A stretch of 64,000 nucleotides of DNA from an uncultured Pseudomonadota bacterium (GCA_963843375.1 CAWJKT010000001.1:128001-192000), one strand, 5' to 3'. Counted from the first letter of the stretch, positions 1-64,000 are shown. Numbers and translations: made by a program. The notes: generated by a model from the sequence alone, not told the origin.

Positions 1-1350
1 GTGCCGCCAGGGCACCGGGGCATGCTCCTTTCCAAATACGTTTACGAGGAAATGTTCAAGCTCAAGTCGGCCCATCGGCTGGATCAAATCCATGAGGCCC
101 TGACCGAAAAGGGCAAGAAAATCGCCAAGGATCCGGACCTGCAGGATTTGGTGAAACAGAACAAACTCGAGACCCGCGAAATCGTTCTCCAATTAGATCC
201 GCTTTCCAGCCAGAAGGCGGTGTCTGTTTTACAGGCAACCCTCAATTCCAAAGAAACCGACCTGCCAAAACTGCTCTCGCAGTTCTTCGACACCGACGAC
301 TCCGATTTTGAGGCCCGCTACAAGGTCTTCTACGATCAATTGGCGCCCTTAGTGGATCTTTACCGATTAAAGCCCGGCGAGATGCTTACCATTAAGGCCT
401 ATACCAAAGCAGGTTCAGTGGAGGCGGTCAATGTGAAGATTTATGGTACCTTCCAGTTTAAAGGGCTGGAAAAGTCAGGTTTGGCGGGGGGCCTGAGTCT
501 CATGGACCTCATGAGCTTTCGAGACCTCTACGGTTACGTAACGCCCGAAAAGATGGCCGAAACCCAGTCGCTGGAAAAAGCCGCGGGAGTCAAGTTTGTG
601 TCCCGCGACCAGGCGGAGGCCGACCTTTTTGGGGGCGTCTCCTCTGATGTGGAGCAAAGCCAGCAGAAGGCCATCAACGACAAGGCGGAGATGGGCGGCG
701 GGGTCAAGGTCCAGAGGGTCGATTTAACCCAGCAGGTCTACAGCCAGGATGAAATGGAAAAGGGAGTGGCCATGGGAGCCGCCATCCTCCTCAAGGATCC
801 ATCCCAACTGAAGGAAACGATGAAGCGACTTCAGTTTCTTTGCGACCAGAAAAAGCTAGGCCTCAAGGTCATCGATTGGCAAAAGGCGGCGGGCAACCTG
901 GGCCAGTTCGTCTTCGTGGCCAAATTCATCCTCTACTTTGCCACCTTCATCATCTTCGTGGTGGCGTTGGTCATCATCAACAACGCGGTGGTCATGGCCA
1001 CCCTTCAGAGGGTGAGGGAAATTGGAACCATGCGGGCAATCGGGGCGCGCAAAGGATTTGTTCTGGCCATGGTCCTCACCGAAACGGTGGTGCTGGGGTT
1101 GGTCTTCGGCACGGCGGGCTCGGCATTGGGAAGCAGTTTTGTCCTTTGGCTCAACCATGCGGGTATCCCGGCGGGTAACGAGTTCCTTTATTTCTTCTTC
1201 TCGGGGCCGAGGCTCTATCCCTACCTGAACCTGGGAAGTCTCATCGGGGCCTTCATCGTGGTAGTCATCGTCACCTGCGTCTCGGCGCTATACCCCGCCA
1301 TCATGGCGACGAAGGTTTCACCTATTGAGGCCATGGCCTCGGATGAATAA
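1..1350 (+). CDS. ABC transporter permease, FtsX/MacB/LolC-E family (5' truncated)
   Basis: C-terminal FtsX motif 'NAVVMATLQRVREIGTMRAIGA' followed by TM helices and 'VSPIEAM'; large extracytoplasmic domain; ORF runs off the window start. Confidence 0.85.
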   Translation: MPPGHRGMLLSKYVYEEMFKLKSAHRLDQIHEALTEKGKKIAKDPDLQDLVKQNKLETREIVLQLDPLSSQKAVSVLQATLNSKETDLPKLLSQFFDTDDSDFEARYKVFYDQLAPLVDLYRLKPGEMLTIKAYTKAGSVEAVNVKIYGTFQFKGLEKSGLAGGLSLMDLMSFRDLYGYVTPEKMAETQSLEKAAGVKFVSRDQAEADLFGGVSSDVEQSQQKAINDKAEMGGGVKVQRVDLTQQVYSQDEMEKGVAMGAAILLKDPSQLKETMKRLQFLCDQKKLGLKVIDWQKAAGNLGQFVFVAKFILYFATFIIFVVALVIINNAVVMATLQRVREIGTMRAIGARKGFVLAMVLTETVVLGLVFGTAGSALGSSFVLWLNHAGIPAGNEFLYFFFSGPRLYPYLNLGSLIGAFIVVVIVTCVSALYPAIMATKVSPIEAMASDE

Positions 1351-1374
1351 GGAAATAACATTGGGGAGTCGGGA

Positions 1375-2676
1375 ATGAATCAACTATTGCTTATCGCTTT
1401 TCGCAATCTCATCAGTCATGGAAAGCGAAGCCTCTTTTTAGGCGGCGCCATCACAGGGGTAACGGCCCTGTTGGTCTTTCTGGGATGCCTTTCCTCGGGC
1501 GTTAAGCAGACCATGCTGGACGCGGCCAAGACCGTGGCCACCGGAGACCTGAACGTGGGCGGTTATTACAAGGTGACGGCGGGCCAAAGCGCGCCGCTGG
1601 TCACCGACTACAAGAAAATCCAAGCCATCATCGAAAAGACCCTGCCGGACCTGGACTTCGTGACCGCCCGGGGCCGGGGCTGGGCCCGGTTGGTATCCGA
1701 TCAGTCCAGCATGCAGGTGGGCATTGCCGGGGTGGAGATGGCCCATGAGCCTCGCCTGCCCCAGGTGCTCAAGATGAAAGAGGGCAACCTGCAGGATTTG
1801 GCCAAACCGGGTAACATCCTCATCTTCGAGAGCCAGGCGAAGAAGTTGAAGGTAAAGACCGGCGACAACATGGTCTTTTCCGTGCTCACCGACAGGGGCG
1901 TGAATAACACGGTGGATGTGCGGGTCTGTGGTGTGGCGGAAGACATGGGACTCCTCACCTCTTGGAATGTCTTTTTGCCCCAGGAGACCCTGAATCGGCT
2001 TGACCAGACAAATGATTCCACTACCGGCGCCCTGCTTATCTACCTGAAAGATATGAAGCGTATCCCCCAAGACATGGACCTGCTCCGCAAAGCCCTGTCG
2101 GAGGGGGGCTATCTGGTGGCTGACCGGGAAAGCAAGGCCTTCTGGATGAAGATGCAGGAAGTGAATAAAGAGGAATGGACCGGACAAAAGCTGGATGTGA
2201 CCACCTGGGATGATGAGATCAGTTACGTTACCTGGACGCTTCAGGCCATTGACGGTTTAAGCTTCCTTTTGACCTCCGTACTGTTGGTCATCATCGCGGT
2301 GGGCATTATGAACAGCCTCTGGATTGCCATCCGCGAGCGCACCCGGGAAATCGGAACGCTTCGCGCCATCGGTATGCGGCGGCACCTGGTGATGCTCATG
2401 TTCGTTCTGGAGGCCTTTTGCCTGGGGGTTTTAGGCACGGCGGCGGGGGCGTTCCTCGGAAGCCTGGGGGCTGTTTTCATGAACGCCCTTCATATTCCCG
2501 TGCCGGCGGGAGCCCAGTTTTTCACTATGTCCAGCACCCTGAAATTCGCGCTGGACCCCGCTCGTATTTTCGGCGGGGCAATGGTCATCACCGTCTGCTG
2601 CACTCTGGTTTCGCTGATTCCTTCGTTCAAAGCCGCGCGGATGAGACCCGTCACGGCCATATCCCATGTCGGTTAA
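1375..2676 (+). CDS. ABC transporter permease, FtsX/LolC-E family
   Basis: N-terminal 'IAFRNL..H.KRS' and C-terminal 'IMNSLWIAIRERTREIGTLRAIGM'; RBS-like ggggag upstream. Confidence 0.88.
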   Translation: MNQLLLIAFRNLISHGKRSLFLGGAITGVTALLVFLGCLSSGVKQTMLDAAKTVATGDLNVGGYYKVTAGQSAPLVTDYKKIQAIIEKTLPDLDFVTARGRGWARLVSDQSSMQVGIAGVEMAHEPRLPQVLKMKEGNLQDLAKPGNILIFESQAKKLKVKTGDNMVFSVLTDRGVNNTVDVRVCGVAEDMGLLTSWNVFLPQETLNRLDQTNDSTTGALLIYLKDMKRIPQDMDLLRKALSEGGYLVADRESKAFWMKMQEVNKEEWTGQKLDVTTWDDEISYVTWTLQAIDGLSFLLTSVLLVIIAVGIMNSLWIAIRERTREIGTLRAIGMRRHLVMLMFVLEAFCLGVLGTAAGAFLGSLGAVFMNALHIPVPAGAQFFTMSSTLKFALDPARIFGGAMVITVCCTLVSLIPSFKAARMRPVTAISHVG

Positions 2677-2684
2677 GGAGAGGT

Positions 2685-3509
2685 ATGAAAGACAACTCGC
2701 GTTTGACAGAACAAAATTCGAAGAGAAAAAAAATCGAGGGTTTGTTGCTTTGGACTGCGGTTCTTATAGCTTTGCCGATGTCGGTTTTCGCCGGGACGAT
2801 AACCAAAGACCAGATGGTTGACGTCCTGAAGGGCATCGATCAGCGCATCCGAAGCGGCGGGGATTACAAGGCTCTGGTTTACTTGGAACAGCACCAAAAG
2901 GATAAGCCGGACATCGCCCAGGAAGCCCTGGTCTACCGCCGGGATGCGGATCAAAAACTGATGATCCTTTTTACAAAGCCCAAGACTGATGCGGGAAAGG
3001 GTTACCTGCGGGTGGACCGGAACCTTTGGTATTACGATCCCACAGTTGGAAAATGGGAGCGGCGCACGGACCGGGAGCGTATCGGCGGGACCGACTCGGA
3101 CCGTCAGGATTTCGACCAGTCCGATCTGGCCAATGAGTATGACCCGGCCTTCGCCGGCGAAGAAAAGCTGGGCAACTTCGACGTCTGGCACCTGAAGCTC
3201 ACCGTCAAGCCGGGCGTAGACGTGGCCTATCCCCTGGTGGAGTTCTGGGTGGATGAGGCCACCGGCAATTATCTTAAGCGCCAGGATTTCGCTCTTTCGG
3301 GCCGCTTGATGCGCACCAGCTATGACCCCAAATGGGACAAACTTTACAGCGAAAGCAAGAAAGCGGACCAATGGTTCCCGCATGAAATCCACATTTACGA
3401 CGAAATCGACAAGGGCAATTCCACCCTGGTCATCATTCAGTCGGTGGATCTTTCGGCCCTTCCGGAAAACATGTTCACGAAGGCGTGGTTGGAAACGAAA
3501 AGCCGGTAA
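2685..3509 (+). CDS. Outer-membrane lipoprotein-sorting (LolA-like) periplasmic protein
   Basis: ATG at 2685 after aaggagagg; signal-peptide-like segment; 'FTKPKTDAGKGYLRVDRNLWYYDP' and 'F.KAWLE' resemble the LolA-like family found beside such permeases. Confidence 0.8.
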   Translation: MKDNSRLTEQNSKRKKIEGLLLWTAVLIALPMSVFAGTITKDQMVDVLKGIDQRIRSGGDYKALVYLEQHQKDKPDIAQEALVYRRDADQKLMILFTKPKTDAGKGYLRVDRNLWYYDPTVGKWERRTDRERIGGTDSDRQDFDQSDLANEYDPAFAGEEKLGNFDVWHLKLTVKPGVDVAYPLVEFWVDEATGNYLKRQDFALSGRLMRTSYDPKWDKLYSESKKADQWFPHEIHIYDEIDKGNSTLVIIQSVDLSALPENMFTKAWLETKSR

Positions 3510-3523
3510 GTGAAAGGCACTTG

Positions 3524-4831
3524 ATGAATCGGTTATATTTCCTGGTTTGCATTTTTTGGTTGGCTGCGGGGTTTTCCTGGGCGCAAAACCGGCCCTCGGA
3601 AGCCGAAATGTTCGGCGGGAATTCTTCCACCCCCACGCCTTCGTCAACGGTACAAGCCACTCCCAGCGGGTTTAGCCAAAGCCCGGCTTCAAAGGATTCC
3701 GAGGAAATGACACTGAAACCTCACGCCCTTTTGACCTCGGCGGAGGAAAACACCCAAATCGGCGGGACCCTTTCCACCGAGGCGGATTATTACATACAAA
3801 AGGGAACGCCCTTGGATCAGGATCTCATCAGCAATCCCAACATTCTCTTTCTTTACCTGGATTCCAAACTGGAGAATGACAGCCGAGTTTTCGCTCGCAT
3901 CCGTACCTTCTACGATCCTACTGGGGTTTCCAGTGGCAACCCCACCACCAGCAGTTACACCAACCCTTATGGATTCAGCAACGGCACGAGTGATAATTTG
4001 TCGGTACAGCTTCAGGAATTGAGGATTTCCACCAACATCGACCATGAGCTCTTCTTCACCATCGGCCGCCAAAAGGTGAAATACGGCGCGGCCAAGTTCT
4101 TTAATCCCACCGACTTCCTCAATTCCCAGCCTTACGACTTTTTTCTTCCCTCGGACGAAAGAACGGGAGTGGACATGGTGAAGATGCAGATTCCCTCCGG
4201 TACCGCCAACCTTTACGCGGCGGGCCTCACTGGCGATCCCACCAACGGCAATCCCGCCGGGGGATATTTCCGCGGGGAGTTGGGCTACGATGGCTTCGCC
4301 AATTTCTTGGAAAGCGGTGAGATATCACTCTCTGGCTACCTGCCCAAGGGCCAATCGGGCCGGGGAGGCTTCGATATTTCCCAAGGGGTGGGAGACCTGG
4401 ACGTCTATTTCGAGGGTGCGGCGGGACAGAACTCCGGCGGCGGTTGGGTAGGGGCCTTCAGCACGGGAGCCGATTGGGATACCCGCTACGGGGACCAGCA
4501 GACCGAAATCGTGACCTTTGAAGCGGAATTTGCCGATTATCCCACGGTAAGTACGGGATCCAGTTTCGAGGCCTTTTCCTCGACCCAATTCGGGATTTTT
4601 TCCATCGATTTGGCGGGACCTTTCCGGCTGAATGATATCACTTTTGCGGAGACCAATCTTTACGACTTCAACGGTGAAAGCGGCTATTCCCGCCTGGACA
4701 CGGTCTGCCAGTTCACTGATCGCATCAGCGGGCGGGTCTATGTCGCGGCACCGTGGGGAAGCACGGGAGGCACCTTCAACCAATTCGGCCTTCTGGCCCA
4801 AACGGGTGCCCGCATGGACGTTAATTTTTAG
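3524..4831 (+). CDS. Secreted protein, probable outer-membrane beta-barrel
   Basis: Signal peptide (FSWA|Q); 'FTIGRQKVKYGAAKFFNPTDFLN' segment; amphipathic strands; C-terminal Phe. Confidence 0.6.
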   Translation: MNRLYFLVCIFWLAAGFSWAQNRPSEAEMFGGNSSTPTPSSTVQATPSGFSQSPASKDSEEMTLKPHALLTSAEENTQIGGTLSTEADYYIQKGTPLDQDLISNPNILFLYLDSKLENDSRVFARIRTFYDPTGVSSGNPTTSSYTNPYGFSNGTSDNLSVQLQELRISTNIDHELFFTIGRQKVKYGAAKFFNPTDFLNSQPYDFFLPSDERTGVDMVKMQIPSGTANLYAAGLTGDPTNGNPAGGYFRGELGYDGFANFLESGEISLSGYLPKGQSGRGGFDISQGVGDLDVYFEGAAGQNSGGGWVGAFSTGADWDTRYGDQQTEIVTFEAEFADYPTVSTGSSFEAFSSTQFGIFSIDLAGPFRLNDITFAETNLYDFNGESGYSRLDTVCQFTDRISGRVYVAAPWGSTGGTFNQFGLLAQTGARMDVNF

Positions 4832-4947
4832 CCTATTTTTCCCCAATCTTTAAATGAGTTATAGGACATAGATTTTTTCGTATTAACAGGTTTCACTCTT
4901 CAGTTAGATAATGAAATCTTTGGTACAACCCTTAAAGGATTCCTCTC

Positions 4948-7848
4948 GTGAAAAAAATCGCATGGAAGATCGTGTCATGTTTTTTGATGGCTCTCGTGAC
5001 TTCTCAAATCGAAGCTTTAGAACCGGCATCGTCTCGGGAACACCTGCTCATGGATTTCGGATGGCGTTTCGCGCTGGGTCATGCCACCGACCCGGACAAG
5101 GATTTCGGGTTCGGGACCGGTTACTTCTCCTACTTGGCCAAGGCGGGTTATGGGGACGGTCCTGCCGACTCAAAGTTTGACGACCGGGCCTGGCGGCTGA
5201 TCAACCTGCCCCATGACTGGGCGGTGGAACAGCCCTTTGACGAGAAGGCCAGCTTCAGCCACGGGTATAAGGCCGTCGGCCGGGCCTTTCCTGAGGCCAG
5301 CGTGGGCTGGTACCGCAAAACCTTTTTCATCCCCAAGACCGACCAGGGTCGGCGTATCAGCATTGAGTTCGATGGCGTCTACCGGGATGCGGTCGTATTT
5401 GTGAATGGTTTTTACATGGGCCGGGAGGAAAGCGGTTACAACAATTTCCGTTACGATATTACCGACGTGCTCAATTACGGTGGTCAGAACACAGTAGCGG
5501 TGCGGGTGGACGCGACCATGGAGGAAGGTTGGTTTTACGAGGGCGCGGGAATTTACCGGCATGTCTGGTTGACCAAAACAGCGCCCTTGCACTTAGATTA
5601 CAACGGGACATCTATAACTTCAGAATCGGGGGAAAATTCGGCACAGGTTACCGCTCGCGCCACATTGGTTGATGAGGGAGTCGACGAAAGCGGATTTTGA
5701 AATTGACCAGGAAATTTTAGATGGGGTGGGAAAACCAGTCGTCTCAGAAAGCCAAAAAGGGTTGTCGCTGGAACCGGGAGCGAGAGGAGAATTTCCCATC
5801 CAAATCCAAATATCTCAACCCAAACTCTGGTCTCTGGAATCACCTTACCTCTATAAGCTTGTTACGACCGTCAAATCCGGCGGGGAAATAGTGGACCGGA
5901 CTGAGACCACTTTTGGTATCCGTACCATCACCTTCGATCCCGATAAGGGTATGTTCCTCAACGGTCAGCATGTGGAACTAAAGGGAACCTCCAACCATCA
6001 GGATCATGCCGGGGTGGGGGTGGCCCTGCCGGACGCTCTGCAGTATTTCCGAATCAAGAAACTCAAGGAAATGGGATGCAACGCCTACCGTTGCGCCCAC
6101 AATCCACCCACGCCTGAACTGTTGAACGCCTGTGACAAACTGGGCATGCTGGTGCTGGTCGAGAACCGCCTGATGGGTACGAGTCCGGAGATTTTTGACC
6201 GCTTGAAGCGAATGGTCCTGCTGGACCGAAATCACCCCTGCGTTTTTGCCTGGTCATTGGGCAATGAGGAATGGGTCATTGAGGGCAACGAGAAGGGGGC
6301 CCAGATCGTCCCGCCCATGCAGGATTTCGTGAAGCGGCTTGATCCCACCCGCAGGGTGACGGCGGCGGACAGCGGGGGATGGGGAAAGGGCACCTCTACC
6401 GTCATCGACCTGATGGGGTACAACTATTACGAGCATGGCAACATGGACGAACAGCACAAGGATTTCCCCAACCAGCCCAGTATGGCCACGGAAGAAAGCG
6501 ATACCCACCAGACCCGTGGTATCTATGACGACAGCCAATACGCCCATATGGCGCCCAGCGACCTCAAGGCCGAGGGGGCCAGTATCGAAAAAATTTGGAA
6601 ATACTACATGGAAAGGCCTTATCTTTCAGGACTCTTTCTTATGGACGGGTTTCGACTACAGGGGTGAGGAAAATCCATTCCATTTTCCGGCCATCGCTTC
6701 CCAGTACGGAGTCTTCGACCTTTGCGGTTTTCCAAAGGATTGCTACGACTACCTGAAGGCTTGGTGGACAGAGGAGCCGGTTCTTTTTCTTTCGCCACAT
6801 TGGAATTGGCCGGGAAAGGAAGGCCAGAATATCCAGGTTCGGGCTTTCAGCAATTGCGATGAAGTGGAATTCTTCCTAAACGGCAAGAGCTTGGGGAAAG
6901 AAGCCATGCCGGTCAATTCCCATTTGGAATGGCAGGTTCCCTATGAGCCGGGGATTCTTTCGGCCAAAGGTTATAAGGATGGAAAAGTCGTGGCCACGGC
7001 CAAGCAGGAAAGCACGGATGAACCAGCATCAGTCGCGCTCGTTCCCGACCGCGTCCCAGATTAAGGCGGATGGAGAGGATGTTTCAGTGGTGACGGTGGA
7101 AGTGAAGGACAAAAAGGGAAGGCCTATCCCTACAGCGGGTAATGAAATCCGCTTCTCCCTGGAAGGGCCGGGAAAAATTATAGGGGTGGGGAATGGAGAC
7201 CCATCATGTCATCAGCCGGACAAATACTTCGAGACCGTTTCCCAAATAAAGCTTCTGGGACCCAAAATGATGAATGGGGGCCTGTTGGGAAAAAGGCCTG
7301 AGGTGGAGTATGACCTGCCGGATGAATCCAAATGGCCGGATCTCTTCCAAGGCCGAAACGATGACCAGGGGGAGGTCAGCAAAGATAAGCCGTCTGTCCG
7401 GGTCATTCGTTGCCGGTTTTATCTGCCACAGTTGGATGAATACAGCGAGATAACATTGTTTCCTAAAAGCATCGTGGAGGGTCAGGCCATTTATGTGAAC
7501 GGACACTTGATCGTCGACAAGATCAAGCGTGATGATCCCGGCAGAGCTTATGCGCTTCCGAAGTCCATTTTAAGAAAGGGCCGCAATATCTATGCGGTGA
7601 TAGGGACGGAGCTGTTGAGGCGCTGGAAATGGGAAAATCTGAATGACGACCCCGGGTCCATCCGCACCGTGATCCCCGCAGGCCAGTGGAAACGAAGCCT
7701 CTTTTCCGGATTGGCCCAAGTGATCGTGCAGTCGGATAAAAAAGCGGGGGCAATTGTGCTGAAGGCTACTTCCGATGGACTTGAGGGAACGGTATTGAAA
7801 CTGGAGTCCCAAAATGCATCTTTGAGACCCTCGATACCCGCTCAATAA
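4948..7848 (+). CDS. Glycoside hydrolase family 2 (beta-galactosidase-like), split by three apparent frameshifts (~5680, ~6640, ~7055)
   Basis: Consecutive overlapping ORFs give 'LPHDWAVE', 'GWFYEGAGIYRHVWL', 'KGTSNHQDHAGVG', 'WSLGNEE', 'WTGFDYRGE', 'PHWNW' and 'IIGVGNGDP'; signal peptide present. Confidence 0.88.
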
Positions 7849-7878
7849 CCTGAAGATATTTTGCGATTGGAATAAAAT

Positions 7879-8577
7879 CTAAAGAAGAGCCGCGAACCGG
7901 CTAAAAACTTTTTCACCGATGACTCGGAGGTTTTTGGCTTTTTCGGAAAGGTGATCCTCGATTCGTTCGGGGCGGTTAGGCCCGCCCGAAGGCGTTAATT
8001 CCTTCGCATAAATTGTGGCCCAGCTTTTCACCATTTCTTCTGTAACCTCCAAGTGGCATTGGAAACCATATGCGTTATTTCCTACCCTGTAAATTTGATT
8101 GGGATAATAGTGGTTTCCAGCTAGGCGTACGGCGTTGGTAGGAAGCGTGAAGGTGTCACCGTGCCAGTGAAAGGCCTCGAATTCCTGGGGAACTTCCAAG
8201 AATAGCGGATCGAGCTGGCCCTCCGGGGTCAGCTTGATGGGATACCAACCCACTTCAGGTTGGGCGCCACGAAAAACCTGACCGCCCGAGGCGTGAGCCA
8301 GCATCTGGGAGCCCAGGCAGATTCCCAAAACCGGAAGCGAAGAGGCTAGGCAATGGCGAATGGCGTTAAGTTCCGCCGTCATCCACGGAAAGTCCCTCTG
8401 CTCATAAACTCCCATGGGGCCGCCGAGGATTATGAGGCCATCCCCCAAAAGTTCCGGTATGGGGTCACCCTTGAAGGGTTTTAAGATTTCTACTTCCACC
8501 CTCTTGATTTTTAGGACATCCGACAGGTATCCGAGACCTTCACAATCAATGTGCTGTAAACATGTGATATGGGGCAT
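7879..8577 (-). CDS. Type 1 glutamine amidotransferase (GMP-synthase-like domain)
   Basis: 'GGPMGVY', nucleophile elbow 'LGICLGSQML', 'WHGDTF', 'GFQCHLE'. Confidence 0.9.
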   Translation of the reverse strand: MPHITCLQHIDCEGLGYLSDVLKIKRVEVEILKPFKGDPIPELLGDGLIILGGPMGVYEQRDFPWMTAELNAIRHCLASSLPVLGICLGSQMLAHASGGQVFRGAQPEVGWYPIKLTPEGQLDPLFLEVPQEFEAFHWHGDTFTLPTNAVRLAGNHYYPNQIYRVGNNAYGFQCHLEVTEEMVKSWATIYAKELTPSGGPNRPERIEDHLSEKAKNLRVIGEKVFSRFAALL

Positions 8578-8780
8578 GGGTTTCTCCTAGCTTGGGAATG
8601 TGGCATTTTATCCTATCTATTCCATTTAAAGCCAGTTAACCACCGGGGTCGACCCGGGTTTGGCTGAGGCGCAGGGAGGTTGTCCTCTTGAATTAATTTT
8701 TTTTGCGCCATGGGTGAACTTGGTGGTAAAAATGTCTTAGCCTTTAGAATGATAGAAGGTTTTTGAGTTCAACGAGGAGG

Positions 8781-9480
8781 ATGCCGAAAATGTTATTCAA
8801 CGTCCCGGATGTTATTAATCCTGAACAGGTGGCCCAAATCCGCCAGAAACTGGAAAAGGCTGAGTGGGTGGACGGGCAGGCTGACCGCGGGGCCTCAAGC
8901 GGCGAAAGTGAAGAGCAACAGGGAACTCAAGAAGGGCCAGCCTGCCGAATTGGAGGCCGGAGCCATGATCCGGTCCGCGCTGGAGCAAAACAAAGTCTTT
9001 AACATGGTTTCCTTGTCCTTCAAGGTGTCTCCGCCGCTATTCAACCGTTACGAGGGAGGACAGACCTACGGTCCCCATATCGACAACGCCATCCGTCAAG
9101 CCCCGGACCAGTCAGGGCGACATCTGCGGATGCGCAGCGATCTTTCGGCAACTCTTTTCCTTTCCAACCCAGAGGATTACGATGGCGGCGAGTTGGTAGT
9201 CGAGGATACTTATGGTATCCGACAGGTCAAACTTCCAGCGGGGCACATGGTGCTTTATCCAGCCAGCAGCCTGCATGAGGTGAAAACGGTAACGCGCGGG
9301 ACAAGAATGGCTGCCTTTTTTTGGATCCAAAGCATGGTGCGTGACGAGGGGAAACGAAGCCTTTTAGTGGAACTGGAACTGGCGGTCCAGACGCTTCACC
9401 GCGACCATCCGGACCATCCCTCCCTTGTCCATTTCACGGGTATTTACAATAATCTCCTGAGGCGTTGGGCAGAAGTTTGA
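8781..9480 (+). CDS. ybiX: Fe(II)/2-oxoglutarate dioxygenase, PKHD-type (PiuC/YbiX), one apparent frameshift near 8880
   Basis: N-terminus 'WVDG' in one frame continues as 'TAGPQAAKVK' in another; 'PPLFNRY', 'HIDNA', 'DLSATLFL', 'YDGGEL', 'NLLRRWAE'; RBS gaggagg before ATG 8781. Confidence 0.85.
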
Positions 9481-9556
9481 GGTTAGAGGGAATGGGTATC
9501 TTTATTTGTTGCCGAAAAGCGGGAAGGTGGCTTAAACTTGTAAGGAATAAAATTAA

Positions 9557-9605
9557 GGCGATGGAGTTCGCCACAACCGTCTCTTTGAGAGGCCGATGAC
9601 TCCTA
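9557..9605 (+). ncRNA. Fluoride riboswitch (crcB motif) aptamer
   Basis: GGCGATGGAGTTCGCC...GCCGATGACTCCTA matches the crcB RNA consensus; lies directly upstream of crcB. Confidence 0.93.
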
Positions 9606-9632
9606 TCCCCACCTGGGGATAGGAGTTTTTTA
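9599..9632 (+). terminator. Intrinsic terminator, expression platform of the fluoride riboswitch
   Basis: Perfect 12-bp stem ACTCCTATCCCC-acct-GGGGATAGGAGT followed by a T run; overlaps the aptamer 3' strand. Confidence 0.9.
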
Positions 9633-9653
9633 TTTTGGGGCCAAGGAGGGCCT

Positions 9654-10025
9654 ATGGAAAAATATTTTTTAATTGCCGCCGGAGCAATCCCTGGGGCATT
9701 TTTTCGTTACTGGTTGACTCTATGGTCCGCCAACCAATGGGGTTCTAATTTTGCCTATGGCACCCTCATCATTAATCTCATAGGGTCTTTTATTCTGGGG
9801 TTGTTTTTTCCCCTTTTGGACAAGGGACTTTTCCCCCCTAACGCGCGGTATTTGGTGGCGGTAGGATGGTGTGCCACTTTTACCACCTATTCCACCTTTA
9901 GTTGGGACACTTTCCGATATCTCCAAGAAGGAAACTTGAAATTAGCCGTTTTGAACATTACATTCACATTACTGGGCTGTTTGGTTGCCACTTGGGCCGG
10001 GTTTACCATCGCCAAAGTCCTGTAG
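9654..10025 (+). CDS. crcB: Fluoride efflux channel CrcB/Fluc
   Basis: 'GAFFRY', 'GTLIINLIGSFILG', 'TFTTYSTFS'; four TM helices; riboswitch upstream. Confidence 0.95.
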   Translation: MEKYFLIAAGAIPGAFFRYWLTLWSANQWGSNFAYGTLIINLIGSFILGLFFPLLDKGLFPPNARYLVAVGWCATFTTYSTFSWDTFRYLQEGNLKLAVLNITFTLLGCLVATWAGFTIAKVL

Positions 10026-10038
10026 GAAAGAGAGAAAA

Positions 10039-10407
10039 ATGGAACTTCAAGGCAAATGCAAGGCGCTTCGGATCTATATTGATGAGGACATCAAATGGCA
10101 TAACCAACTCTTGTACAGGGCCATCGTTGAAAAACTTTTAAACACCGGCCTTGCAGGAGCTACTGTATTTAAAGGTATCGAGGGATATGGATCTTCCGCC
10201 CGAATCCATTCAGCCCAAATTATTGAGATCATGGAAAATCTTCCGGTGATGATCGAAGTTGTGGACATCCCTAAGCAAATTCTAAAAGCTTTGAAAGAAG
10301 TGGAGCCCATGCTTCCCCAACATTGTTTGGTGACGGTGCAGGATATTCAGGTGGTCCATTATCATGTTCCGGTAAAAAAGCATTCCAAAACCAAGAAAAT
10401 AAGTTGA
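10039..10407 (+). CDS. DUF190 (PII-like) protein
   Basis: 'LRIYIDE', 'GLAGATVFKGIEGYG', 'LPVMIEVVD'; a common crcB neighbour. Confidence 0.88.
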   Translation: MELQGKCKALRIYIDEDIKWHNQLLYRAIVEKLLNTGLAGATVFKGIEGYGSSARIHSAQIIEIMENLPVMIEVVDIPKQILKALKEVEPMLPQHCLVTVQDIQVVHYHVPVKKHSKTKKIS

Positions 10408-10515
10408 ACGTGTAATGTTTTGATTTAAACATCATTGGTAAATCTATTATTTTTGCCCTTTTTAACCCTAAATTCACAAAAGTGGTATATTTGTAATAAC
10501 GATTTTAGTCATAGT

Positions 10516-10536
10516 GTTTTAGCCATTGGCTAAAAC
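10516..10536. promoter_or_regulatory. Perfect 10-bp inverted repeat upstream of GH5 gene 1 (candidate operator)
   Basis: GTTTTAGCCA-t-TGGCTAAAAC, about 65 nt upstream of the start codon. Confidence 0.45.
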
Positions 10537-10601
10537 TTTTATAAATATTTGGACATGTTTTACCCTTTGGAAAAAAGTATTTATCTCAAAAAGGGGACAC
10601 C

Positions 10602-13600
10602 ATGAACGGGTCCTTTAAAATTTACATATCCCTTTTACGCAAAAACTTTAAAACGTTTTTTGTGCATTCGAGTTTTTTGTCTTTTTTGTGTCTTTTCTTC
10701 GTTTCTTTCACCGTTGTTCCTTCCGCACAGGCACAGTCACCCCAACTTAAAATCTCAGGTAATGAGGTCGTTAACGCCAGCAGTGGTTGTACGGTCCAAC
10801 TGAAGGGCGTGGACCTGTCCGGGTTGGAATACAGCCCCACCGGGGACACCGGAAGCGGTTATCCCACGACCGTCGTTGACGGCACGACCATGACCAATTA
10901 TGTAGCCATCATCACCGAGGCGATCAACGTATGGCACGCGAACTGTATCCGCCTTCCCATGAATCAGGATTTTTGGTTCGGTGGCTGTGGAAATTCCAAA
11001 GCCTCGGGCGAGAATCAAACGGCCTATAAAGACATGATCCAGGCCGTCGTGAATTATTGCTCCAGTAACAACGCCTATGTCGACTTGGATTTGCACTGGT
11101 CGGGCACCTCGGCCGTCACCACGGCACCTTGCGGAAGCGGATGGGGAACCGCCACCGGCCAAGAACCCATGCCGGACATGAATGCGGTGACATTTTGGTC
11201 CTCTGTGGCCTCCACTTACGCGAATAATTCAGCGGTCATGTTCGACCTTTATAACGAACCTTACGATCCAAGCGGAGACGACACCACATTTTGGGACGTC
11301 TGGCGCAATGGAGGATCCACGGGATCCGCTCCCGCCACCACGCCGGGACTCCAGGCACTGCTGACGGCGGTCCGTAACGCGGGAGCTAACAATATCGTGG
11401 TGGCGGGAGGCTTGAACTGGGCTTTTGACTTGAGGGGTGTCGTCGGCCAGGAAACAGGCAGCACCACGGCCTACGCCCTGACCGACACCGGTTCGGGTTA
11501 CGGGGTGCTTTATTCCTCCCATTGTTATTCAAGCAAAGGTTACACGGTGGGAAGCGGATGGGATCCCTATGTGACAATCGCCACTTCCACCGTACCCGTC
11601 ATCATTGAGGAATTTGGAGCCCAATCATCTGACCCCGCCGGTTGGGACAGCTCTGCCATCAGTTGGATTGAGGGAAACAACGATAAGAGTTACGTTTATG
11701 GGGGAATGGCTTGGAGTTTTACTCCCGACGACTCTCCCGACCTGTTGACGAGTTACACGGGGTTTACCACGACTTCTTATCATGGCGCCCCGGTTTCCAC
11801 TTGGTTGGCCGACCTCTATGAAACACCAACGCCTAATTGCTCAAGTGGCGGGAGTACACCAACTTTCACTTTTACACCCACTTCCACCTTCACAAAAACC
11901 AGTACGCCTAGTTTAACTAATACCCCCTCGAATACGCCTTCCTCAACAACTACATTAACCCGGACGAATAGCCCCACCCCTACTCCCAGCTACACAGCTA
12001 CCTCTACGGCCTCAAAAACGGTTACTCCCACTGTGACTAATACGACCACCTCAACCGCCACATTGACTAAAACGGCAACCGCCACTTCAACCCCAAGTTT
12101 CACGACCACGAATACCCCGGTTAGTACGGCGACTCAAACCGCGACGGCTACCGCTACTCGTACGGCTACCACAACAACCACCAATACCGCCAGCAATAGC
12201 CCGACGAATACTTCTTCATTCACGCCGACACAAACATCCACGAATACTTCCACTCACACTTCCACGGCGACCGCCACTGTTACTCCGGTCAATACCGCGA
12301 CCCAAACTGTGACAGCTACTACTACAGGAACCGCCTCCGCGACGGCCACCAATACAACCACCCGCACCCCCACCGGGACGCCCACTAATACCTTTGTCGA
12401 AACCGGGACGAATACGGCTATCAGTACCCCGACGGGCACGGCCACAAGCACGGCGACTAATACGTCAACATCCACTGCCACCAATAGCGCCACCAAGACG
12501 GCGACGAATACCACGACCCATACACCCACGAACACGTCGACTCAGACCCCTTCGAACAGCCCGACTTCCACCCCCACCGGGACGCCCACCAATACCTTTG
12601 TCGAAACCGCGACGAATACGGCTACCAGTACCCCGACGGGTACGGCCACAAGCACGGTGACTAATACGTCAACCTCCACTGCCACCAATAGCGCGACGAA
12701 AACAGTCACGAGTACTGTCACTAACACTTCAACGAATTCGGCGACCAATACCATTACCAACACAACCACGAACACGCCGACTCAGACCTCTTCAAATAGT
12801 CCGACTTCCACACCTTCCGTAACCCTCACCGGGACGCCCACCAATACCTTTGCCGAAACCGCGACGAATACGGCTACCAGTACCCCGACCGGTACGGCCA
12901 CAAGCACCTCGACTAATACGTCAACGTCCACTGTCACCAATACCGCGACAAAAACAGTCACGAATACTGTCACTAACTCATCAACGAATACGATCACTAA
13001 TACCGTCACCAACACACCCACGAACACGCCGACTCAGACCTCTTCAAATAGCCCGACTTCCACACCTTCCGTAACCCTCACCGGGACGCCCACCAATACC
13101 TTTGCCGAAACCGCGACGAAAACGGCCAGCAATACTCCCAGCAATACAGTCACATCCACTACCTCTTTCACGCCGACTTCGACGTCTTCATTGACTGCGA
13201 CTTCTACTGCCAGCTATTCACCCACTAAGACTCAGATTTACACCACAACCTCAACCACTACCTCTACCGCAACATTGACCTTGACCATTACGCCTACCTT
13301 CAGCCCCACGCCTGTGACCGTCGCGGCCTCGCAAGGGTCCAATCCGCCCGGGAATTCAACCCAAGTCCAAGGGGCTTCCGGCGTGACCATCCAACAGATT
13401 CAGATGAACAATCCCAGCGGCGGCGCGGTTACGATTACCAGTATCACGATCTTCGAGACAGGCGTTCCGCCCGCCGGGATCACTTCCCTTGATCTTTTCG
13501 CTAATGGAACGCTGATAGGCACGGCCAGCTTCAACGGGTCAACCGCCACCTTTAACTTCAACAGCGTTATTCCGGGGGACAATGGAGCGGTGACCTACGA

Positions 13601-14114
13601 GGTTACGGTGAATTTTTCTCCGGGATCATCAACGGGGAGTTATGAGTTTAGCGCGACGGGGGCGGCGGGAAGCAACGGCGAGGCCCTTCTCTTTAGCGGG
13701 ATTCCCGTGGCTGGCGCCACGGTCACTCTGGCGGCGGCCACGGCGACCGAAACGCCGACTTCAACGACGACACCTGTAGCGACCGGAACCTTTACGTCTT
13801 TGCCGACGGCGACCACCACCAAGACGGCAACCCCCTCGGCCAAACCGACGGTGGTGGTTTATCCGAACCCCGCCACGGGCGGAACGGTCCAGTTGAATCC
13901 GGATTTGACTTCTGAGTCGAACGTGAGCATCGAAATCTTCACGATCGCCTTCCGGAAAGTGAACACTTTGAATTATTCAAACATCCAACCGGGCGAAAGT
14001 GTGCCTATCCCCTTGAGTGATAGTTGGGGAACGCCCTTGGCCAGCGGGCTTTATTATGTTGTCGTGCAAACCAACCAGGGAAGAAGCGTCGTCAAACTCC
14101 TCATTCTGCATTAA
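10602..14114 (+). CDS. Secreted GH5 endoglucanase-like enzyme with ~490 aa Thr-rich linker, Ig-like domain and T9SS-CTD-like C-terminal domain
   Basis: Signal peptide AQA|Q; 'NCIRLPMNQDFW', 'DLDLHW', acid/base 'LYNEP', nucleophile 'IEEFG'; TxT repeats; tail 'VYPNP...LASGLYYV...KLLILH'. Confidence 0.88.
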   Translation: MNGSFKIYISLLRKNFKTFFVHSSFLSFLCLFFVSFTVVPSAQAQSPQLKISGNEVVNASSGCTVQLKGVDLSGLEYSPTGDTGSGYPTTVVDGTTMTNYVAIITEAINVWHANCIRLPMNQDFWFGGCGNSKASGENQTAYKDMIQAVVNYCSSNNAYVDLDLHWSGTSAVTTAPCGSGWGTATGQEPMPDMNAVTFWSSVASTYANNSAVMFDLYNEPYDPSGDDTTFWDVWRNGGSTGSAPATTPGLQALLTAVRNAGANNIVVAGGLNWAFDLRGVVGQETGSTTAYALTDTGSGYGVLYSSHCYSSKGYTVGSGWDPYVTIATSTVPVIIEEFGAQSSDPAGWDSSAISWIEGNNDKSYVYGGMAWSFTPDDSPDLLTSYTGFTTTSYHGAPVSTWLADLYETPTPNCSSGGSTPTFTFTPTSTFTKTSTPSLTNTPSNTPSSTTTLTRTNSPTPTPSYTATSTASKTVTPTVTNTTTSTATLTKTATATSTPSFTTTNTPVSTATQTATATATRTATTTTTNTASNSPTNTSSFTPTQTSTNTSTHTSTATATVTPVNTATQTVTATTTGTASATATNTTTRTPTGTPTNTFVETGTNTAISTPTGTATSTATNTSTSTATNSATKTATNTTTHTPTNTSTQTPSNSPTSTPTGTPTNTFVETATNTATSTPTGTATSTVTNTSTSTATNSATKTVTSTVTNTSTNSATNTITNTTTNTPTQTSSNSPTSTPSVTLTGTPTNTFAETATNTATSTPTGTATSTSTNTSTSTVTNTATKTVTNTVTNSSTNTITNTVTNTPTNTPTQTSSNSPTSTPSVTLTGTPTNTFAETATKTASNTPSNTVTSTTSFTPTSTSSLTATSTASYSPTKTQIYTTTSTTTSTATLTLTITPTFSPTPVTVAASQGSNPPGNSTQVQGASGVTIQQIQMNNPSGGAVTITSITIFETGVPPAGITSLDLFANGTLIGTASFNGSTATFNFNSVIPGDNGAVTYEVTVNFSPGSSTGSYEFSATGAAGSNGEALLFSGIPVAGATVTLAAATATETPTSTTTPVATGTFTSLPTATTTKTATPSAKPTVVVYPNPATGGTVQLNPDLTSESNVSIEIFTIAFRKVNTLNYSNIQPGESVPIPLSDSWGTPLASGLYYVVVQTNQGRSVVKLLILH
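12766..14109 (+). repeat. Direct repeat copy 1 (~1,344 bp), apparently identical to 16458-17801
   Basis: Same sequence at offset 3,692; four alternate-frame ORFs in the track have identical translations at this offset. Confidence 0.93.
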
Positions 14115-14440
14115 AAATAACTTTAAAGTTTTAACCGAGAATCCAATCAAGAAGTGTTCGGCTTTCTCATTCTCATGTGGTTACCTACCTTTGCCTGCGG
14201 TAATAAAGTTCATTTAAAAATTAAACTATCTGGTTGAACGTGTTAGTTTTTTGATTTAACGGGTACTTCAAAGGACCTTTATTTTGGTCCCTTTGGGCTA
14301 TAAATATAAAAACATGATATATTTAATAAAACGATTTAATGCTTTGAAAAAGCGTTTTATCTAGCTTCGACAAAACTAATTGCGTTTTGTTGCGGATCGT
14401 TTCATTGCTTCTGAAGGCTTTAAAATTTAAAGGTGACACT

Positions 14441-17400
14441 TTGAACAAGTCTCCAAAAAAATTATCCTCCCAAACAAGAATGTTTTTGTTTGGCCCTTTC
14501 CTAAAAACGTTTCGGATGAAAACTAATTCTCCCTTTCTTTTACTTTTAATCTTTTTGTATTCCGCTTTTTTCGATTCAACCCCAGCGCAAGCCGCTCCAC
14601 CCCAATTGAAAGTTGTGGGTAACCAGATCGTCACCGCCAGCGGGGGATGCACCGTGCGATTGACCGGAGTAAATCTTGATTCTTTGGAATGGGAAGCCCA
14701 GCCGGGGGATGGTCCCAGTGGCGGCGACGGGGTTCTGACACAACTGCAGGAGGCGGTCAAATATTGGAACGTCAATTGCGTCCGCATTCCCCTGGATCAG
14801 GACTGGTGGGATGGAAACGCCCAAACTACCCCTAACAATCGGGGTTCCACCAGTCAATCGGGCTACCAAAGCTTCGTGGACTCACTTGTGGCCTTCTGCA
14901 ATACCAATAACATCTATTGCGATCTTGACCTGCAATGGTCCGGGGACGGGTCCACGGGTACAGCCACCGAGCAATATTCCATGCCCGATGAGAACAGCCT
15001 AGTCTTCTGGGCCAGTGTCGCGGCCCGTTACGCCAACAACACTTCCGTGATCTTTGACACCTTCAACGAGCCCTACCCAACTTCCTGGTCTGTCTGGTTG
15101 GATGGTGGTACGACCGCCGAGGGCTTTACCACACCGGGCTTGCAGGCAATCGTAAACAAGATTCGTGCCACCACCGCCAGCGCCAGCAGCACTCTGGCCA
15201 GCGGCACAAATGCCGAGAATGTTTGCATCGTCGGGGGCCAACAGTATTCCTATTATTACGTGGGCATGAGTCCAGTAGTGGATGTCACTGGGGGAAACGG
15301 CATCGTCTACTCGGCCCACATCTACAACAACAAAGGCACGAACACTGCCGCTGGATGGGAGTCCAATATCGAACCGGCTCTCACCTATGGACCGGTGTTT
15401 ATTGAGGAATTCGGCAACTCGGCCAATACCACCGACGGCGGCACTTTCGTGAACAGCGTGATTACCTTTATGAACGGTACCAACGACAAGAATTACATTT
15501 ATGGGGGAATGGCTTGGGACATGGATATTCAGGCGACGCCACTCCTACTTTCGGACTGGTCCTCAACTCTATCCGCACCTGTTTCCACAGGAACTACCGG
15601 CTGGGTGCTGACGTCTTACGAAGGACAATCGGTCTATGGCTGGCTGAAAGGCCTTACCTATCCCACCTGTTCCTCCAGCGGGGCTACCCCAACTTTCACC
15701 TTTACTCCAACCTCCACTTTCACAAAAACCAGCACGCCCAGTTTTACTAGTACCCCCACGAATACCTCTACCTCAACAGCTACTTTAACTCGGACGAATA
15801 GCCCCACCCCCACTCCCAGCAACACCCCCACCTCTACGGCCTCAAAAACGGTTACTCCCACTGTGACTAATACGACCACCTCAACCGCCACATTGACTAA
15901 AACGGCAACCGCCACTTCAACCCCAAGTTTCACGACCACGAATACCCCGGTTAGTACGGCGACTCAAACCGCGACGGCTACCGCTACCCGTACGGCCTCC
16001 GCAACAGCCACTAATACCCCCAGCAATAGTCCAACCAACACTTCTTCATTCACGCCGACTCAGACAGGCACAAATACTTTCACTTATACTTCTACGGGGA
16101 CCACCACGAGTACCCCGGTCAATACCTCTACTTTAACCGCAACCCGCACTTCAACCGCGACAGCCACTAACACCAGCAGCAACAGTCCAACATTTACTTT
16201 ATCCACAACGCCTAGTTCCACAGCCACGAATACCCCGGTTAATACGAGGACTCAGACTGTGACGGCTACCGCTACAGGAACGGCCACCGCGACGGTCACC
16301 AATACCGTTAGCAATAGCCCCACTAATACTTCTTCGTTAACGCCAACCGGGAGCGCTACGAACAGCCCCACCCGCACTTCCACAGAAACGGCCACCTATA
16401 CTTTGGTGAATACCGGAACCCCGACTTCGACGTCCACCAGCACTGTAACAGGATCAGCCACGAACACGCCGACTCAGACCTCTTCAAATAGTCCGACTTC
16501 CACACCTTCCGTAACCCTCACCGGGACGCCCACCAATACCTTTGCCGAAACCGCGACGAATACGGCTACCAGTACCCCGACCGGTACGGCCACAAGCACC
16601 TCGACTAATACGTCAACGTCCACTGTCACCAATACCGCGACAAAAACAGTCACGAATACTGTCACTAACTCATCAACGAATACGATCACTAATACCGTCA
16701 CCAACACACCCACGAACACGCCGACTCAGACCTCTTCAAATAGCCCGACTTCCACACCTTCCGTAACCCTCACCGGGACGCCCACCAATACCTTTGCCGA
16801 AACCGCGACGAAAACGGCCAGCAATACTCCCAGCAATACAGTCACATCCACTACCTCTTTCACGCCGACTTCGACGTCTTCATTGACTGCGACTTCTACT
16901 GCCAGCTATTCACCCACTAAGACTCAGATTTACACCACAACCTCAACCACTACCTCTACCGCAACATTGACCTTGACCATTACGCCTACCTTCAGCCCCA
17001 CGCCTGTGACCGTCGCGGCCTCGCAAGGGTCCAATCCGCCCGGGAATTCAACCCAAGTCCAAGGGGCTTCCGGCGTGACCATCCAACAGATTCAGATGAA
17101 CAATCCCAGCGGCGGCGCGGTTACGATTACCAGTATCACGATCTTCGAGACAGGCGTTCCGCCCGCCGGGATCACTTCCCTTGATCTTTTCGCTAATGGA
17201 ACGCTGATAGGCACGGCCAGCTTCAACGGGTCAACCGCCACCTTTAACTTCAACAGCGTTATTCCGGGGGACAATGGAGCGGTGACCTACGAGGTTACGG
17301 TGAATTTTTCTCCGGGATCATCAACGGGGAGTTATGAGTTTAGCGCGACGGGGGCGGCGGGAAGCAACGGCGAGGCCCTTCTCTTTAGCGGGATTCCCGT

Positions 17401-17806
17401 GGCTGGCGCCACGGTCACTCTGGCGGCGGCCACGGCGACCGAAACGCCGACTTCAACGACGACACCTGTAGCGACCGGAACCTTTACGTCTTTGCCGACG
17501 GCGACCACCACCAAGACGGCAACCCCCTCGGCCAAACCGACGGTGGTGGTTTATCCGAACCCCGCCACGGGCGGAACGGTCCAGTTGAATCCGGATTTGA
17601 CTTCTGAGTCGAACGTGAGCATCGAAATCTTCACGATCGCCTTCCGGAAAGTGAACACTTTGAATTATTCAAACATCCAACCGGGCGAAAGTGTGCCTAT
17701 CCCCTTGAGTGATAGTTGGGGAACGCCCTTGGCCAGCGGGCTTTATTATGTTGTCGTGCAAACCAACCAGGGAAGAAGCGTCGTCAAACTCCTCATTCTG
17801 CGCTGA
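14441..17806 (+). CDS. Paralogous secreted GH5 enzyme with Thr-rich linker and the same C-terminal module
   Basis: 'NCVRIPLDQDWW', 'FNEP', 'HIY', 'IEEFG'; TTG 14441 chosen because its context (aaggtgacact-ttgaac) mirrors gene 1 (aaggggacacc-atgaac); ATG 14480 or 14516 are alternatives. Confidence 0.88.
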   Translation: MNKSPKKLSSQTRMFLFGPFLKTFRMKTNSPFLLLLIFLYSAFFDSTPAQAAPPQLKVVGNQIVTASGGCTVRLTGVNLDSLEWEAQPGDGPSGGDGVLTQLQEAVKYWNVNCVRIPLDQDWWDGNAQTTPNNRGSTSQSGYQSFVDSLVAFCNTNNIYCDLDLQWSGDGSTGTATEQYSMPDENSLVFWASVAARYANNTSVIFDTFNEPYPTSWSVWLDGGTTAEGFTTPGLQAIVNKIRATTASASSTLASGTNAENVCIVGGQQYSYYYVGMSPVVDVTGGNGIVYSAHIYNNKGTNTAAGWESNIEPALTYGPVFIEEFGNSANTTDGGTFVNSVITFMNGTNDKNYIYGGMAWDMDIQATPLLLSDWSSTLSAPVSTGTTGWVLTSYEGQSVYGWLKGLTYPTCSSSGATPTFTFTPTSTFTKTSTPSFTSTPTNTSTSTATLTRTNSPTPTPSNTPTSTASKTVTPTVTNTTTSTATLTKTATATSTPSFTTTNTPVSTATQTATATATRTASATATNTPSNSPTNTSSFTPTQTGTNTFTYTSTGTTTSTPVNTSTLTATRTSTATATNTSSNSPTFTLSTTPSSTATNTPVNTRTQTVTATATGTATATVTNTVSNSPTNTSSLTPTGSATNSPTRTSTETATYTLVNTGTPTSTSTSTVTGSATNTPTQTSSNSPTSTPSVTLTGTPTNTFAETATNTATSTPTGTATSTSTNTSTSTVTNTATKTVTNTVTNSSTNTITNTVTNTPTNTPTQTSSNSPTSTPSVTLTGTPTNTFAETATKTASNTPSNTVTSTTSFTPTSTSSLTATSTASYSPTKTQIYTTTSTTTSTATLTLTITPTFSPTPVTVAASQGSNPPGNSTQVQGASGVTIQQIQMNNPSGGAVTITSITIFETGVPPAGITSLDLFANGTLIGTASFNGSTATFNFNSVIPGDNGAVTYEVTVNFSPGSSTGSYEFSATGAAGSNGEALLFSGIPVAGATVTLAAATATETPTSTTTPVATGTFTSLPTATTTKTATPSAKPTVVVYPNPATGGTVQLNPDLTSESNVSIEIFTIAFRKVNTLNYSNIQPGESVPIPLSDSWGTPLASGLYYVVVQTNQGRSVVKLLILR
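16458..17801 (+). repeat. Direct repeat copy 2 (~1,344 bp)
   Basis: Matches 12766-14109 and diverges only within the final sense codon (CAT vs CGC). Confidence 0.93.
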
Positions 17807-17874
17807 TTCACCAAGAAAAGACGAATCCATGCGGAGTCTTTAGGCCGAATTTGGCGGCGAATTTGTTTAGGCAG

Positions 17875-19938
17875 CTAACGATTTTGGGGTGGAGAAAGGG
17901 ATTGAAGGGCTTGAACTGCCTGGGCGTGGTTGGGATTTAAACTTAGTGTTTTTTCCCATAATTTCCTGGCATCAGCTTCATTTCCCGCCTGGTAAGCCGC
18001 CATCCCTTCATAATAATAGGCGTCCGGATCGTTAGGGTCGATTGACACGGCTTTCGCAAACCAGTTCCCGGCTTGCTTCAAATCCCCCATGGAAAAGTAA
18101 TCAATGCCAACGTTTACGGCGTACCCGGGGTTTTGGGGATCCCAGCTCTGCACCCATAAAAGATGGGAGAGACTTTTTTCATATAAGGACCGGACCTGTT
18201 GAAGCCGGGAAGAAGGGGAGAGTCTCGTCTGGATCTTCAAGGCCTGGGCTTCACCCATCCCTTGAACAGCCATCCATAAGCGCGCCATCCCATAATCCTT
18301 CAGGAAATAGTCCCATGAAACATCGTCCACCGAGTCATAGGGTTTTTGGAAATTCCTTAAGCGCATTTTATCCCACAGACGGTCGGCCCTCGCCTCGTCA
18401 AAGACGGGATTAGCAGGAGGCACAAACCCCTCTTGGGTCAATCCATTTGGAACCAGGCGAATTTCTCCCAACCCGTCCGCTTCCAAATCCGGATAAGTGA
18501 AAAAGAATCTGTGCCCGGGATTTTGATCCAACATCCATTGGAAAAGATGGCCCGAGATGTATTCCTTACCCTTCTCGTGGCGGGGATAAGGAATTTTCAA
18601 TCCGGGTTGGGTACGGGCCAAATAAATCCGATACCAATCCATCGGAAGGCTTCCGCCACCCAGGACAGCTAGATCGGGTCTTTTTTGTTCGATCATTTGA
18701 AAATACCAACAGGGAAAATCTAAGACGTCCCCCTTACAAAAGAAAAAACCTCCCACGGGGACAGAACGCCAGGCGTTCAAAACGTAATCGTAGGTATAGG
18801 TATAAAATTCCTGATTTCCCTGAACCCAGCGGGCGAGAACGAGGGCCAACACCAGGGCCCAGGCGAAATAGGGGGCGGTTTTGACAGCCTTCGGATGGCT
18901 GGGGCCAAAAAGTCGTAGGAGAAAACGGAAGCCCAGGCCTGAAAAGAGCGGAATAAAGATAAAGGAAGCGATGGAATAATTTTGCATGAGGTAAATTTTT
19001 TGGCTGGAGAATTTGGAGAACACACACACGGCCGCGAAGAGACCCGCCCAAGAAAGTAGCAACCCCGCCATATGACGACGCTCACCGCGCCATGCGGCGA
19101 AAAAACCGAAAATAACCAAAATCCCAACTCCGGAAAATTCCACCGCCGCCGAGCGCAAGTAATAAAAACCCTGCTGTGCCCACAAAAAGACGTCCCCCGT
19201 AAAATCCTTGTTCTTGTCCACGTAACGGGTCACATGGCGCAGAAAATTCTGGACATCCACTGGATGGGCCCAATTGACCAGCGGATCCAGGGATGACCTG
19301 AGAGGCAGGTAAAGATAAAGGGAAAGGCCGATGGTCAAGAAAGCTGCGCTTTTGATAAGGTCCTTGGCTGCCACTTCCCGTTTGCTCAGTTGGATCCAGA
19401 CCAGGAAGGTAAATCCACCTCCGGCCGCCAACATGCTCATCCAATGGTTACCTAGGGACAACCCGAAAAGGAAAAAAGCCAAGGACCGTCTTCCCCGAAA
19501 AAGAGCGCCTAAGACCGCTAAAAGGAAAACAGCCGTCAATTGGTATATCCCGTTTTTGGCGCTCAAGGCGGCCGGGTAAGCGGTGGCTCCGGCCATCCAA
19601 AGCAGGGCGAAAGGAAGACTTAGAGAATGCTCCATGTTGAAACGATCTTTCAGAAACCGAAACAGTAAGTAGCAGGCCAAGGCCCCCGTGAATGCCGAAA
19701 GCAGATTGACCCGAAGACAAACTGGCCCGAGGGGCAAAAGGGAAAATAGGCGGCCCAACAGCGTAAAAAGCGGATAACCAGGTGGATGGGCAATGCCCAG
19801 AGACGCCGAAACGGTGATAATTTCCGGACTGTCATCCATATAAAAGGAAGGGTTTAGGCCTACAAGGGCCAGTTCAAAAGCCAGGAGAAAAAGCAGGATT
19901 CCGGGAAAGAAGCTTTTTTCATTCAACCACTTATCCAC
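17875..19938 (-). CDS. DUF2723/TMEM260-like GT-C membrane protein with C-terminal TPRs
   Basis: 'MDDSPEIITVSASLGIAHPPGYPLFTLLGRLF', 'GLSLGNHW', 'YLYLPLRS...VNW', 'GDVLDFPCWYFQMIEQKRPDL'; TPRs at the C-terminus. Confidence 0.8.
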   Translation of the reverse strand: MDKWLNEKSFFPGILLFLLAFELALVGLNPSFYMDDSPEIITVSASLGIAHPPGYPLFTLLGRLFSLLPLGPVCLRVNLLSAFTGALACYLLFRFLKDRFNMEHSLSLPFALLWMAGATAYPAALSAKNGIYQLTAVFLLAVLGALFRGRRSLAFFLFGLSLGNHWMSMLAAGGGFTFLVWIQLSKREVAAKDLIKSAAFLTIGLSLYLYLPLRSSLDPLVNWAHPVDVQNFLRHVTRYVDKNKDFTGDVFLWAQQGFYYLRSAAVEFSGVGILVIFGFFAAWRGERRHMAGLLLSWAGLFAAVCVFSKFSSQKIYLMQNYSIASFIFIPLFSGLGFRFLLRLFGPSHPKAVKTAPYFAWALVLALVLARWVQGNQEFYTYTYDYVLNAWRSVPVGGFFFCKGDVLDFPCWYFQMIEQKRPDLAVLGGGSLPMDWYRIYLARTQPGLKIPYPRHEKGKEYISGHLFQWMLDQNPGHRFFFTYPDLEADGLGEIRLVPNGLTQEGFVPPANPVFDEARADRLWDKMRLRNFQKPYDSVDDVSWDYFLKDYGMARLWMAVQGMGEAQALKIQTRLSPSSRLQQVRSLYEKSLSHLLWVQSWDPQNPGYAVNVGIDYFSMGDLKQAGNWFAKAVSIDPNDPDAYYYEGMAAYQAGNEADARKLWEKTLSLNPNHAQAVQALQSLSPPQNR

Positions 19939-22309
19939 CTTGCGCCCCTTGGGGACGGGGTCGATTCAGAAATCGGTCATTTCCCCATCCCTGCCATAAC
20001 CAGGCAAAGAGATAAAGCAGAAGGGAAACGGATGAAATCCATTTTCCAATCTCAAAGGCCGCCGGCTCAAACTTTAAAATGAAATGGTGGTTTCCGGCGG
20101 AAAGCGGGATGGCACGGCCAAAATAATCACCCGGCATCACCTCGTAAGTTTGCTGAACACTGTTGGGATAAGCGATGGCTTTCCATCCCCGGCTAAAGTT
20201 ATCGGTAATCATAAGAATTTGCGGTTTATCCGTTTGGACGTGGAATTCCATCCTATCGGTTGTTTGGTCCTCCAGTGAAACCTGCCCCTTACCTGAATTT
20301 TCCTCCGGCAATATGGCTGGAGTTTTTTCTAGGACGACTTCAGCTCCAGGGTCGAAGCCCGAACGAGAAATAGTTTCCATCGCTTCTTTCGGGTCTCCCG
20401 CGAATTTCCATCGCCCGACTAAAAAGGCGCGGGGTAGGCGGGGATAGGGAAGGGAGGTTATATGAAGGCCGTCGCTCTTGGTGTCCAACATGTAGGCAAG
20501 CCGGACCAAGCGAATTTTTGGAAGGGTGAGATTGATCTTTTGGGTATCAGGCGAGGAGGATGGTTCCGGCAGGGGGTTTCCCGTGTAGGTCATGAAATAA
20601 TTGTAACGCTTGGGAAGCAAGGGATCATCGCCCCAAATATCCGGTAACCCCATGGAAAGAGAACGGTCGTCATGTGCGGTCCAATAAATCCGCCCCTCTC
20701 CAAGATGGGGGGATAAGGTTTTTTGAACAGCGGATTCCCTTGATTTCATTCCTTGGGCGTTAAAAGTCGGAAGATTGGCTCCCGCAAAGGCCCACAAATT
20801 CGCCATTCCCAAAATGGCCAGAGCATATTTTCTTGCCTTCCCAACGGAAGTCCAAATCCAGAGCAGCGCGAAAATAAGGGAAAAGACGGAAGCACCGGCC
20901 AAGTTAATGATTCGTGCGGTATCGATCTGGAGGAGGTACTGTGGGTATTGAGGCGAAAAGGGTTCGGAATTATTCCAAGCGACTATAGCGGAAAAACTTC
21001 CCAATCTGGATCCCTGGAAAACCAAAAAGGAAGCGCCTCCGAAAATGAGGGCTAGGCCAAAGGCCGAGTAAGCTGGCCAGTTTTTTTGCCGAGAATCGAA
21101 TAGCCAAGCATGAATCCCTCTCGCCGCGAGAAAGGCGAAAGCCAATTGGAAAAAAATGCCAAACTTGAAACTCCCCCGAAAGGAATCGAAGAAAGGAATC
21201 CATTCGTTCAGGAGAGGGAAAAGGGGAGTGTAAGAACCGAAAGCCAGTAAAAGGGATAAAAGAGCCAGCCCCATCAAAGTCCACTTTTTTCCTTGAGGAC
21301 CTTCTCTTTGAATAAGTCCGTAAATCGCCATTAGGAAAGCGATAATTCCGATAAAAAGGCAGGACTCCCACCAAATCCGCGAATCGGCCCAGCAGAATAA
21401 ACGCGTCCCCTTTCCGCCCAAACCCGATGCCAAAACCGTCAATGAGTTCAATGGATTTAGGGAAAAGAATCGTTGGAACTCCGGGGAAGCGGCGCTTTCC
21501 CGAAGGTTTTCCCCTGTGGCCTCCAAGCCCGAAAGCCATTGGATGGAAGTAATCGCCGATCCCATCAGAAGCATGGCCAGCCCATGAAAAACTTTTTTAA
21601 AACGGTTTTCCGGATTCCGGAAAAGGAGGAGCAGGGCGTAAAGCCCGCTTAGGAACAGGGTATAAGCAAAGTATTGGGCGTGGCCTGATAAGAGTTGAAA
21701 GGAAAAGACTCCCGCGCTGATTAGAACATTTTTTAATTCCGGTTTTTCCAGGAGAGTTTCCACCGAGAGAAAGACCAGTGGGATCCAGGCCATGGTACAA
21801 AGGTTAGGTAAGTGGCCGGGGTAGACGTGTAGGAAATAAGCCCCGCCAAACATGTAGACGAAGGACCCGAACAATGAGGCCAGGAAACCCAAGCGGTTCG
21901 CGGCCAGCCAAAGATAGGTAAAAAAACCCGCCAGAAAAACGTGTAAGACAATGGAAAAGTTCAAGGCGAAAACCAAGGGCAAAAATAGAAAAAGCCAATT
22001 GGGGGGATAAAGGAGAGCGGACTGGAAACCGGCAAAGAAAGGCGCCCCGCAATAGATGAAGGGATTCCAGAGCGCCAAATGACCTTTGCGCAGTTCCGAA
22101 AAACCAAAGTCGCGCCAAGCGTAAAACTGGTTGGCCAAATCGCCGTCGGCTATGGAAACCAGAGTGTTTTCGGAAAAGAGGACCTGGGCGAAAAGAATGA
22201 GGACCGATCCTCCTAAGACTAGGGCCGCCAAGGCTTTCCTTTTTTTGGCGGAGGAGAGGAACCATAAGTGTAGGTTTTCAAAAGGAAGCGAGGAGTTTTC
22301 TTGGTTCAT
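19931..22309 (-). CDS. YfhO-family multi-TM GT-C glycosyltransferase-like protein
   Basis: 'GDLANQFYAWR...GHLALWNPFIYCGAPFFAGFQSALLYPPNWL', 'GHAQY', and C-terminal 'NFSRGWKA...AIPLSAGNHH'. Confidence 0.78.
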   Translation of the reverse strand: MNQENSSLPFENLHLWFLSSAKKRKALAALVLGGSVLILFAQVLFSENTLVSIADGDLANQFYAWRDFGFSELRKGHLALWNPFIYCGAPFFAGFQSALLYPPNWLFLFLPLVFALNFSIVLHVFLAGFFTYLWLAANRLGFLASLFGSFVYMFGGAYFLHVYPGHLPNLCTMAWIPLVFLSVETLLEKPELKNVLISAGVFSFQLLSGHAQYFAYTLFLSGLYALLLLFRNPENRFKKVFHGLAMLLMGSAITSIQWLSGLEATGENLRESAASPEFQRFFSLNPLNSLTVLASGLGGKGTRLFCWADSRIWWESCLFIGIIAFLMAIYGLIQREGPQGKKWTLMGLALLSLLLAFGSYTPLFPLLNEWIPFFDSFRGSFKFGIFFQLAFAFLAARGIHAWLFDSRQKNWPAYSAFGLALIFGGASFLVFQGSRLGSFSAIVAWNNSEPFSPQYPQYLLQIDTARIINLAGASVFSLIFALLWIWTSVGKARKYALAILGMANLWAFAGANLPTFNAQGMKSRESAVQKTLSPHLGEGRIYWTAHDDRSLSMGLPDIWGDDPLLPKRYNYFMTYTGNPLPEPSSSPDTQKINLTLPKIRLVRLAYMLDTKSDGLHITSLPYPRLPRAFLVGRWKFAGDPKEAMETISRSGFDPGAEVVLEKTPAILPEENSGKGQVSLEDQTTDRMEFHVQTDKPQILMITDNFSRGWKAIAYPNSVQQTYEVMPGDYFGRAIPLSAGNHHFILKFEPAAFEIGKWISSVSLLLYLFAWLWQGWGNDRFLNRPRPQGAQGG

Positions 22310-22557
22310 GAAACCGCCGTAAAAAAGGATGGCTTATTATAAGTGTCCTTCTTGGGAAAGGTTTTTAAGAATTGTGAAAAATTAAGATGATGAAAAGTAT
22401 TCGAACCAGACTTTTCCCCGTGGCCCTTTAAAATATTGAATAAGGTTAGGGAGGTTCCGGCATCTTTAACTATTTTTAGGCGTATAATGACGCCGGATTT
22501 CAGTTGAAGGACGGTTTTTCTACAGTGAAATAGGTAGTCAATGAAAGAAATGAAATT

Positions 22558-24474
22558 ATGACTCTTCCCTCCGTCCAAGAAAGTGTTTCTCCAACCAAGG
22601 ACTCCCTTTCATTTTGGGCAGTCGCTTTACTTCCCGCCATTCTGACATTTTTGTTTTACCTGCCGGTTTTAAAAAACAACTTCGTGACCTGGGACGATCC
22701 ACAGATGATCCAGGATAATCCCTATATCCGCAGTTTCAGCCTGGAATCCATTGGTGGGATGTTTAAGAATTTTTACGCGGCAAACTGGATACCCCTTACC
22801 TGGCTTTCACTGGCCCTCGATTTCAAGTTGGGGGGCTTGGATCCCTTCATCTACCATTTAGATAACCTGATTTTGCATTGCTGCAACACGGCGCTTGTTT
22901 TTTTTCTTGGCGTTAGGATTCTGGCAATCCCGGGGAAGGGACTGGAGCGGGAAGGGAGTCCAGCGGGGTGGGTGACACCAGCGGCTTTTTTGACGGCCCT
23001 CTTGTTTGGTCTTCACCCCATTCATGTGGAGTCAGTGGCTTGGGCCACCGAACGAAAGGACATGCTCTTTGGTATTTTCTATCTTTTGAGCCTCCTGTTT
23101 TACTTGGATTACTCGTCGGCCTCCAGCCAGAAGGTTTGGAAGTTAAATGTCTGCCTTTTTCTCTTCGTGATGTCCCTTTTGTCCAAGCCCATGGCCGTCA
23201 CACTTCCCTTCGTCTTGCTTCTTTTTGATGTTTGGCCCTTGAATAGGTTTTCCTCCAGCCCCAAAAAGATTTTGTTGGAAAAACTTCCTTTTTTTATACT
23301 CGCTTTGATATCGGGATGGATGACCATGCTTGCCCATTTCCACGAAGGTCCCGCACCTACCACCCGAGATTTGCCCCTGGATTATCGAGTTATGAATGCG
23401 TTTCATTCGCTTGTTTTTTATTTGGTGAAAATGGTTGTTCCCGTAGATTTGGCGACGCTTTACCCGATCGTTTTATTGAAAACTTTTTCCCTCGAGTATG
23501 TGGCTGCGTTTTTAGCGGTTATTTTAATAAGCGGAATTTGTTTTCGTTACCGCAAGAAACGGCCCTATCTAGCAGCTGCTTCAATATATTATTTGGTCAC
23601 CCTTGCCCCCACATTAGGAATTGAATACGCAGGAGGCTATGCGGCGGCGGACCGGTTTACTTATCTTCCAAGTTTGGGTCCCTTTTTGCTTTTGGCCTCG
23701 GTTTTGGCTTTTGGCCTTTCAAGCCGCCGTTTCCTTTTTAACTTTTTGGTCGCGGGGTTAACGGTTCTCCTGGGGTTGGGGACCATTCAGCAAATAGGAA
23801 TTTGGAAGAATTCGATCAGCCTTTGGGAGAACGTGGTTAAAGTTGCTTCACCATACGTTCCCGACATCATTTACGAACATTTGGGGGACGCTTATATGTC
23901 CGCAAGTCAATGGGATGACGCCTTAGGGGCCTTCAATTCTGCTCTGGCCAACGCCCCTGAAAATGCAGGTTTGCATGAAAAAAAAGGAATCACTCTTATC
24001 AACAAGGGTTTACTTCCCGAATCCGCCAGCGAGTTTAAACTGGAATCCGCACTTGATCCCCAAAATGCCATGGCCCACCGGTATCTTTATTTCGCCAACC
24101 AAAAAATGGGTCATTACCCGGAAGCCTTGGCGGAGGCCCAGGAAGCGGTTCGATTAAACCCAAAGCTTCCAGGCGTCTATAACAGCCTGGGGGCTGCTTA
24201 TTCTTCGATGGCTCAATATGAAAAAGCAGCTGAGGCTTTTGAATCGGCGCATTTAATAGATCCCACGGACACCGGATGTTTAATGAATTTGGCCTCGATT
24301 TATGCCGCTACTGGAAAAATCGCCGAAACGATTAAAATTCTCAATGAGGCTGCCGCTTTACAGCCCCAGAATCCAGATATCTACCAAAGACTGGGTCAGG
24401 CCTATGAAAAAGCGGGGGATCAAAAATCGGCGACGGAGGCTTTCGCCACCGGCAATAGTTTGGCGGGGAAATAG
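22558..24474 (+). CDS. TMTC-like (GT105-like) membrane protein O-glycosyltransferase with TPRs
   Basis: 'NNFVTWDD...IQDNP', 'WIPLT', 'LHPIHVESVAWATERKD', 'LLSKPMAVTLP', 'AADRFTYLP', 'WKNSISLW', then TPRs. Confidence 0.82.
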   Translation: MTLPSVQESVSPTKDSLSFWAVALLPAILTFLFYLPVLKNNFVTWDDPQMIQDNPYIRSFSLESIGGMFKNFYAANWIPLTWLSLALDFKLGGLDPFIYHLDNLILHCCNTALVFFLGVRILAIPGKGLEREGSPAGWVTPAAFLTALLFGLHPIHVESVAWATERKDMLFGIFYLLSLLFYLDYSSASSQKVWKLNVCLFLFVMSLLSKPMAVTLPFVLLLFDVWPLNRFSSSPKKILLEKLPFFILALISGWMTMLAHFHEGPAPTTRDLPLDYRVMNAFHSLVFYLVKMVVPVDLATLYPIVLLKTFSLEYVAAFLAVILISGICFRYRKKRPYLAAASIYYLVTLAPTLGIEYAGGYAAADRFTYLPSLGPFLLLASVLAFGLSSRRFLFNFLVAGLTVLLGLGTIQQIGIWKNSISLWENVVKVASPYVPDIIYEHLGDAYMSASQWDDALGAFNSALANAPENAGLHEKKGITLINKGLLPESASEFKLESALDPQNAMAHRYLYFANQKMGHYPEALAEAQEAVRLNPKLPGVYNSLGAAYSSMAQYEKAAEAFESAHLIDPTDTGCLMNLASIYAATGKIAETIKILNEAAALQPQNPDIYQRLGQAYEKAGDQKSATEAFATGNSLAGK

Positions 24475-24499
24475 AAATTAATTGAAAGGATAAAGGGGT

Positions 24500-26653
24500 T
24501 TGTCCAAGGACAATAAAATAAATTATATCCTGAGAAAAAGACACCTTTCGCTTCGTGAATTGTCGGCCCAAACGGGGCTCGCTGAAACGAAAGTCGCCCA
24601 AATTCTCGAAATGGAGAATCCGGAAAAGGCTTCAACGATCGCCTTGCCCGGTTTTCTGCAAGGTAGGAAAGGCACCTTATGGGCTTGCGCGATATTTTTG
24701 GCGCTGATCGTGGTCGCTTTTTACCTTCCGGTTCTGAAAAATGATTTCGTCAATTGGGACGACAAGGACAATATTACGGATAACCTTCGAATCAGGAGGC
24801 TCGACTGGGATTCGCTAGGTTGGATGTTTACGACCTTCGCCACCGGGAATTGGATGCCTCTTACCTGGCTGTCTTTCGCCCTTAATTACGGAGTAAACGG
24901 ATTAGACCCCCGGGTGTTCCACGCCACTAATGTCTTATTACACGCATTAAATACCGTATTGGTTTTCTTTATTTGCTTTCGCTTGATGAAACATCTTCCC
25001 GAAAAAGCCGGGTCCGCATCCACCCTCAAAATCAAGGGCTTTGGAGTGCCCATCGCTTTCATGACGGCCATTCTGTTCGGACTCCATCCCATCCATGTGG
25101 AATCGGTGGCTTGGGCCACGGAACGCAAAGACGTGCTTTATGCCTTATTCTACCTCTCGGCCCTGTGGCTATATTTGGACGACTCTTCCTCCCTCGAGAA
25201 AAAGGGCTTCAAACACTGGGCCTGCTTGGGGTTTTTTCTGCTGGCCCTGATGTCCAAACCCATGGCCATTACGCTTCCGTTTATTTTCCTGATTCTCGAT
25301 GGCTGGCCCTTGGGTCGATGGAGTTTGGGTTTCCAAAAATTGTTGAAAGAGAAGGCGGTTTTTTTCGCTGTTGCTGGGGGAGCAGTCCTCGTCACAATGG
25401 CTTCGCATGAAAAAACCCTTTCCTATGCCAAAAGCGGAGTCGAGTTTTATTGGGTGATGAATTCATTCCGGTCGCTTGTATTTTATCTTACGAAAATGGT
25501 CTGGCCCGAGGGGTTGACCACTTATTATCCTTTCCCACCCAGTTTGAGCGGTTTCTATTTGTTCGAAAATTTTTGTGCGGCGGCGGCGGTGATCCTGGTT
25601 TCAGTCCTTTTTTTTCGTTACCGCCAAAAGGCACCCTATCTTTTGACGGCCTGGCTTTATTATGTCGTCATCCTTTTACCGGTCGTAGGACTCATCCAGA
25701 CAGGAAGCCAAGCCGCTGCCGACCGCTATACATATTTGGCCAGCCTGGGCTTGTTCCTACCTCTTTCGGCAGGGTTGGCTTTATTGGTTTCTTACCGTTG
25801 GATTCTTTACGCGGGATTCATATTCCTGGCCACTGTTTTGATGGGCTTGGCAACGATGGACCAGATCGGAACATGGAGAAATTCCCAGACCTTATGGGAA
25901 AGGGTGACTCAAATTTATCCCGCCGAAAACCCAATGGCTTATTCCAAGTTGGGGGAAATTTATCTCAAGGCCCACCGGTATGACGACGCGCTGGATGTCT
26001 ATAGCCGGGCGGCGGCCATTCCTCCGGCGCTGGCACCGACCTTCAACGGATTGGGAAGGGCCTTTTTGTACAAAGATAGAGTTCCGGAGGCGGTTCAGGA
26101 ATTTGAATATGCGCTTAAGCTGGATCCTCAATTCACCTTGCCTCGTCTCAATCTTTGGACGGTTTACGAACGACAAGGTCGGCACGAAGAAGCTATCGGG
26201 CAAATGCAATTAGCCCTTAAAATCGAACCCAATTCACCTTTGTTCTACAACGATCTCGGAGTAAGTTACGGCTTTTTGAAAAGGAATGAGGAGGCGCGAA
26301 TGGCGTTTGAAAAAGCCCACCGCCTGGATCCGGATAATTCCGAATACCTGGTCAACCTCGCCACCATTTACGTGTGGCAGGGAAAACCCGAAAAGGCCTT
26401 GGAGTGGTACCGCGGAGGAATCCACCTGCACCCCCGGGAGCCGGTTTATTACTTGAAGATGGCGGATATTTACCTATCCCAGGGGTTGAAGGCAAAGGCT
26501 TTGGAGAAGCTCCGCACGGCTTGGGTCTTGGATCCCGCTAGTCCTAAATTAATCCAGGAATTGGGGGAGGACTTTGAGAAGGCCGGGCAAACCGGTTTGG
26601 CCAAACAATGCATTGCCAAGGCCCAGTCCATGGTGGTTAGGATAAAACCATAA
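24500..26653 (+). CDS. Second TMTC-like GT-C protein with TPRs and an N-terminal HTH-like extension
   Basis: 'NDFVNWDD', 'LHPIHVESVAWATERKD', 'MSKPMAITLP', 'AADRYTY', several TPRs; TTG start after aggataaagggg. Confidence 0.82.
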   Translation: MSKDNKINYILRKRHLSLRELSAQTGLAETKVAQILEMENPEKASTIALPGFLQGRKGTLWACAIFLALIVVAFYLPVLKNDFVNWDDKDNITDNLRIRRLDWDSLGWMFTTFATGNWMPLTWLSFALNYGVNGLDPRVFHATNVLLHALNTVLVFFICFRLMKHLPEKAGSASTLKIKGFGVPIAFMTAILFGLHPIHVESVAWATERKDVLYALFYLSALWLYLDDSSSLEKKGFKHWACLGFFLLALMSKPMAITLPFIFLILDGWPLGRWSLGFQKLLKEKAVFFAVAGGAVLVTMASHEKTLSYAKSGVEFYWVMNSFRSLVFYLTKMVWPEGLTTYYPFPPSLSGFYLFENFCAAAAVILVSVLFFRYRQKAPYLLTAWLYYVVILLPVVGLIQTGSQAAADRYTYLASLGLFLPLSAGLALLVSYRWILYAGFIFLATVLMGLATMDQIGTWRNSQTLWERVTQIYPAENPMAYSKLGEIYLKAHRYDDALDVYSRAAAIPPALAPTFNGLGRAFLYKDRVPEAVQEFEYALKLDPQFTLPRLNLWTVYERQGRHEEAIGQMQLALKIEPNSPLFYNDLGVSYGFLKRNEEARMAFEKAHRLDPDNSEYLVNLATIYVWQGKPEKALEWYRGGIHLHPREPVYYLKMADIYLSQGLKAKALEKLRTAWVLDPASPKLIQELGEDFEKAGQTGLAKQCIAKAQSMVVRIKP

Positions 26654-27055
26654 AAATTTTTTATGGTTTCTGGTGTAGGCCTTGGCTTCAATCTAAGATT
26701 TTCATTTCATTCAAAAATCCTGGTTTAACGGGAAATTCAGGGTAATAAATATGGGGAAATTAGCCATGTATTTTTTGGACAAGAACTGATTAATATTGTA
26801 AAAGTGTGAGATACTTCTTAAGTAATAGCCATTTTAACCGTTAATATCGTTATAAGGTAATCGATCAATACTCTTACGACATCAAAATTCAGATTAAATG
26901 TGAATGTTATAGTAATGACAAATGGAACCGGTTTCATCTCTTAGTTCTTCAGAGGAACTTATTTTGAAATGAGGTTTACCAAAATTTATGATCTGATCCC
27001 GATCATTGAAGGTTTGGTTAGCCTAATTTATTGTTAAGTGAGTGAAAGACAAGAA

Positions 27056-30000
27056 ATGTTCATCAAGACATTAAATACTATTTTAAATCGTTTTAGGGTT
27101 TTTGGATTTGGGGTTTTATGTTGTCTAGCCCTATCCGCCAATCAAGTCCAAGCCCAATGCACTCCCACCTCTGCAACGCTTTGCGCATCCGGTGACGACA
27201 ATACGACAATCTGGGTTCAAGGTGTCTCTATCGGTTATTTCCCTTATGCGGGCGCCCCCGGCACCGGAGACGCAGGAAATGTAACTTGCATCACAGTGTC
27301 GACTGCTTTGTTGACGGGATCGCAAGTCTGTTTGGCCGTTGAAACCCAAAACACGGCCCCTGACGATAACTTTTCCTCCTGGGATTTGGATATCACATGT
27401 TCCGGAGGAGACCATTCGGAAATCACGAGTTCGGGGAGCGGGATTGAAGAAGAATATGTCCCCACGGGTAATCCCTCCACCCCCCCAGGTAATGATAGCA
27501 GCGGCAACACATGGTACAGCACCGGCTACGACGAAGGCGCCGAAGGCTTCTCCTCCTCCTATTGCTCCAGCGGCGTAACGGCTTCCACTTGGGCCAATCA
27601 GATTTATAACCCGGTTACTGGACAACCCCTTCCTTTTATCGCCAATAATTGCTCCGGGGATTACTCCAGCGGAAATTCGGCGGGCGCGCTTTTTTTTCGT
27701 CAATGTACGACTATTCCAGCTCCCACGACCCTTATTGGTCCTCCAAATTTTACCATTAACAAATCTCAAGGTACCGCCACTGTCAGCGGCACCAATTTAT
27801 TCCTGACTTACACCATCACGGTCTGCAATACCGGAGGTCCGGTCACGAACGGATCCGTCACTATCGTGGATAATTTGACCACTGTGGGCACAGGTAATGG
27901 CGCCAGTTCATTTTCGTTTGTCGCTTGGGGTTACGGGAGTTCCGGTTGTCCTTTTACGATACCTTATTACAACTCATGCGGCCTCGGAAGCGCGCCTACC
28001 GACAACGGTCAAACGATGATTTTTGGAGAATTCGGCAACGGGTGCGCCACGATGTCGGTGGCGGTTGAGGATTATTATTGGCCTCCCGGTTGCATAACGG
28101 TAACCAATAACGCGTCTTTGTCTTATCCAAGTGGAAACCTGACCTCAAATACCGTCTCCTTTATTGTTACTTGTATTCCCACTCCAACAAATACCCCAAC
28201 TTTTACCAATACTCCCACACCCAGTCCGACTCATACCTATACTTTTACACCGACCTATACCCCCACGGTTCAGACCCCTACTCCCACATTTACCAATACC
28301 CACACGAACACCTTCACTAATACTCCCACCAACACATATACCTTTACGGCCACCCCGACCCCCACTTTTACCAATACTTTCACGGACACCAATACTCCCA
28401 CGAACACCTATACTCGTACTTCAACCCCTACCAACACCAATACGTTTACGAATACACCTAGTCCCACCCCTACTAACAGCCCTACTCCAACTCATTCGAA
28501 TACCCCTACTAATACAGCTACTAATACGGCAACCAATACGGTTGTAAATACGCCCACGAACACACCCACGAAAACCAACACGAATACAGCGACCAACACG
28601 GCTACCCCTACGCCAACCAATACTCTCACCAACACACCTACCAACACCCCCACACCCACGCACACCAACACTCCCACGAATACCATGACACCTACACCCA
28701 CCAACACCATAGTGAACACTCCCACGAATACTCCAACCAATACCCCGACTCTTACAAAAACGAATACGCCGACTAATACCGTGACCAACACCCTTACCAA
28801 CACCGATACCTCCACGGCAACCAATACCCTCACTTACACACCCACCAACACTCCCACTCCCACGCATACCAACACTCCCACGAATACCCCCACCTATACT
28901 CCCACGAATACGCCCACCAATACCGACACGCCCACCATTACCATGACTCCGACAAATACTAACGTTATCACCCCAACGGTTACGAACACCCCTACAAAGA
29001 CGGATACACCCACCCCGACCAACACCCCAACGAATTCTCCAACGAATACCCCGACCATTACCCCCACGAATACGCCTACCAAATCTCCGACTCCGACTAA
29101 CACCTTTACCCAGACCAATACGCCGACCAATACCTTTACTTTGATCCCAACCGCAACCCCTACGAACACTCCACAGCCGACGGCCACGACCGGGGCTACC
29201 GTTGTGCCGGTGCCAACTCTTACGCCTACCTCAACCATCACTCCGCTTCCCACCAACACCGCCACTTCTACGCATATGTCCACTGCGACTTCCACGCCCA
29301 CTTTGACCGCGACTAATTCGAACACCCCCACCAATTCCACGACGAGCACCCCTACCATCACCCAAACCAATACGCTTACCAAAACCGATACCAACACACC
29401 CACGAATTCACCGACTAATAGCTCCACCAACACCGCCACAGCCACCATTACGATGACTCCGACGAATACCAATGTCATCACCCCGACCTACAGCAACACC
29501 CCCACGATTACCGACAGCTATACCTCGACTAGCACCCCGACGAATACACCGACCAATACGCCCACGCCTACCCTGACGAATTCGGCGACGAATACCTTTA
29601 CCAGTACCGCCACTTCCACAGCCACCAGCACGCCCACGAACACCTTGGCCAACACCGCTACGAATACCCCCACTGAGACCGTGACCAACACGCTTCAAAA
29701 CACCGCGACCAATACGGCGACGAATACTTTGACCGGTACGCCGACGAACACCGCCACCGCTACCACGACCAACACGATTCAAAACACGGCTACCAGTACC
29801 GCTACGAATACTTTGGCCAACACCGCTACTAATACTCCAACCACAACCGCGACCGGCACGCCGACTAATACCCACACTTCCACCGCCACCTTTACCCTGA
29901 CCAATACGACCACCAATACCGAGACATTCACCAATACTGAAACGCCAACCTATACCCACACCGCGACCGCGACATATACCGCCACCAACACGCCCACACC

Positions 30001-31318
30001 TACACCCCCGATGTCGGTTTCGATGAATAAACAGGTTTCCTCGACAACGGCCCAATCGGGCAATAACTTGACTTACACCCTCAATATCACCGTCTCCGGG
30101 AACAGTGCGCAGAACCTGGTGGTGAATGACACCTTGCCCACGAATGAAACCTTCCTAGGGTTCCTCGCCAGCCCAGCGGGGACGACCACCAATTCCACCG
30201 CGACGGGTCTATTAACCTGGAACCTGCCTTCGCCCCTTGCGGCGGGGAGCTACCAACTGGAATATCAGGCGCAATTGAATAATTTACTCACGGCCGGCAG
30301 TACCCTTATTAATAACGCCCAATTAACCTACCTGGGAGGCGCCCCGGTGACGGCCAGCGTGGGAGTATTGGTGATAGGGCAATACACGGTCAAAATCGGG
30401 GTCTATAACGAGGCGGGAGAATTGGTGGATACGATCCTTACGGAACAACTCTCCCAACCTATCGATAATATTGTGCTCCAATCCAGTAATGCCATCACCA
30501 GTTTGAACGGGCCCAATAATGCTGTGACGATTTATTACGACAATAGCCCCTTGGGGAGTTGGAATGGGACGAATTCCAATGGAAGCCTGGCTTCCAACGG
30601 GGCCTATTACGTGAAGGTGGACAGCATCAGTTCTATGGGAACCGAAGTGAGCACGACGCAGCAGGTGATGGTCAACCGGACGCTTTATACGTCGACGATC
30701 CTGATTTACAACGAGGCAGGGGAAGTGGTGAAACACTTATATGCCTATTCCGATGACCCAGGCCAAGCCGGTGTGGCATCGGTGCAATTATCATCCTCCG
30801 TAATAGAACCGGGTCTCGGCTCAAGCCCGGGTACGCCTAGCGACCTGACAATAACCTTAAGCAATGGAACAACCGAGGTGTGGGACGGGACGAATGACAG
30901 CGGTTCCTTTGTGCAAAGCGGTGAATATTTGGTGGAAGTCCACACGACGGACGGAACTGGCGGGGAAACCACGGTGATAAAAGAAGTATCGGTGGAAGAC
31001 CAAAATACGGCCAAAGGAATGGGAGTAGTGACGGCTTGGCCCAATGTTTTAAACCCTTCCGAAGGTCTGACGACGACTTTTCATACCAACGTATCCATGA
31101 ATTTGACGTTGGAGGTGTCTGTTTACACGGTTGCGGGTGAACTGGTCCACCAGGTGACTGGCGGCACAGGAACCGGCCAAGTGACATGGAATGCTTCCGG
31201 TGTGGCAAGCGGCACCTATTTGGCGGTGGTTCAGGTTTTCAACTCCACTGGCGGGCTAATGGGCCGGGCAAACCCTCAAACTGGCCGTCTTCCATTAACC
31301 TGGTTTTTTCAATGGTAG
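27056..31318 (+). CDS. Large secreted surface protein: Cys-rich N-terminal domain, DUF11-like domains, ~610 aa Thr/Pro/Asn linker, three FlgD-Ig-like repeats; true stop probably 31298 (frameshift)
   Basis: Signal peptide VQA|Q; '[11 protein letters not shown]' and '[11 protein letters not shown]...VVNDTLP'; 'VYNEAGELV', 'IYNEAGEVV', 'VYTVAGELV' with '[13 protein letters not shown]...SGEY'. Confidence 0.8.
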
Positions 31319-31593
31319 TTTTTCCTTCAGCCATCCTATAGGCATCGAAGAGTCGGCTAGCAGCTAGGGAACGCTTCCCCCGCCTTGAGATCTCAAATCA
31401 TTTTTAAACAAAAAATTTAAAAGTATCAAAATTAAAAAATTGGAACAATGAAGATTTCCGACAAACCGGACCTTTTGCTTTTTTAGTAAAAGTTTTAGTA
31501 AAATAAAACTTGCTCGGGACACCGGTGGCTTTTGATGTTTTTGAATTTTGACCTTGGGTTCCCGCATCCTAAACTCATCGATTGGAGTTGTTC

Positions 31594-32619
31594 ATGGGTT
31601 CCCACCCTACCATCAAGGATGTCGCCAAAAAAGCTGGAGTCTCCATTACTACCGTTTCATTTGTCCTCAATAAACGATCAAATGTGGTTATCAGCGAGGA
31701 AGTTAAAAAACGGGTTCTCAACGTGGCTCGGGAAATGGATTATCACCCCAGCGCCATGGCGGCGGGGTTGGCCGGGCGGCGGACGCGTAACCTGGGGGTG
31801 GTTTTTTACCAGGAAGATAAGATTATTTCCAACCAGTTTTATTCCTTTGTGATCGAAGGGATGGTTAAAGAAGCCGCGGATAAATATTTCAACCTCCTTT
31901 TTTCTTTCGTAGAAAATGCCTATAACGGTTACCAGAACCTCCCCAAAATCATTCGCGAGAAAAATGTGGATGGGGTTTTATTAATTGGGCGGGTCGAAGC
32001 CGAAATGGTAAAGGACATCCAGGGGCGCCATCTACCCGTGCTGGCCATTGACAACTATCCTTTTCTTAAGTCGATTGACACCATACAGATCGATAACAAG
32101 CAAGGAGGGACGATGGCGGTGGAGCATTTGATCCGATTGGGGCACAAGAATATCGGTCTTTTAAGTATCGCCAAAGGCCGGCCCAGTATCGAAGAAAGAA
32201 AAGAAGGTTGGATAAACGCGCATGCCAAACATGACTTGGCCCCCAATGAGGCTTTTGCCTTTGAGTGCGAGTCCCTGTCGTTCCAAAGCGGGTATGAAAA
32301 GACAAAGGAAGTTTTAAAGAAGAATAAAAAGATAACGGCCCTTTTTTGCGTCAATGATGAAATGGCGGCGGGGGCTTTACGGGCCGCCCATGAAATGGGC
32401 AGGTTGATACCAGCCGATTTAAGTATTGTGGGTTTTGATAACATAACAATGAGCAATTATACGGATCCTCCTTTAACCACCGTGAGCCCGGCGAAGGAAT
32501 ATATGGGAAAATTAGCTGTTTCCAGGGTGCTGGAAATGATCGAAAATAAAGAAACCCCGCCAAAACGGCAGGTAATTCCGGTAGAGCTCATCATTCGGAA
32601 TTCCACCTCCAAACCTTGA
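31594..32619 (+). CDS. LacI-family transcriptional regulator
   Basis: 'TIKDVAKKAGVSITTVSFVLN' HTH; 'NDEMAAGA', 'DLSIVGFDN', 'PPLTTV'. Confidence 0.95.
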   Translation: MGSHPTIKDVAKKAGVSITTVSFVLNKRSNVVISEEVKKRVLNVAREMDYHPSAMAAGLAGRRTRNLGVVFYQEDKIISNQFYSFVIEGMVKEAADKYFNLLFSFVENAYNGYQNLPKIIREKNVDGVLLIGRVEAEMVKDIQGRHLPVLAIDNYPFLKSIDTIQIDNKQGGTMAVEHLIRLGHKNIGLLSIAKGRPSIEERKEGWINAHAKHDLAPNEAFAFECESLSFQSGYEKTKEVLKKNKKITALFCVNDEMAAGALRAAHEMGRLIPADLSIVGFDNITMSNYTDPPLTTVSPAKEYMGKLAVSRVLEMIENKETPPKRQVIPVELIIRNSTSKP

Positions 32620-32802
32620 GTTTGCCCCAAAACAGGCCAAATGGACGCGGATAGGATGGATTTTCTGAATTTCCAGTGTCCCTCATTTTTAGTTAGAAAA
32701 CCTTTTCATCAATTATTGACGAAGCTCATAGTCACGGCTTGCCATTTCCTGTTAAAAAATGGAAGATAAAGCCCCTATATAACATTCGTTTTGGGAGGAC
32801 CC

Positions 32803-33553
32803 ATGCCCGCCAAAAAAAAGACGAAAACAGAAACAACCTCTTCCAAACCCCCAAACCTAAAATATCCGAAACGGCTAAAGTTTCCCGAAAAGCTCCCGGG
32901 CGGCCTAAGAAAATAGTGGCTCCCAAGTCTCCCCAAATAAGACCTCCAAGAATGTCGCTGAATCGTATCACGGCCCGACAAGTTGTCCGAAACTTCGGGC
33001 GAATCAATTCAAAAAAAATCCTTGCGGAAGGGAGAAACCCAGATGGTTGCCTTCATCCGGGATCCTCAGTGTATTTTTACTTACTGGGAAGTCACGCCCG
33101 AAAGCATCGAAGCCGTGAAACAACAATTGACGGATGAATATAAAGACAGCTCGATGGTCTTGCGTATTTTTAAAACGGGGCCCAAAGGCGAAACCGAATT
33201 GATCCAGGAAATCAGGGTGGAACCCGGTGAAATGAACCGCTATGTTGAATTAAAGGATCACGAAGTGGAAATTATTTCGTCGAGATCGCCCAAAAAGCCC
33301 TTTCCGGCCGTGTCGTCGTTTACGCCCGTTCCAATCAAATCATGACCGGAATTTCTTCGGAAGCTTCCGCTGATTCTCCGGCTTTATCCGATAACAAATG
33401 GGAAATCGCCGGAATTTTTTTTGGAATATTTCGCGGATGCGGATGAAAAGGAAGTTGCCGCTAACCATCCCCGGGATATCTTCCGCCGAAGCATATCGGA
33501 AGGAACTCCAAAGGAAAAAACTCGACCGATATTCCGCATCGAGAATCGGCTAA
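32803..33553 (+). CDS. DUF4912-domain protein, several apparent frameshifts
   Basis: ATG 32803 after gggagg; Lys-rich N-terminus; 'ETQMVAFIRDPQCIFTYWEV' resembles DUF4912; sits upstream of GH57, a usual pairing; frame broken several times, so boundaries are approximate. Confidence 0.65.
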
Positions 33554-33574
33554 AATTTCGGTTTTAAATGATTG

Positions 33575-35222
33575 ATGGAAAAGGATCGGTTTGTCCAACT
33601 CTTCCGCCGAAATTTCGCCGACCACAGGCATCCACTTGGATTCCTTTCTTTGGTGCTCCATTGCCATCTCCCTTATGTGCGCCATCCCGAATATGATTAT
33701 TTTTTAGAAGAAAATTGGTATTACGAGGCGCTTTTTGAAACATACCTTCCATTACTTTGTGTTTTTGAGGAACTGCTCCAGAAGAACATTCCTTTTCGAA
33801 TAACCCTTTCCATCTCCCCTACGCTTCTCTCCATGTGCTTAGATCCACTTTTACAAAAAAGGGCTGTTCGCTATGTTGACCAGTTGATCGACCTGGCCGA
33901 GAAAGAGAACACGCGAATTCAAAACTTTCCGGAGTTTAAGCCGGTTATTCAAATGTATCTTGAAAAACTGGTGAGGTATCGCCGGGTCTTCATTGAAAAG
34001 TATGAATGTAATATCGCGATCGGGTTCAAAAAATTTCAGAATTTTGGAAAAGTGGAGCTTATTACCTGCGCCGCCACCCATGGTTATCTTCCGCTCTTGG
34101 GAGTCCGTGAAACGGCCGTCCGGGCCCAAATCCAGACGGCGCTTCAACTTCATGAGGATTTTTTCGGCAGTAAACCTGCGAGGCTTTTGGCTGCCCGAGT
34201 GCGGTTATCAACCGGGCCAAGACCAAATCTTAAAAGACTATGGGCTGAAATATTTTTTTGTCGAGTCCCATGGGTTGCTCCAGGCGAATCCAAGACCCCA
34301 ATATGGGACTTTTGCCCCCATCCAATGTCCCTCGGGATTAACTGTTTTTGGAAGGGATAAGGAAAGTTCCAAACAAGTTTGGAGTTCCAAGGAAGGCTAT
34401 CCCGGAGATCCGGATTACCGGGAATTTTATCGGGACGCGGGATTCGATTTGGATGAAAAAGATTTGCATCCCTATCTTCAACCGGAAGGCATCCGGAGGT
34501 TTACCGGGCTTAAATATTATCGCGTAACAGGTCCCGGGGAACAAAAAGAACCTTACCAACCGGAGCGGGCAAGATGGAAAGCCCGACAGCACGCTCAAGA
34601 CTTCCTTGCTAATCGCCAAAGGCAAGCAGGGGAAGTAGGGCCCTCGATGAACCGCCCCCCGTTGGTGACCTGTATCTATGATGCTGAATTATTCGGCCAT
34701 TGGTGGTATGAAGGCCCGGATTTCATTTATTTTCTTTTTGAACTGAATCACCAGATAAACAGTCCCCTTTCTTTTATAACACCCTCCGATTATTTAAAGG
34801 GATTTCCCGAAATCCAACCCACCCAGCCGGTTTTTTCCTCCTGGGGATTGGGGGGATATTCGGAAGTGTGGCTGAATGAAACCAATGATTGGATTTATCC
34901 CTTATTGAGCGCGGCTTGCGATGAAATAACGGCTCTTGCTGGAATAAAAGAAAGGATGATGGAGTTAAACCAGCGTGCCCTGAACCAGGCAGCCCGTGAA
35001 TTGCTCCTGGCCCAGGCCAGCGATTGGGCTTTTATGCTTTATACCGGAAATCACCGTCTGTACGCGGAACGCCGAATCAAAAACCATCTAAGCCGATTCA
35101 ACCAATTATTGGATCAAGTCCGTGAAAACAAAGTCGATGAACGGTTTCTTTCTGATTTGGAAGAAAGGGTCAACCTCTTTCCCGAAATAGACTACCGTGT
35201 TTATCAAAGCCCATCGAAATAA
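33575..35222 (+). CDS. GH57 1,4-alpha-glucan branching enzyme (DUF1957), one apparent frameshift near 34180
   Basis: 'LVLHCHLPYVRHPE', 'ETYLPLL', 'CAATHGYLPLL' then, in the next frame, 'GFWLPECGY', 'YDAELFGHWWYEGP', 'QAARELLLAQASDWAF'. Confidence 0.9.
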
Positions 35223-35312
35223 GGGAAAATCGTCTTTCTCCCGCCTTTTATCTTTTTGCCTAATCCTAAAACCACGGCTACAATAACGCCACTTTCCATC
35301 GGGAGATGCGCC

Positions 35313-36263
35313 TTGAAAACCGTGATCGGTGTGGATTTGGGCGGGACCAATATTGTTTCGGCTGTAGTGGATGAAAAAGGAAAAATCCTAGGCAAAGATA
35401 ATCGCAAGACCATGTCCTCCTTGGGTGCGACGGGTGTCATGAACCGGATTGTCGAAAGCGCGCGCGCAGCGTCTGCCAGCAGCGGACAACCTTGGGCCTC
35501 CCATTTAGCGGTGGGCATTGGTTCCCCCGGACCCCTTGATCCTAAAAAAGGGGTCATTCTTTATACTCCCAATCTCAATTGGAAAAACGTTCACATCGTG
35601 GATTTCCTCAAAAAAAAGCTTCATAAAAGGGTGGTGCTCGAAAATGACGCCAACCTGGCCGCCTTGGGTGAAAGTTGGGTAGGGGCGGGCAAAGGCGAAA
35701 GGGTGGTTTTGTGCGTTACCCTTGGGACGGGAGTAGGCGGAGGTCTTATCTTGGACGGGAAGATTTATGAAGGCGCGACGGGAGTCAGCAACCATATCGG
35801 CCACATGGTCGTCATTCCCGATGGACCCCCAACGCCCTATGGCAACAGCGGCATCCTGGAACAGTATGTTTCCGCAACAGGTATAATCCGTTTGGCCACT
35901 GAGGCGGGGCTCAAACTTCCACCGGGCCAGCCAATGGAGGCCTATTCCTTCCAAAAAATGGCGGAAGCCGGAAATAAAAAAGCTTTGAAAGTCTATGACA
36001 AGGCGGGTCGCATTTTAGGAGTTGGCCTTACCTCGGCGATCCATCTCTTGAATCCCGGAATGATAATTTTTAGCGGTGGTGTGGCTGGAGCGGGAGATCT
36101 TTTGATGAAGCCCATGATGAAAGAGCTTCGAAAGCGTTGTTTTAAATCCCACTTAAGTGGCTTAAAATTCCGAACGGCGAAACTGGGTGACAATATGGGA
36201 GCTGTCGGCGCGGCCCGACTTGCTTGGCAATCCTTTCTAACGCCCAAAAACCCCCGGAATTAA
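35313..36263 (+). CDS. ROK-family sugar kinase (glucokinase-like)
   Basis: 'IGVDLGGTN', 'GIGSPGP', 'ENDANLAALGE', 'TLGTGVGGG', 'IGHMVV'; TTG start after gggag. Confidence 0.9.
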   Translation: MKTVIGVDLGGTNIVSAVVDEKGKILGKDNRKTMSSLGATGVMNRIVESARAASASSGQPWASHLAVGIGSPGPLDPKKGVILYTPNLNWKNVHIVDFLKKKLHKRVVLENDANLAALGESWVGAGKGERVVLCVTLGTGVGGGLILDGKIYEGATGVSNHIGHMVVIPDGPPTPYGNSGILEQYVSATGIIRLATEAGLKLPPGQPMEAYSFQKMAEAGNKKALKVYDKAGRILGVGLTSAIHLLNPGMIIFSGGVAGAGDLLMKPMMKELRKRCFKSHLSGLKFRTAKLGDNMGAVGAARLAWQSFLTPKNPRN

Positions 36264-36296
36264 GCCGCTTTTGCCCTAACATTCCAATAAAAAAAG

Positions 36297-36325
36297 TTGC
36301 ACTTCGAGATACATGTGCTTAGAAT
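36297..36325 (+). promoter_or_regulatory. Sigma70-type promoter of the small secreted protein gene
   Basis: TTGCAC-17 nt-TAGAAT preceded by an A tract (UP-element-like). Confidence 0.6.
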
Positions 36326-36414
36326 ACCCGCTTTCAACGACCTTCTGCTTCGGCGTTGGGCGTTGGATTGTGAAATAGTGGTCGACCACTGTTTTAATTT
36401 CAAGGAGGCTTCTA

Positions 36415-36639
36415 ATGAAGCGTTTTTTTGCTGCGTTGATGACCGTGTTGTTCCTCGGAGCAACCGGTGTTGTTTTGGCTGATGAAGCTGCCGCTCCAGC
36501 TGCTGCCGCTCCGGCTGCTGATAGCACTGCCGCGCCAAAGGCGATGAAGAAGAAGAAGAAGGCCAAAAAGAAGAAGAAGGCCGCTGCCGCTGCTGCTCCT
36601 GCGGCCGATGCTTCGACTGCTGCTCCGGCCGCCAAGTAA
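36415..36639 (+). CDS. Small secreted Ala/Lys-rich protein (Asr-like composition)
   Basis: RBS aaggagg; signal peptide 'MKRFF...VLA|DE'; poly-Lys core between Ala/Pro repeats; own promoter and terminator. Confidence 0.75.
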   Translation: MKRFFAALMTVLFLGATGVVLADEAAAPAAAAPAADSTAAPKAMKKKKKAKKKKKAAAAAAPAADASTAAPAAK

Positions 36640-36692
36640 TTACGGCGCCAAGTCTGTTCAGGTTTCAGGCCTTATAGCCTGGAACTTTCATG

Positions 36693-36727
36693 ATCGGATG
36701 GATCGAAAGATCCATCCGATTTTTTTT
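36693..36727 (+). terminator. Rho-independent terminator
   Basis: ATCGGATGGATC-gaaa-GATCCATCCGAT followed by seven more T. Confidence 0.9.
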
Positions 36728-36735
36728 GCCCTAAA

Positions 36736-38424
36736 TTATTTTAAAAATTCGTCCGTGACGGCGCCTTGACTGGCCGATGAGACCAAATGAGTATATTTGC
36801 CCAAAACCCCTTTTGGATAGGGATTGGCAATCGGTTTCCACTTGGCTTTTCGTTTTTTCAGTTCCGCCGGGGTCACTTGTAATTCCAGCTTTTTTTTCTT
36901 TGCGTCGATAGTGATCATGTCGCCATCCTTTATCAATCCAATGGGACCGCCCACCTGGGCCTCGGGGGCGATGTGACCCACGACCAAACCATGGGTTCCC
37001 CCGCTGAACCGCCCGTCCGTGATCAAGCCGATTTTTTCACCCAGCCCTTGGCCTACCAGGGCCGCCGTAATGGCCAGCATTTCCCGCATTCCAGGGCCGC
37101 CTTTGGGACCCTCATAGCGAATGACAACCACATCGCCAGCCTTAATTTTCTTTTTCTGAATGGCCTCGAAAGCAGCTTCCTCTCCATTGAAAACCTTGGC
37201 TGGTCCCGTATGGGTGATGACTTTCAGTCCGGAGATCTTAGCCACCGCCCCCTCGGGGGCCAAGTTGCCCTTCAATATCACCATCGGGGCCGTGGGGAAC
37301 AGGGGATTATCGATGTGGCGGATGATGGGTTGGTTCTTGGAAAGAGGGGCGGCTTCTTTGAGGTTTTCCTTCACCGTTTTTCCGGTGACGGTCAGGCAAT
37401 CGCCATGGATCAATTTGGCTTCTAAAAGCATCTTCATGACGGCCGGGATACCGCCAATACGGTCCAAGTCAGCCGCGACGTATTTACCGCTGGGTTTCAA
37501 ATCCGCCAAATGGGGAACCTTCCCGCCCAGGCGATCGAAGTCCTCAATGGTCAGTTTTACCCCGACGGATTTTGCCATGGCAATCAGGTGCAGAACGACA
37601 TTAGTTGAACCACCCAGGGCAAAGGCCACCGTGATCGCGTTTTCAAAAGCCTTTTTGGTCATGATGTCCTTGGGACGAATCCCCTGCTTGATCATTTCCA
37701 CGACGGAGGCGCCAGCCTTGTCACACAAAATTCTTTTGGGCTCGCCCACGGCGGGTTGACAGGAATCGTGGGGAAGGGACATGCCCATCGCCTCAATCGC
37801 GGAGGCCATCGTGTTAGCCGTGTACATGCCGCCGCAAGAACCGGCGGTCGGACAGGCATTGCACTCGATGGCTTTAAGCTGTTCCTTGTCTATTTTTCCC
37901 GAACTGAATTGGCCCACCGCCTCGAAAATAGAAACGATGTCAATGTCCTTCCCGTTGTACTTGCCCGGCAGGATGGTTCCGCCATAAATAAAGATAGCGG
38001 GGACATTCAGGCGCCCGATACCCATGAGAGCCCCCGGCATATTCTTATCGCAACCACCGATGGCCACTAAGCCGTCGAACCGCTGGGCGTTGGAAACCAC
38101 CTCTATAGAATCGGCGATCACCTCACGGGAAACCAGGGAGAATTTCATTCCCTCGTGGCCCATGGAAATACCATCCGAGACCGTAATGGTTCCGAAGGTT
38201 TGGCCCATGCCCTGGGCCTGTTGGATCCCTTGTTTGACCCTCTCGGCCAGCTCGTTCAAGTGCATGTTGCAGGGGGTGATTTCACTCCAGGGAGAGGCGA
38301 TACCGATGATAGGTTTTTGGAAGTCGGCGTCCTTAAAGCCCACAGCCCTGAGCATGGCCCGGTTGGGAGCCCGCTTATCCCCTTCCGTCATCATGGAAGA
38401 CCTTTGATTGAGCTTTTTTGTCAT
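36736..38424 (-). CDS. ilvD: Dihydroxy-acid dehydratase
   Basis: 'PCNMHL', '[19 protein letters not shown]', 'GGCDKNMPG', '[10 protein letters not shown]', '[13 protein letters not shown]', 'TDGRFSGG'. Confidence 0.97.
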
Positions 38425-38475
38425 TGGAATTGCCTTTCGCGTTTGGAATGGTTGAACATGCCGGATAAAGACTTT

Positions 38476-38916
38476 TTACAGGATCGACAAAACTTCCTTG
38501 CTATGGCCTTCGGGATTCACCTGGGCGAAGTACTTTTTGATCTTGCCTTCCTTATCGATAACCGCGGTAACCCTGCGACTGGTTCCCTTTTCAGGATTGA
38601 AGCCATCGTAAGCCTTGGATACGGAACCATCTGGATCGGAAAGCAGAGGAAAATTCAAACTGAATTTCTTGGTGAACTCGTTGTGACTTTGCAAGTTATC
38701 GGTGGAAACTCCGAATACCACCGCGTCCTTTGACAATAACTGGGAGATGTCATCCCGGAAACTGCAGGCTTCCTTAGTGCAGCCCGGAGTGTCGTCTTTG
38801 GGATAAAAATAAACAATGACGTTTTTCTTTCCCTTGAAGCGGGACAATTGGATGGTGCTTCCGTCCGTGGACTTAAGGCTGAAATCGGGAGCGGGACTAC
38901 CTTCTTGAAGCGGCAT
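38476..38916 (-). CDS. bcp: Peroxiredoxin, BCP/PrxQ type
   Basis: 'YFYPKDDTPGCTKEACSFRD'. Confidence 0.93.
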   Translation of the reverse strand: MPLQEGSPAPDFSLKSTDGSTIQLSRFKGKKNVIVYFYPKDDTPGCTKEACSFRDDISQLLSKDAVVFGVSTDNLQSHNEFTKKFSLNFPLLSDPDGSVSKAYDGFNPEKGTSRRVTAVIDKEGKIKKYFAQVNPEGHSKEVLSIL

Positions 38917-38970
38917 TGGACCCTCCTTCGTTGAAATGAAGGGGCATTTTAGTGCGAGCGGGTCGGGGAC

Positions 38971-41262
38971 TCAAGCGAGGATGCGGTTTATCAGGAAGAA
39001 GGAAAAGACCCCGAAAAAGGTGAAAAACAGGAAAAAGCCGAGGCGCAGGCCGATGGGATTGAAATTCAATTCCACTTGGTTTTTTCCTTTCTCAAGGGGT
39101 ATGCCCATCAGGACTTCATTACAAAGAAAAGGCTTTTCCTCGTGCCCGTTCACTAGGCCTTTCCAACCAGATAGATAAGTTTTTTGCAAAGACAGAAGGA
39201 CGGGTTGGCTCGAAAAAACACTGATGGAAAGGTTCGTTTCTCCCCATTTATTAATTTGAGGATGGGGGAGCATTTTGCAGGGAAGCGTTTTTAAATTAAA
39301 AAGGGGGCCGGGGTTGGAAGGAAGAACGTCCAAATAAGCTTGCGGATAAGCCCCTGGAAGAAAGTAGACATAAGGATAATGATTTTGGAGGGTCGTAAAG
39401 GTCGCGGAAAGAGCCAATGGCATATCGGAAACGATTTGGTCTACACCCATCATTCGTAGAAGGTCAAGATTTTTGGAAAAACCAAGAGGATCGCGTTCTT
39501 TATATACCCAAGAAAACCATCCCAGTTTGGTCCAGATATCGGCATAGTGACTTGGGGTTGGGTTGGCGTCGAAAACCAGATTGGGCCGGTTGAACATCAA
39601 GTTCATGTTGGGGTATGCCATTTCCCCATATTGGTTTGGCAAGGGGGAGGGGTTGTTATAGAGAAGTGTCAGGGTCCTGCTTTCGGGGGCGGGAACCTTA
39701 GGGGTGGTTATGTCCGATGGTTTATAAAAAGAATTTCCCAAAGGCATTCGGAATGAGTAAAGGTCGGTTAAAACCAAAAAGAGAAGAAAAACTTTGAGGT
39801 AGGACGAGTTCCACCGAGCCCGTCCCCAAACCACCGCAAGCAAGCAACCCGAAAAGAGAATGGGGAGTAAAACCCGGAAATGGAGGAGATTTAAATTAAG
39901 GGCAAGGGCTTCTAATTTTTGAGGAACATGGCTCAGGTAAAAGGAGAAGGTCTGGAGGTGAGCCGGGTCTCCCAAAAGAAAATGGCGGATAAAGAAAGCG
40001 GCGGCGGATTCCAAAATAGGCCGTCCCAAAGCGTATAGGACAAGGCCAAACAAAGGAATCCCGATAACGACCCCGGCGATTCCAGCTGCGATTTTTTTAC
40101 CCCAAGCTTCTTTATTGTCTTCTTTGAACCAACTGTCCCATCCTATGGCCGCCCCTATTCCCAAGATCCAAGTAGCCAAAAACCAATAACGGGAGGGGTC
40201 GCGAAAGAAAGAAAAAACGGGAAAGGATTGGACGATGGAGTAGAAAAAAGAGAATCTTCCCATTGACATCACCAAAGAGAACAGAAAAGTAAGTGAAATC
40301 CATTTTCTTCGAGGGTCTTTAAGTGAGAAAAAGAAAATGATGAAAAATAAGCCGACGATGGAGAAAGCCACTTGCATTTCAACAAACTGGTACTGCCACC
40401 AATAGTCCATTCCAGCGCGGTCATATTGCGTTTTCCCGAAAAACCAAGGGAAGAAAAAAGTGAGAAAATTGAGAGGCGTCCAGGAGTGGTAAAAACGGTC
40501 GATGGTGCCCCATTGGGTTTGAAAGTCGCCTTTTAAGCATTCAGCCGTAAAAAGAATAAGTGGTGAGGCTACGAACATGGCTCCTATTCCCATCGTAGCC
40601 GTGGATCTCAAACGAGTTTGAAGCGTAAAAGAGTTGAAAAGAAAGGACCAAGAGAGGAAGAAAAGAACCTCCAGAAAGAAAACCTGGGGGTGGCCGGACA
40701 TCAGATTTAAACCCATCAAAAGGGAAGATAAAAGAAGCCAAAAGACACGACGGGTTTCCAGGTGAAGCAATAGGGTAAGGAATGCCCATGGAAAAAAGGC
40801 GTGAGCCCAGGCGACATTTAAATGGTCTAATTGGGCCATTTGGTGGCCGTTGAATCCCCAAATAAAGGCTAAAAGCAAGGAAGCGGACCGGGATAAGCTA
40901 AGTTGGCGACCTAAAAAATAAGTTCCGACCAAATAGATGACTTGAGGAGCTAAAAAAAGAAGATTGAATACAAAGACATAAGATGAAAAGAAGTGGAATA
41001 ACCAAAGAATGGGGGACAAAACCCCCGCCATCGAAAAAGCAGCGATCGGAGCTCCATGCATGGTGTTATCACAAATAAGCGGCAATTTATCTTGGATGAG
41101 ATGCTGGTGAACCCAATAGTAAACCGGTTCATATAAGACCGAAAGGTCCAGGGAAAGAAAGAATTGGGTGAAGGGATGGCGCCATTCCTTGAAGAATAAT
41201 AGGAAAGCGTAAGTTAAAAAGAGAAGGGCAGGGCCTTCTTGGCGCCAAAAAGATTTCGACAT
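38971..41262 (-). CDS. YfhO-family multi-TM GT-C protein
   Basis: 'DLSVLYEP', 'GHPQVF', 'FRDPSRY', C-terminal 'YLSGWKG.VNG...MGIPLEKGKNQVELNF'. Confidence 0.72.
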   Translation of the reverse strand: MSKSFWRQEGPALLFLTYAFLLFFKEWRHPFTQFFLSLDLSVLYEPVYYWVHQHLIQDKLPLICDNTMHGAPIAAFSMAGVLSPILWLFHFFSSYVFVFNLLFLAPQVIYLVGTYFLGRQLSLSRSASLLLAFIWGFNGHQMAQLDHLNVAWAHAFFPWAFLTLLLHLETRRVFWLLLSSLLMGLNLMSGHPQVFFLEVLFFLSWSFLFNSFTLQTRLRSTATMGIGAMFVASPLILFTAECLKGDFQTQWGTIDRFYHSWTPLNFLTFFFPWFFGKTQYDRAGMDYWWQYQFVEMQVAFSIVGLFFIIFFFSLKDPRRKWISLTFLFSLVMSMGRFSFFYSIVQSFPVFSFFRDPSRYWFLATWILGIGAAIGWDSWFKEDNKEAWGKKIAAGIAGVVIGIPLFGLVLYALGRPILESAAAFFIRHFLLGDPAHLQTFSFYLSHVPQKLEALALNLNLLHFRVLLPILFSGCLLAVVWGRARWNSSYLKVFLLFLVLTDLYSFRMPLGNSFYKPSDITTPKVPAPESRTLTLLYNNPSPLPNQYGEMAYPNMNLMFNRPNLVFDANPTPSHYADIWTKLGWFSWVYKERDPLGFSKNLDLLRMMGVDQIVSDMPLALSATFTTLQNHYPYVYFLPGAYPQAYLDVLPSNPGPLFNLKTLPCKMLPHPQINKWGETNLSISVFSSQPVLLSLQKTYLSGWKGLVNGHEEKPFLCNEVLMGIPLEKGKNQVELNFNPIGLRLGFFLFFTFFGVFSFFLINRILA

Positions 41263-41269
41263 AGGGGAA

Positions 41270-42172
41270 TTAGACTTTTCGATGAGCGTTTTTTTCAAGG
41301 AATTGGAGCAATTCTCCGGTCACGTTTCCCAGGCAGATTTCCTCAACGGGTCCCCGCATGGTTAGCTCATAGGTTTCGCTGACTTTCAAAGCGAGATCGC
41401 CGCCGGGCATGTGGAGGGTCAATTCCCGGTCGGTTTTACCCGTTTTGACGCAAACCGCGGCAACCGCGCAAGAGGAAGAACCGGAAGCCAGGGTATAGCC
41501 CGCACCCCTTTCCCAGATGCGAATGCTGACCTCTTTACGGTTGTTGACCACGGCGAACTGGACGTTTGTGCGATTTGGGAAAAGAGGATGCTTTTCAAAT
41601 AACGGGCCATATTCATGCGCCAAAGATTCGGCTTCCTCGATATTATTGACAAAAACCACACAATGTGGATTTCCCATTGAAACGCAATTAATCCTGAAGC
41701 TATCCCCGGGTTTGATGGGTGGAATCAACTTATCAATGACTTCCGCTTCGCTGTTCGGAACATTAATGGGAATTTTTCCAGACTCAAAGATGGCCTTTCC
41801 CATATCCACCGTCACAGCCGCGGCTTTGCCCACCACTAAGTGTAATTGGGCCTGAACTTTGCCCCCCGCTGTTTCAATTTCAAAAAAAGTTTTTTCGGTA
41901 TAGCCATGTTCAAATAGGAATTTACAGAATATCCTCAGGCCGTTACCGCTTTTTTCTGCTTCGCTTCCATCCGGGTTATAAATTCTCACGCGGGCCAGGG
42001 AAGAATCGGATTTCTCCACAGCTAAAATGCCGTCCGAACCGACGCCGGTATTGCGATTACAGACGCGGATGATGTTCTGGGAGGTTAATTCAAAAGAAAG
42101 GGAGGCGGGGTCCATTACGAGATAATCATTTCCCAAACCATGGGAACGGACGAACTGGTTCTTCGAGAGCAT
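41270..42172 (-). CDS. dapF: Diaminopimelate epimerase
   Basis: 'HGLGNDY', 'GVGSDG', 'NPDGSEAEKSGNG', 'SMGNPHCV', 'WERGAGYTLASGS'. Confidence 0.92.
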   Translation of the reverse strand: MLSKNQFVRSHGLGNDYLVMDPASLSFELTSQNIIRVCNRNTGVGSDGILAVEKSDSSLARVRIYNPDGSEAEKSGNGLRIFCKFLFEHGYTEKTFFEIETAGGKVQAQLHLVVGKAAAVTVDMGKAIFESGKIPINVPNSEAEVIDKLIPPIKPGDSFRINCVSMGNPHCVVFVNNIEEAESLAHEYGPLFEKHPLFPNRTNVQFAVVNNRKEVSIRIWERGAGYTLASGSSSCAVAAVCVKTGKTDRELTLHMPGGDLALKVSETYELTMRGPVEEICLGNVTGELLQFLEKNAHRKV

Positions 42173-43064
42173 GGAAAATCCTTGGATATTTTTTGAAACA
42201 AAACAAATTGGTGTAATCTTCGCTGCCGCCCCAAGGACGTTTCAATAATTGGGCCGGTTGAATCGGCTGGACCGACTTTTTCCTCTCGGATATCTCCGAA
42301 AAATTAAATCCTAGCGATTTTATGTTTTTCAAAAAGTCCTGGGGACGGCTTCCGGCAAGTTTAAGGGAAGCGGGCGAGAACTCAGTGACGAGTCTCACTT
42401 CCTTGTTCTTCCGGACAAGACCCTTCATTCCCTCAAGGGCCAGAGCTTCCGCACCCTGGATGTCCATTTTAATGAAATGGATTTTCTTGTCCAAGGGTTT
42501 AAAAAAAACATCCAGCGTAATGGCCTCGATTTCCAGGGATAAGCGACCATCCTTCGAGTCGTAAACACGGTGGTCCCCCCGGTTGGAAGGATTCAAGTAG
42601 AGGCGGATTTTTCCGTTTTTGTTGGAGAGGGCCTTATTTACCAAAATGACGTTGTCGTAGCCGTTGGCTTCCACGTTTCTTTGGAGCAGGCGGAAATTGT
42701 CGGGGTCAGGTTCAAACGCGTAAATCTTGCCCTGGGGTCCCACCAGCCGCGCGGCAAGCAGGGTGTAATAGCCGATATTGGCACCGATATCTAAAACCGT
42801 GTTTCCCGGTTTGATCTCGCTCTTGAAAATATCCGTTTCAACCGGCTCGTAGACCTCATGGGTGGCTAATTCAAGGGTATCCTTGTCATCCAGCCACATC
42901 CGATGGCCTTGGACCATGACCGAACGAGGTTTTAAAAGCCCGAAAAGGAAGAGGTAGAACCATTTGAGGGGCTTAATACGGCCTAATCCCTTGCCTCCAA
43001 TGCCGTGGTAGATTTTTTGGAGCAATGAGAATAGGGGATTACGCAAGATGAGTTCCTTTGCCAA
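42126..43064 (-). CDS. FkbM-family SAM-dependent methyltransferase
   Basis: 'VLDIGANIGYY', 'AFEPDP', 'IKMDIQGAE'. Confidence 0.9.
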   Translation of the reverse strand: MAKELILRNPLFSLLQKIYHGIGGKGLGRIKPLKWFYLFLFGLLKPRSVMVQGHRMWLDDKDTLELATHEVYEPVETDIFKSEIKPGNTVLDIGANIGYYTLLAARLVGPQGKIYAFEPDPDNFRLLQRNVEANGYDNVILVNKALSNKNGKIRLYLNPSNRGDHRVYDSKDGRLSLEIEAITLDVFFKPLDKKIHFIKMDIQGAEALALEGMKGLVRKNKEVRLVTEFSPASLKLAGSRPQDFLKNIKSLGFNFSEISERKKSVQPIQPAQLLKRPWGGSEDYTNLFCFKKYPRIFHALEEPVRPFPWFGK

Positions 43065-45342
43065 GACGGGTTGCGAAAAGAAGACCAGTCAGCGTGACTA
43101 CAAGCCAAATCCCCAATCCAAATTGGATGGGAAGCCACCAGGGCGGCTCGAAATGGAAATCCACTTGGTGTTTCCCGGCGGGAGCATAAACCGCCCTCAA
43201 AAAATGGTCGGCGGTGTAAATCGGGACGGATTGCCCATCGATGAAGGCTTTCCAACCGGGGTACATCACCTCACAAAATACCACCAGGTTGGAGCGGTCC
43301 AGGGTAAGAAAAAAAGACTGGGAATCGATTCCGTCCTTTTCCAGGCGGCATTCAAGCCCGGCCGGCTTGCCGTTTTCCAAAGCATTCGTCCACTGGCTGG
43401 GAAAAGGTTCCGAAAGAACTCCCAATTGGGCCGCGTCAAAGTCGGGATTTTTTAACAGGGTCAAGCGGCGATTAGGATCGGTTTCCGCCACTAATTTTTG
43501 CGGGGCATAGGCGTAGGGTAAGGGTTTTTGATATTCGTAAATGAAATAAGGGGCAAAGGATTCCAGCTTGAAATCGGGTATGGCTCCATTGGCTACACCG
43601 GTTATGATCCCCCGGATCGCGCCCAATTGAACCAAGGGCTGCAGAGGGAGGATGCCGATGTCCTTTTTGGTTTGGAGCATGAGTGGATTGTAACCCCCGA
43701 AATTCTTGATCCTGAGGGCACAGGCATCGTTTTGCGGATAATTCAGGATGTACTTTCGTCCGCCTACTTCAATGGGGTAACCCATAGTGGAATTATAGAA
43801 AATGAGGCGATAGGGATCCAAAGATCGGGTTCCCTCCAACAGGCCTTTTGAATTTTTGGCGAAATCGAAATTAGAAGCAGGCGAGGGCTTGAAGTCATCC
43901 AATCCACTCAAGAACAAGGGGAAGATCACGGCACTCCCCCACACAAGGGATGAAAGTAGTTTCATTTTGGGATTCGTATATGCCGGAATGAAGAGGGCAA
44001 CAGTCCCAAGGGTAAGGCCCAGGATTTCTCTCCAATCCATGGAAGGCCTCAAAAGGGCCACCAAGTACAACAAAAGGGAATAGATCAACGGAATTTTCAG
44101 GCGTTGAAGTATTTCAGCTTTTGGCGGATTCTCGGAAAGTTGTTGTTCAAAACCAAAAGCTGCCAAGGCCGAAGCGGAAAGGACGTAAAGGAAGAGGAAA
44201 CGATAAGGAACCCGGATAATCGAAAGACCGGGCAGGAAAGAGCAAAGGACCCGGTGAAGGGGCGTGTAACGGCCGAAACACAGGAAAAGCGAAAACAAGG
44301 CGAAACCTCCCAAATACCTCACAAGCTTCTTTTCCGGGTGCCAGAAGGCCAAAAAGATAAAGAAGGGAATCCAGATACCCAAGTATCCCAAGTTCGCGGC
44401 CAAATGAGTCTCCTCGTTCGTATTGCCAAACTGGATGGCCTCGGCCATTTCCTTGCCTTCTGGAACGGTGAGACGCGGGAGAAAAAACTGGTAAAGGGTG
44501 AAGGGGTTCAGCGGAAGACGGCTATTGGATTGCTCGTAAGTTTGGCCTGGCGCGCCGCGGTCGGTAAGTTTTGAAAATTCAAAACTCGGAATCAACTGCC
44601 CCACGAGGGGCAAAGCGCCCCAAAGAAGAAAGAATCCCAAAATTAAGAGGGATTTAATTGATAATCGAGCCGCGTCCTTCATTCTCCCGTTCGAGAGTAA
44701 ACGAAAAATAAAATACGCCAGACCAGCGTAAAGGGCTCCCACGGTCACCTGAAAACTGCCGCAAAGAAAAAGCATCGCAAAGGCCAAGCCGCTGAAAAAG
44801 GCGGTTCGAGGCTTGGGGGTTCGGGCTAATAATTCAAGCCGCCAAAATAACCAGGGAAGCCAGGCGAAAGCCGCCAGGACCGGCGGATGGATCAATTCCA
44901 GCCAAAAAAAACCTGAGAAGGCAAACAAAAGGGCGCCGATACGACAGGGTTTTTCGGAAAGACCCATGGATCTAAGCCATAAGTGCATGCCAAATGCGGC
45001 CCAGAGCAAATGAATGAAAAAGAAGAGGCTCAGGCCCATGGGTATGGGAAAAGGGAGGGTCAAGTAATTAAAGGGATATAGCATCATGTTTTGCAGGTCG
45101 GCAAAGAAGGGTTGTCCGCCCAGGGAATAGGGATTCCAGAGGGGGAAATGGCCCTGGGTCAATTGGTCCCGTAAAAAGGCCCTCCAAGGCCCAAATTGAG
45201 CTAAAAGATCGTTGTCGAAATAGGCTTGCCCTTGAAAGAGGCATGGGTAAAAGGCCAAAACCGAAAACAGGAGATAAAGAAAAAAATTTCTTTTGGAAAA
45301 AAAAAGATCCTCTTTATTGTCTTGGCTGAAGTGTTTAAGCAT
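43039..45342 (-). CDS. YfhO-family multi-TM GT-C protein
   Basis: 'YFDNDLLAQFGPWR...GHFPLWNPYSLGGQPFFAD', 'RVPYRF', 'EVMYPGWKA...PAGKHQV'; ATG 45342 overlaps the end of the upstream gene. Confidence 0.8.
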   Translation of the reverse strand: MLKHFSQDNKEDLFFSKRNFFLYLLFSVLAFYPCLFQGQAYFDNDLLAQFGPWRAFLRDQLTQGHFPLWNPYSLGGQPFFADLQNMMLYPFNYLTLPFPIPMGLSLFFFIHLLWAAFGMHLWLRSMGLSEKPCRIGALLFAFSGFFWLELIHPPVLAAFAWLPWLFWRLELLARTPKPRTAFFSGLAFAMLFLCGSFQVTVGALYAGLAYFIFRLLSNGRMKDAARLSIKSLLILGFFLLWGALPLVGQLIPSFEFSKLTDRGAPGQTYEQSNSRLPLNPFTLYQFFLPRLTVPEGKEMAEAIQFGNTNEETHLAANLGYLGIWIPFFIFLAFWHPEKKLVRYLGGFALFSLFLCFGRYTPLHRVLCSFLPGLSIIRVPYRFLFLYVLSASALAAFGFEQQLSENPPKAEILQRLKIPLIYSLLLYLVALLRPSMDWREILGLTLGTVALFIPAYTNPKMKLLSSLVWGSAVIFPLFLSGLDDFKPSPASNFDFAKNSKGLLEGTRSLDPYRLIFYNSTMGYPIEVGGRKYILNYPQNDACALRIKNFGGYNPLMLQTKKDIGILPLQPLVQLGAIRGIITGVANGAIPDFKLESFAPYFIYEYQKPLPYAYAPQKLVAETDPNRRLTLLKNPDFDAAQLGVLSEPFPSQWTNALENGKPAGLECRLEKDGIDSQSFFLTLDRSNLVVFCEVMYPGWKAFIDGQSVPIYTADHFLRAVYAPAGKHQVDFHFEPPWWLPIQFGLGIWLVVTLTGLLFATRLGKGTHLA

Positions 45343-47638
45343 TTGGGGCGGGTTTGGCCGGATTGGCCTTGGATCGCCATGAATAAAAAGCGTAACCCAG
45401 CGCTGAGACCACCCAGAGGATAAAACCGATGAGGAGGGGTTGGGCCCAGGCGGGTTCATATCGAAATTCGGCTAAGTGCTCTCCGGCCGGAATGAATAAT
45501 GTGCGAAAGGTTGAATTGCCCGTGAAAATTTCAGAAGGTGTCCCATCCACTTGCGCTTTCCAGCCCGGAAACATGACTTCCGAAAAAACCACCCAACTAT
45601 CACGATCCAGCCGGATACGGAACGATTCATCGTTCATGTCATCTTTCACCCAGTCATATTGGAGGGTGGCTTTTTGACCCGTTAGTCGGGCCGTAATGGC
45701 GGGAGGAGGCGGTTCGGAAAAAAACACCTGGTTCATCGGATCAAAATCCGGGCTTTTCATTTCTCCTATCATAGCCTGATCATCTGGAATGACCTTCCAT
45801 AGGTAAGGGGCTGTGATAAAATCCGCAGGGTTCTCCACGCCGTAATAATGAACCTCTCCCATGGTTTGGTGATTGAAGCCCTTCATCTCACCCGCATCCC
45901 GGCCTAGTAGAAAACCTTTAATCGCCATCAGCCTTATAAAGTTTTGTAGGGGAAGGGATTTGATGGCCATGGGCTTGAGGAGATAGATTGGGTTGTAACC
46001 AGCGCTATCCCGGATTCCGAATTCCATGGGGGCGTCCTGGGGAAAAGTCCAAAGGTAATGGGCGTTTCCCATTTGGACTGGATAGCGCAGGCTTTGGTCA
46101 AAATAGAATCGCCCTCCCTTTGAATTTTCCTTGAGATAGGTGAAGGCGGGGAAGTTTTCCTCATAATTAAAATTGGAAGCCGGCCCCCAGCTGAAATCGG
46201 ACCATCCGGAGAGAAAAAGCGGGACGAACAAAGCGGTCCAAAAAATCCATTTACCCAACTTTTTCCAGGATTCGGTCAGTCCCCAAAGGGCTAATCCTGA
46301 AGCGCCAAGGACCAAGGCAAGTAATTCCCTCGCAGTGGCCGTTGCCTGGAAACATCCAATAATCAAAAGGGCGAAAGCGTAAATCGCGCCACCAATGACC
46401 CAGGGACGAGTCCGATTTTTTTCCTCGGCGGCCTTTTCAAAGGATTGGTAGCCATAGGCCGCCAAGACGCAGGCGAACCCCACGTAACTGGCCAGTATCC
46501 GGAAAGGGACGCGGCTTAGATTAATGGTCGGTAGAACAACACATAAGAGTTTATGGAGGGGGAAATAACGTCCCCAGGCAGTGAGTACGCAAAGAAGGCA
46601 AAAGATAACCGAGAAATAAAAAAGTTTTTTTTCCTTGCGATAGAAAGCGAGGAAAGCCAGGAAAGGAAACCAAATTCCGACGTAGCCGTATATTCCGTAA
46701 TAGGCATTGTCGATATTTTTGGGGTCGGTTATTTGCTGGACATCCATCTCGATGGTATCGCCCGGTGGGACACCCAAAGTCGGGAAAAGAAACTCGTAGG
46801 TGCTCCCGGGGCGCATGGAGAACTGGGCGTTGAAATTCTCATAGGTTTGGTTCGAACTTTCCCGGTTGGAATATTTTGAAAATTCATAAGCGGGAATCAA
46901 ATGGATAAAGAGGAAAAGACTGCCCCATAGGCCAAAAACCAGGATGAGGGCCGCTCTTCCCCAGGTGAGAGGCTGTGGAGGGGGTGAAGAACTTTCAGGC
47001 GGGGCCGGGGTGAAGAAGCGGAAAATAAAATAAAAAATTCCCGTGTAGAGGAAATAACTGGTCATTTGGAAGTTCCCGCAGACAAAAATCAAGGCGAAGA
47101 ACAGGCCGGCAATGAAAGCCCGCCGCGGGGACCGTTCCCGCACTAAGTTCTCAAGCCCCCCCATCCACCAAGGAAACCAGGCGAAGGTCGCCAAGATAGG
47201 CGGGTGGATAACCTCCCACCAGAAAAAGCCTGAGAGGCAAAAAAGAAGCGCCCCCACACGGGAAGCATTTTCGGATAGCCGCAGGGATCTCAACCAGCCA
47301 TGCATTCCCCAGGCTGCCAGGAACATATGCAGAAAAAAGAAAACACTCAAGCCGTAAGGGATGGGGAAAAGTAAAGTGGGGTAAATCAAAGGATATCCCA
47401 TCATCACGTTAGGATCGGCGAAAAAGGGCTGGCCCCCAAAAAAATAGGGGTTCCAAAGGGGGAAGTGGCCCGCAGCCAGCTGGCTTTTCAACAGGGCCCG
47501 GAAATGACTGTATTGGTTAATCAGGTCATTGGCGAAATAGGATTTACCCAGGATAAGGCAGTGAAAGAAGGCGACAAAAGAAACGGCCAGGTAAAGGCCC
47601 AGGGACCAAGCTGTTTTCCGGCCGGGAGTTGATTCCAT
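45335..47638 (-). CDS. YfhO-family multi-TM GT-C protein
   Basis: 'YFANDLINQY...GHFPLWNPYFFGGQPFFADP', 'RVPFRI', 'SEVMFPGWKA...PAGEH'; TGATG coupling to the upstream gene. Confidence 0.8.
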   Translation of the reverse strand: MESTPGRKTAWSLGLYLAVSFVAFFHCLILGKSYFANDLINQYSHFRALLKSQLAAGHFPLWNPYFFGGQPFFADPNVMMGYPLIYPTLLFPIPYGLSVFFFLHMFLAAWGMHGWLRSLRLSENASRVGALLFCLSGFFWWEVIHPPILATFAWFPWWMGGLENLVRERSPRRAFIAGLFFALIFVCGNFQMTSYFLYTGIFYFIFRFFTPAPPESSSPPPQPLTWGRAALILVFGLWGSLFLFIHLIPAYEFSKYSNRESSNQTYENFNAQFSMRPGSTYEFLFPTLGVPPGDTIEMDVQQITDPKNIDNAYYGIYGYVGIWFPFLAFLAFYRKEKKLFYFSVIFCLLCVLTAWGRYFPLHKLLCVVLPTINLSRVPFRILASYVGFACVLAAYGYQSFEKAAEEKNRTRPWVIGGAIYAFALLIIGCFQATATARELLALVLGASGLALWGLTESWKKLGKWIFWTALFVPLFLSGWSDFSWGPASNFNYEENFPAFTYLKENSKGGRFYFDQSLRYPVQMGNAHYLWTFPQDAPMEFGIRDSAGYNPIYLLKPMAIKSLPLQNFIRLMAIKGFLLGRDAGEMKGFNHQTMGEVHYYGVENPADFITAPYLWKVIPDDQAMIGEMKSPDFDPMNQVFFSEPPPPAITARLTGQKATLQYDWVKDDMNDESFRIRLDRDSWVVFSEVMFPGWKAQVDGTPSEIFTGNSTFRTLFIPAGEHLAEFRYEPAWAQPLLIGFILWVVSALGYAFYSWRSKANPAKPAPNA

Positions 47639-49923
47639 CAAAGGGATCCGCCTTTCGGAGTTTTTTGCCTCGCCCAAAAAAAGCCGTAGACTAAAAGGGA
47701 TAAGAGCCACAATCTCGCACCCGCAATGATAGGTTTAAACCAAACGGGTTGGTAGCGAAATTCCACTACGTGTTCCCCTGCCGGCATCCAAAGGGACCGG
47801 AGGGCATGATCGGCGGTCAAAAGGGCGGCCGGTTGGCCGTCGATCCAGGCTTTCCAGCCCGGGAAAAAGATTTCGGAAAAAACCATCAGGTTTTTTCGAT
47901 TGAGTTGGATTTTATAAGACTGATCATCGGGATCGTCCCGAAGAATCGAAAAGCGCAAGGTGGCCGGGGAGCCGGGCGGCGATGGGATGAAGCCATCTGG
48001 AATGGGCCCGGTCAAAAGCGTCGACTGGAAAGGATCGAAATCGGGTTGCTTGAGTCCCGCCAGATCTTCTTCCTGGTTCTGGACAAACCGGATTTGGGAC
48101 GGGACGAAGAGGTAAGGCGGCGGTGTTTTTGATTCATAAAGGTCGCAGTTGCTGAAAGGGATATGCAGGTATCCTTCGGGGGCGGCGACTTCATGGCCGA
48201 ACAACAAACCCTTGACGGCCATTAATTTAAAAAATGTTTTTATCGGAACTTCCCGCAGGTCCGCGGCTTTTTGAAGATAAATTCCGTCGTAACCGCCCGA
48301 AGACCGAGTGCCCAAGGCCATCACGGCGTCTTCCGGAAAGAAACAACGAAATGAAGAAGTTAGGGATCGAGCGGGGTAGGAAAGGCTGGGGTCAAAATAA
48401 TAACGGCCCAAAACGTTATTTTGTCTCAAAAGGGAAAAAGCTGGAAAGTTCTTTTCCAGGTCAAAGTTGGAAGCGGGGCCCAAGCTGTAGGAAGACCAGC
48501 CTGCGGCAAAGAGAGACACCAAAACGGAGGCTAGGAAGGAAACCCTGCCCATTTTTTTCCACTGGTGGTTTTGGGCCCAGAGTAAAAGGCCCCCCATGCC
48601 CAGAACCAAAGGGAGTATTTCAGCCCAAGCTTGCCGAGGATTCCTCATGGCAACCATCAACAGGACCAGTGAATAAATTCCGGCGGCTGGGACAATAAAC
48701 CGGTCTTGTTTTTCTCCATTCAACCTTTTTTCGAGTGTATCAAACCCCAAAGCACCCAGAGCGCAGGCGGAAATCACGTAAATGGCCAGAAACCGGTAAG
48801 GCGCCCGGCTTAAAGCTATGCCCGGCATGAAGAGACATTCAAGACGGTGAAGGGGTAAATAGCGGCCACAAGCGCTCAAGAGTCCGCTTAGGGACAGGCT
48901 TCCGAGGAAATAAAACCATTTTTTTTCCCGGCTATGGAAATAGGCCAGGCCCATCAAGAACGGCGCCCAAATTCCGATATAGCCTAAGGCCCCGAAAAAG
49001 TTGTTCTCCTGATCCATCTTGTCGTCAAAACTTTGAATCGCAATCTCAAGGGCGGTGTCTTGCGGAACATTCAGGGATGGGAAGAAAAATTGTAATATCG
49101 AAAGGGGCTTCATTGAAGCTGCGGCGTTTAGATGATCGTAGGTAAGCGAACCTTGTCCACGGTTGGAGGCCCGGAAATATTCGAGGGTTGGAATGAAATG
49201 GACCAAAAGGGGAAGACTTCCCCAGGCGGCGAAAAGGAAGAGGAAAAGGGTTCTTCCCCAGCCCCGGTTCCTTTCCGGTCCCTCCATGCCACCGCGATAA
49301 ATGAAGTAACGAAACAGGAAATAGGCCGTCCCGGCGTAAAAAACGTAGGTCGCCATCTGGAAATGGCCGCAACAAAAAATCGAGGCGAAACAAAGTCCCG
49401 TCAGGAAAGCCCACTTCGGTTGAAAGGATTCCAGCCACTTTTCCAGACAAAGGAGGAACCAGGGCATCCAGGAAAAGACCGCCAGGATATTGGGATGGAT
49501 CAGTTCCCACCAAAAAAATCCCGAGAGGGCGAAGGATAGGGCACCAACCCGACAAGCGATCCCTCCCCGGCCGATTTTTTCCAGCCAAAGATGCATGCCC
49601 AATCCGGCCCAAGCCATATGCAGAAAGAAAAACAAGGAAAGGCCAACGGGGATGGAAAAGGGGAGGGTCAGGTAGGTCAGCGGATAACACATCATCGCGT
49701 TGGGATCGGCGAAGAAAGGTTGACCACCGATGATATAGGGGTTCCAAAGGGGGAAATGGCCCTGCGACAACTGGTTCTTGAGGAAGGCTCTAAAAGGACC
49801 GTAGGCGCTCATCAAATCATTGTCGAAATAGGCGTAATCCAGGACAAGGCAGGGGAAAAAAGCCAAGAATGAGATAAAGGAATAAAAACCCAAAGAGCCA
49901 AGGAGTTTTGAGGGGGCAGCCAT
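47638..49923 (-). CDS. YfhO-family multi-TM GT-C protein
   Basis: 'YFDNDLMSAYGPF...GHFPLWNPYIIGGQPFFADP', 'RAPYRF', 'SEIFFPGWKA...PAGEH'. Confidence 0.8.
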   Translation of the reverse strand: MAAPSKLLGSLGFYSFISFLAFFPCLVLDYAYFDNDLMSAYGPFRAFLKNQLSQGHFPLWNPYIIGGQPFFADPNAMMCYPLTYLTLPFSIPVGLSLFFFLHMAWAGLGMHLWLEKIGRGGIACRVGALSFALSGFFWWELIHPNILAVFSWMPWFLLCLEKWLESFQPKWAFLTGLCFASIFCCGHFQMATYVFYAGTAYFLFRYFIYRGGMEGPERNRGWGRTLFLFLFAAWGSLPLLVHFIPTLEYFRASNRGQGSLTYDHLNAAASMKPLSILQFFFPSLNVPQDTALEIAIQSFDDKMDQENNFFGALGYIGIWAPFLMGLAYFHSREKKWFYFLGSLSLSGLLSACGRYLPLHRLECLFMPGIALSRAPYRFLAIYVISACALGALGFDTLEKRLNGEKQDRFIVPAAGIYSLVLLMVAMRNPRQAWAEILPLVLGMGGLLLWAQNHQWKKMGRVSFLASVLVSLFAAGWSSYSLGPASNFDLEKNFPAFSLLRQNNVLGRYYFDPSLSYPARSLTSSFRCFFPEDAVMALGTRSSGGYDGIYLQKAADLREVPIKTFFKLMAVKGLLFGHEVAAPEGYLHIPFSNCDLYESKTPPPYLFVPSQIRFVQNQEEDLAGLKQPDFDPFQSTLLTGPIPDGFIPSPPGSPATLRFSILRDDPDDQSYKIQLNRKNLMVFSEIFFPGWKAWIDGQPAALLTADHALRSLWMPAGEHVVEFRYQPVWFKPIIAGARLWLLSLLVYGFFWARQKTPKGGSL

Positions 49924-50969
49924 TAACGGTGAGTCTTCCCCCGCTTCTTGGGTTTGACGGGGGACAAGCGGTAACGGCTTCCTTGGGGTATGACTTTAAA
50001 AATGTGGACCGGGTCATTGGAGGGTTTGGGCAGGGAGGTTACGAGACCGGTAAAAAGGCCGATGCCGTAGGAAAATTGCCGGAAAAAAATCAACAGCGGT
50101 ACACCCAGGAAATCCAATGGTCGGCGAAACCAGGAAACTACGGAAATACCTGTGCCAACCGACAGGGCGATGAAAAGGTAAAGAGGTAGGTGCCAAGGGG
50201 TGGAATCGATCCATCCGGCCCAGGCATGGGTTACGGGCGGGAAAAACATGGGCAGGAAAAGCGAAAGAACATAGAGAACGAAACCAAAAGGCACCATGTG
50301 GACCAGGTCGGAAAGGCAGGGGTATACCTTCATTTGGCGGGCCCGGCCCCGGCCGTACCGGAAGGCCTGCCAGCAGAAATCCCGGATGTTTTTCCGCCGG
50401 GGCCGGTAAACAGCGGCGGCGGGGTCGTAAATCAACTGGTAGCCGGAATGCAGGAGGCGATTCAAGAACTCATTTTCCTCGTTCGGATAGAGGTTGGGGC
50501 GGAATCCCCTAACTTCCCGGAAGATCTCCCGGCGCACCATCATGTTGCAGAGGATCAGGTCTTTCTCGGTGGCTTCCTTGACGGATCCGATGGAAGCGTA
50601 ACGGTTTCGTACCTTAAAGCTTCCCATCCAGGAAGCCAGCACAGCGCTGACGGTCTGCTCAAAATTCGTGGCATCGGGATAGGGCAAATTGGGTCCTCCC
50701 GCGGCGGCGGTCCGTTCTCCCCCGAATTGGAGGGCCAAACGGTAAACGGTACCGGGAATCACGGAGCTGTCCTCGTCCAGGAAATAAACCAGGGGGCTTG
50801 TGCAAAGTTCCAGCCCCAGATTGCGCTGAAGGGAAGGGTTCTTCCCCACACAAACGAAAATTTCCCGTGGTTTCTCATGGGCGGGCAATTTTAAAAGGGC
50901 GTCTACCGACTTGATGGTTTTTTCGGGCCGATCGATGGGGATAACGACGCTGTAATTAGGACGGTTCAT
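49923..50969 (-). CDS. Glycosyltransferase family 2 with C-terminal TM helices
   Basis: 'SVVIP', 'QRNLG', DXD motif 'YFLDED', 'NEENEF', 'QAFRYGRGR'. Confidence 0.85.
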   Translation of the reverse strand: MNRPNYSVVIPIDRPEKTIKSVDALLKLPAHEKPREIFVCVGKNPSLQRNLGLELCTSPLVYFLDEDSSVIPGTVYRLALQFGGERTAAAGGPNLPYPDATNFEQTVSAVLASWMGSFKVRNRYASIGSVKEATEKDLILCNMMVRREIFREVRGFRPNLYPNEENEFLNRLLHSGYQLIYDPAAAVYRPRRKNIRDFCWQAFRYGRGRARQMKVYPCLSDLVHMVPFGFVLYVLSLFLPMFFPPVTHAWAGWIDSTPWHLPLYLFIALSVGTGISVVSWFRRPLDFLGVPLLIFFRQFSYGIGLFTGLVTSLPKPSNDPVHIFKVIPQGSRYRLSPVKPKKRGKTHR

Positions 50970-51931
50970 GGGACCGGGACTCTTGGGGAAGCATTTGGGC
51001 GGCAGCGGGGATGCCCAGCAGGGCGGTAAAAACCGGACCGCCGACGGCCATCAATATGGAGAAGACCACCAAGTCCTCGTGGCGAAGGTTGTTAGTAGTG
51101 AAGAGCATGAATAAGGCTGTCTCCCTTGGTCCGAATCCTAAAATGGAAATCGGCAGTAATTCTACCACGACCATCAAGGGGGCCAATAAAACGAATTTCA
51201 GGTAAGACAAAGGCAGGCCCAGGGCCATAGCCAGCAAATAAGACCGGACAATGGCCGTTTCCCAAGCCAGAAAAGACAGGACGAAGGGGCCGAAAATTTT
51301 AAACGAGGGGATCAGTAACATATGAAGGCTCTCATAAAATTCCTTGCCGTGGTGGGAAAGCTGACCCTCCAGTTTTTTCGACAAAAGGCCAGGCCACGAG
51401 CGGTTTCAATAAGAATTTCATCCAACGGGGGTTGACGAGAGCCAGGATCAGGAGCATCCCGCTCAGCATTCCAATGAAGGTGCCGAAGGCCGGGCCTCCT
51501 TGGGCAAATTCGGAGATGTAGGAAACCAGCGCGATGACGGCCAAAAGAACGATGGAAGCAAGGTCATAGATCCTATCCGCCGCATGTACCCCCAATGCGG
51601 TGGGCATGGGTATTTTGCCAAAACGGTTCAAAAGAACGATGCGGGACACATCCCCCAGTTTACCGGGGGTAACCGCTGCCAGGGGCTGGCCGGAGAGAAA
51701 GGCCAATATGGAATGTTTCACCGAAATGTGCGATTTGGCTTTGGCCACGAAGGACCGCAGCCGCAGAGACTTGAATAAAATTTCAGGCATCCCGACCAGG
51801 ATGGCCAGGAAAAAGAGGCCGAGGTTTAGTTGCTTGAGCCGGTCCCAGGAGGCTTGCAGGTTTAAGGTCGAAACAAGATAAGCGAAAAGAGCGAGGCCGA
51901 TGAGGAAGGCGAAGGGTCTAAGACGGCTCAT
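50956..51931 (-). CDS. Flippase-like membrane protein (LPG synthase TM / UPF0104), one apparent frameshift near 51385
   Basis: 'TPGKLGDVSR', 'DRIYDL' in the first ORF and 'LPISILGFGPRE' in the second. Confidence 0.75.
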
Positions 51932-53013
51932 GGAGAAGATAGTTTCCTTTCCAGTGGTTCCACACAGCTTGTCCAGTCCCATCTTTTTACCAGCAAAGCA
52001 ACCCCTTGGGGGGATTTTTTGGCTTTCAGCGCCTTCAATATCTCTTTCGCGAAGGCGGCCGGGTTGGGCTCGGAAAGGTAAAGACTCTTTTTCAATTGGG
52101 CCGCCTCACCAACATTCGTCGCCACCACTTTTAAACCGCAAGCGAGGGCTTCTCGTAATTTCATCGAGGACCTTTGACGGTTCACGAGGCTGTCGCGGTA
52201 ATAAACCAGCGCGGCATCCGCCAAGCCCAAACAGGCCGCGACCTGGTAGGGCGTCAGCATGCCGGTAAAGTGAACCGATTCAGAAATGCCCAAATGCTCT
52301 GCGATTTTTTTAAAGTGAGCTTCATCGGGGCCGCCCCCGGCCACCAAGAGACGGGCCTTGGGGAGGGAAACCAAAACCGATTTAAAGGACTCCAGAACCG
52401 GTTCCAAGTCGCAAGCGACATTGAGATGGGCGGTGAAAATCAGAAGTGGGTTTTTCACTTTAGGAAGATCCATGACGGTTTGGGGAAGTTGGGATGGGTC
52501 GGGGCGGCCAGGCTTGAAGAGGCTTGTATCGACGCCCTGAAGAAGTTGAACTTGCCTGGAAAAAGGCACCCTAAAAACTCGCGAGAGGGGTTCCTTTAGC
52601 CGGGGGTTATGGTAGGTGGCCCAATCGGCCCAGGCGGGCCAAGGTTTTTGGAGCCACTGGTGGAAATTCCGGAAAAGCCCGTGGCTGTATTCGTAATCCA
52701 GATCATCCACGTCAATTACCACTTTGGCGCCTTTGAGACGTTGCAGCCAGAGGGCCGGGACCGCCATGGGATAGGGTTTGATCACTAGGGCGGCGTCAAA
52801 ACGAGAGAACAGGGATAAGAGGAAGTAATAAGGCATTGAAAGAACCATGTCGAACCAAAGGGGGAGGGAAGGAATGGGTTTGACGTAAACCGCCTGGTGG
52901 CCACGCTTTAGGAAGGCTTCGGCGATATAAAAGGCCCGCAGGGCGCATCCCGTACCTCCGCCTTTGGCGGAGAAAACCAGGATTTTAAGGGGTTTGGTGA
53001 CTGGGAGTTTCAT
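51928..53013 (-). CDS. Glycosyltransferase family 4 (GT-B)
   Basis: 'IDVDDL', 'GVDTSLF', 'LLVAGGG', 'MKLREALACGLKVVATNVGE', 'WDW'. Confidence 0.85.
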   Translation of the reverse strand: MKLPVTKPLKILVFSAKGGGTGCALRAFYIAEAFLKRGHQAVYVKPIPSLPLWFDMVLSMPYYFLLSLFSRFDAALVIKPYPMAVPALWLQRLKGAKVVIDVDDLDYEYSHGLFRNFHQWLQKPWPAWADWATYHNPRLKEPLSRVFRVPFSRQVQLLQGVDTSLFKPGRPDPSQLPQTVMDLPKVKNPLLIFTAHLNVACDLEPVLESFKSVLVSLPKARLLVAGGGPDEAHFKKIAEHLGISESVHFTGMLTPYQVAACLGLADAALVYYRDSLVNRQRSSMKLREALACGLKVVATNVGEAAQLKKSLYLSEPNPAAFAKEILKALKAKKSPQGVALLVKRWDWTSCVEPLERKLSSP

Positions 53014-53196
53014 AGTTAGGGAAAGATTGTAAGGTTCGAAAGAGGACGGGGCCACCTTGAAATTTTGCGGGAAAGGCTGGTTTTATTAACTTTTTATGTC
53101 ATCCGGGAAGATTTTTGGGGGTTGAGCCGGATATCGAAGCCCTGAGGGAAATGCATCTCGACTGGTGGAATGGTAACCGTTAAGATTTGGTTCGGC

Positions 53197-55125
53197 ATGA
53201 ACTCCCAAACAAAATCTCCAGCGCCCGCCTCCTTCCGGCCGAAAAGAGTTTTCTTGCCGGAGGATGGGTTATATTTTATTTTCTTTATGATCATCCTGTC
53301 GCTTCTATCCTTTGTTTCCTTTCCGTTTTGGGCTGAAACTTTGGTGGTTATAGTAGGATTGATCCTTCCGTTGGGATTTATCTTATGGCGATACTCGAAA
53401 AGCCTACCCCGGGAAACGGCACCGGCCTTTTTGGAATCCTTTCCTGTCATGGGCTTTTGGATTTGGGTGATCCCCGGGATGTTGGCGGTTCTTTTGCGTT
53501 TTTGGGGCTTGACGAACTTTCTGGTTTGGCCCCAGGCGGATGAAGGGTTCAGCGGTCTGGCTGGAATCGAACTGAGCCGCCATTGGGACTGGCGGTTTTT
53601 TTACAGCGACGGCCAATCGCCGCCGGTTTTGGATTGGATTTGCGCTCTTTTTTTTAAGGCCACTAATTTCTATTTTTTCAATCTTTGGTTTCCCCCGGCA
53701 GTATTCTCGATTTTGACCCTGATCCTGGGTTACCTAGCCGCGCGCCAGTATTTTTCCCGCTCCTTTTCCTGGTTCTTGGCCGGGCTCATTGCCTTCAGTT
53801 TCTGGCCCCTCTATCTGGGGCGATTGTGTCTTCAAGTGGTCATGTTCCCCCCATGGGAGATGGCGTCTTTTTGGGCCCTTGGAAAATTTTTAAAAGCAAG
53901 ACACGCTTTCAGGATCAGGTGGGCCTGCGGCCTGGGGTTCGTGGTGGGGTTGGGGGCCTATACCTACGTGCCTTGGGTTTTTATACCCATCCTGGTATCC
54001 CTGATCCTCCTGTTTGAAACGGGTTTTCCCCAAAAGGAAAACTTCCGAAATTTTTTCATTTATCTCTTTTTCCTGGTCCTGGGTGCTTCCTGGTTCATCA
54101 CCGCCTGTTTCCGGGAAGGTTATGGCGACCATATTTCTTCCCTTTGGGCCGGGAAGACCGTTTTTTCTTGGACACACCATTTGGGAGTTATATTTGACTA
54201 TTTCAATATCCTATTTTGGGGCTTCGCGGGGGAGGTGCCGCGCTATATTCCGTTCCAAGGTGGTTACCTGAATCCCTTGCTTGGCGCTTTGTTTTTCCTG
54301 GGATTGGCTGAGGCTTGGCGGTTTCGAAAATTGCCCCTGGTCAAGGTGCTGGGGGTGGCTTTCGCTCTTTTCCTCCTTCCGGGTGTGCTTTCCGCCAACG
54401 TCCAGGGTCTAAGAATCGTCCCACTCATGCCCCTGGCGCTTTTCCTGTCGGCCTTCGGTTTCCAAAGCTTGACCAAGACATGGATGCCGTCCAACCGTTT
54501 TGGACTGGCGGTGGTTTTGCTGATTGCCACCGCAGGGCTGGATGTTCACCGCCTGGTTCAACCATATCTCGATCCCGGTCAATATGACGCGACCTTCCGG
54601 AAAATCGATAAAAATCCGGCCTTGTTCCATGCCTACCAATTGCTGATGCCTTGGTCCCGGGGAGCGGGGTTAGTTTTCACCGACTTCACACCCGAAAGAG
54701 ACCAGACCCTGAGAGGAGCTACCTACCCATTTAATGCTGCTTGGGATAAATCACTTGCTCCCGGACGGAGCCAATGGGCTGCTCTCCTAGCCGAAAAGGA
54801 AGATATGGGCTTACTCTCCCAAAGGTTTCCGGGAGCGGTTTGGACTAAATTGGGTCCAGGGTCAGGGGAGGGGTTTGACTTGGTTTTGGGAGTAATTCGG
54901 GTCACACGGGGTAATTATGATGCCTTAATGGCATGGGCCGGAATCCCCTTTAGTTATTTCCAGGGCTTGAGTTCTGCGATGAATGAGGTGAAGAATAAGA
55001 GAACCTATGATGATGCCCTGGACAAGTTTAACCATCCCCCAGCGGAGGTCACGGCGGACCCTTTCCTCAAGGTCTGCTGGGAAAGAAGAACATTGGAATT
55101 TTATCATCACTTTGGTCGGCATTGA
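53197..55125 (+). CDS. GT39/ArnT (PMT_2)-like membrane glycosyltransferase
   Basis: 'LRFWGL...ADEG' acidic first-loop motif; many TM helices; 'GGYLNPLLGALFFLG'; start uncertain (53170 or 53197). Confidence 0.65.
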   Translation: MNSQTKSPAPASFRPKRVFLPEDGLYFIFFMIILSLLSFVSFPFWAETLVVIVGLILPLGFILWRYSKSLPRETAPAFLESFPVMGFWIWVIPGMLAVLLRFWGLTNFLVWPQADEGFSGLAGIELSRHWDWRFFYSDGQSPPVLDWICALFFKATNFYFFNLWFPPAVFSILTLILGYLAARQYFSRSFSWFLAGLIAFSFWPLYLGRLCLQVVMFPPWEMASFWALGKFLKARHAFRIRWACGLGFVVGLGAYTYVPWVFIPILVSLILLFETGFPQKENFRNFFIYLFFLVLGASWFITACFREGYGDHISSLWAGKTVFSWTHHLGVIFDYFNILFWGFAGEVPRYIPFQGGYLNPLLGALFFLGLAEAWRFRKLPLVKVLGVAFALFLLPGVLSANVQGLRIVPLMPLALFLSAFGFQSLTKTWMPSNRFGLAVVLLIATAGLDVHRLVQPYLDPGQYDATFRKIDKNPALFHAYQLLMPWSRGAGLVFTDFTPERDQTLRGATYPFNAAWDKSLAPGRSQWAALLAEKEDMGLLSQRFPGAVWTKLGPGSGEGFDLVLGVIRVTRGNYDALMAWAGIPFSYFQGLSSAMNEVKNKRTYDDALDKFNHPPAEVTADPFLKVCWERRTLEFYHHFGRH

Positions 55126-55133
55126 TTGGTCAC

Positions 55134-55165
55134 AAAAAAAGCCCAGGGACAAGGGTCCCTGGGCT
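55134..55165 (-). terminator. Intrinsic terminator hairpin with T tract on the minus strand
   Basis: A run then GCCCAGGGAC-aagg-GTCCCTGGGC, just after the stop of the plus-strand gene. Confidence 0.65.
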
Positions 55166-55375
55166 CAATATGAAACCGTTATAACCTTTGAAAAATAAAA
55201 ACTTTTAATATCGTCGGGAATCACTAACCCATCGCGGGCTCGTGTTTTCCTTCCACCTTAAAGTGTTGTTCAAGGGGCATTTATTCCCCAGAATTTAAAA
55301 TATTTGGTTCTTAAACCGAGTTATTTTAAGATTTCGCTATAGATTCCCGGTCCGAGACTACTAAGGAGGAGAAAA

Positions 55376-55861
55376 TTGGATAAAAACATATTTCTTTACG
55401 CGATTCATATTAAATCTACCCCTCGGGAGCTTTGGGCCGCCTTGACGGGCCCGGAATTCTCAAAAAAATATTTCTTTGGTTATAGGGTGAAATCCAACTG
55501 GAAAAGGGGTTCTCCCATCGCCTATATCCGTCCGGATGGGGCGACGGATATCCAAGGGAAAATCCTGAAATGCGACCCGCCCAAAGTCCTTGCCTATACC
55601 TTTGATACTCCGTTCGTCAGGGTGAAGCGCAAAGGGCCGACCCGGGTGACTTTCGAAATATTCCCCATGTTGGGAGGGGTAAAGCTTCTTTTGACTCACA
55701 GTAACCTTATTCCAAAAGATACCCAGAAGAAGATTCTAACTCTGCGTGGTTTAAACAACGGCTGGCCCGCTATTTTGTCCAACCTGAAGAGTCTTTTGGA
55801 AACGGGGAAGGGTTGCCTGGACCTTTCCAAGATGAATCCGGATGGAAGCCTTAAGAAGTGA
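55376..55861 (+). CDS. SRPBCC/AHA1-domain protein
   Basis: 'LWAALT.PEFSKKYFFG', 'GWPAILSNLKSLLETG'; RBS aaggagg with TTG start. Confidence 0.85.
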   Translation: MDKNIFLYAIHIKSTPRELWAALTGPEFSKKYFFGYRVKSNWKRGSPIAYIRPDGATDIQGKILKCDPPKVLAYTFDTPFVRVKRKGPTRVTFEIFPMLGGVKLLLTHSNLIPKDTQKKILTLRGLNNGWPAILSNLKSLLETGKGCLDLSKMNPDGSLKK

Positions 55862-55899
55862 TATTGGCCAACGTAGATTAAAGTGAAAAAGGAGCCAAC

Positions 55900-56358
55900 A
55901 TGAAACTTACCAAAATACCCAAAATGGTTGTTTGGTCCGAAAGCCATTATGTCTTTATTGAGAAGGTTGGGTCATTTCAAAAGACGGCCCCTCAGGCTTG
56001 GAATAGCCTTCATAAACTTGTTTCGAAAATATCCGAAGAAAACAAAATCACGGGCTTTATGAGCCTCTATAAGTTCAAGCCCAAGATGACCTACCGGGCT
56101 GGGGTCACAGTGGCGGCCAAACCCAAAATCCTGCCGAAAGGGGTCAAGTACGAGAAATTCAAGGGCGGCAAATATGCCCGCTTTGTCCTGACCGGGTCTT
56201 ATTCAGACCTTCCCGAAGCTTGCGGTATTATTTTTAATCAAATTGTGCCCGCTGAAAAAATTAAAATGCGAAACGGCTGGTGCCTCGAGAATTACGTGAA
56301 CGACCCCCGGGTCATTCCCGAAAAGAAATTGATCACTCAAATCCTTATTCCCGTTTAG
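55900..56358 (+). CDS. GyrI-like small-molecule-binding domain protein
   Basis: 'GGKYARFVLTGSYSDL', 'ENYVNDP...LITQILIP'. Confidence 0.85.
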   Translation: MKLTKIPKMVVWSESHYVFIEKVGSFQKTAPQAWNSLHKLVSKISEENKITGFMSLYKFKPKMTYRAGVTVAAKPKILPKGVKYEKFKGGKYARFVLTGSYSDLPEACGIIFNQIVPAEKIKMRNGWCLENYVNDPRVIPEKKLITQILIPV

Positions 56359-56377
56359 CCGGATATGGGGAATTAGA

Positions 56378-56908
56378 ATGTTCAAATACTACGCCTTTCT
56401 TCGCGGCATCAATGTCGGCGGCCGGGTGGTCAAGATGGACGCCCTGACCGAGATGTTCATTTCCCTGAAGCTCAAAAACGTCAAAACCTTCATCCAAAGC
56501 GGTAACGTGATATTCGAATCCCCGGAAAAGAACACGAAAGTTCAGGCGGAAAGAATCGAAAAGAAACTCCTAAAGGAACTGGGTTACCAGGTTCCGGCGT
56601 TGTTGAGGACCCGCGAGGAACTGGAAAGCCTGATCAAACACGATCCCTTTAAGAAAATGAAATCTGACGCGAAGACCTATGTGGTATTGATCGCTGAGGA
56701 ACTAAAGGAAAAACCCAAGCTCCCCTTGGTATCGCAGAAGGACGGGGTGAAGGTTTTGGGTATGAGGAAGGCCGATATCTTCTGCGAGGCCCTGCCCCTC
56801 AAGGGGGGGCGCTGGGGATTCCCCAACGCTTTCATCGAGAAGCAGTTCAAGGTTCCCGCCACCACTCGCAATTGGAATACCCTTTCTAAGATTTTTGAAA
56901 AAGGATGA
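56378..56908 (+). CDS. DUF1697 protein
   Basis: 'AFLRGINVGG', 'VKTFIQSGNVIF', 'TTRNWNT'. Confidence 0.9.
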   Translation: MFKYYAFLRGINVGGRVVKMDALTEMFISLKLKNVKTFIQSGNVIFESPEKNTKVQAERIEKKLLKELGYQVPALLRTREELESLIKHDPFKKMKSDAKTYVVLIAEELKEKPKLPLVSQKDGVKVLGMRKADIFCEALPLKGGRWGFPNAFIEKQFKVPATTRNWNTLSKIFEKG

Positions 56909-57169
56909 GAAGGTTTTTGAAAAGTTTTTTAAAGACTTTTCCTCGTCTTGCAACGTTCCGCTAAACCGAAAATAACAAGAACCAATCGGAAACCAAGTTC
57001 TTGAAAGTTAAATTAAAGGCCCGCGGGTTTAGATGAGCGGTTCAAAAGGCACCCCATTTGTTTCTCCGGTTCTCTTGATGACTTAAACTAGTTACAACCT
57101 TGTAACTCCTTGCCTCCCGGGCGCGGAAATCTTATTGATAACGAAATCCGAAGACCTGGGAGGGGTGCC

Positions 57170-58204
57170 GTGAAAAACAAAAAAGGAGAACCAACCGGAG
57201 CCGTGAAGAGAGTAAAACCCCTGAGGTTTCCCTGGGAAACGGCCGATCCCTTTCTTTTTTGTGCCCACCATGACGACGCCTATCCGGCGGGGAATGACCG
57301 GATGGAACCTAAGGCTTCCCTCAAAGGCCGCAACCTCGGAAACGACTTCGAGGGCAAGGATGGTTGGCGCATGTACCATGGGGAAACCGTGCCAGGTTTT
57401 CCCCAGCACCCCCACCGCGGCTTTGAGACCGTGACCGTGGTGAGCCGGGGCTTTATCGACCATTCAGATTCCCTCGGTGCCACTGCACGATTCGGCCAAG
57501 GCGACGCCCAATGGCTCACCGCCGGCAAGGGCATCAACCATTCAGAGATGTTTCCCCTGTTGGACCCCCAGAAGCCCAACCCTCTTGAGCTTTTCCAGAT
57601 TTGGCTGAACCTGCCAAAAGAGGGGAAGATGGTCGCCCCTTATTTTTCCATGCAATGGGCTGAAAAGATTCCGAAGGTAACGGCCAGTGACGAGGTTGGG
57701 CGAAAGACCGAAGTGACCCTTATCGCCGGGCAATTGGGGGACAAGAAGGCTCTGCCGCCGCCACCCGATTCCTGGGCTGCACGGTCCGAGAGCGACTTGG
57801 CTATTTGGACCCTGAGAATGGACTCGAAGGCCCAATGGACCTTGCCCAAGGCAAAAAAAGGAACCAACCGAACTCTCTATTTCTATCGGGGTGATTCAAT
57901 CGTCATTGGCGGCGTGCCGGTGAAGTTTCGCCAAGGGGTCGAGTTGGAGCCGGACATGGATGTTTTATTGGAGAATGGTGACCAAGAGGCCGAACTGCTT
58001 CTCTTGCAGGGCCATCCCATTGGCGAGCCGGTGGCCCAATACGGGCCTTTTGTGATGAATTCCTTGGGAGAGATTCGTCAGGCTTACGAGGATTACCAAA
58101 GGACGCAGTTTGGCGGATGGCCTTGGAAATCCGATGACCCGGTTCATTCCCGTGAGGAGACCCGCTTCGCCAAGCATGCGGGTGGGCGCATTGAGCGTCC
58201 TTAA
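57170..58204 (+). CDS. Pirin-family protein
   Basis: 'DPFLFC', 'GFPQHPHRGFETVT', 'QWLTAGKGINHSE', 'FQIWLNLP', 'GPFVMN'. Confidence 0.92.
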   Translation: MKNKKGEPTGAVKRVKPLRFPWETADPFLFCAHHDDAYPAGNDRMEPKASLKGRNLGNDFEGKDGWRMYHGETVPGFPQHPHRGFETVTVVSRGFIDHSDSLGATARFGQGDAQWLTAGKGINHSEMFPLLDPQKPNPLELFQIWLNLPKEGKMVAPYFSMQWAEKIPKVTASDEVGRKTEVTLIAGQLGDKKALPPPPDSWAARSESDLAIWTLRMDSKAQWTLPKAKKGTNRTLYFYRGDSIVIGGVPVKFRQGVELEPDMDVLLENGDQEAELLLLQGHPIGEPVAQYGPFVMNSLGEIRQAYEDYQRTQFGGWPWKSDDPVHSREETRFAKHAGGRIERP

Positions 58205-58298
58205 GGTTTAGGATTAGCTAAGAATAATTGTAAATCACTTGAGGTTAAGACGCCGCCGACCATTCCAGCAATGATTGCAGATACCAAAGTAAGGCGAA

Positions 58299-59777
58299 TT
58301 ATCTTACATCCCGTCCAGTAAGCACGGCCGCGCCGCGCTTGGCTAGTTCCCAGCCGCCCTTGAGGTTCCACAGGGGGTCGGTGAGGCGGATCTTGGAAAG
58401 CAGATACTTGGGGCGGAACAATACTTCACGATAGGCTTCCCGGCGCAGGCGGATCAAATCCTGGGTGGTTAGGGCTTCGGTGCGAATCACCGGCATGGGC
58501 GCCAGGGGTGAATACTGCGACCAATCCTTGTGGTTCAGGTAGCCGTTCTTTTCGTAAAAGGGGTACATCTCGGTATTAGGGAAGGGCGTCGAGAAGCAGA
58601 ATTGGGTATAGAAGGGGTCGATTTCCTTGATGAAATTGATGGTCCGGCGCCAAGTATCCTCGGTTTCGCCGGGTAAGCCGCAGATGGTCATGCCGTAGAA
58701 AAGAATGTCCGCTTCCTTGCAGGCGGAGGCGCACTTGGCGATATCTTCTTTGGTCACGCCCTTGTTGATGATCTCCAAAATCTTATCATCTCCGCTCTCG
58801 ATTCCTACCGCCAACTCGCGGCAGCCGGATTGGCGCATCATCTTGAGTGAGGGAACGTCGGTCAAGTTGGCGCGAGTGCAGCAGACCCATTCCATGTTTA
58901 CTTCGTCCTTGATCAGGGCCTCGGCCAGGTCGGCGGTGCGGTCGGAGTTCAAGGCCAACAGGTCGTCAAAGAAGAGCACGTTCTTGGCGCCGAATACTCT
59001 TTAAGCCACTTCAGTTCCTCGGCTACCTGTTTGTGGGGGCGGGGACGGTATTTTTCCAGAGCATAGGCGCAGAAGGTACAGCCGAAGGGGCAGCCCCGGG
59101 AGGTCTGGATCATCACGAAATGGTCCTGGAAGACCCCCGTGTGGTAGGGGGCGATGGAAGGCAGCATGTCGTAGGCCGGGAAGGGGGCGATGCTGACGTC
59201 CATCAGCATCGGGGGTGGGGTTTTGACGACGCCCTCTTTTTCGTTGTAGTAGGTCAGGCCGTTGATGCCGGAAAACCAACCGGTCGACTTGGGGGGCAGG
59301 TTGCCCATGGGGGCTAAGTTCGGATTCAAGCCTCTTGGCCAGGCTCGGCAGGATGGCGTCCAGTTCGCCCATCAGGTAAAGGTCTATTTCGGGGTGGTTC
59401 TTGACCACGTCCTCAAGGAACCAGGGAACCTCGGAGATGATTTTGTTTCGGATGACGGTGACGCAGTTGGGATTGGTAGCCTTGGCGAGTTGCAAGACCT
59501 TCAAGTCTTCTTCCTGGCAGTCGAAGGCCATGCGGGTTACGACCAAGTGGGGTTCAAAGGAACTCAAGAGGCGTCCGACATGCTCCAGCTTAAGGTCGAA
59601 CCCATTGGCGTCCATAACTTTGACGTCAAAGCCAGCCTGGCGAAGGGAAGCGGCGCCTTGGAGAATGGACAAGGGCGGATAAACCGAACCGACATCGCGG
59701 TGTTCGTATCGTTCCTCGCGGACGACCGGAAGGTTTTTTACCCGAGGCGGATTGATTAAAAGAACTCTTAATCTCAT
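58299..59777 (-). CDS. B12-binding radical SAM protein, two apparent frameshifts (~59300, ~58997)
   Basis: 'VLLINPP...YPPLSI' N-terminal domain; 'TSRGCPFGCTFC'; 'FFDD', 'GIESG', 'GLPGET', 'TPFPNT' across three ORFs. Confidence 0.82.
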
Positions 59778-59831
59778 GAAACGGTTTCTCCTAACGACCA
59801 AGTATACCAGTGGTCGGAACAACTTTGGACC

Positions 59832-59935
59832 AGTTTTAAATTCTAAATTTTGAGTGCTGAGGTATGAGGGTTTTTCATCCCTTTTGGTTGAAAAACGTCA
59901 GCAACTTAAACTAAGAACTTTGAACTCAAAACTCC
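59832..59935. repeat. Intergenic imperfect inverted repeat built from 7-nt units
   Basis: Left arm agtttta/aattcta/aattttg/agtgctg; right arm aagaact/ttgaact/caaaact; central tttttca...tgaaaaa stem. Confidence 0.55.
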
Positions 59936-59940
59936 AGGTG

Positions 59941-60606
59941 TCAACTTCCCGCATCCAAGCGGTATTTGGCGAATGCGTCCTGGGCCGCCTCATTGCTGGC
60001 GTCCCGGATGTCTTCCCAGCGTTGCAAATGGGAGGTGTAGTTCAAATCCCTCAAGGTCATTTCGGTTTGGCCGTCGTTAAAGTGCCATTCTTTCAGGAGC
60101 ACGTCGTTACCCAGTGATTCAGGAGTGCTGTTGGAGGTTTTGTTCCACCGCCGGTATTGGTGGGCCCATTTTTCCACGGGGATATTCTTGGCCCCATCTG
60201 CCTCCCACATGCTGGACATGAAATAAAGCTTGCTGTTGGGGAGATAAAAAAGCAAGTCCATGGAAGCGGGCCCCGTCACCCCTTCCGAAGGGCCTAGGGT
60301 GGCGATCTGAAACTGGGGGTCGTTATTGAAAGGTCGCAGCTTGTTCTTGGCCAGGGGGTACTTTTGAAGCACATCCGCCATGTTGTTCCCCAGGGCAATA
60401 TCATTGACTTGGCGGGGAAGGGGGATGTTGGGCCCGGCGAAGAAGCTTTTGAAAACCCCGGCGCTCCATAACGCCGTCAAAATAATAAGGGCGAAAATAA
60501 CACCAATGACCCTCCCCTTCCATTTTCCGGGAGTTGGAAGAGAAGAGGCGGTTGGGCTTTGAGTTTCTTCGTTAGAGGCTGGTGGCTGCTTGCGGCGTGT
60601 TGGCAT
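59941..60606 (-). CDS. Hypothetical single-TM membrane-anchored protein
   Basis: 221 aa ORF with one hydrophobic helix, co-oriented within the cluster; no family recognised. Confidence 0.6.
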   Translation of the reverse strand: MPTRRKQPPASNEETQSPTASSLPTPGKWKGRVIGVIFALIILTALWSAGVFKSFFAGPNIPLPRQVNDIALGNNMADVLQKYPLAKNKLRPFNNDPQFQIATLGPSEGVTGPASMDLLFYLPNSKLYFMSSMWEADGAKNIPVEKWAHQYRRWNKTSNSTPESLGNDVLLKEWHFNDGQTEMTLRDLNYTSHLQRWEDIRDASNEAAQDAFAKYRLDAGS

Positions 60607-62110
60607 TGGCTGTCGCGCTTTCCGGGAGTGGATCGCCGTAATCTTGAACGTGGCCCAATAGGGATTTCAATCCCCGCCAGAGAAGGTTCACTTCCCTGAG
60701 AGATCGAACTGTCACCAATTGCCGAAAAATGAATTTCGGGGTTTTCATCAGGTTCCAGGTTTTAGTCGCCCACTCACTCGCATTGATTGTTGTCTTCAAA
60801 ATCGGATGACTCATGTCATACTTCTCGTAATCCTTCTCCCCGATCAGCAGCCAGCCTTTGTTCACCGACTCGCGCCATAAGGGAGATCCGGGATAGGCGA
60901 CGACCACCGAAGCCTGCATACAATCGCCCGCCCTGACCTTGTAAAGCAAAAGCTCCTTCGTGACTTCGTACGTCTTACGGACATCCTCCTCGGTTTCCCA
61001 AGGGTATCCCATCATCGTGGTCAAAAGCACAACCAGACCTCTGTCCTTGGCCATCTTGACCCCGTTGCCGATCAAATTTACGGTTTCGCACTTGGCCAGG
61101 TGCTTGATGCTGTAATCGGAGCCGGACTCTAGCCCGATCTTTAAAAGCCGCCAGCCGCACTTCACCAGCAGGTCGACCACTTCCTCGTTCAAGGTGTCGG
61201 CGCGGCAATTGGAAGAGAACTGGAAACGGCCCAATAGTTTGCGGGCGGTGAGTTCCTTGTAAAATTCCTTGAGCCATTCGATGTTGTAAATGGGGCCGGA
61301 TTCGTTGTCGTCAAAAAATTCCCAGACACCATGTTTCTCGATACAGATCTGCATTTCCTCGGCCACGTTGGCCGGTGAGCGAAGGCGCGCGGTTTTGCCC
61401 CAGAGGGCGTGCTGCCAGATGCAGAAGGTGCAAACTCCCACGCTGTTAGGAGAGGCGTCGGATGCGCCACAGCCCCGGCCCGTAAGGATATAAGCCGTGG
61501 GGCGCAGGAGATAGGCTTCGCCATAATCCTGGAAGCGAGTCAGGACCCGGTCAATAAAGGGAAGGGAATCCAAAGCGTCGGTTAGTTTGTGAGGTCCGGT
61601 GGTGACGGACTTGCCGGAGGCATCCCGGTACCAAACGCCGGGTCCCAGGGGTTCTTTCCCGGATAGGAATTGGACGATGTTGCGGCCCACGATATCGTAA
61701 TCGCCGCCGGTCATGACGTAATCAACTTTCGAGTTCAGAATGGATTCCTCGGGAAAGTAACTGACATGGTCCCCCATTAAGGCGATCTTCATGTTCGGGA
61801 ATCGGGCTTTCAACTCCTCAATATATTTCCAATGGCGCTTCACCACGGGAGCCTTGGTTTCAAGAAAGACGACTTCGGGTGCGAAGTCGGTCAGGTACTT
61901 GTCGAATTCCTCATCGGACATGCGGCGGTTGATGCCATCCAGCCATAATACTTCATGGCCTAAATGTTTTAGGTTGGTCGCTAAGTGGCCCGGGACCAAT
62001 GGAAAGATGCGGACTTCAAGTGTTTTTGAGAATTTGAGATGGCGGTTTTGGGTTAATAAGGGAAGCTCGCCGTCCTTGCGGAAGGGAGGGTACAAAATAG
62101 CGGCTTTCAT
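60572..62110 (-). CDS. B12-binding radical SAM protein with CX12CX2C motif
   Basis: N-terminal Rossmann-like domain ('LMGDHV', 'GGDYD'); 'GRGCGASDASPNSVGVCTFC'; 'FDDNE', 'IGLESG', 'GYPWET', 'YPGSPL'. Confidence 0.82.
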   Translation of the reverse strand: MKAAILYPPFRKDGELPLLTQNRHLKFSKTLEVRIFPLVPGHLATNLKHLGHEVLWLDGINRRMSDEEFDKYLTDFAPEVVFLETKAPVVKRHWKYIEELKARFPNMKIALMGDHVSYFPEESILNSKVDYVMTGGDYDIVGRNIVQFLSGKEPLGPGVWYRDASGKSVTTGPHKLTDALDSLPFIDRVLTRFQDYGEAYLLRPTAYILTGRGCGASDASPNSVGVCTFCIWQHALWGKTARLRSPANVAEEMQICIEKHGVWEFFDDNESGPIYNIEWLKEFYKELTARKLLGRFQFSSNCRADTLNEEVVDLLVKCGWRLLKIGLESGSDYSIKHLAKCETVNLIGNGVKMAKDRGLVVLLTTMMGYPWETEEDVRKTYEVTKELLLYKVRAGDCMQASVVVAYPGSPLWRESVNKGWLLIGEKDYEKYDMSHPILKTTINASEWATKTWNLMKTPKFIFRQLVTVRSLREVNLLWRGLKSLLGHVQDYGDPLPESATANANTPQAATSL

Positions 62111-62275
62111 TAAAGACCTCTTGGTTTTTTAATAAGAAACTTTTCTTGGATGTTCAAGTCTATCAACTTGTTTAAAAAGTTCCAAGGGCGCTTTTTAAGC
62201 ACCAAATATTTACAAGCAATTTTGAACACCCCGAGAATCTATTGAAATATTCAGGGTTTAAGTGCTTGGGTATTC

Positions 62276-63277
62276 TTATATTCTACCGCGATAGTAATCA
62301 ATGGTCTGCTTAAGCCCCTCGTTTAACGAGACTTTGGGTTCCCAGTGGAGGATCTTTTTCGCCTTGGAAATATCAGGTTTGCGCTTAATGGGATCGTCCT
62401 GGGGAAGGGGTTTCTTCACTATTTTCGCAGTCGGTTTCCCGCATAACGCTTTCACTACCTTCGCAAATTGAAGAATCGTAGTTTCTTGGGGATTGCCCAA
62501 GTTGAACACGTCTCCTTCGGTTTTGGGGGTGGAAATGGCTTTCCAGATTCCCTGGACCAGATCGGACACGTAACAAAAGCTCCGGGTTTGGGAACCGTCC
62601 CCGTAGATGGTCAAGGGTTGACCAGTAAGGGCCTGGTTGATCAAGTTGGAAACTACCCGCCCGTCATTTTCATTCAAGCGCGGCCCGTAAGTATTAAAAA
62701 TGCGGATGAGCCGGGCGTTCACCTTGTGCTTATGATGATACTCGTAAACCAAGGCCTCGCCCAATCGCTTGCTCTCGTCATAGCAGGAGCGTGGCCCGAA
62801 GGAATTCACGTTTCCCCAATAGCTTTCAACCTGGGGATGGATTTTAGGGTTGCCGTAAACTTCCGAGGTGGAGGCGAAAACGAAACGGGCCCCTTTTTTC
62901 TTACAATATTCCAAAAGACGGTAAGTGCCGATGGAATTGGTCAGGATTGTTTCGATGGAGTTTTTCATGTAGCCGATAGGCGACGCGGGAGAGGCGAGAT
63001 GAAACACGTAATCCGCCTTGGGAAGGAAGCGGGGAAAGCCCCGAGCTACATCCCTCAAGAAACGCGGCAGCCCCAGGAATCGGGGCAGGCCTTTGATGAT
63101 GTCTTGATTGATGAACCGGAAACGAGGATGGCGCCGCAAGTGGGCGATGTTTTCCAATTTTCCCGTAATCAGATTGTCGACGCAGACCACCTGGTGATCC
63201 AGGGAGATCAGGTAATCGCAAAGATGGGACCCGACGAAACCCGCTCCGCCGGTCACCAGGGAATGGATACGTTTCAT
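62276..63277 (-). CDS. UDP-glucuronate decarboxylase-like SDR (UDP-xylose synthase family)
   Basis: 'VTGGAGFVGSHLC', 'HLASPASP', 'STSEVYG', 'YWGNVN..GPRSCYDESKR', 'RIFNTYGP', 'QTRSFCYVSD'. Confidence 0.9.
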   Translation of the reverse strand: MKRIHSLVTGGAGFVGSHLCDYLISLDHQVVCVDNLITGKLENIAHLRRHPRFRFINQDIIKGLPRFLGLPRFLRDVARGFPRFLPKADYVFHLASPASPIGYMKNSIETILTNSIGTYRLLEYCKKKGARFVFASTSEVYGNPKIHPQVESYWGNVNSFGPRSCYDESKRLGEALVYEYHHKHKVNARLIRIFNTYGPRLNENDGRVVSNLINQALTGQPLTIYGDGSQTRSFCYVSDLVQGIWKAISTPKTEGDVFNLGNPQETTILQFAKVVKALCGKPTAKIVKKPLPQDDPIKRKPDISKAKKILHWEPKVSLNEGLKQTIDYYRGRI

Positions 63278-63430
63278 GGAACCTCAAACCATCGGAATTA
63301 GCGATCAATGAGGGTGGGAGTTTAACACATGGCCTTGCCGGACTCCAGAAAAAGGCTTACCCTCCTCAAACTCCGCAGGAGTTGGAGGTTATGTAGTTGA
63401 TTGTGGAGAATATCTTAATTTTTCAACCGG

Positions 63431-64000
63431 TCAGCGCATCCAGACCATGCCGCCAAATTTTTCGCTGAACTTGCTGAAGATAATGTGGCCGATGTTTGTA
63501 TTGGTTACGAAACGGCGGCCCCAGCGGTCGATAATGGAAAGGCGGCTTAAGTAATAGGCGATGCTTCCAAAAATTGGCCCCATTCGGTAGCGCAGCATGC
63601 TCCATTCGTAGAGATTTTTGCCTTTCTTGATGATCTCCATGCGCTGTTCCTTGGTGAACTCGTCCGTTTCAAAGATGGGATACTTGGAGTTGTAAGACAT
63701 GTCGGTCAAATAATTGGGCACCAGAAGGCGCGCGTGCTCTTGCACGAACTTGAAAAGCTCAGTTCCCGGGTAAGGGGTGGCGTTGTTGAAGTTAATAAAG
63801 GTGGCCGGAAGGCTCTTAGCGAACTTCAAGCTCTCTTTGGCTTCCTCGTAAGTTTCAGTGGGATGACCAGCGATGAAACCGACGGAAGAAGGAATGCCTA
63901 CTTTCTTAGTCAAAGTGACGGCTTTCACCACCATCTCCTTGTTTAAGCCCTTCTTGATCACCTTCAAAACACGGGGGTTTCCCGACTCGCAGCCGAAATT
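63431..64000 (-). CDS. Radical SAM protein, C-terminal part (5' end outside window)
   Basis: The frame is open to the window edge and reads 'FGCESGNPRVL', 'GFIAGHPTET', 'ATPYPGTEL', typical of B12-radical SAM C-terminal halves. Confidence 0.75.
   Translation of the reverse strand, partial: NFGCESGNPRVLKVIKKGLNKEMVVKAVTLTKKVGIPSSVGFIAGHPTETYEEAKESLKFAKSLPATFINFNNATPYPGTELFKFVQEHARLLVPNYLTDMSYNSKYPIFETDEFTKEQRMEIIKKGKNLYEWSMLRYRMGPIFGSIAYYLSRLSIIDRWGRRFVTNTNIGHIIFSKFSEKFGGMVWMR

Follow-up and report, generated by a model that had tools for sequence, protein, structure and literature searches.

The human protein O-mannosyltransferase TMEM260 is reported to act on extended, proline-spaced peptides (10.64898/2026.03.17.711096). 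In streptococci, PgtC2 and PgfM1, members of the YfhO family, are reported to glycosylate Ser/Thr-rich disordered regions, and the pgf genes cluster with adhesin genes (PMC12041528). CelA, a protein with linkers of alternating Thr and Pro, is reported to depend for its glycosylation on a GT39 enzyme encoded in a glucan degradation locus, and deletion of the GT39 gene, Cbes_1864, to abolish the glycosylation of the glycoside hydrolases of the locus (PMC6151902). The Bacteroidota have a general O-glycosylation, the transferase of which is reported as still unidentified (PMC12871550). Bacterial homologues of TMEM260 and TMTC have been noted earlier in the literature, and GT-C glycosylation of Thr-rich bacterial linkers is already known. 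A search of the open-access literature found no functional test of a bacterial TMEM260 or TMTC homologue.

The window analysed here is a stretch of 64,000 nucleotides from an uncultured soil bacterium; its genome is FCPU426-like and 80% complete. The first-pass annotation had described four GT-C-type genes in a divergent block between genes with Thr-rich linkers, and all seven ORFs were found where it had placed them, as follows.

10602-31318: gene block G1-G4 with the flanking ORFs A, B and C, 7 ORFs
10602..14114, + strand: protein A, 1170 aa; signal peptide, GH5 domain at 104-371, linker, probable Ig-like domain, T9SS-like tail
11856..13298, + strand: TxT linker of protein A, residues 419-899, 481 aa
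14387..17806, + strand: protein B, 1139 aa as listed; GH5 domain at 114-363, linker, tail shared with A
15686-16990, + strand: TxT linker of protein B, residues 434-868, 435 aa, 43% Thr
17875..19938, - strand: G1, 687 aa; TMEM260-like GT-C with a Rossmann-like periplasmic domain and TPR
19931..22309, - strand: G2, 792 aa; YfhO-like GT-C, periplasmic alpha/beta domains, no TPR
22310..22557, no strand: AT-rich spacer of 248 nt separating the divergent genes G2 and G3
22558..24474, + strand: G3, 638 aa; TMTC-like GT-C with TPRs, residues 15-415 containing 11 long helices
24500..26653, + strand: G4, 717 aa; paralogous to G3, the two being 41% identical in alignment A1
27038..31318, + strand: protein C, 1426 aa as listed; signal peptide, TxT linker, DUF11 and FlgD-Ig domains
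28181-30004, + strand: TxT linker of protein C, residues 382-989, 608 aa, 46% Thr

G2 and G1, both on the - strand, share an 8-nt overlap and diverge from G3 and G4 on the + strand across the 248-nt spacer.

The flanking proteins had been called secreted, with Thr-rich linkers of roughly 450-610 residues; this holds good, the linkers being 435-608 aa long with 43-46% Thr. That of A consists of 45% Thr, 14% Ser, 9% Asn and 8% Pro. In the linkers of A, B and C, T-x-T pairs number 172, 145 and 247, against 23, 12 and 8 T-T pairs. The idea that such repeats form an ice-binding solenoid was dropped because 22% of the residues that lie between paired Thr are Pro. The GH5 domain of A (PF00150, E 1.5e-26) carries NEP at 218 and EEF at 336, which we take to be catalytic-type motifs, and has 0 matches in the PDB at E 1e-10; that of B matches PF00150 at E 1.6e-22. 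The start of B is likely the ATG at 14516. Residues 905-1050 or so of A point weakly to an Ig-like domain (Big_7, E 0.026, below cut-off), and an Atlas search with them returned unnamed clusters only. The T9SS-like C-terminal domain of A lies at 1086-1168. The tails of A and B match TIGR04183 (T9SS type A sorting) at 26.6 and 26.7 bits, marginally above the cut-off of 23, and fall below the cut-off of PF18962. As for the T9SS parts of the host, 12 loci lie above the PorV_fam cut-off and SprA-like pieces lie below theirs.

A and B are identical over 1343 nt (12766..14108, + strand, in A; 16458-17800 in B), which, from the sequence, is taken as a recent event, either duplication or conversion, that took in the end of the linker together with the Ig-like domain and the tail. 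An assembly artefact was ruled out by run contigs, which join the shared tail to both downstream sequences, the depth there being about doubled. The N-terminal region of C is Cys-rich and matches no assigned family. The assembly has one surplus base at 31266 that is absent from the contigs of all four public runs; this assembly error shifts the frame and explains the odd final 17 codons of C.

All four block genes encode GT-C enzymes, as had been proposed: G1 and G4 are assigned by sequence, and the models of G2 and G3 match PglB, STT3 and Pmt at Z 19-20. The first-loop acidic motifs MDD and WDD were also found. In G1, PF11028 (E 9.3e-20) is accompanied by TPR, and phmmer aligns residues 13-453 with human TMEM260 (PDB 9rql) at E 3.5e-20; the alignment ends at human residue 490, with the TPR part outside it. 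G1 thus bears out the comparison with TMEM260, by family, by its apparent three-part layout and by four retained essential residues. D36, H51, R238 and D404 align with human D52, H67, R264 and D441, and are kept in 7/7 orthologue rows. D441 is the catalytic base; G1 keeps four of the five essential residues, the acceptor-activating base included. The essential Y267 and the partly needed R355 are not kept, G1 having D241 and N320. At Y267 a register shift is possible, because a Tyr sits two residues earlier in G1 and in most orthologues. The asparagine ladder in the TPR domain of human TMEM260 belongs to the part beyond the alignment; in G1, N603 and N609 are invariant across the orthologues. 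Substrate recognition through TPRs, which the first-pass annotation had proposed, may be envisaged by analogy.

At E 0.001, G2 itself has no match in Pfam, PF09586 included, or in NCBIfam. Its YfhO label rests on PF09586, carried by many of its homologues among the 120 matches listed, and on the GT-C fold of its predicted model. The model (pLDDT 93) matches PglB (5ogl) at Z 20.5, rmsd 4.2 over 435, and STT3B at Z 20.3; the first-loop D57 is kept in 105/111 rows. The strongest bacterial precedent concerns this YfhO-like member, which has no TPR.

For G3, the model (pLDDT 94.6) matches the Pmt2 chain 6p2r_B at Z 19.3, rmsd 4.1 over 339. GT-C structures surfaced only with VIA-align, and the best 50 of its matches listed include no TMTC or TMEM260 chain. 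The profile A1 and Foldseek with the whole G3 model gave TPR proteins only, the Pfam matches of G3 and G4 are to TPR families only, and phmmer with the membrane part of G3 found no match among PDB sequences. G4 is 49% identical to the membrane part of G3, from which its GT-C assignment is drawn, and has a weak helix-turn-helix-like segment at its N-terminus. Judging by the models, the closest structural matches of G2 and G3 would be protein-modifying GT-Cs, and the Z-scores to glycan-modifying ones are near (AftD 18.9, ArnT 17.5).

The likeness of G3 and G4 to TMTC was upheld in part: DD, RxD, (E/D)RxxY and the TPRs stand, and the DUF1736, KE and DW features do not, the metal and mannose motifs of TMTC being absent from both. 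G3 has D46-D47, R166-x-D168, K210 and D365-R366-x-x-Y369. In its 87 family rows, D46/D47 (TMTC M1), R166 and D168 (M3) are each kept in 86, R366 and Y369 (M7, ERxxY) in 87 and 86, with Glu replaced by Asp in 82, and K210 (M4, KE(T/Q)xxT) in all 87; position 211 is Pro in 57 and Gln in 17, and the metal-binding Glu of M4 is not kept in G3/G4. The SHKSYRP of M2 has become an NWIP-type motif with Pro alone kept, only the second Pro of PxxP (M6) is kept in G3/G4, and the DW of EL4 (M5) is absent from G3 residues 263-311. DUF1736 (PF08409) has 0 matches in the genome and occurs in 1/31 genomes overall; an Atlas neighbour cluster of G3 has it, score 0.91. Pilin neighbours were considered as the substrate of the TMTC-like enzymes and rejected, a prepilin-like motif being present in 3/90 loci.

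Across the genome, 105 ORFs are of the TxT type and no fewer than 60 encode GT-Cs. An N-terminal hydrophobic stretch is found in 91 of these 105, against 600 of 1431 other ORFs. Under random placement, a block with flankers less than 1 kb away to its left and right is expected with p about 0.007-0.02, for a locus that had been picked for that very look. Genome-wide proximity is not significant, with 11 of 34 GT-C clusters within 10 kb of a TxT gene (10.3 expected) and 7 of the 34 within 3 kb (3.8 expected, p 0.08); the permutation included 60 GT-C ORFs out of 62 or more, since the two copies of a further family were not in the catalogue. TxT load covers 31 genomes, with 12 extra genomes (G031-G042) outside it. 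Across the 31, TMTC and TMEM260 copy numbers give rho 0.25 and 0.01, so for the copy numbers of these two families the expected co-occurrence of transferase expansion with Thr-rich proteins failed. Four TxT-free genomes carry 3-16 TMEM260-like matches; TxT repeats occur in all 19 family genomes tested. No donor synthase or flippase is encoded in 17875-26653. A GT2 gene and a PF03706 gene lie at 49923-51982, and the genome has 31 PF00535 matches and 0 matches to the flippase GtrA (PF04138). On these grounds (genome-wide counts, proximity, copy number, the missing donor synthase and flippase, and the motif losses of G3/G4), the first-pass term 'dedicated' pathway was overstated.

The block is instead read, with a probability of roughly 0.5, as an accessory set of enzymes that act at the last step of periplasmic protein O-glycosylation, within an apparatus that is genome-wide. 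Its enzymes would probably help to glycosylate Thr-rich stalks within that machinery and not as a private system. This explanation rests on the GT-C folds, the retained catalytic residues, the export signals of the flankers and the linkage of the G2-G1 pair with TxT genes. Cytoplasmic GT2 enzymes, encoded elsewhere, would load single sugars onto undecaprenyl phosphate, and flipping would follow. G1 (with its base D404 and a groove over the Rossmann-like and TPR domains) and/or G2 would add a sugar to Thr within the extended TxT linkers while the proteins emerge from Sec, and other GT-Cs would add more or different sugars. The coated linkers might then serve T9SS-like cargo, the GH5 enzymes for example, as stalks that resist proteases. 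The clients would be many of the roughly 105 TxT proteins, beyond the neighbours, and the sugar need not be mannose. By analogy, the mode of action is best read as like that of streptococcal PgtC2/Pgf and the Caldicellulosiruptor GT39.

Other transferases were also considered. STT3/PglB gave a single match, below cut-off. A cytoplasmic SRRP/GtfAB or OGT route was set aside, no SecA2, GtfA or GT41 having been found in the 80%-complete genome; one SecA lies above cut-off, and TIGR02918 has 0 matches above it. It is improbable that the linkers owe most of their glycosylation to the expanded PMT_2-type GT-Cs or to O-oligosaccharyltransferases of the Wzy_C type, with the block acting on a minor or unrelated target. 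PMT_2 is present in 31/31 genomes, its counts follow TxT load better (rho 0.66 raw and 0.38 per Mb in the 31 genomes; 0.67 per Mb when the 12 genomes from other families are taken alone), 7 Wzy_C matches exist and the G1 clade is patchy; however, genome size and kinship confound the correlation, which turns to -0.34 per Mb within the family, and PMT_2-type genes are mostly far from TxT genes. Such a division of labour is compatible with the preferred reading and not exclusive of it.

The synteny expected between these transferases and TxT-linker genes was borne out across genera for the YfhO-TMEM260 pair. It occurs patchily, in 8/32 genomes of the order. At 6/6 readable loci, which represent four genera and two chromosomal contexts, the pair has a TxT gene on either side; these counts come from kin and are not independent. 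Where the neighbour downstream of the G1 orthologue is seen, it is a TxT gene in 8/9 cases. The linkage may be inherited synteny within a surface-gene island. A reading in which the GT-Cs decorate envelope glycans or lipids (O-antigen, lipoglycan or an attached glycan) in three-component style, the TxT linkage being a shared variable island inherited in the family, is rather unlikely. It draws on YfhO acting on teichoic acids in Bacillus and Listeria, as reported in PMC5836110, on the AftD and ArnT scores near the top, on copy numbers that do not track TxT, and on the TMTC-like genes of other phyla, which have a TxT neighbour in 0/58 loci and a GT2 neighbour in 5/21 scanned loci. Yet G1 retains the periplasmic base and the layout that serve a peptide acceptor in TMEM260, the pair travelled with TxT genes to the second context, and the paralogous core YfhO genes sit in housekeeping synteny without TxT neighbours.

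Glycosylation might alternatively be directed to a sequon in folded domains (Ig-like, DUF11, FlgD, sorting), with the linkers left to other enzymes or bare. Human TMEM260 is reported to transfer mannose from lipid-P-Man and to require an IPT-derived sequon, and TMTCs to act on cadherin domains; Ig-like domains are predicted in A, B and C. This is a poor prospect. Among the neighbours across loci it is linker and tail that stay constant, while the N-terminal domains vary (GH5, subtilase, NHL). A rough IPT-like motif is also absent from A, B and C (5 ORFs genome-wide), which is weak evidence because the sequon tolerates variation.

A more specific form of the preferred linker glycosylation is doubtful. 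In it, the YfhO-TMEM260 pair would be a transferable cassette, selected beside its substrate genes, that makes a specific glycan on the alternating-Thr stalks of T9SS-like cargo, with the TMTC-like genes and the further GT-C family as add-ons. Bacterial TMEM260 would be a mucin-type linker O-glycosyltransferase, and eukaryote-like GT-Cs would act in a periplasmic series. If true, the linker reading would be relevant to three questions: how domain-specific O-mannosylation arose in animals, which enzyme is the Bacteroidota O-transferase, and by what means a soil/peat lineage with cellulases stabilises about 27,000 Thr-rich linker residues per genome. As the locus offers a TMEM260 homologue with its base, a conserved YfhO partner and a candidate substrate, the acceptor question becomes one of simple reconstitution.

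Among known systems, the serine-rich repeat protein/accessory Sec pathway differs in its SecA2 and GtfA/GtfB, not found in this 80%-complete genome. The Bacteroidota system (PMC12871550) would be alike in its diderm host and in the periplasmic O-glycosylation of exported proteins with tails of T9SS type, which the tails of A and B resemble; it belongs to a different phylum, and its D-S/T motif is sparse in A, B and C (merely 2, 4 and 5). With human TMTC1-4 (PMC7801869), G3/G4 share the 11-TM GT-C with TPR, DD, RxD, the M4 lysine and (E/D)RxxY, but KE is KP, SHKSYRP is NWIP-type, the EL4 DW and a DUF1736 match are missing, and such genes are widespread in bacteria without TxT proteins. C. bescii Cbes_1864 (PMC6151902) is similarly a GT-C gene amid glycoside hydrolases with Thr-alternating linkers, but a single GT39 in a monoderm, whereas here four GT-Cs of three other families stand among dozens of paralogues. 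Streptococcal GtrB/PgtC2 and S. mutans Pgf (PgfS, PgfE, PgfM1, PgfM2; PMC12041528) share YfhO-domain GT-Cs, with extracytoplasmic sugar addition there, and Ser/Thr-rich neighbours; the present block is without a GT-A donor synthase or epimerase, and has a diderm host, T9SS-like cargo, TMEM260- and TMTC-like partners and alternating-Thr linkers of 435-608 aa. Compared with human TMEM260 (PF11028; PDB 9rql/9rqm/9rqn; PMC10214176), G1 is bacterial and one of about eight paralogues in its genome, does not keep Y267 and R355 in register and has no IPT sequon found in its neighbours, but it likewise appears to join a GT-C, a Rossmann-like and a TPR part, with equivalents of D52, H67, R264 and D441.

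All seven open reading frames (ORFs) of the block lie at the positions originally assigned to them.

10602..14114, plus strand: A, GH5 enzyme with a TxT (alternating-Thr) linker of 481 aa
14387..17806, plus strand: B, GH5 enzyme with a 435-aa TxT linker
17875-19938, minus strand: G1, TMEM260-like, 8-nt overlap with G2
19931-22309, minus strand: G2, YfhO-like, 8-nt overlap with G1
22558-24474, plus strand: G3, TMTC-like
24500-26653, plus strand: G4, TMTC-like
27038..31318, plus strand: C, DUF11 and FlgD-Ig domains with a 608-aa TxT linker

Thr makes up 43-46% of the three linkers, in strict alternation, and Lys and Arg are scarce in them. A and B each carry a T9SS type A-like tail, and an identical 1343-nt tail is found under their two different GH5 heads (12766-14108 and 16458-17800). 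As contigs of public DNA runs connect this tail to both downstream sequences, the duplication is real, and since the related genome G001 has a single gene of this type, the tails appear to have been swapped or duplicated recently. The base at 31266 is absent from the contigs of all four runs (two studies, one possibly the source); the odd end of C is thus an assembly error. Two further candidate genes of the window, which we take to be glycoside-hydrolase-like, are broken across several frames (4948-7848 and 33572-35222). At the matching places G001 has unbroken ORFs, 965 and 543 aa long, and the splits are probably assembly indel errors. The N-terminus of G4 weakly resembles a helix-turn-helix (24500-24679; HTH_35, E 3.3e-4, under the cut-off). 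This segment, which would be cytoplasmic, can also be made out by eye in L069, L072, L075 and L006.

The GT-C fold proposed for the block is borne out. The G2 model (pLDDT 93) matches PglB (Z 20.5), STT3B (Z 20.3), and Pmt4 and AftD (Z 18.9); Pfam gave no match on G2, and PF09586 was found on its homologues. The G3 model (pLDDT 94.6) matches Pmt2, AglB, Pmt4 and STT3B (Z 18.9-19.3), along with ArnT (Z 17.5). G1 aligns with human TMEM260 (PDB 9rql) at E 3.5e-20. GT-C folds cannot separate protein acceptors from glycan acceptors. YfhO is also known to decorate teichoic acids (PMC5836110), which favours envelope glycans or lipids as the acceptors, an unlikely alternative here.

In human TMEM260, D441 is the base, D52, H67, R264 and Y267 are essential, and R355 is partly needed (10.64898/2026.03.17.711096). 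As read from the alignment, D36, H51, R238 and D404 of G1 correspond to D52, H67, R264 and D441, whereas D241 and N320 align with Y267 and R355. The four shared residues are kept in 7/7 orthologue rows, and the orthologue clade has an SH-aLRT of 99 in a quick tree. The human enzyme requires an IPT sequon (10.64898/2026.09.21.753134), which would suit sequons in folded domains as the target; we consider this rather improbable. The TMTC identity of G3 and G4 was upheld only partially. By the motif reference of PMC7801869, 82-87 of 87 rows retain DD, RxD, the M4 lysine and (D)RxxY, but there is no such conservation for DUF1736, DW, the metal-binding Glu or most of SHKSYRP. Both are thus TMTC-like and not TMTC members. 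Full-length prokaryotic TMTC homologues have already been noted, as uncharacterised (PMC7801869), and the available text of PMC10214176 mentions just distant bacterial homologues.

The first-pass annotation regarded the block as a pathway dedicated to its flanking proteins, and the genome-wide picture speaks against this. The genome (4.05 Mb, 80% complete) holds 105 ORFs with TxT segments, around 27,000 linker residues, and, by our own profiles, 60 GT-C ORFs in 34 clusters, a catalogue that missed two ORFs of a further family. A TxT neighbour is present within 1 kb of 3/34 clusters (1.3 expected, p 0.16), within 3 kb of 7/34 (3.8 expected, p 0.08) and within 10 kb of 11/34 (10.3 expected, p 0.46). 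Neither a donor synthase nor a flippase is found in the G1-G4 block. Flanking on two sides is seen for this cluster alone of the 34 (p 0.007-0.02 at 1 kb, chosen post hoc). That other enzymes handle the linkers is given a small chance.

The expected co-occurrence across genomes was not observed for TMTC-like and TMEM260-like genes either. Among 31 genomes, 27 with a 13-unit Thr-codon pattern, Spearman's rho with TxT load is 0.25 for TMTC-like, 0.01 for TMEM260-like, 0.66 for PMT_2 and 0.53 for YfhO (per Mb: 0.13, -0.23, 0.38 and 0.43), the counts being matches, not copy numbers, and kin genomes being non-independent. The pattern-free G021, G022, G028 and G029 (90-98% complete) carry 12, 16, 3 and 8 PF11028 matches, and G002, G003, G023 and G025 (96-100% complete) have 1635-3283 Thr-pattern matches with zero G3 matches. 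Outside the lineage, a TxT gene is present in 0/58 TMTC-like loci (46 of at least 10 kb) and 4/70 distant TMEM260-like loci. Runs of 3-7 tandem TMTC-like genes were seen in L056, L057, L067, L025 and L027 (Nitrospirota, Bacteroidia, others), with no TxT neighbours. GT2 genes adjoin TMTC-like genes in 5 of 21 loci scanned.

A link with TxT genes stands for the YfhO-TMEM260 pair and not for GT-C clusters at large. G1 orthologues (at least 59% identity) occur in 8 of 32 order genomes, each with a G2 orthologue directly upstream. At all six loci with both flanks assembled, from four genera (own genome, G001, G009, G012, G036 and G039; the G004 and G041 contigs stop too early), the GT-C block is bordered by TxT genes at either end. 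The gene downstream of the G1 orthologue is a TxT gene in 8/9 visible cases, the ninth being GT-C-like; the eight include the metagenome orthologues L137 and L138, each with a convergent TxT gene immediately behind. The TxT neighbours vary (GH5, subtilase, others), and TMTC-like genes accompany the pair in the own genome, G001, G004 and G039 only. Four genomes share the chromosomal context of our locus; in G012 and G036 the pair is elsewhere, within a >35-kb array of TxT genes whose linkers span 600-1500 aa, which indicates one relocation event. Of 20 loci from sister TMEM260 clades, 5 are no more than 1 kb from a TxT gene, while the rate for ordinary genes is 5.7% (binomial p 0.005, inflated by kinship). 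The core YfhO paralogue, by contrast, shows housekeeping synteny without TxT genes at 8/8 loci fetched. Inherited synteny within a surface-gene island could yield the same picture.

Giant TxT-gene arrays, with linkers of 600-1530 aa, lie at:

G012, C11:1-35200
G036, C41:62000-85000
G000 (own genome), C18:7239-17333

In one own-genome protein the linker reaches 2246 aa. In G009, G039, G041 and L138 the cassette also includes another polytopic protein, which carries a C-terminal TPR and matches no GT family in Pfam. Such proteins are located at:

L111:12794-14713 (P0121)
G000, C9:193995-195920
G000, C31:9896-11815

They would be a candidate further GT-C family, with a periplasmic motif that resembles that of STT3. 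Within 10 kb at G000 C8:127371-137291 are a TxT gene whose linker is 1207 aa long, a TMEM260-like gene with a frameshift, and a Wzy_C gene (O-antigen ligase/O-OTase-like). A second GT-C cluster of the window (38971-55125) comprises four YfhO-like genes, an FkbM methyltransferase, GT2, PF03706, GT4-type and PMT_2 genes. Partial synteny extends to G001 and G039, and its PF03706 gene, split in the window, is one 321-aa ORF in G001. The cluster resembles a more complete pathway for lipid-linked sugars.

For the G1-G4 block, we put the chance of the following scheme at about one half. Undecaprenyl-phosphate sugars would be made by GT2 enzymes encoded elsewhere (candidates are 31 PF00535 matches, among them the GT2 at 49923-50969, which is paired with a PF03706 gene over 49923-51982). 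In the periplasm, G1 and/or G2 would add a sugar to Thr of the unfolded linkers, the remaining GT-Cs may extend or vary the glycan, and the cargo would afterwards exit via a T9SS-like route. An N-terminal hydrophobic stretch is present in 91/105 TxT ORFs versus 600/1431 other long ORFs, and a sorting-tail-like motif in 59/105 versus 8/1431. The PorV_fam cut-off is exceeded at 12 loci of the genome; together with SprA-like pieces and the tails, this would fit a T9SS-like apparatus outside Bacteroidota (e.g. C15:110969-114545, C3:37687-38529). No cytoplasmic glycosylation route was found in this 80% complete genome. The nearest named relatives of G3 (49-52% identity) bear the label candidate division FCPU426, and on this basis the genome would belong there too; cellulolytic Goldbacteria fall in the cluster containing it (PMC7031533), and the words threonine and linker are absent from the available text of that paper.

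The open-access literature searched yielded no work that examines the function of a bacterial TMEM260 or TMTC homologue. In Bacteroidota, the O-glycan core begins with mannose, and its O-transferase is still to be identified (PMC12871550); among 14 control genomes, PF11028 matches Bacteroides thetaiotaomicron only, which offers a lead toward this enzyme. The observation behind the first-pass annotation is real, and its interpretation right in part. It is already known that Thr-rich bacterial linkers are glycosylated by a GT-C from a neighbouring gene. PgtC2 and PgfM1, of the YfhO family, glycosylate Ser/Thr-rich disordered regions, with pgf genes adjoining adhesin genes (PMC12041528), and glycosylation of CelA, with its Thr/Pro linkers, requires Cbes_1864 (GT39) of the glucan degradation locus (PMC6151902). 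What is new is the enzyme set, a TMEM260-like protein with an intact base, a coupled YfhO-like protein and TMTC-like add-ons, as well as the conservation of the cassette and its setting in a diderm with T9SS-like cargo.
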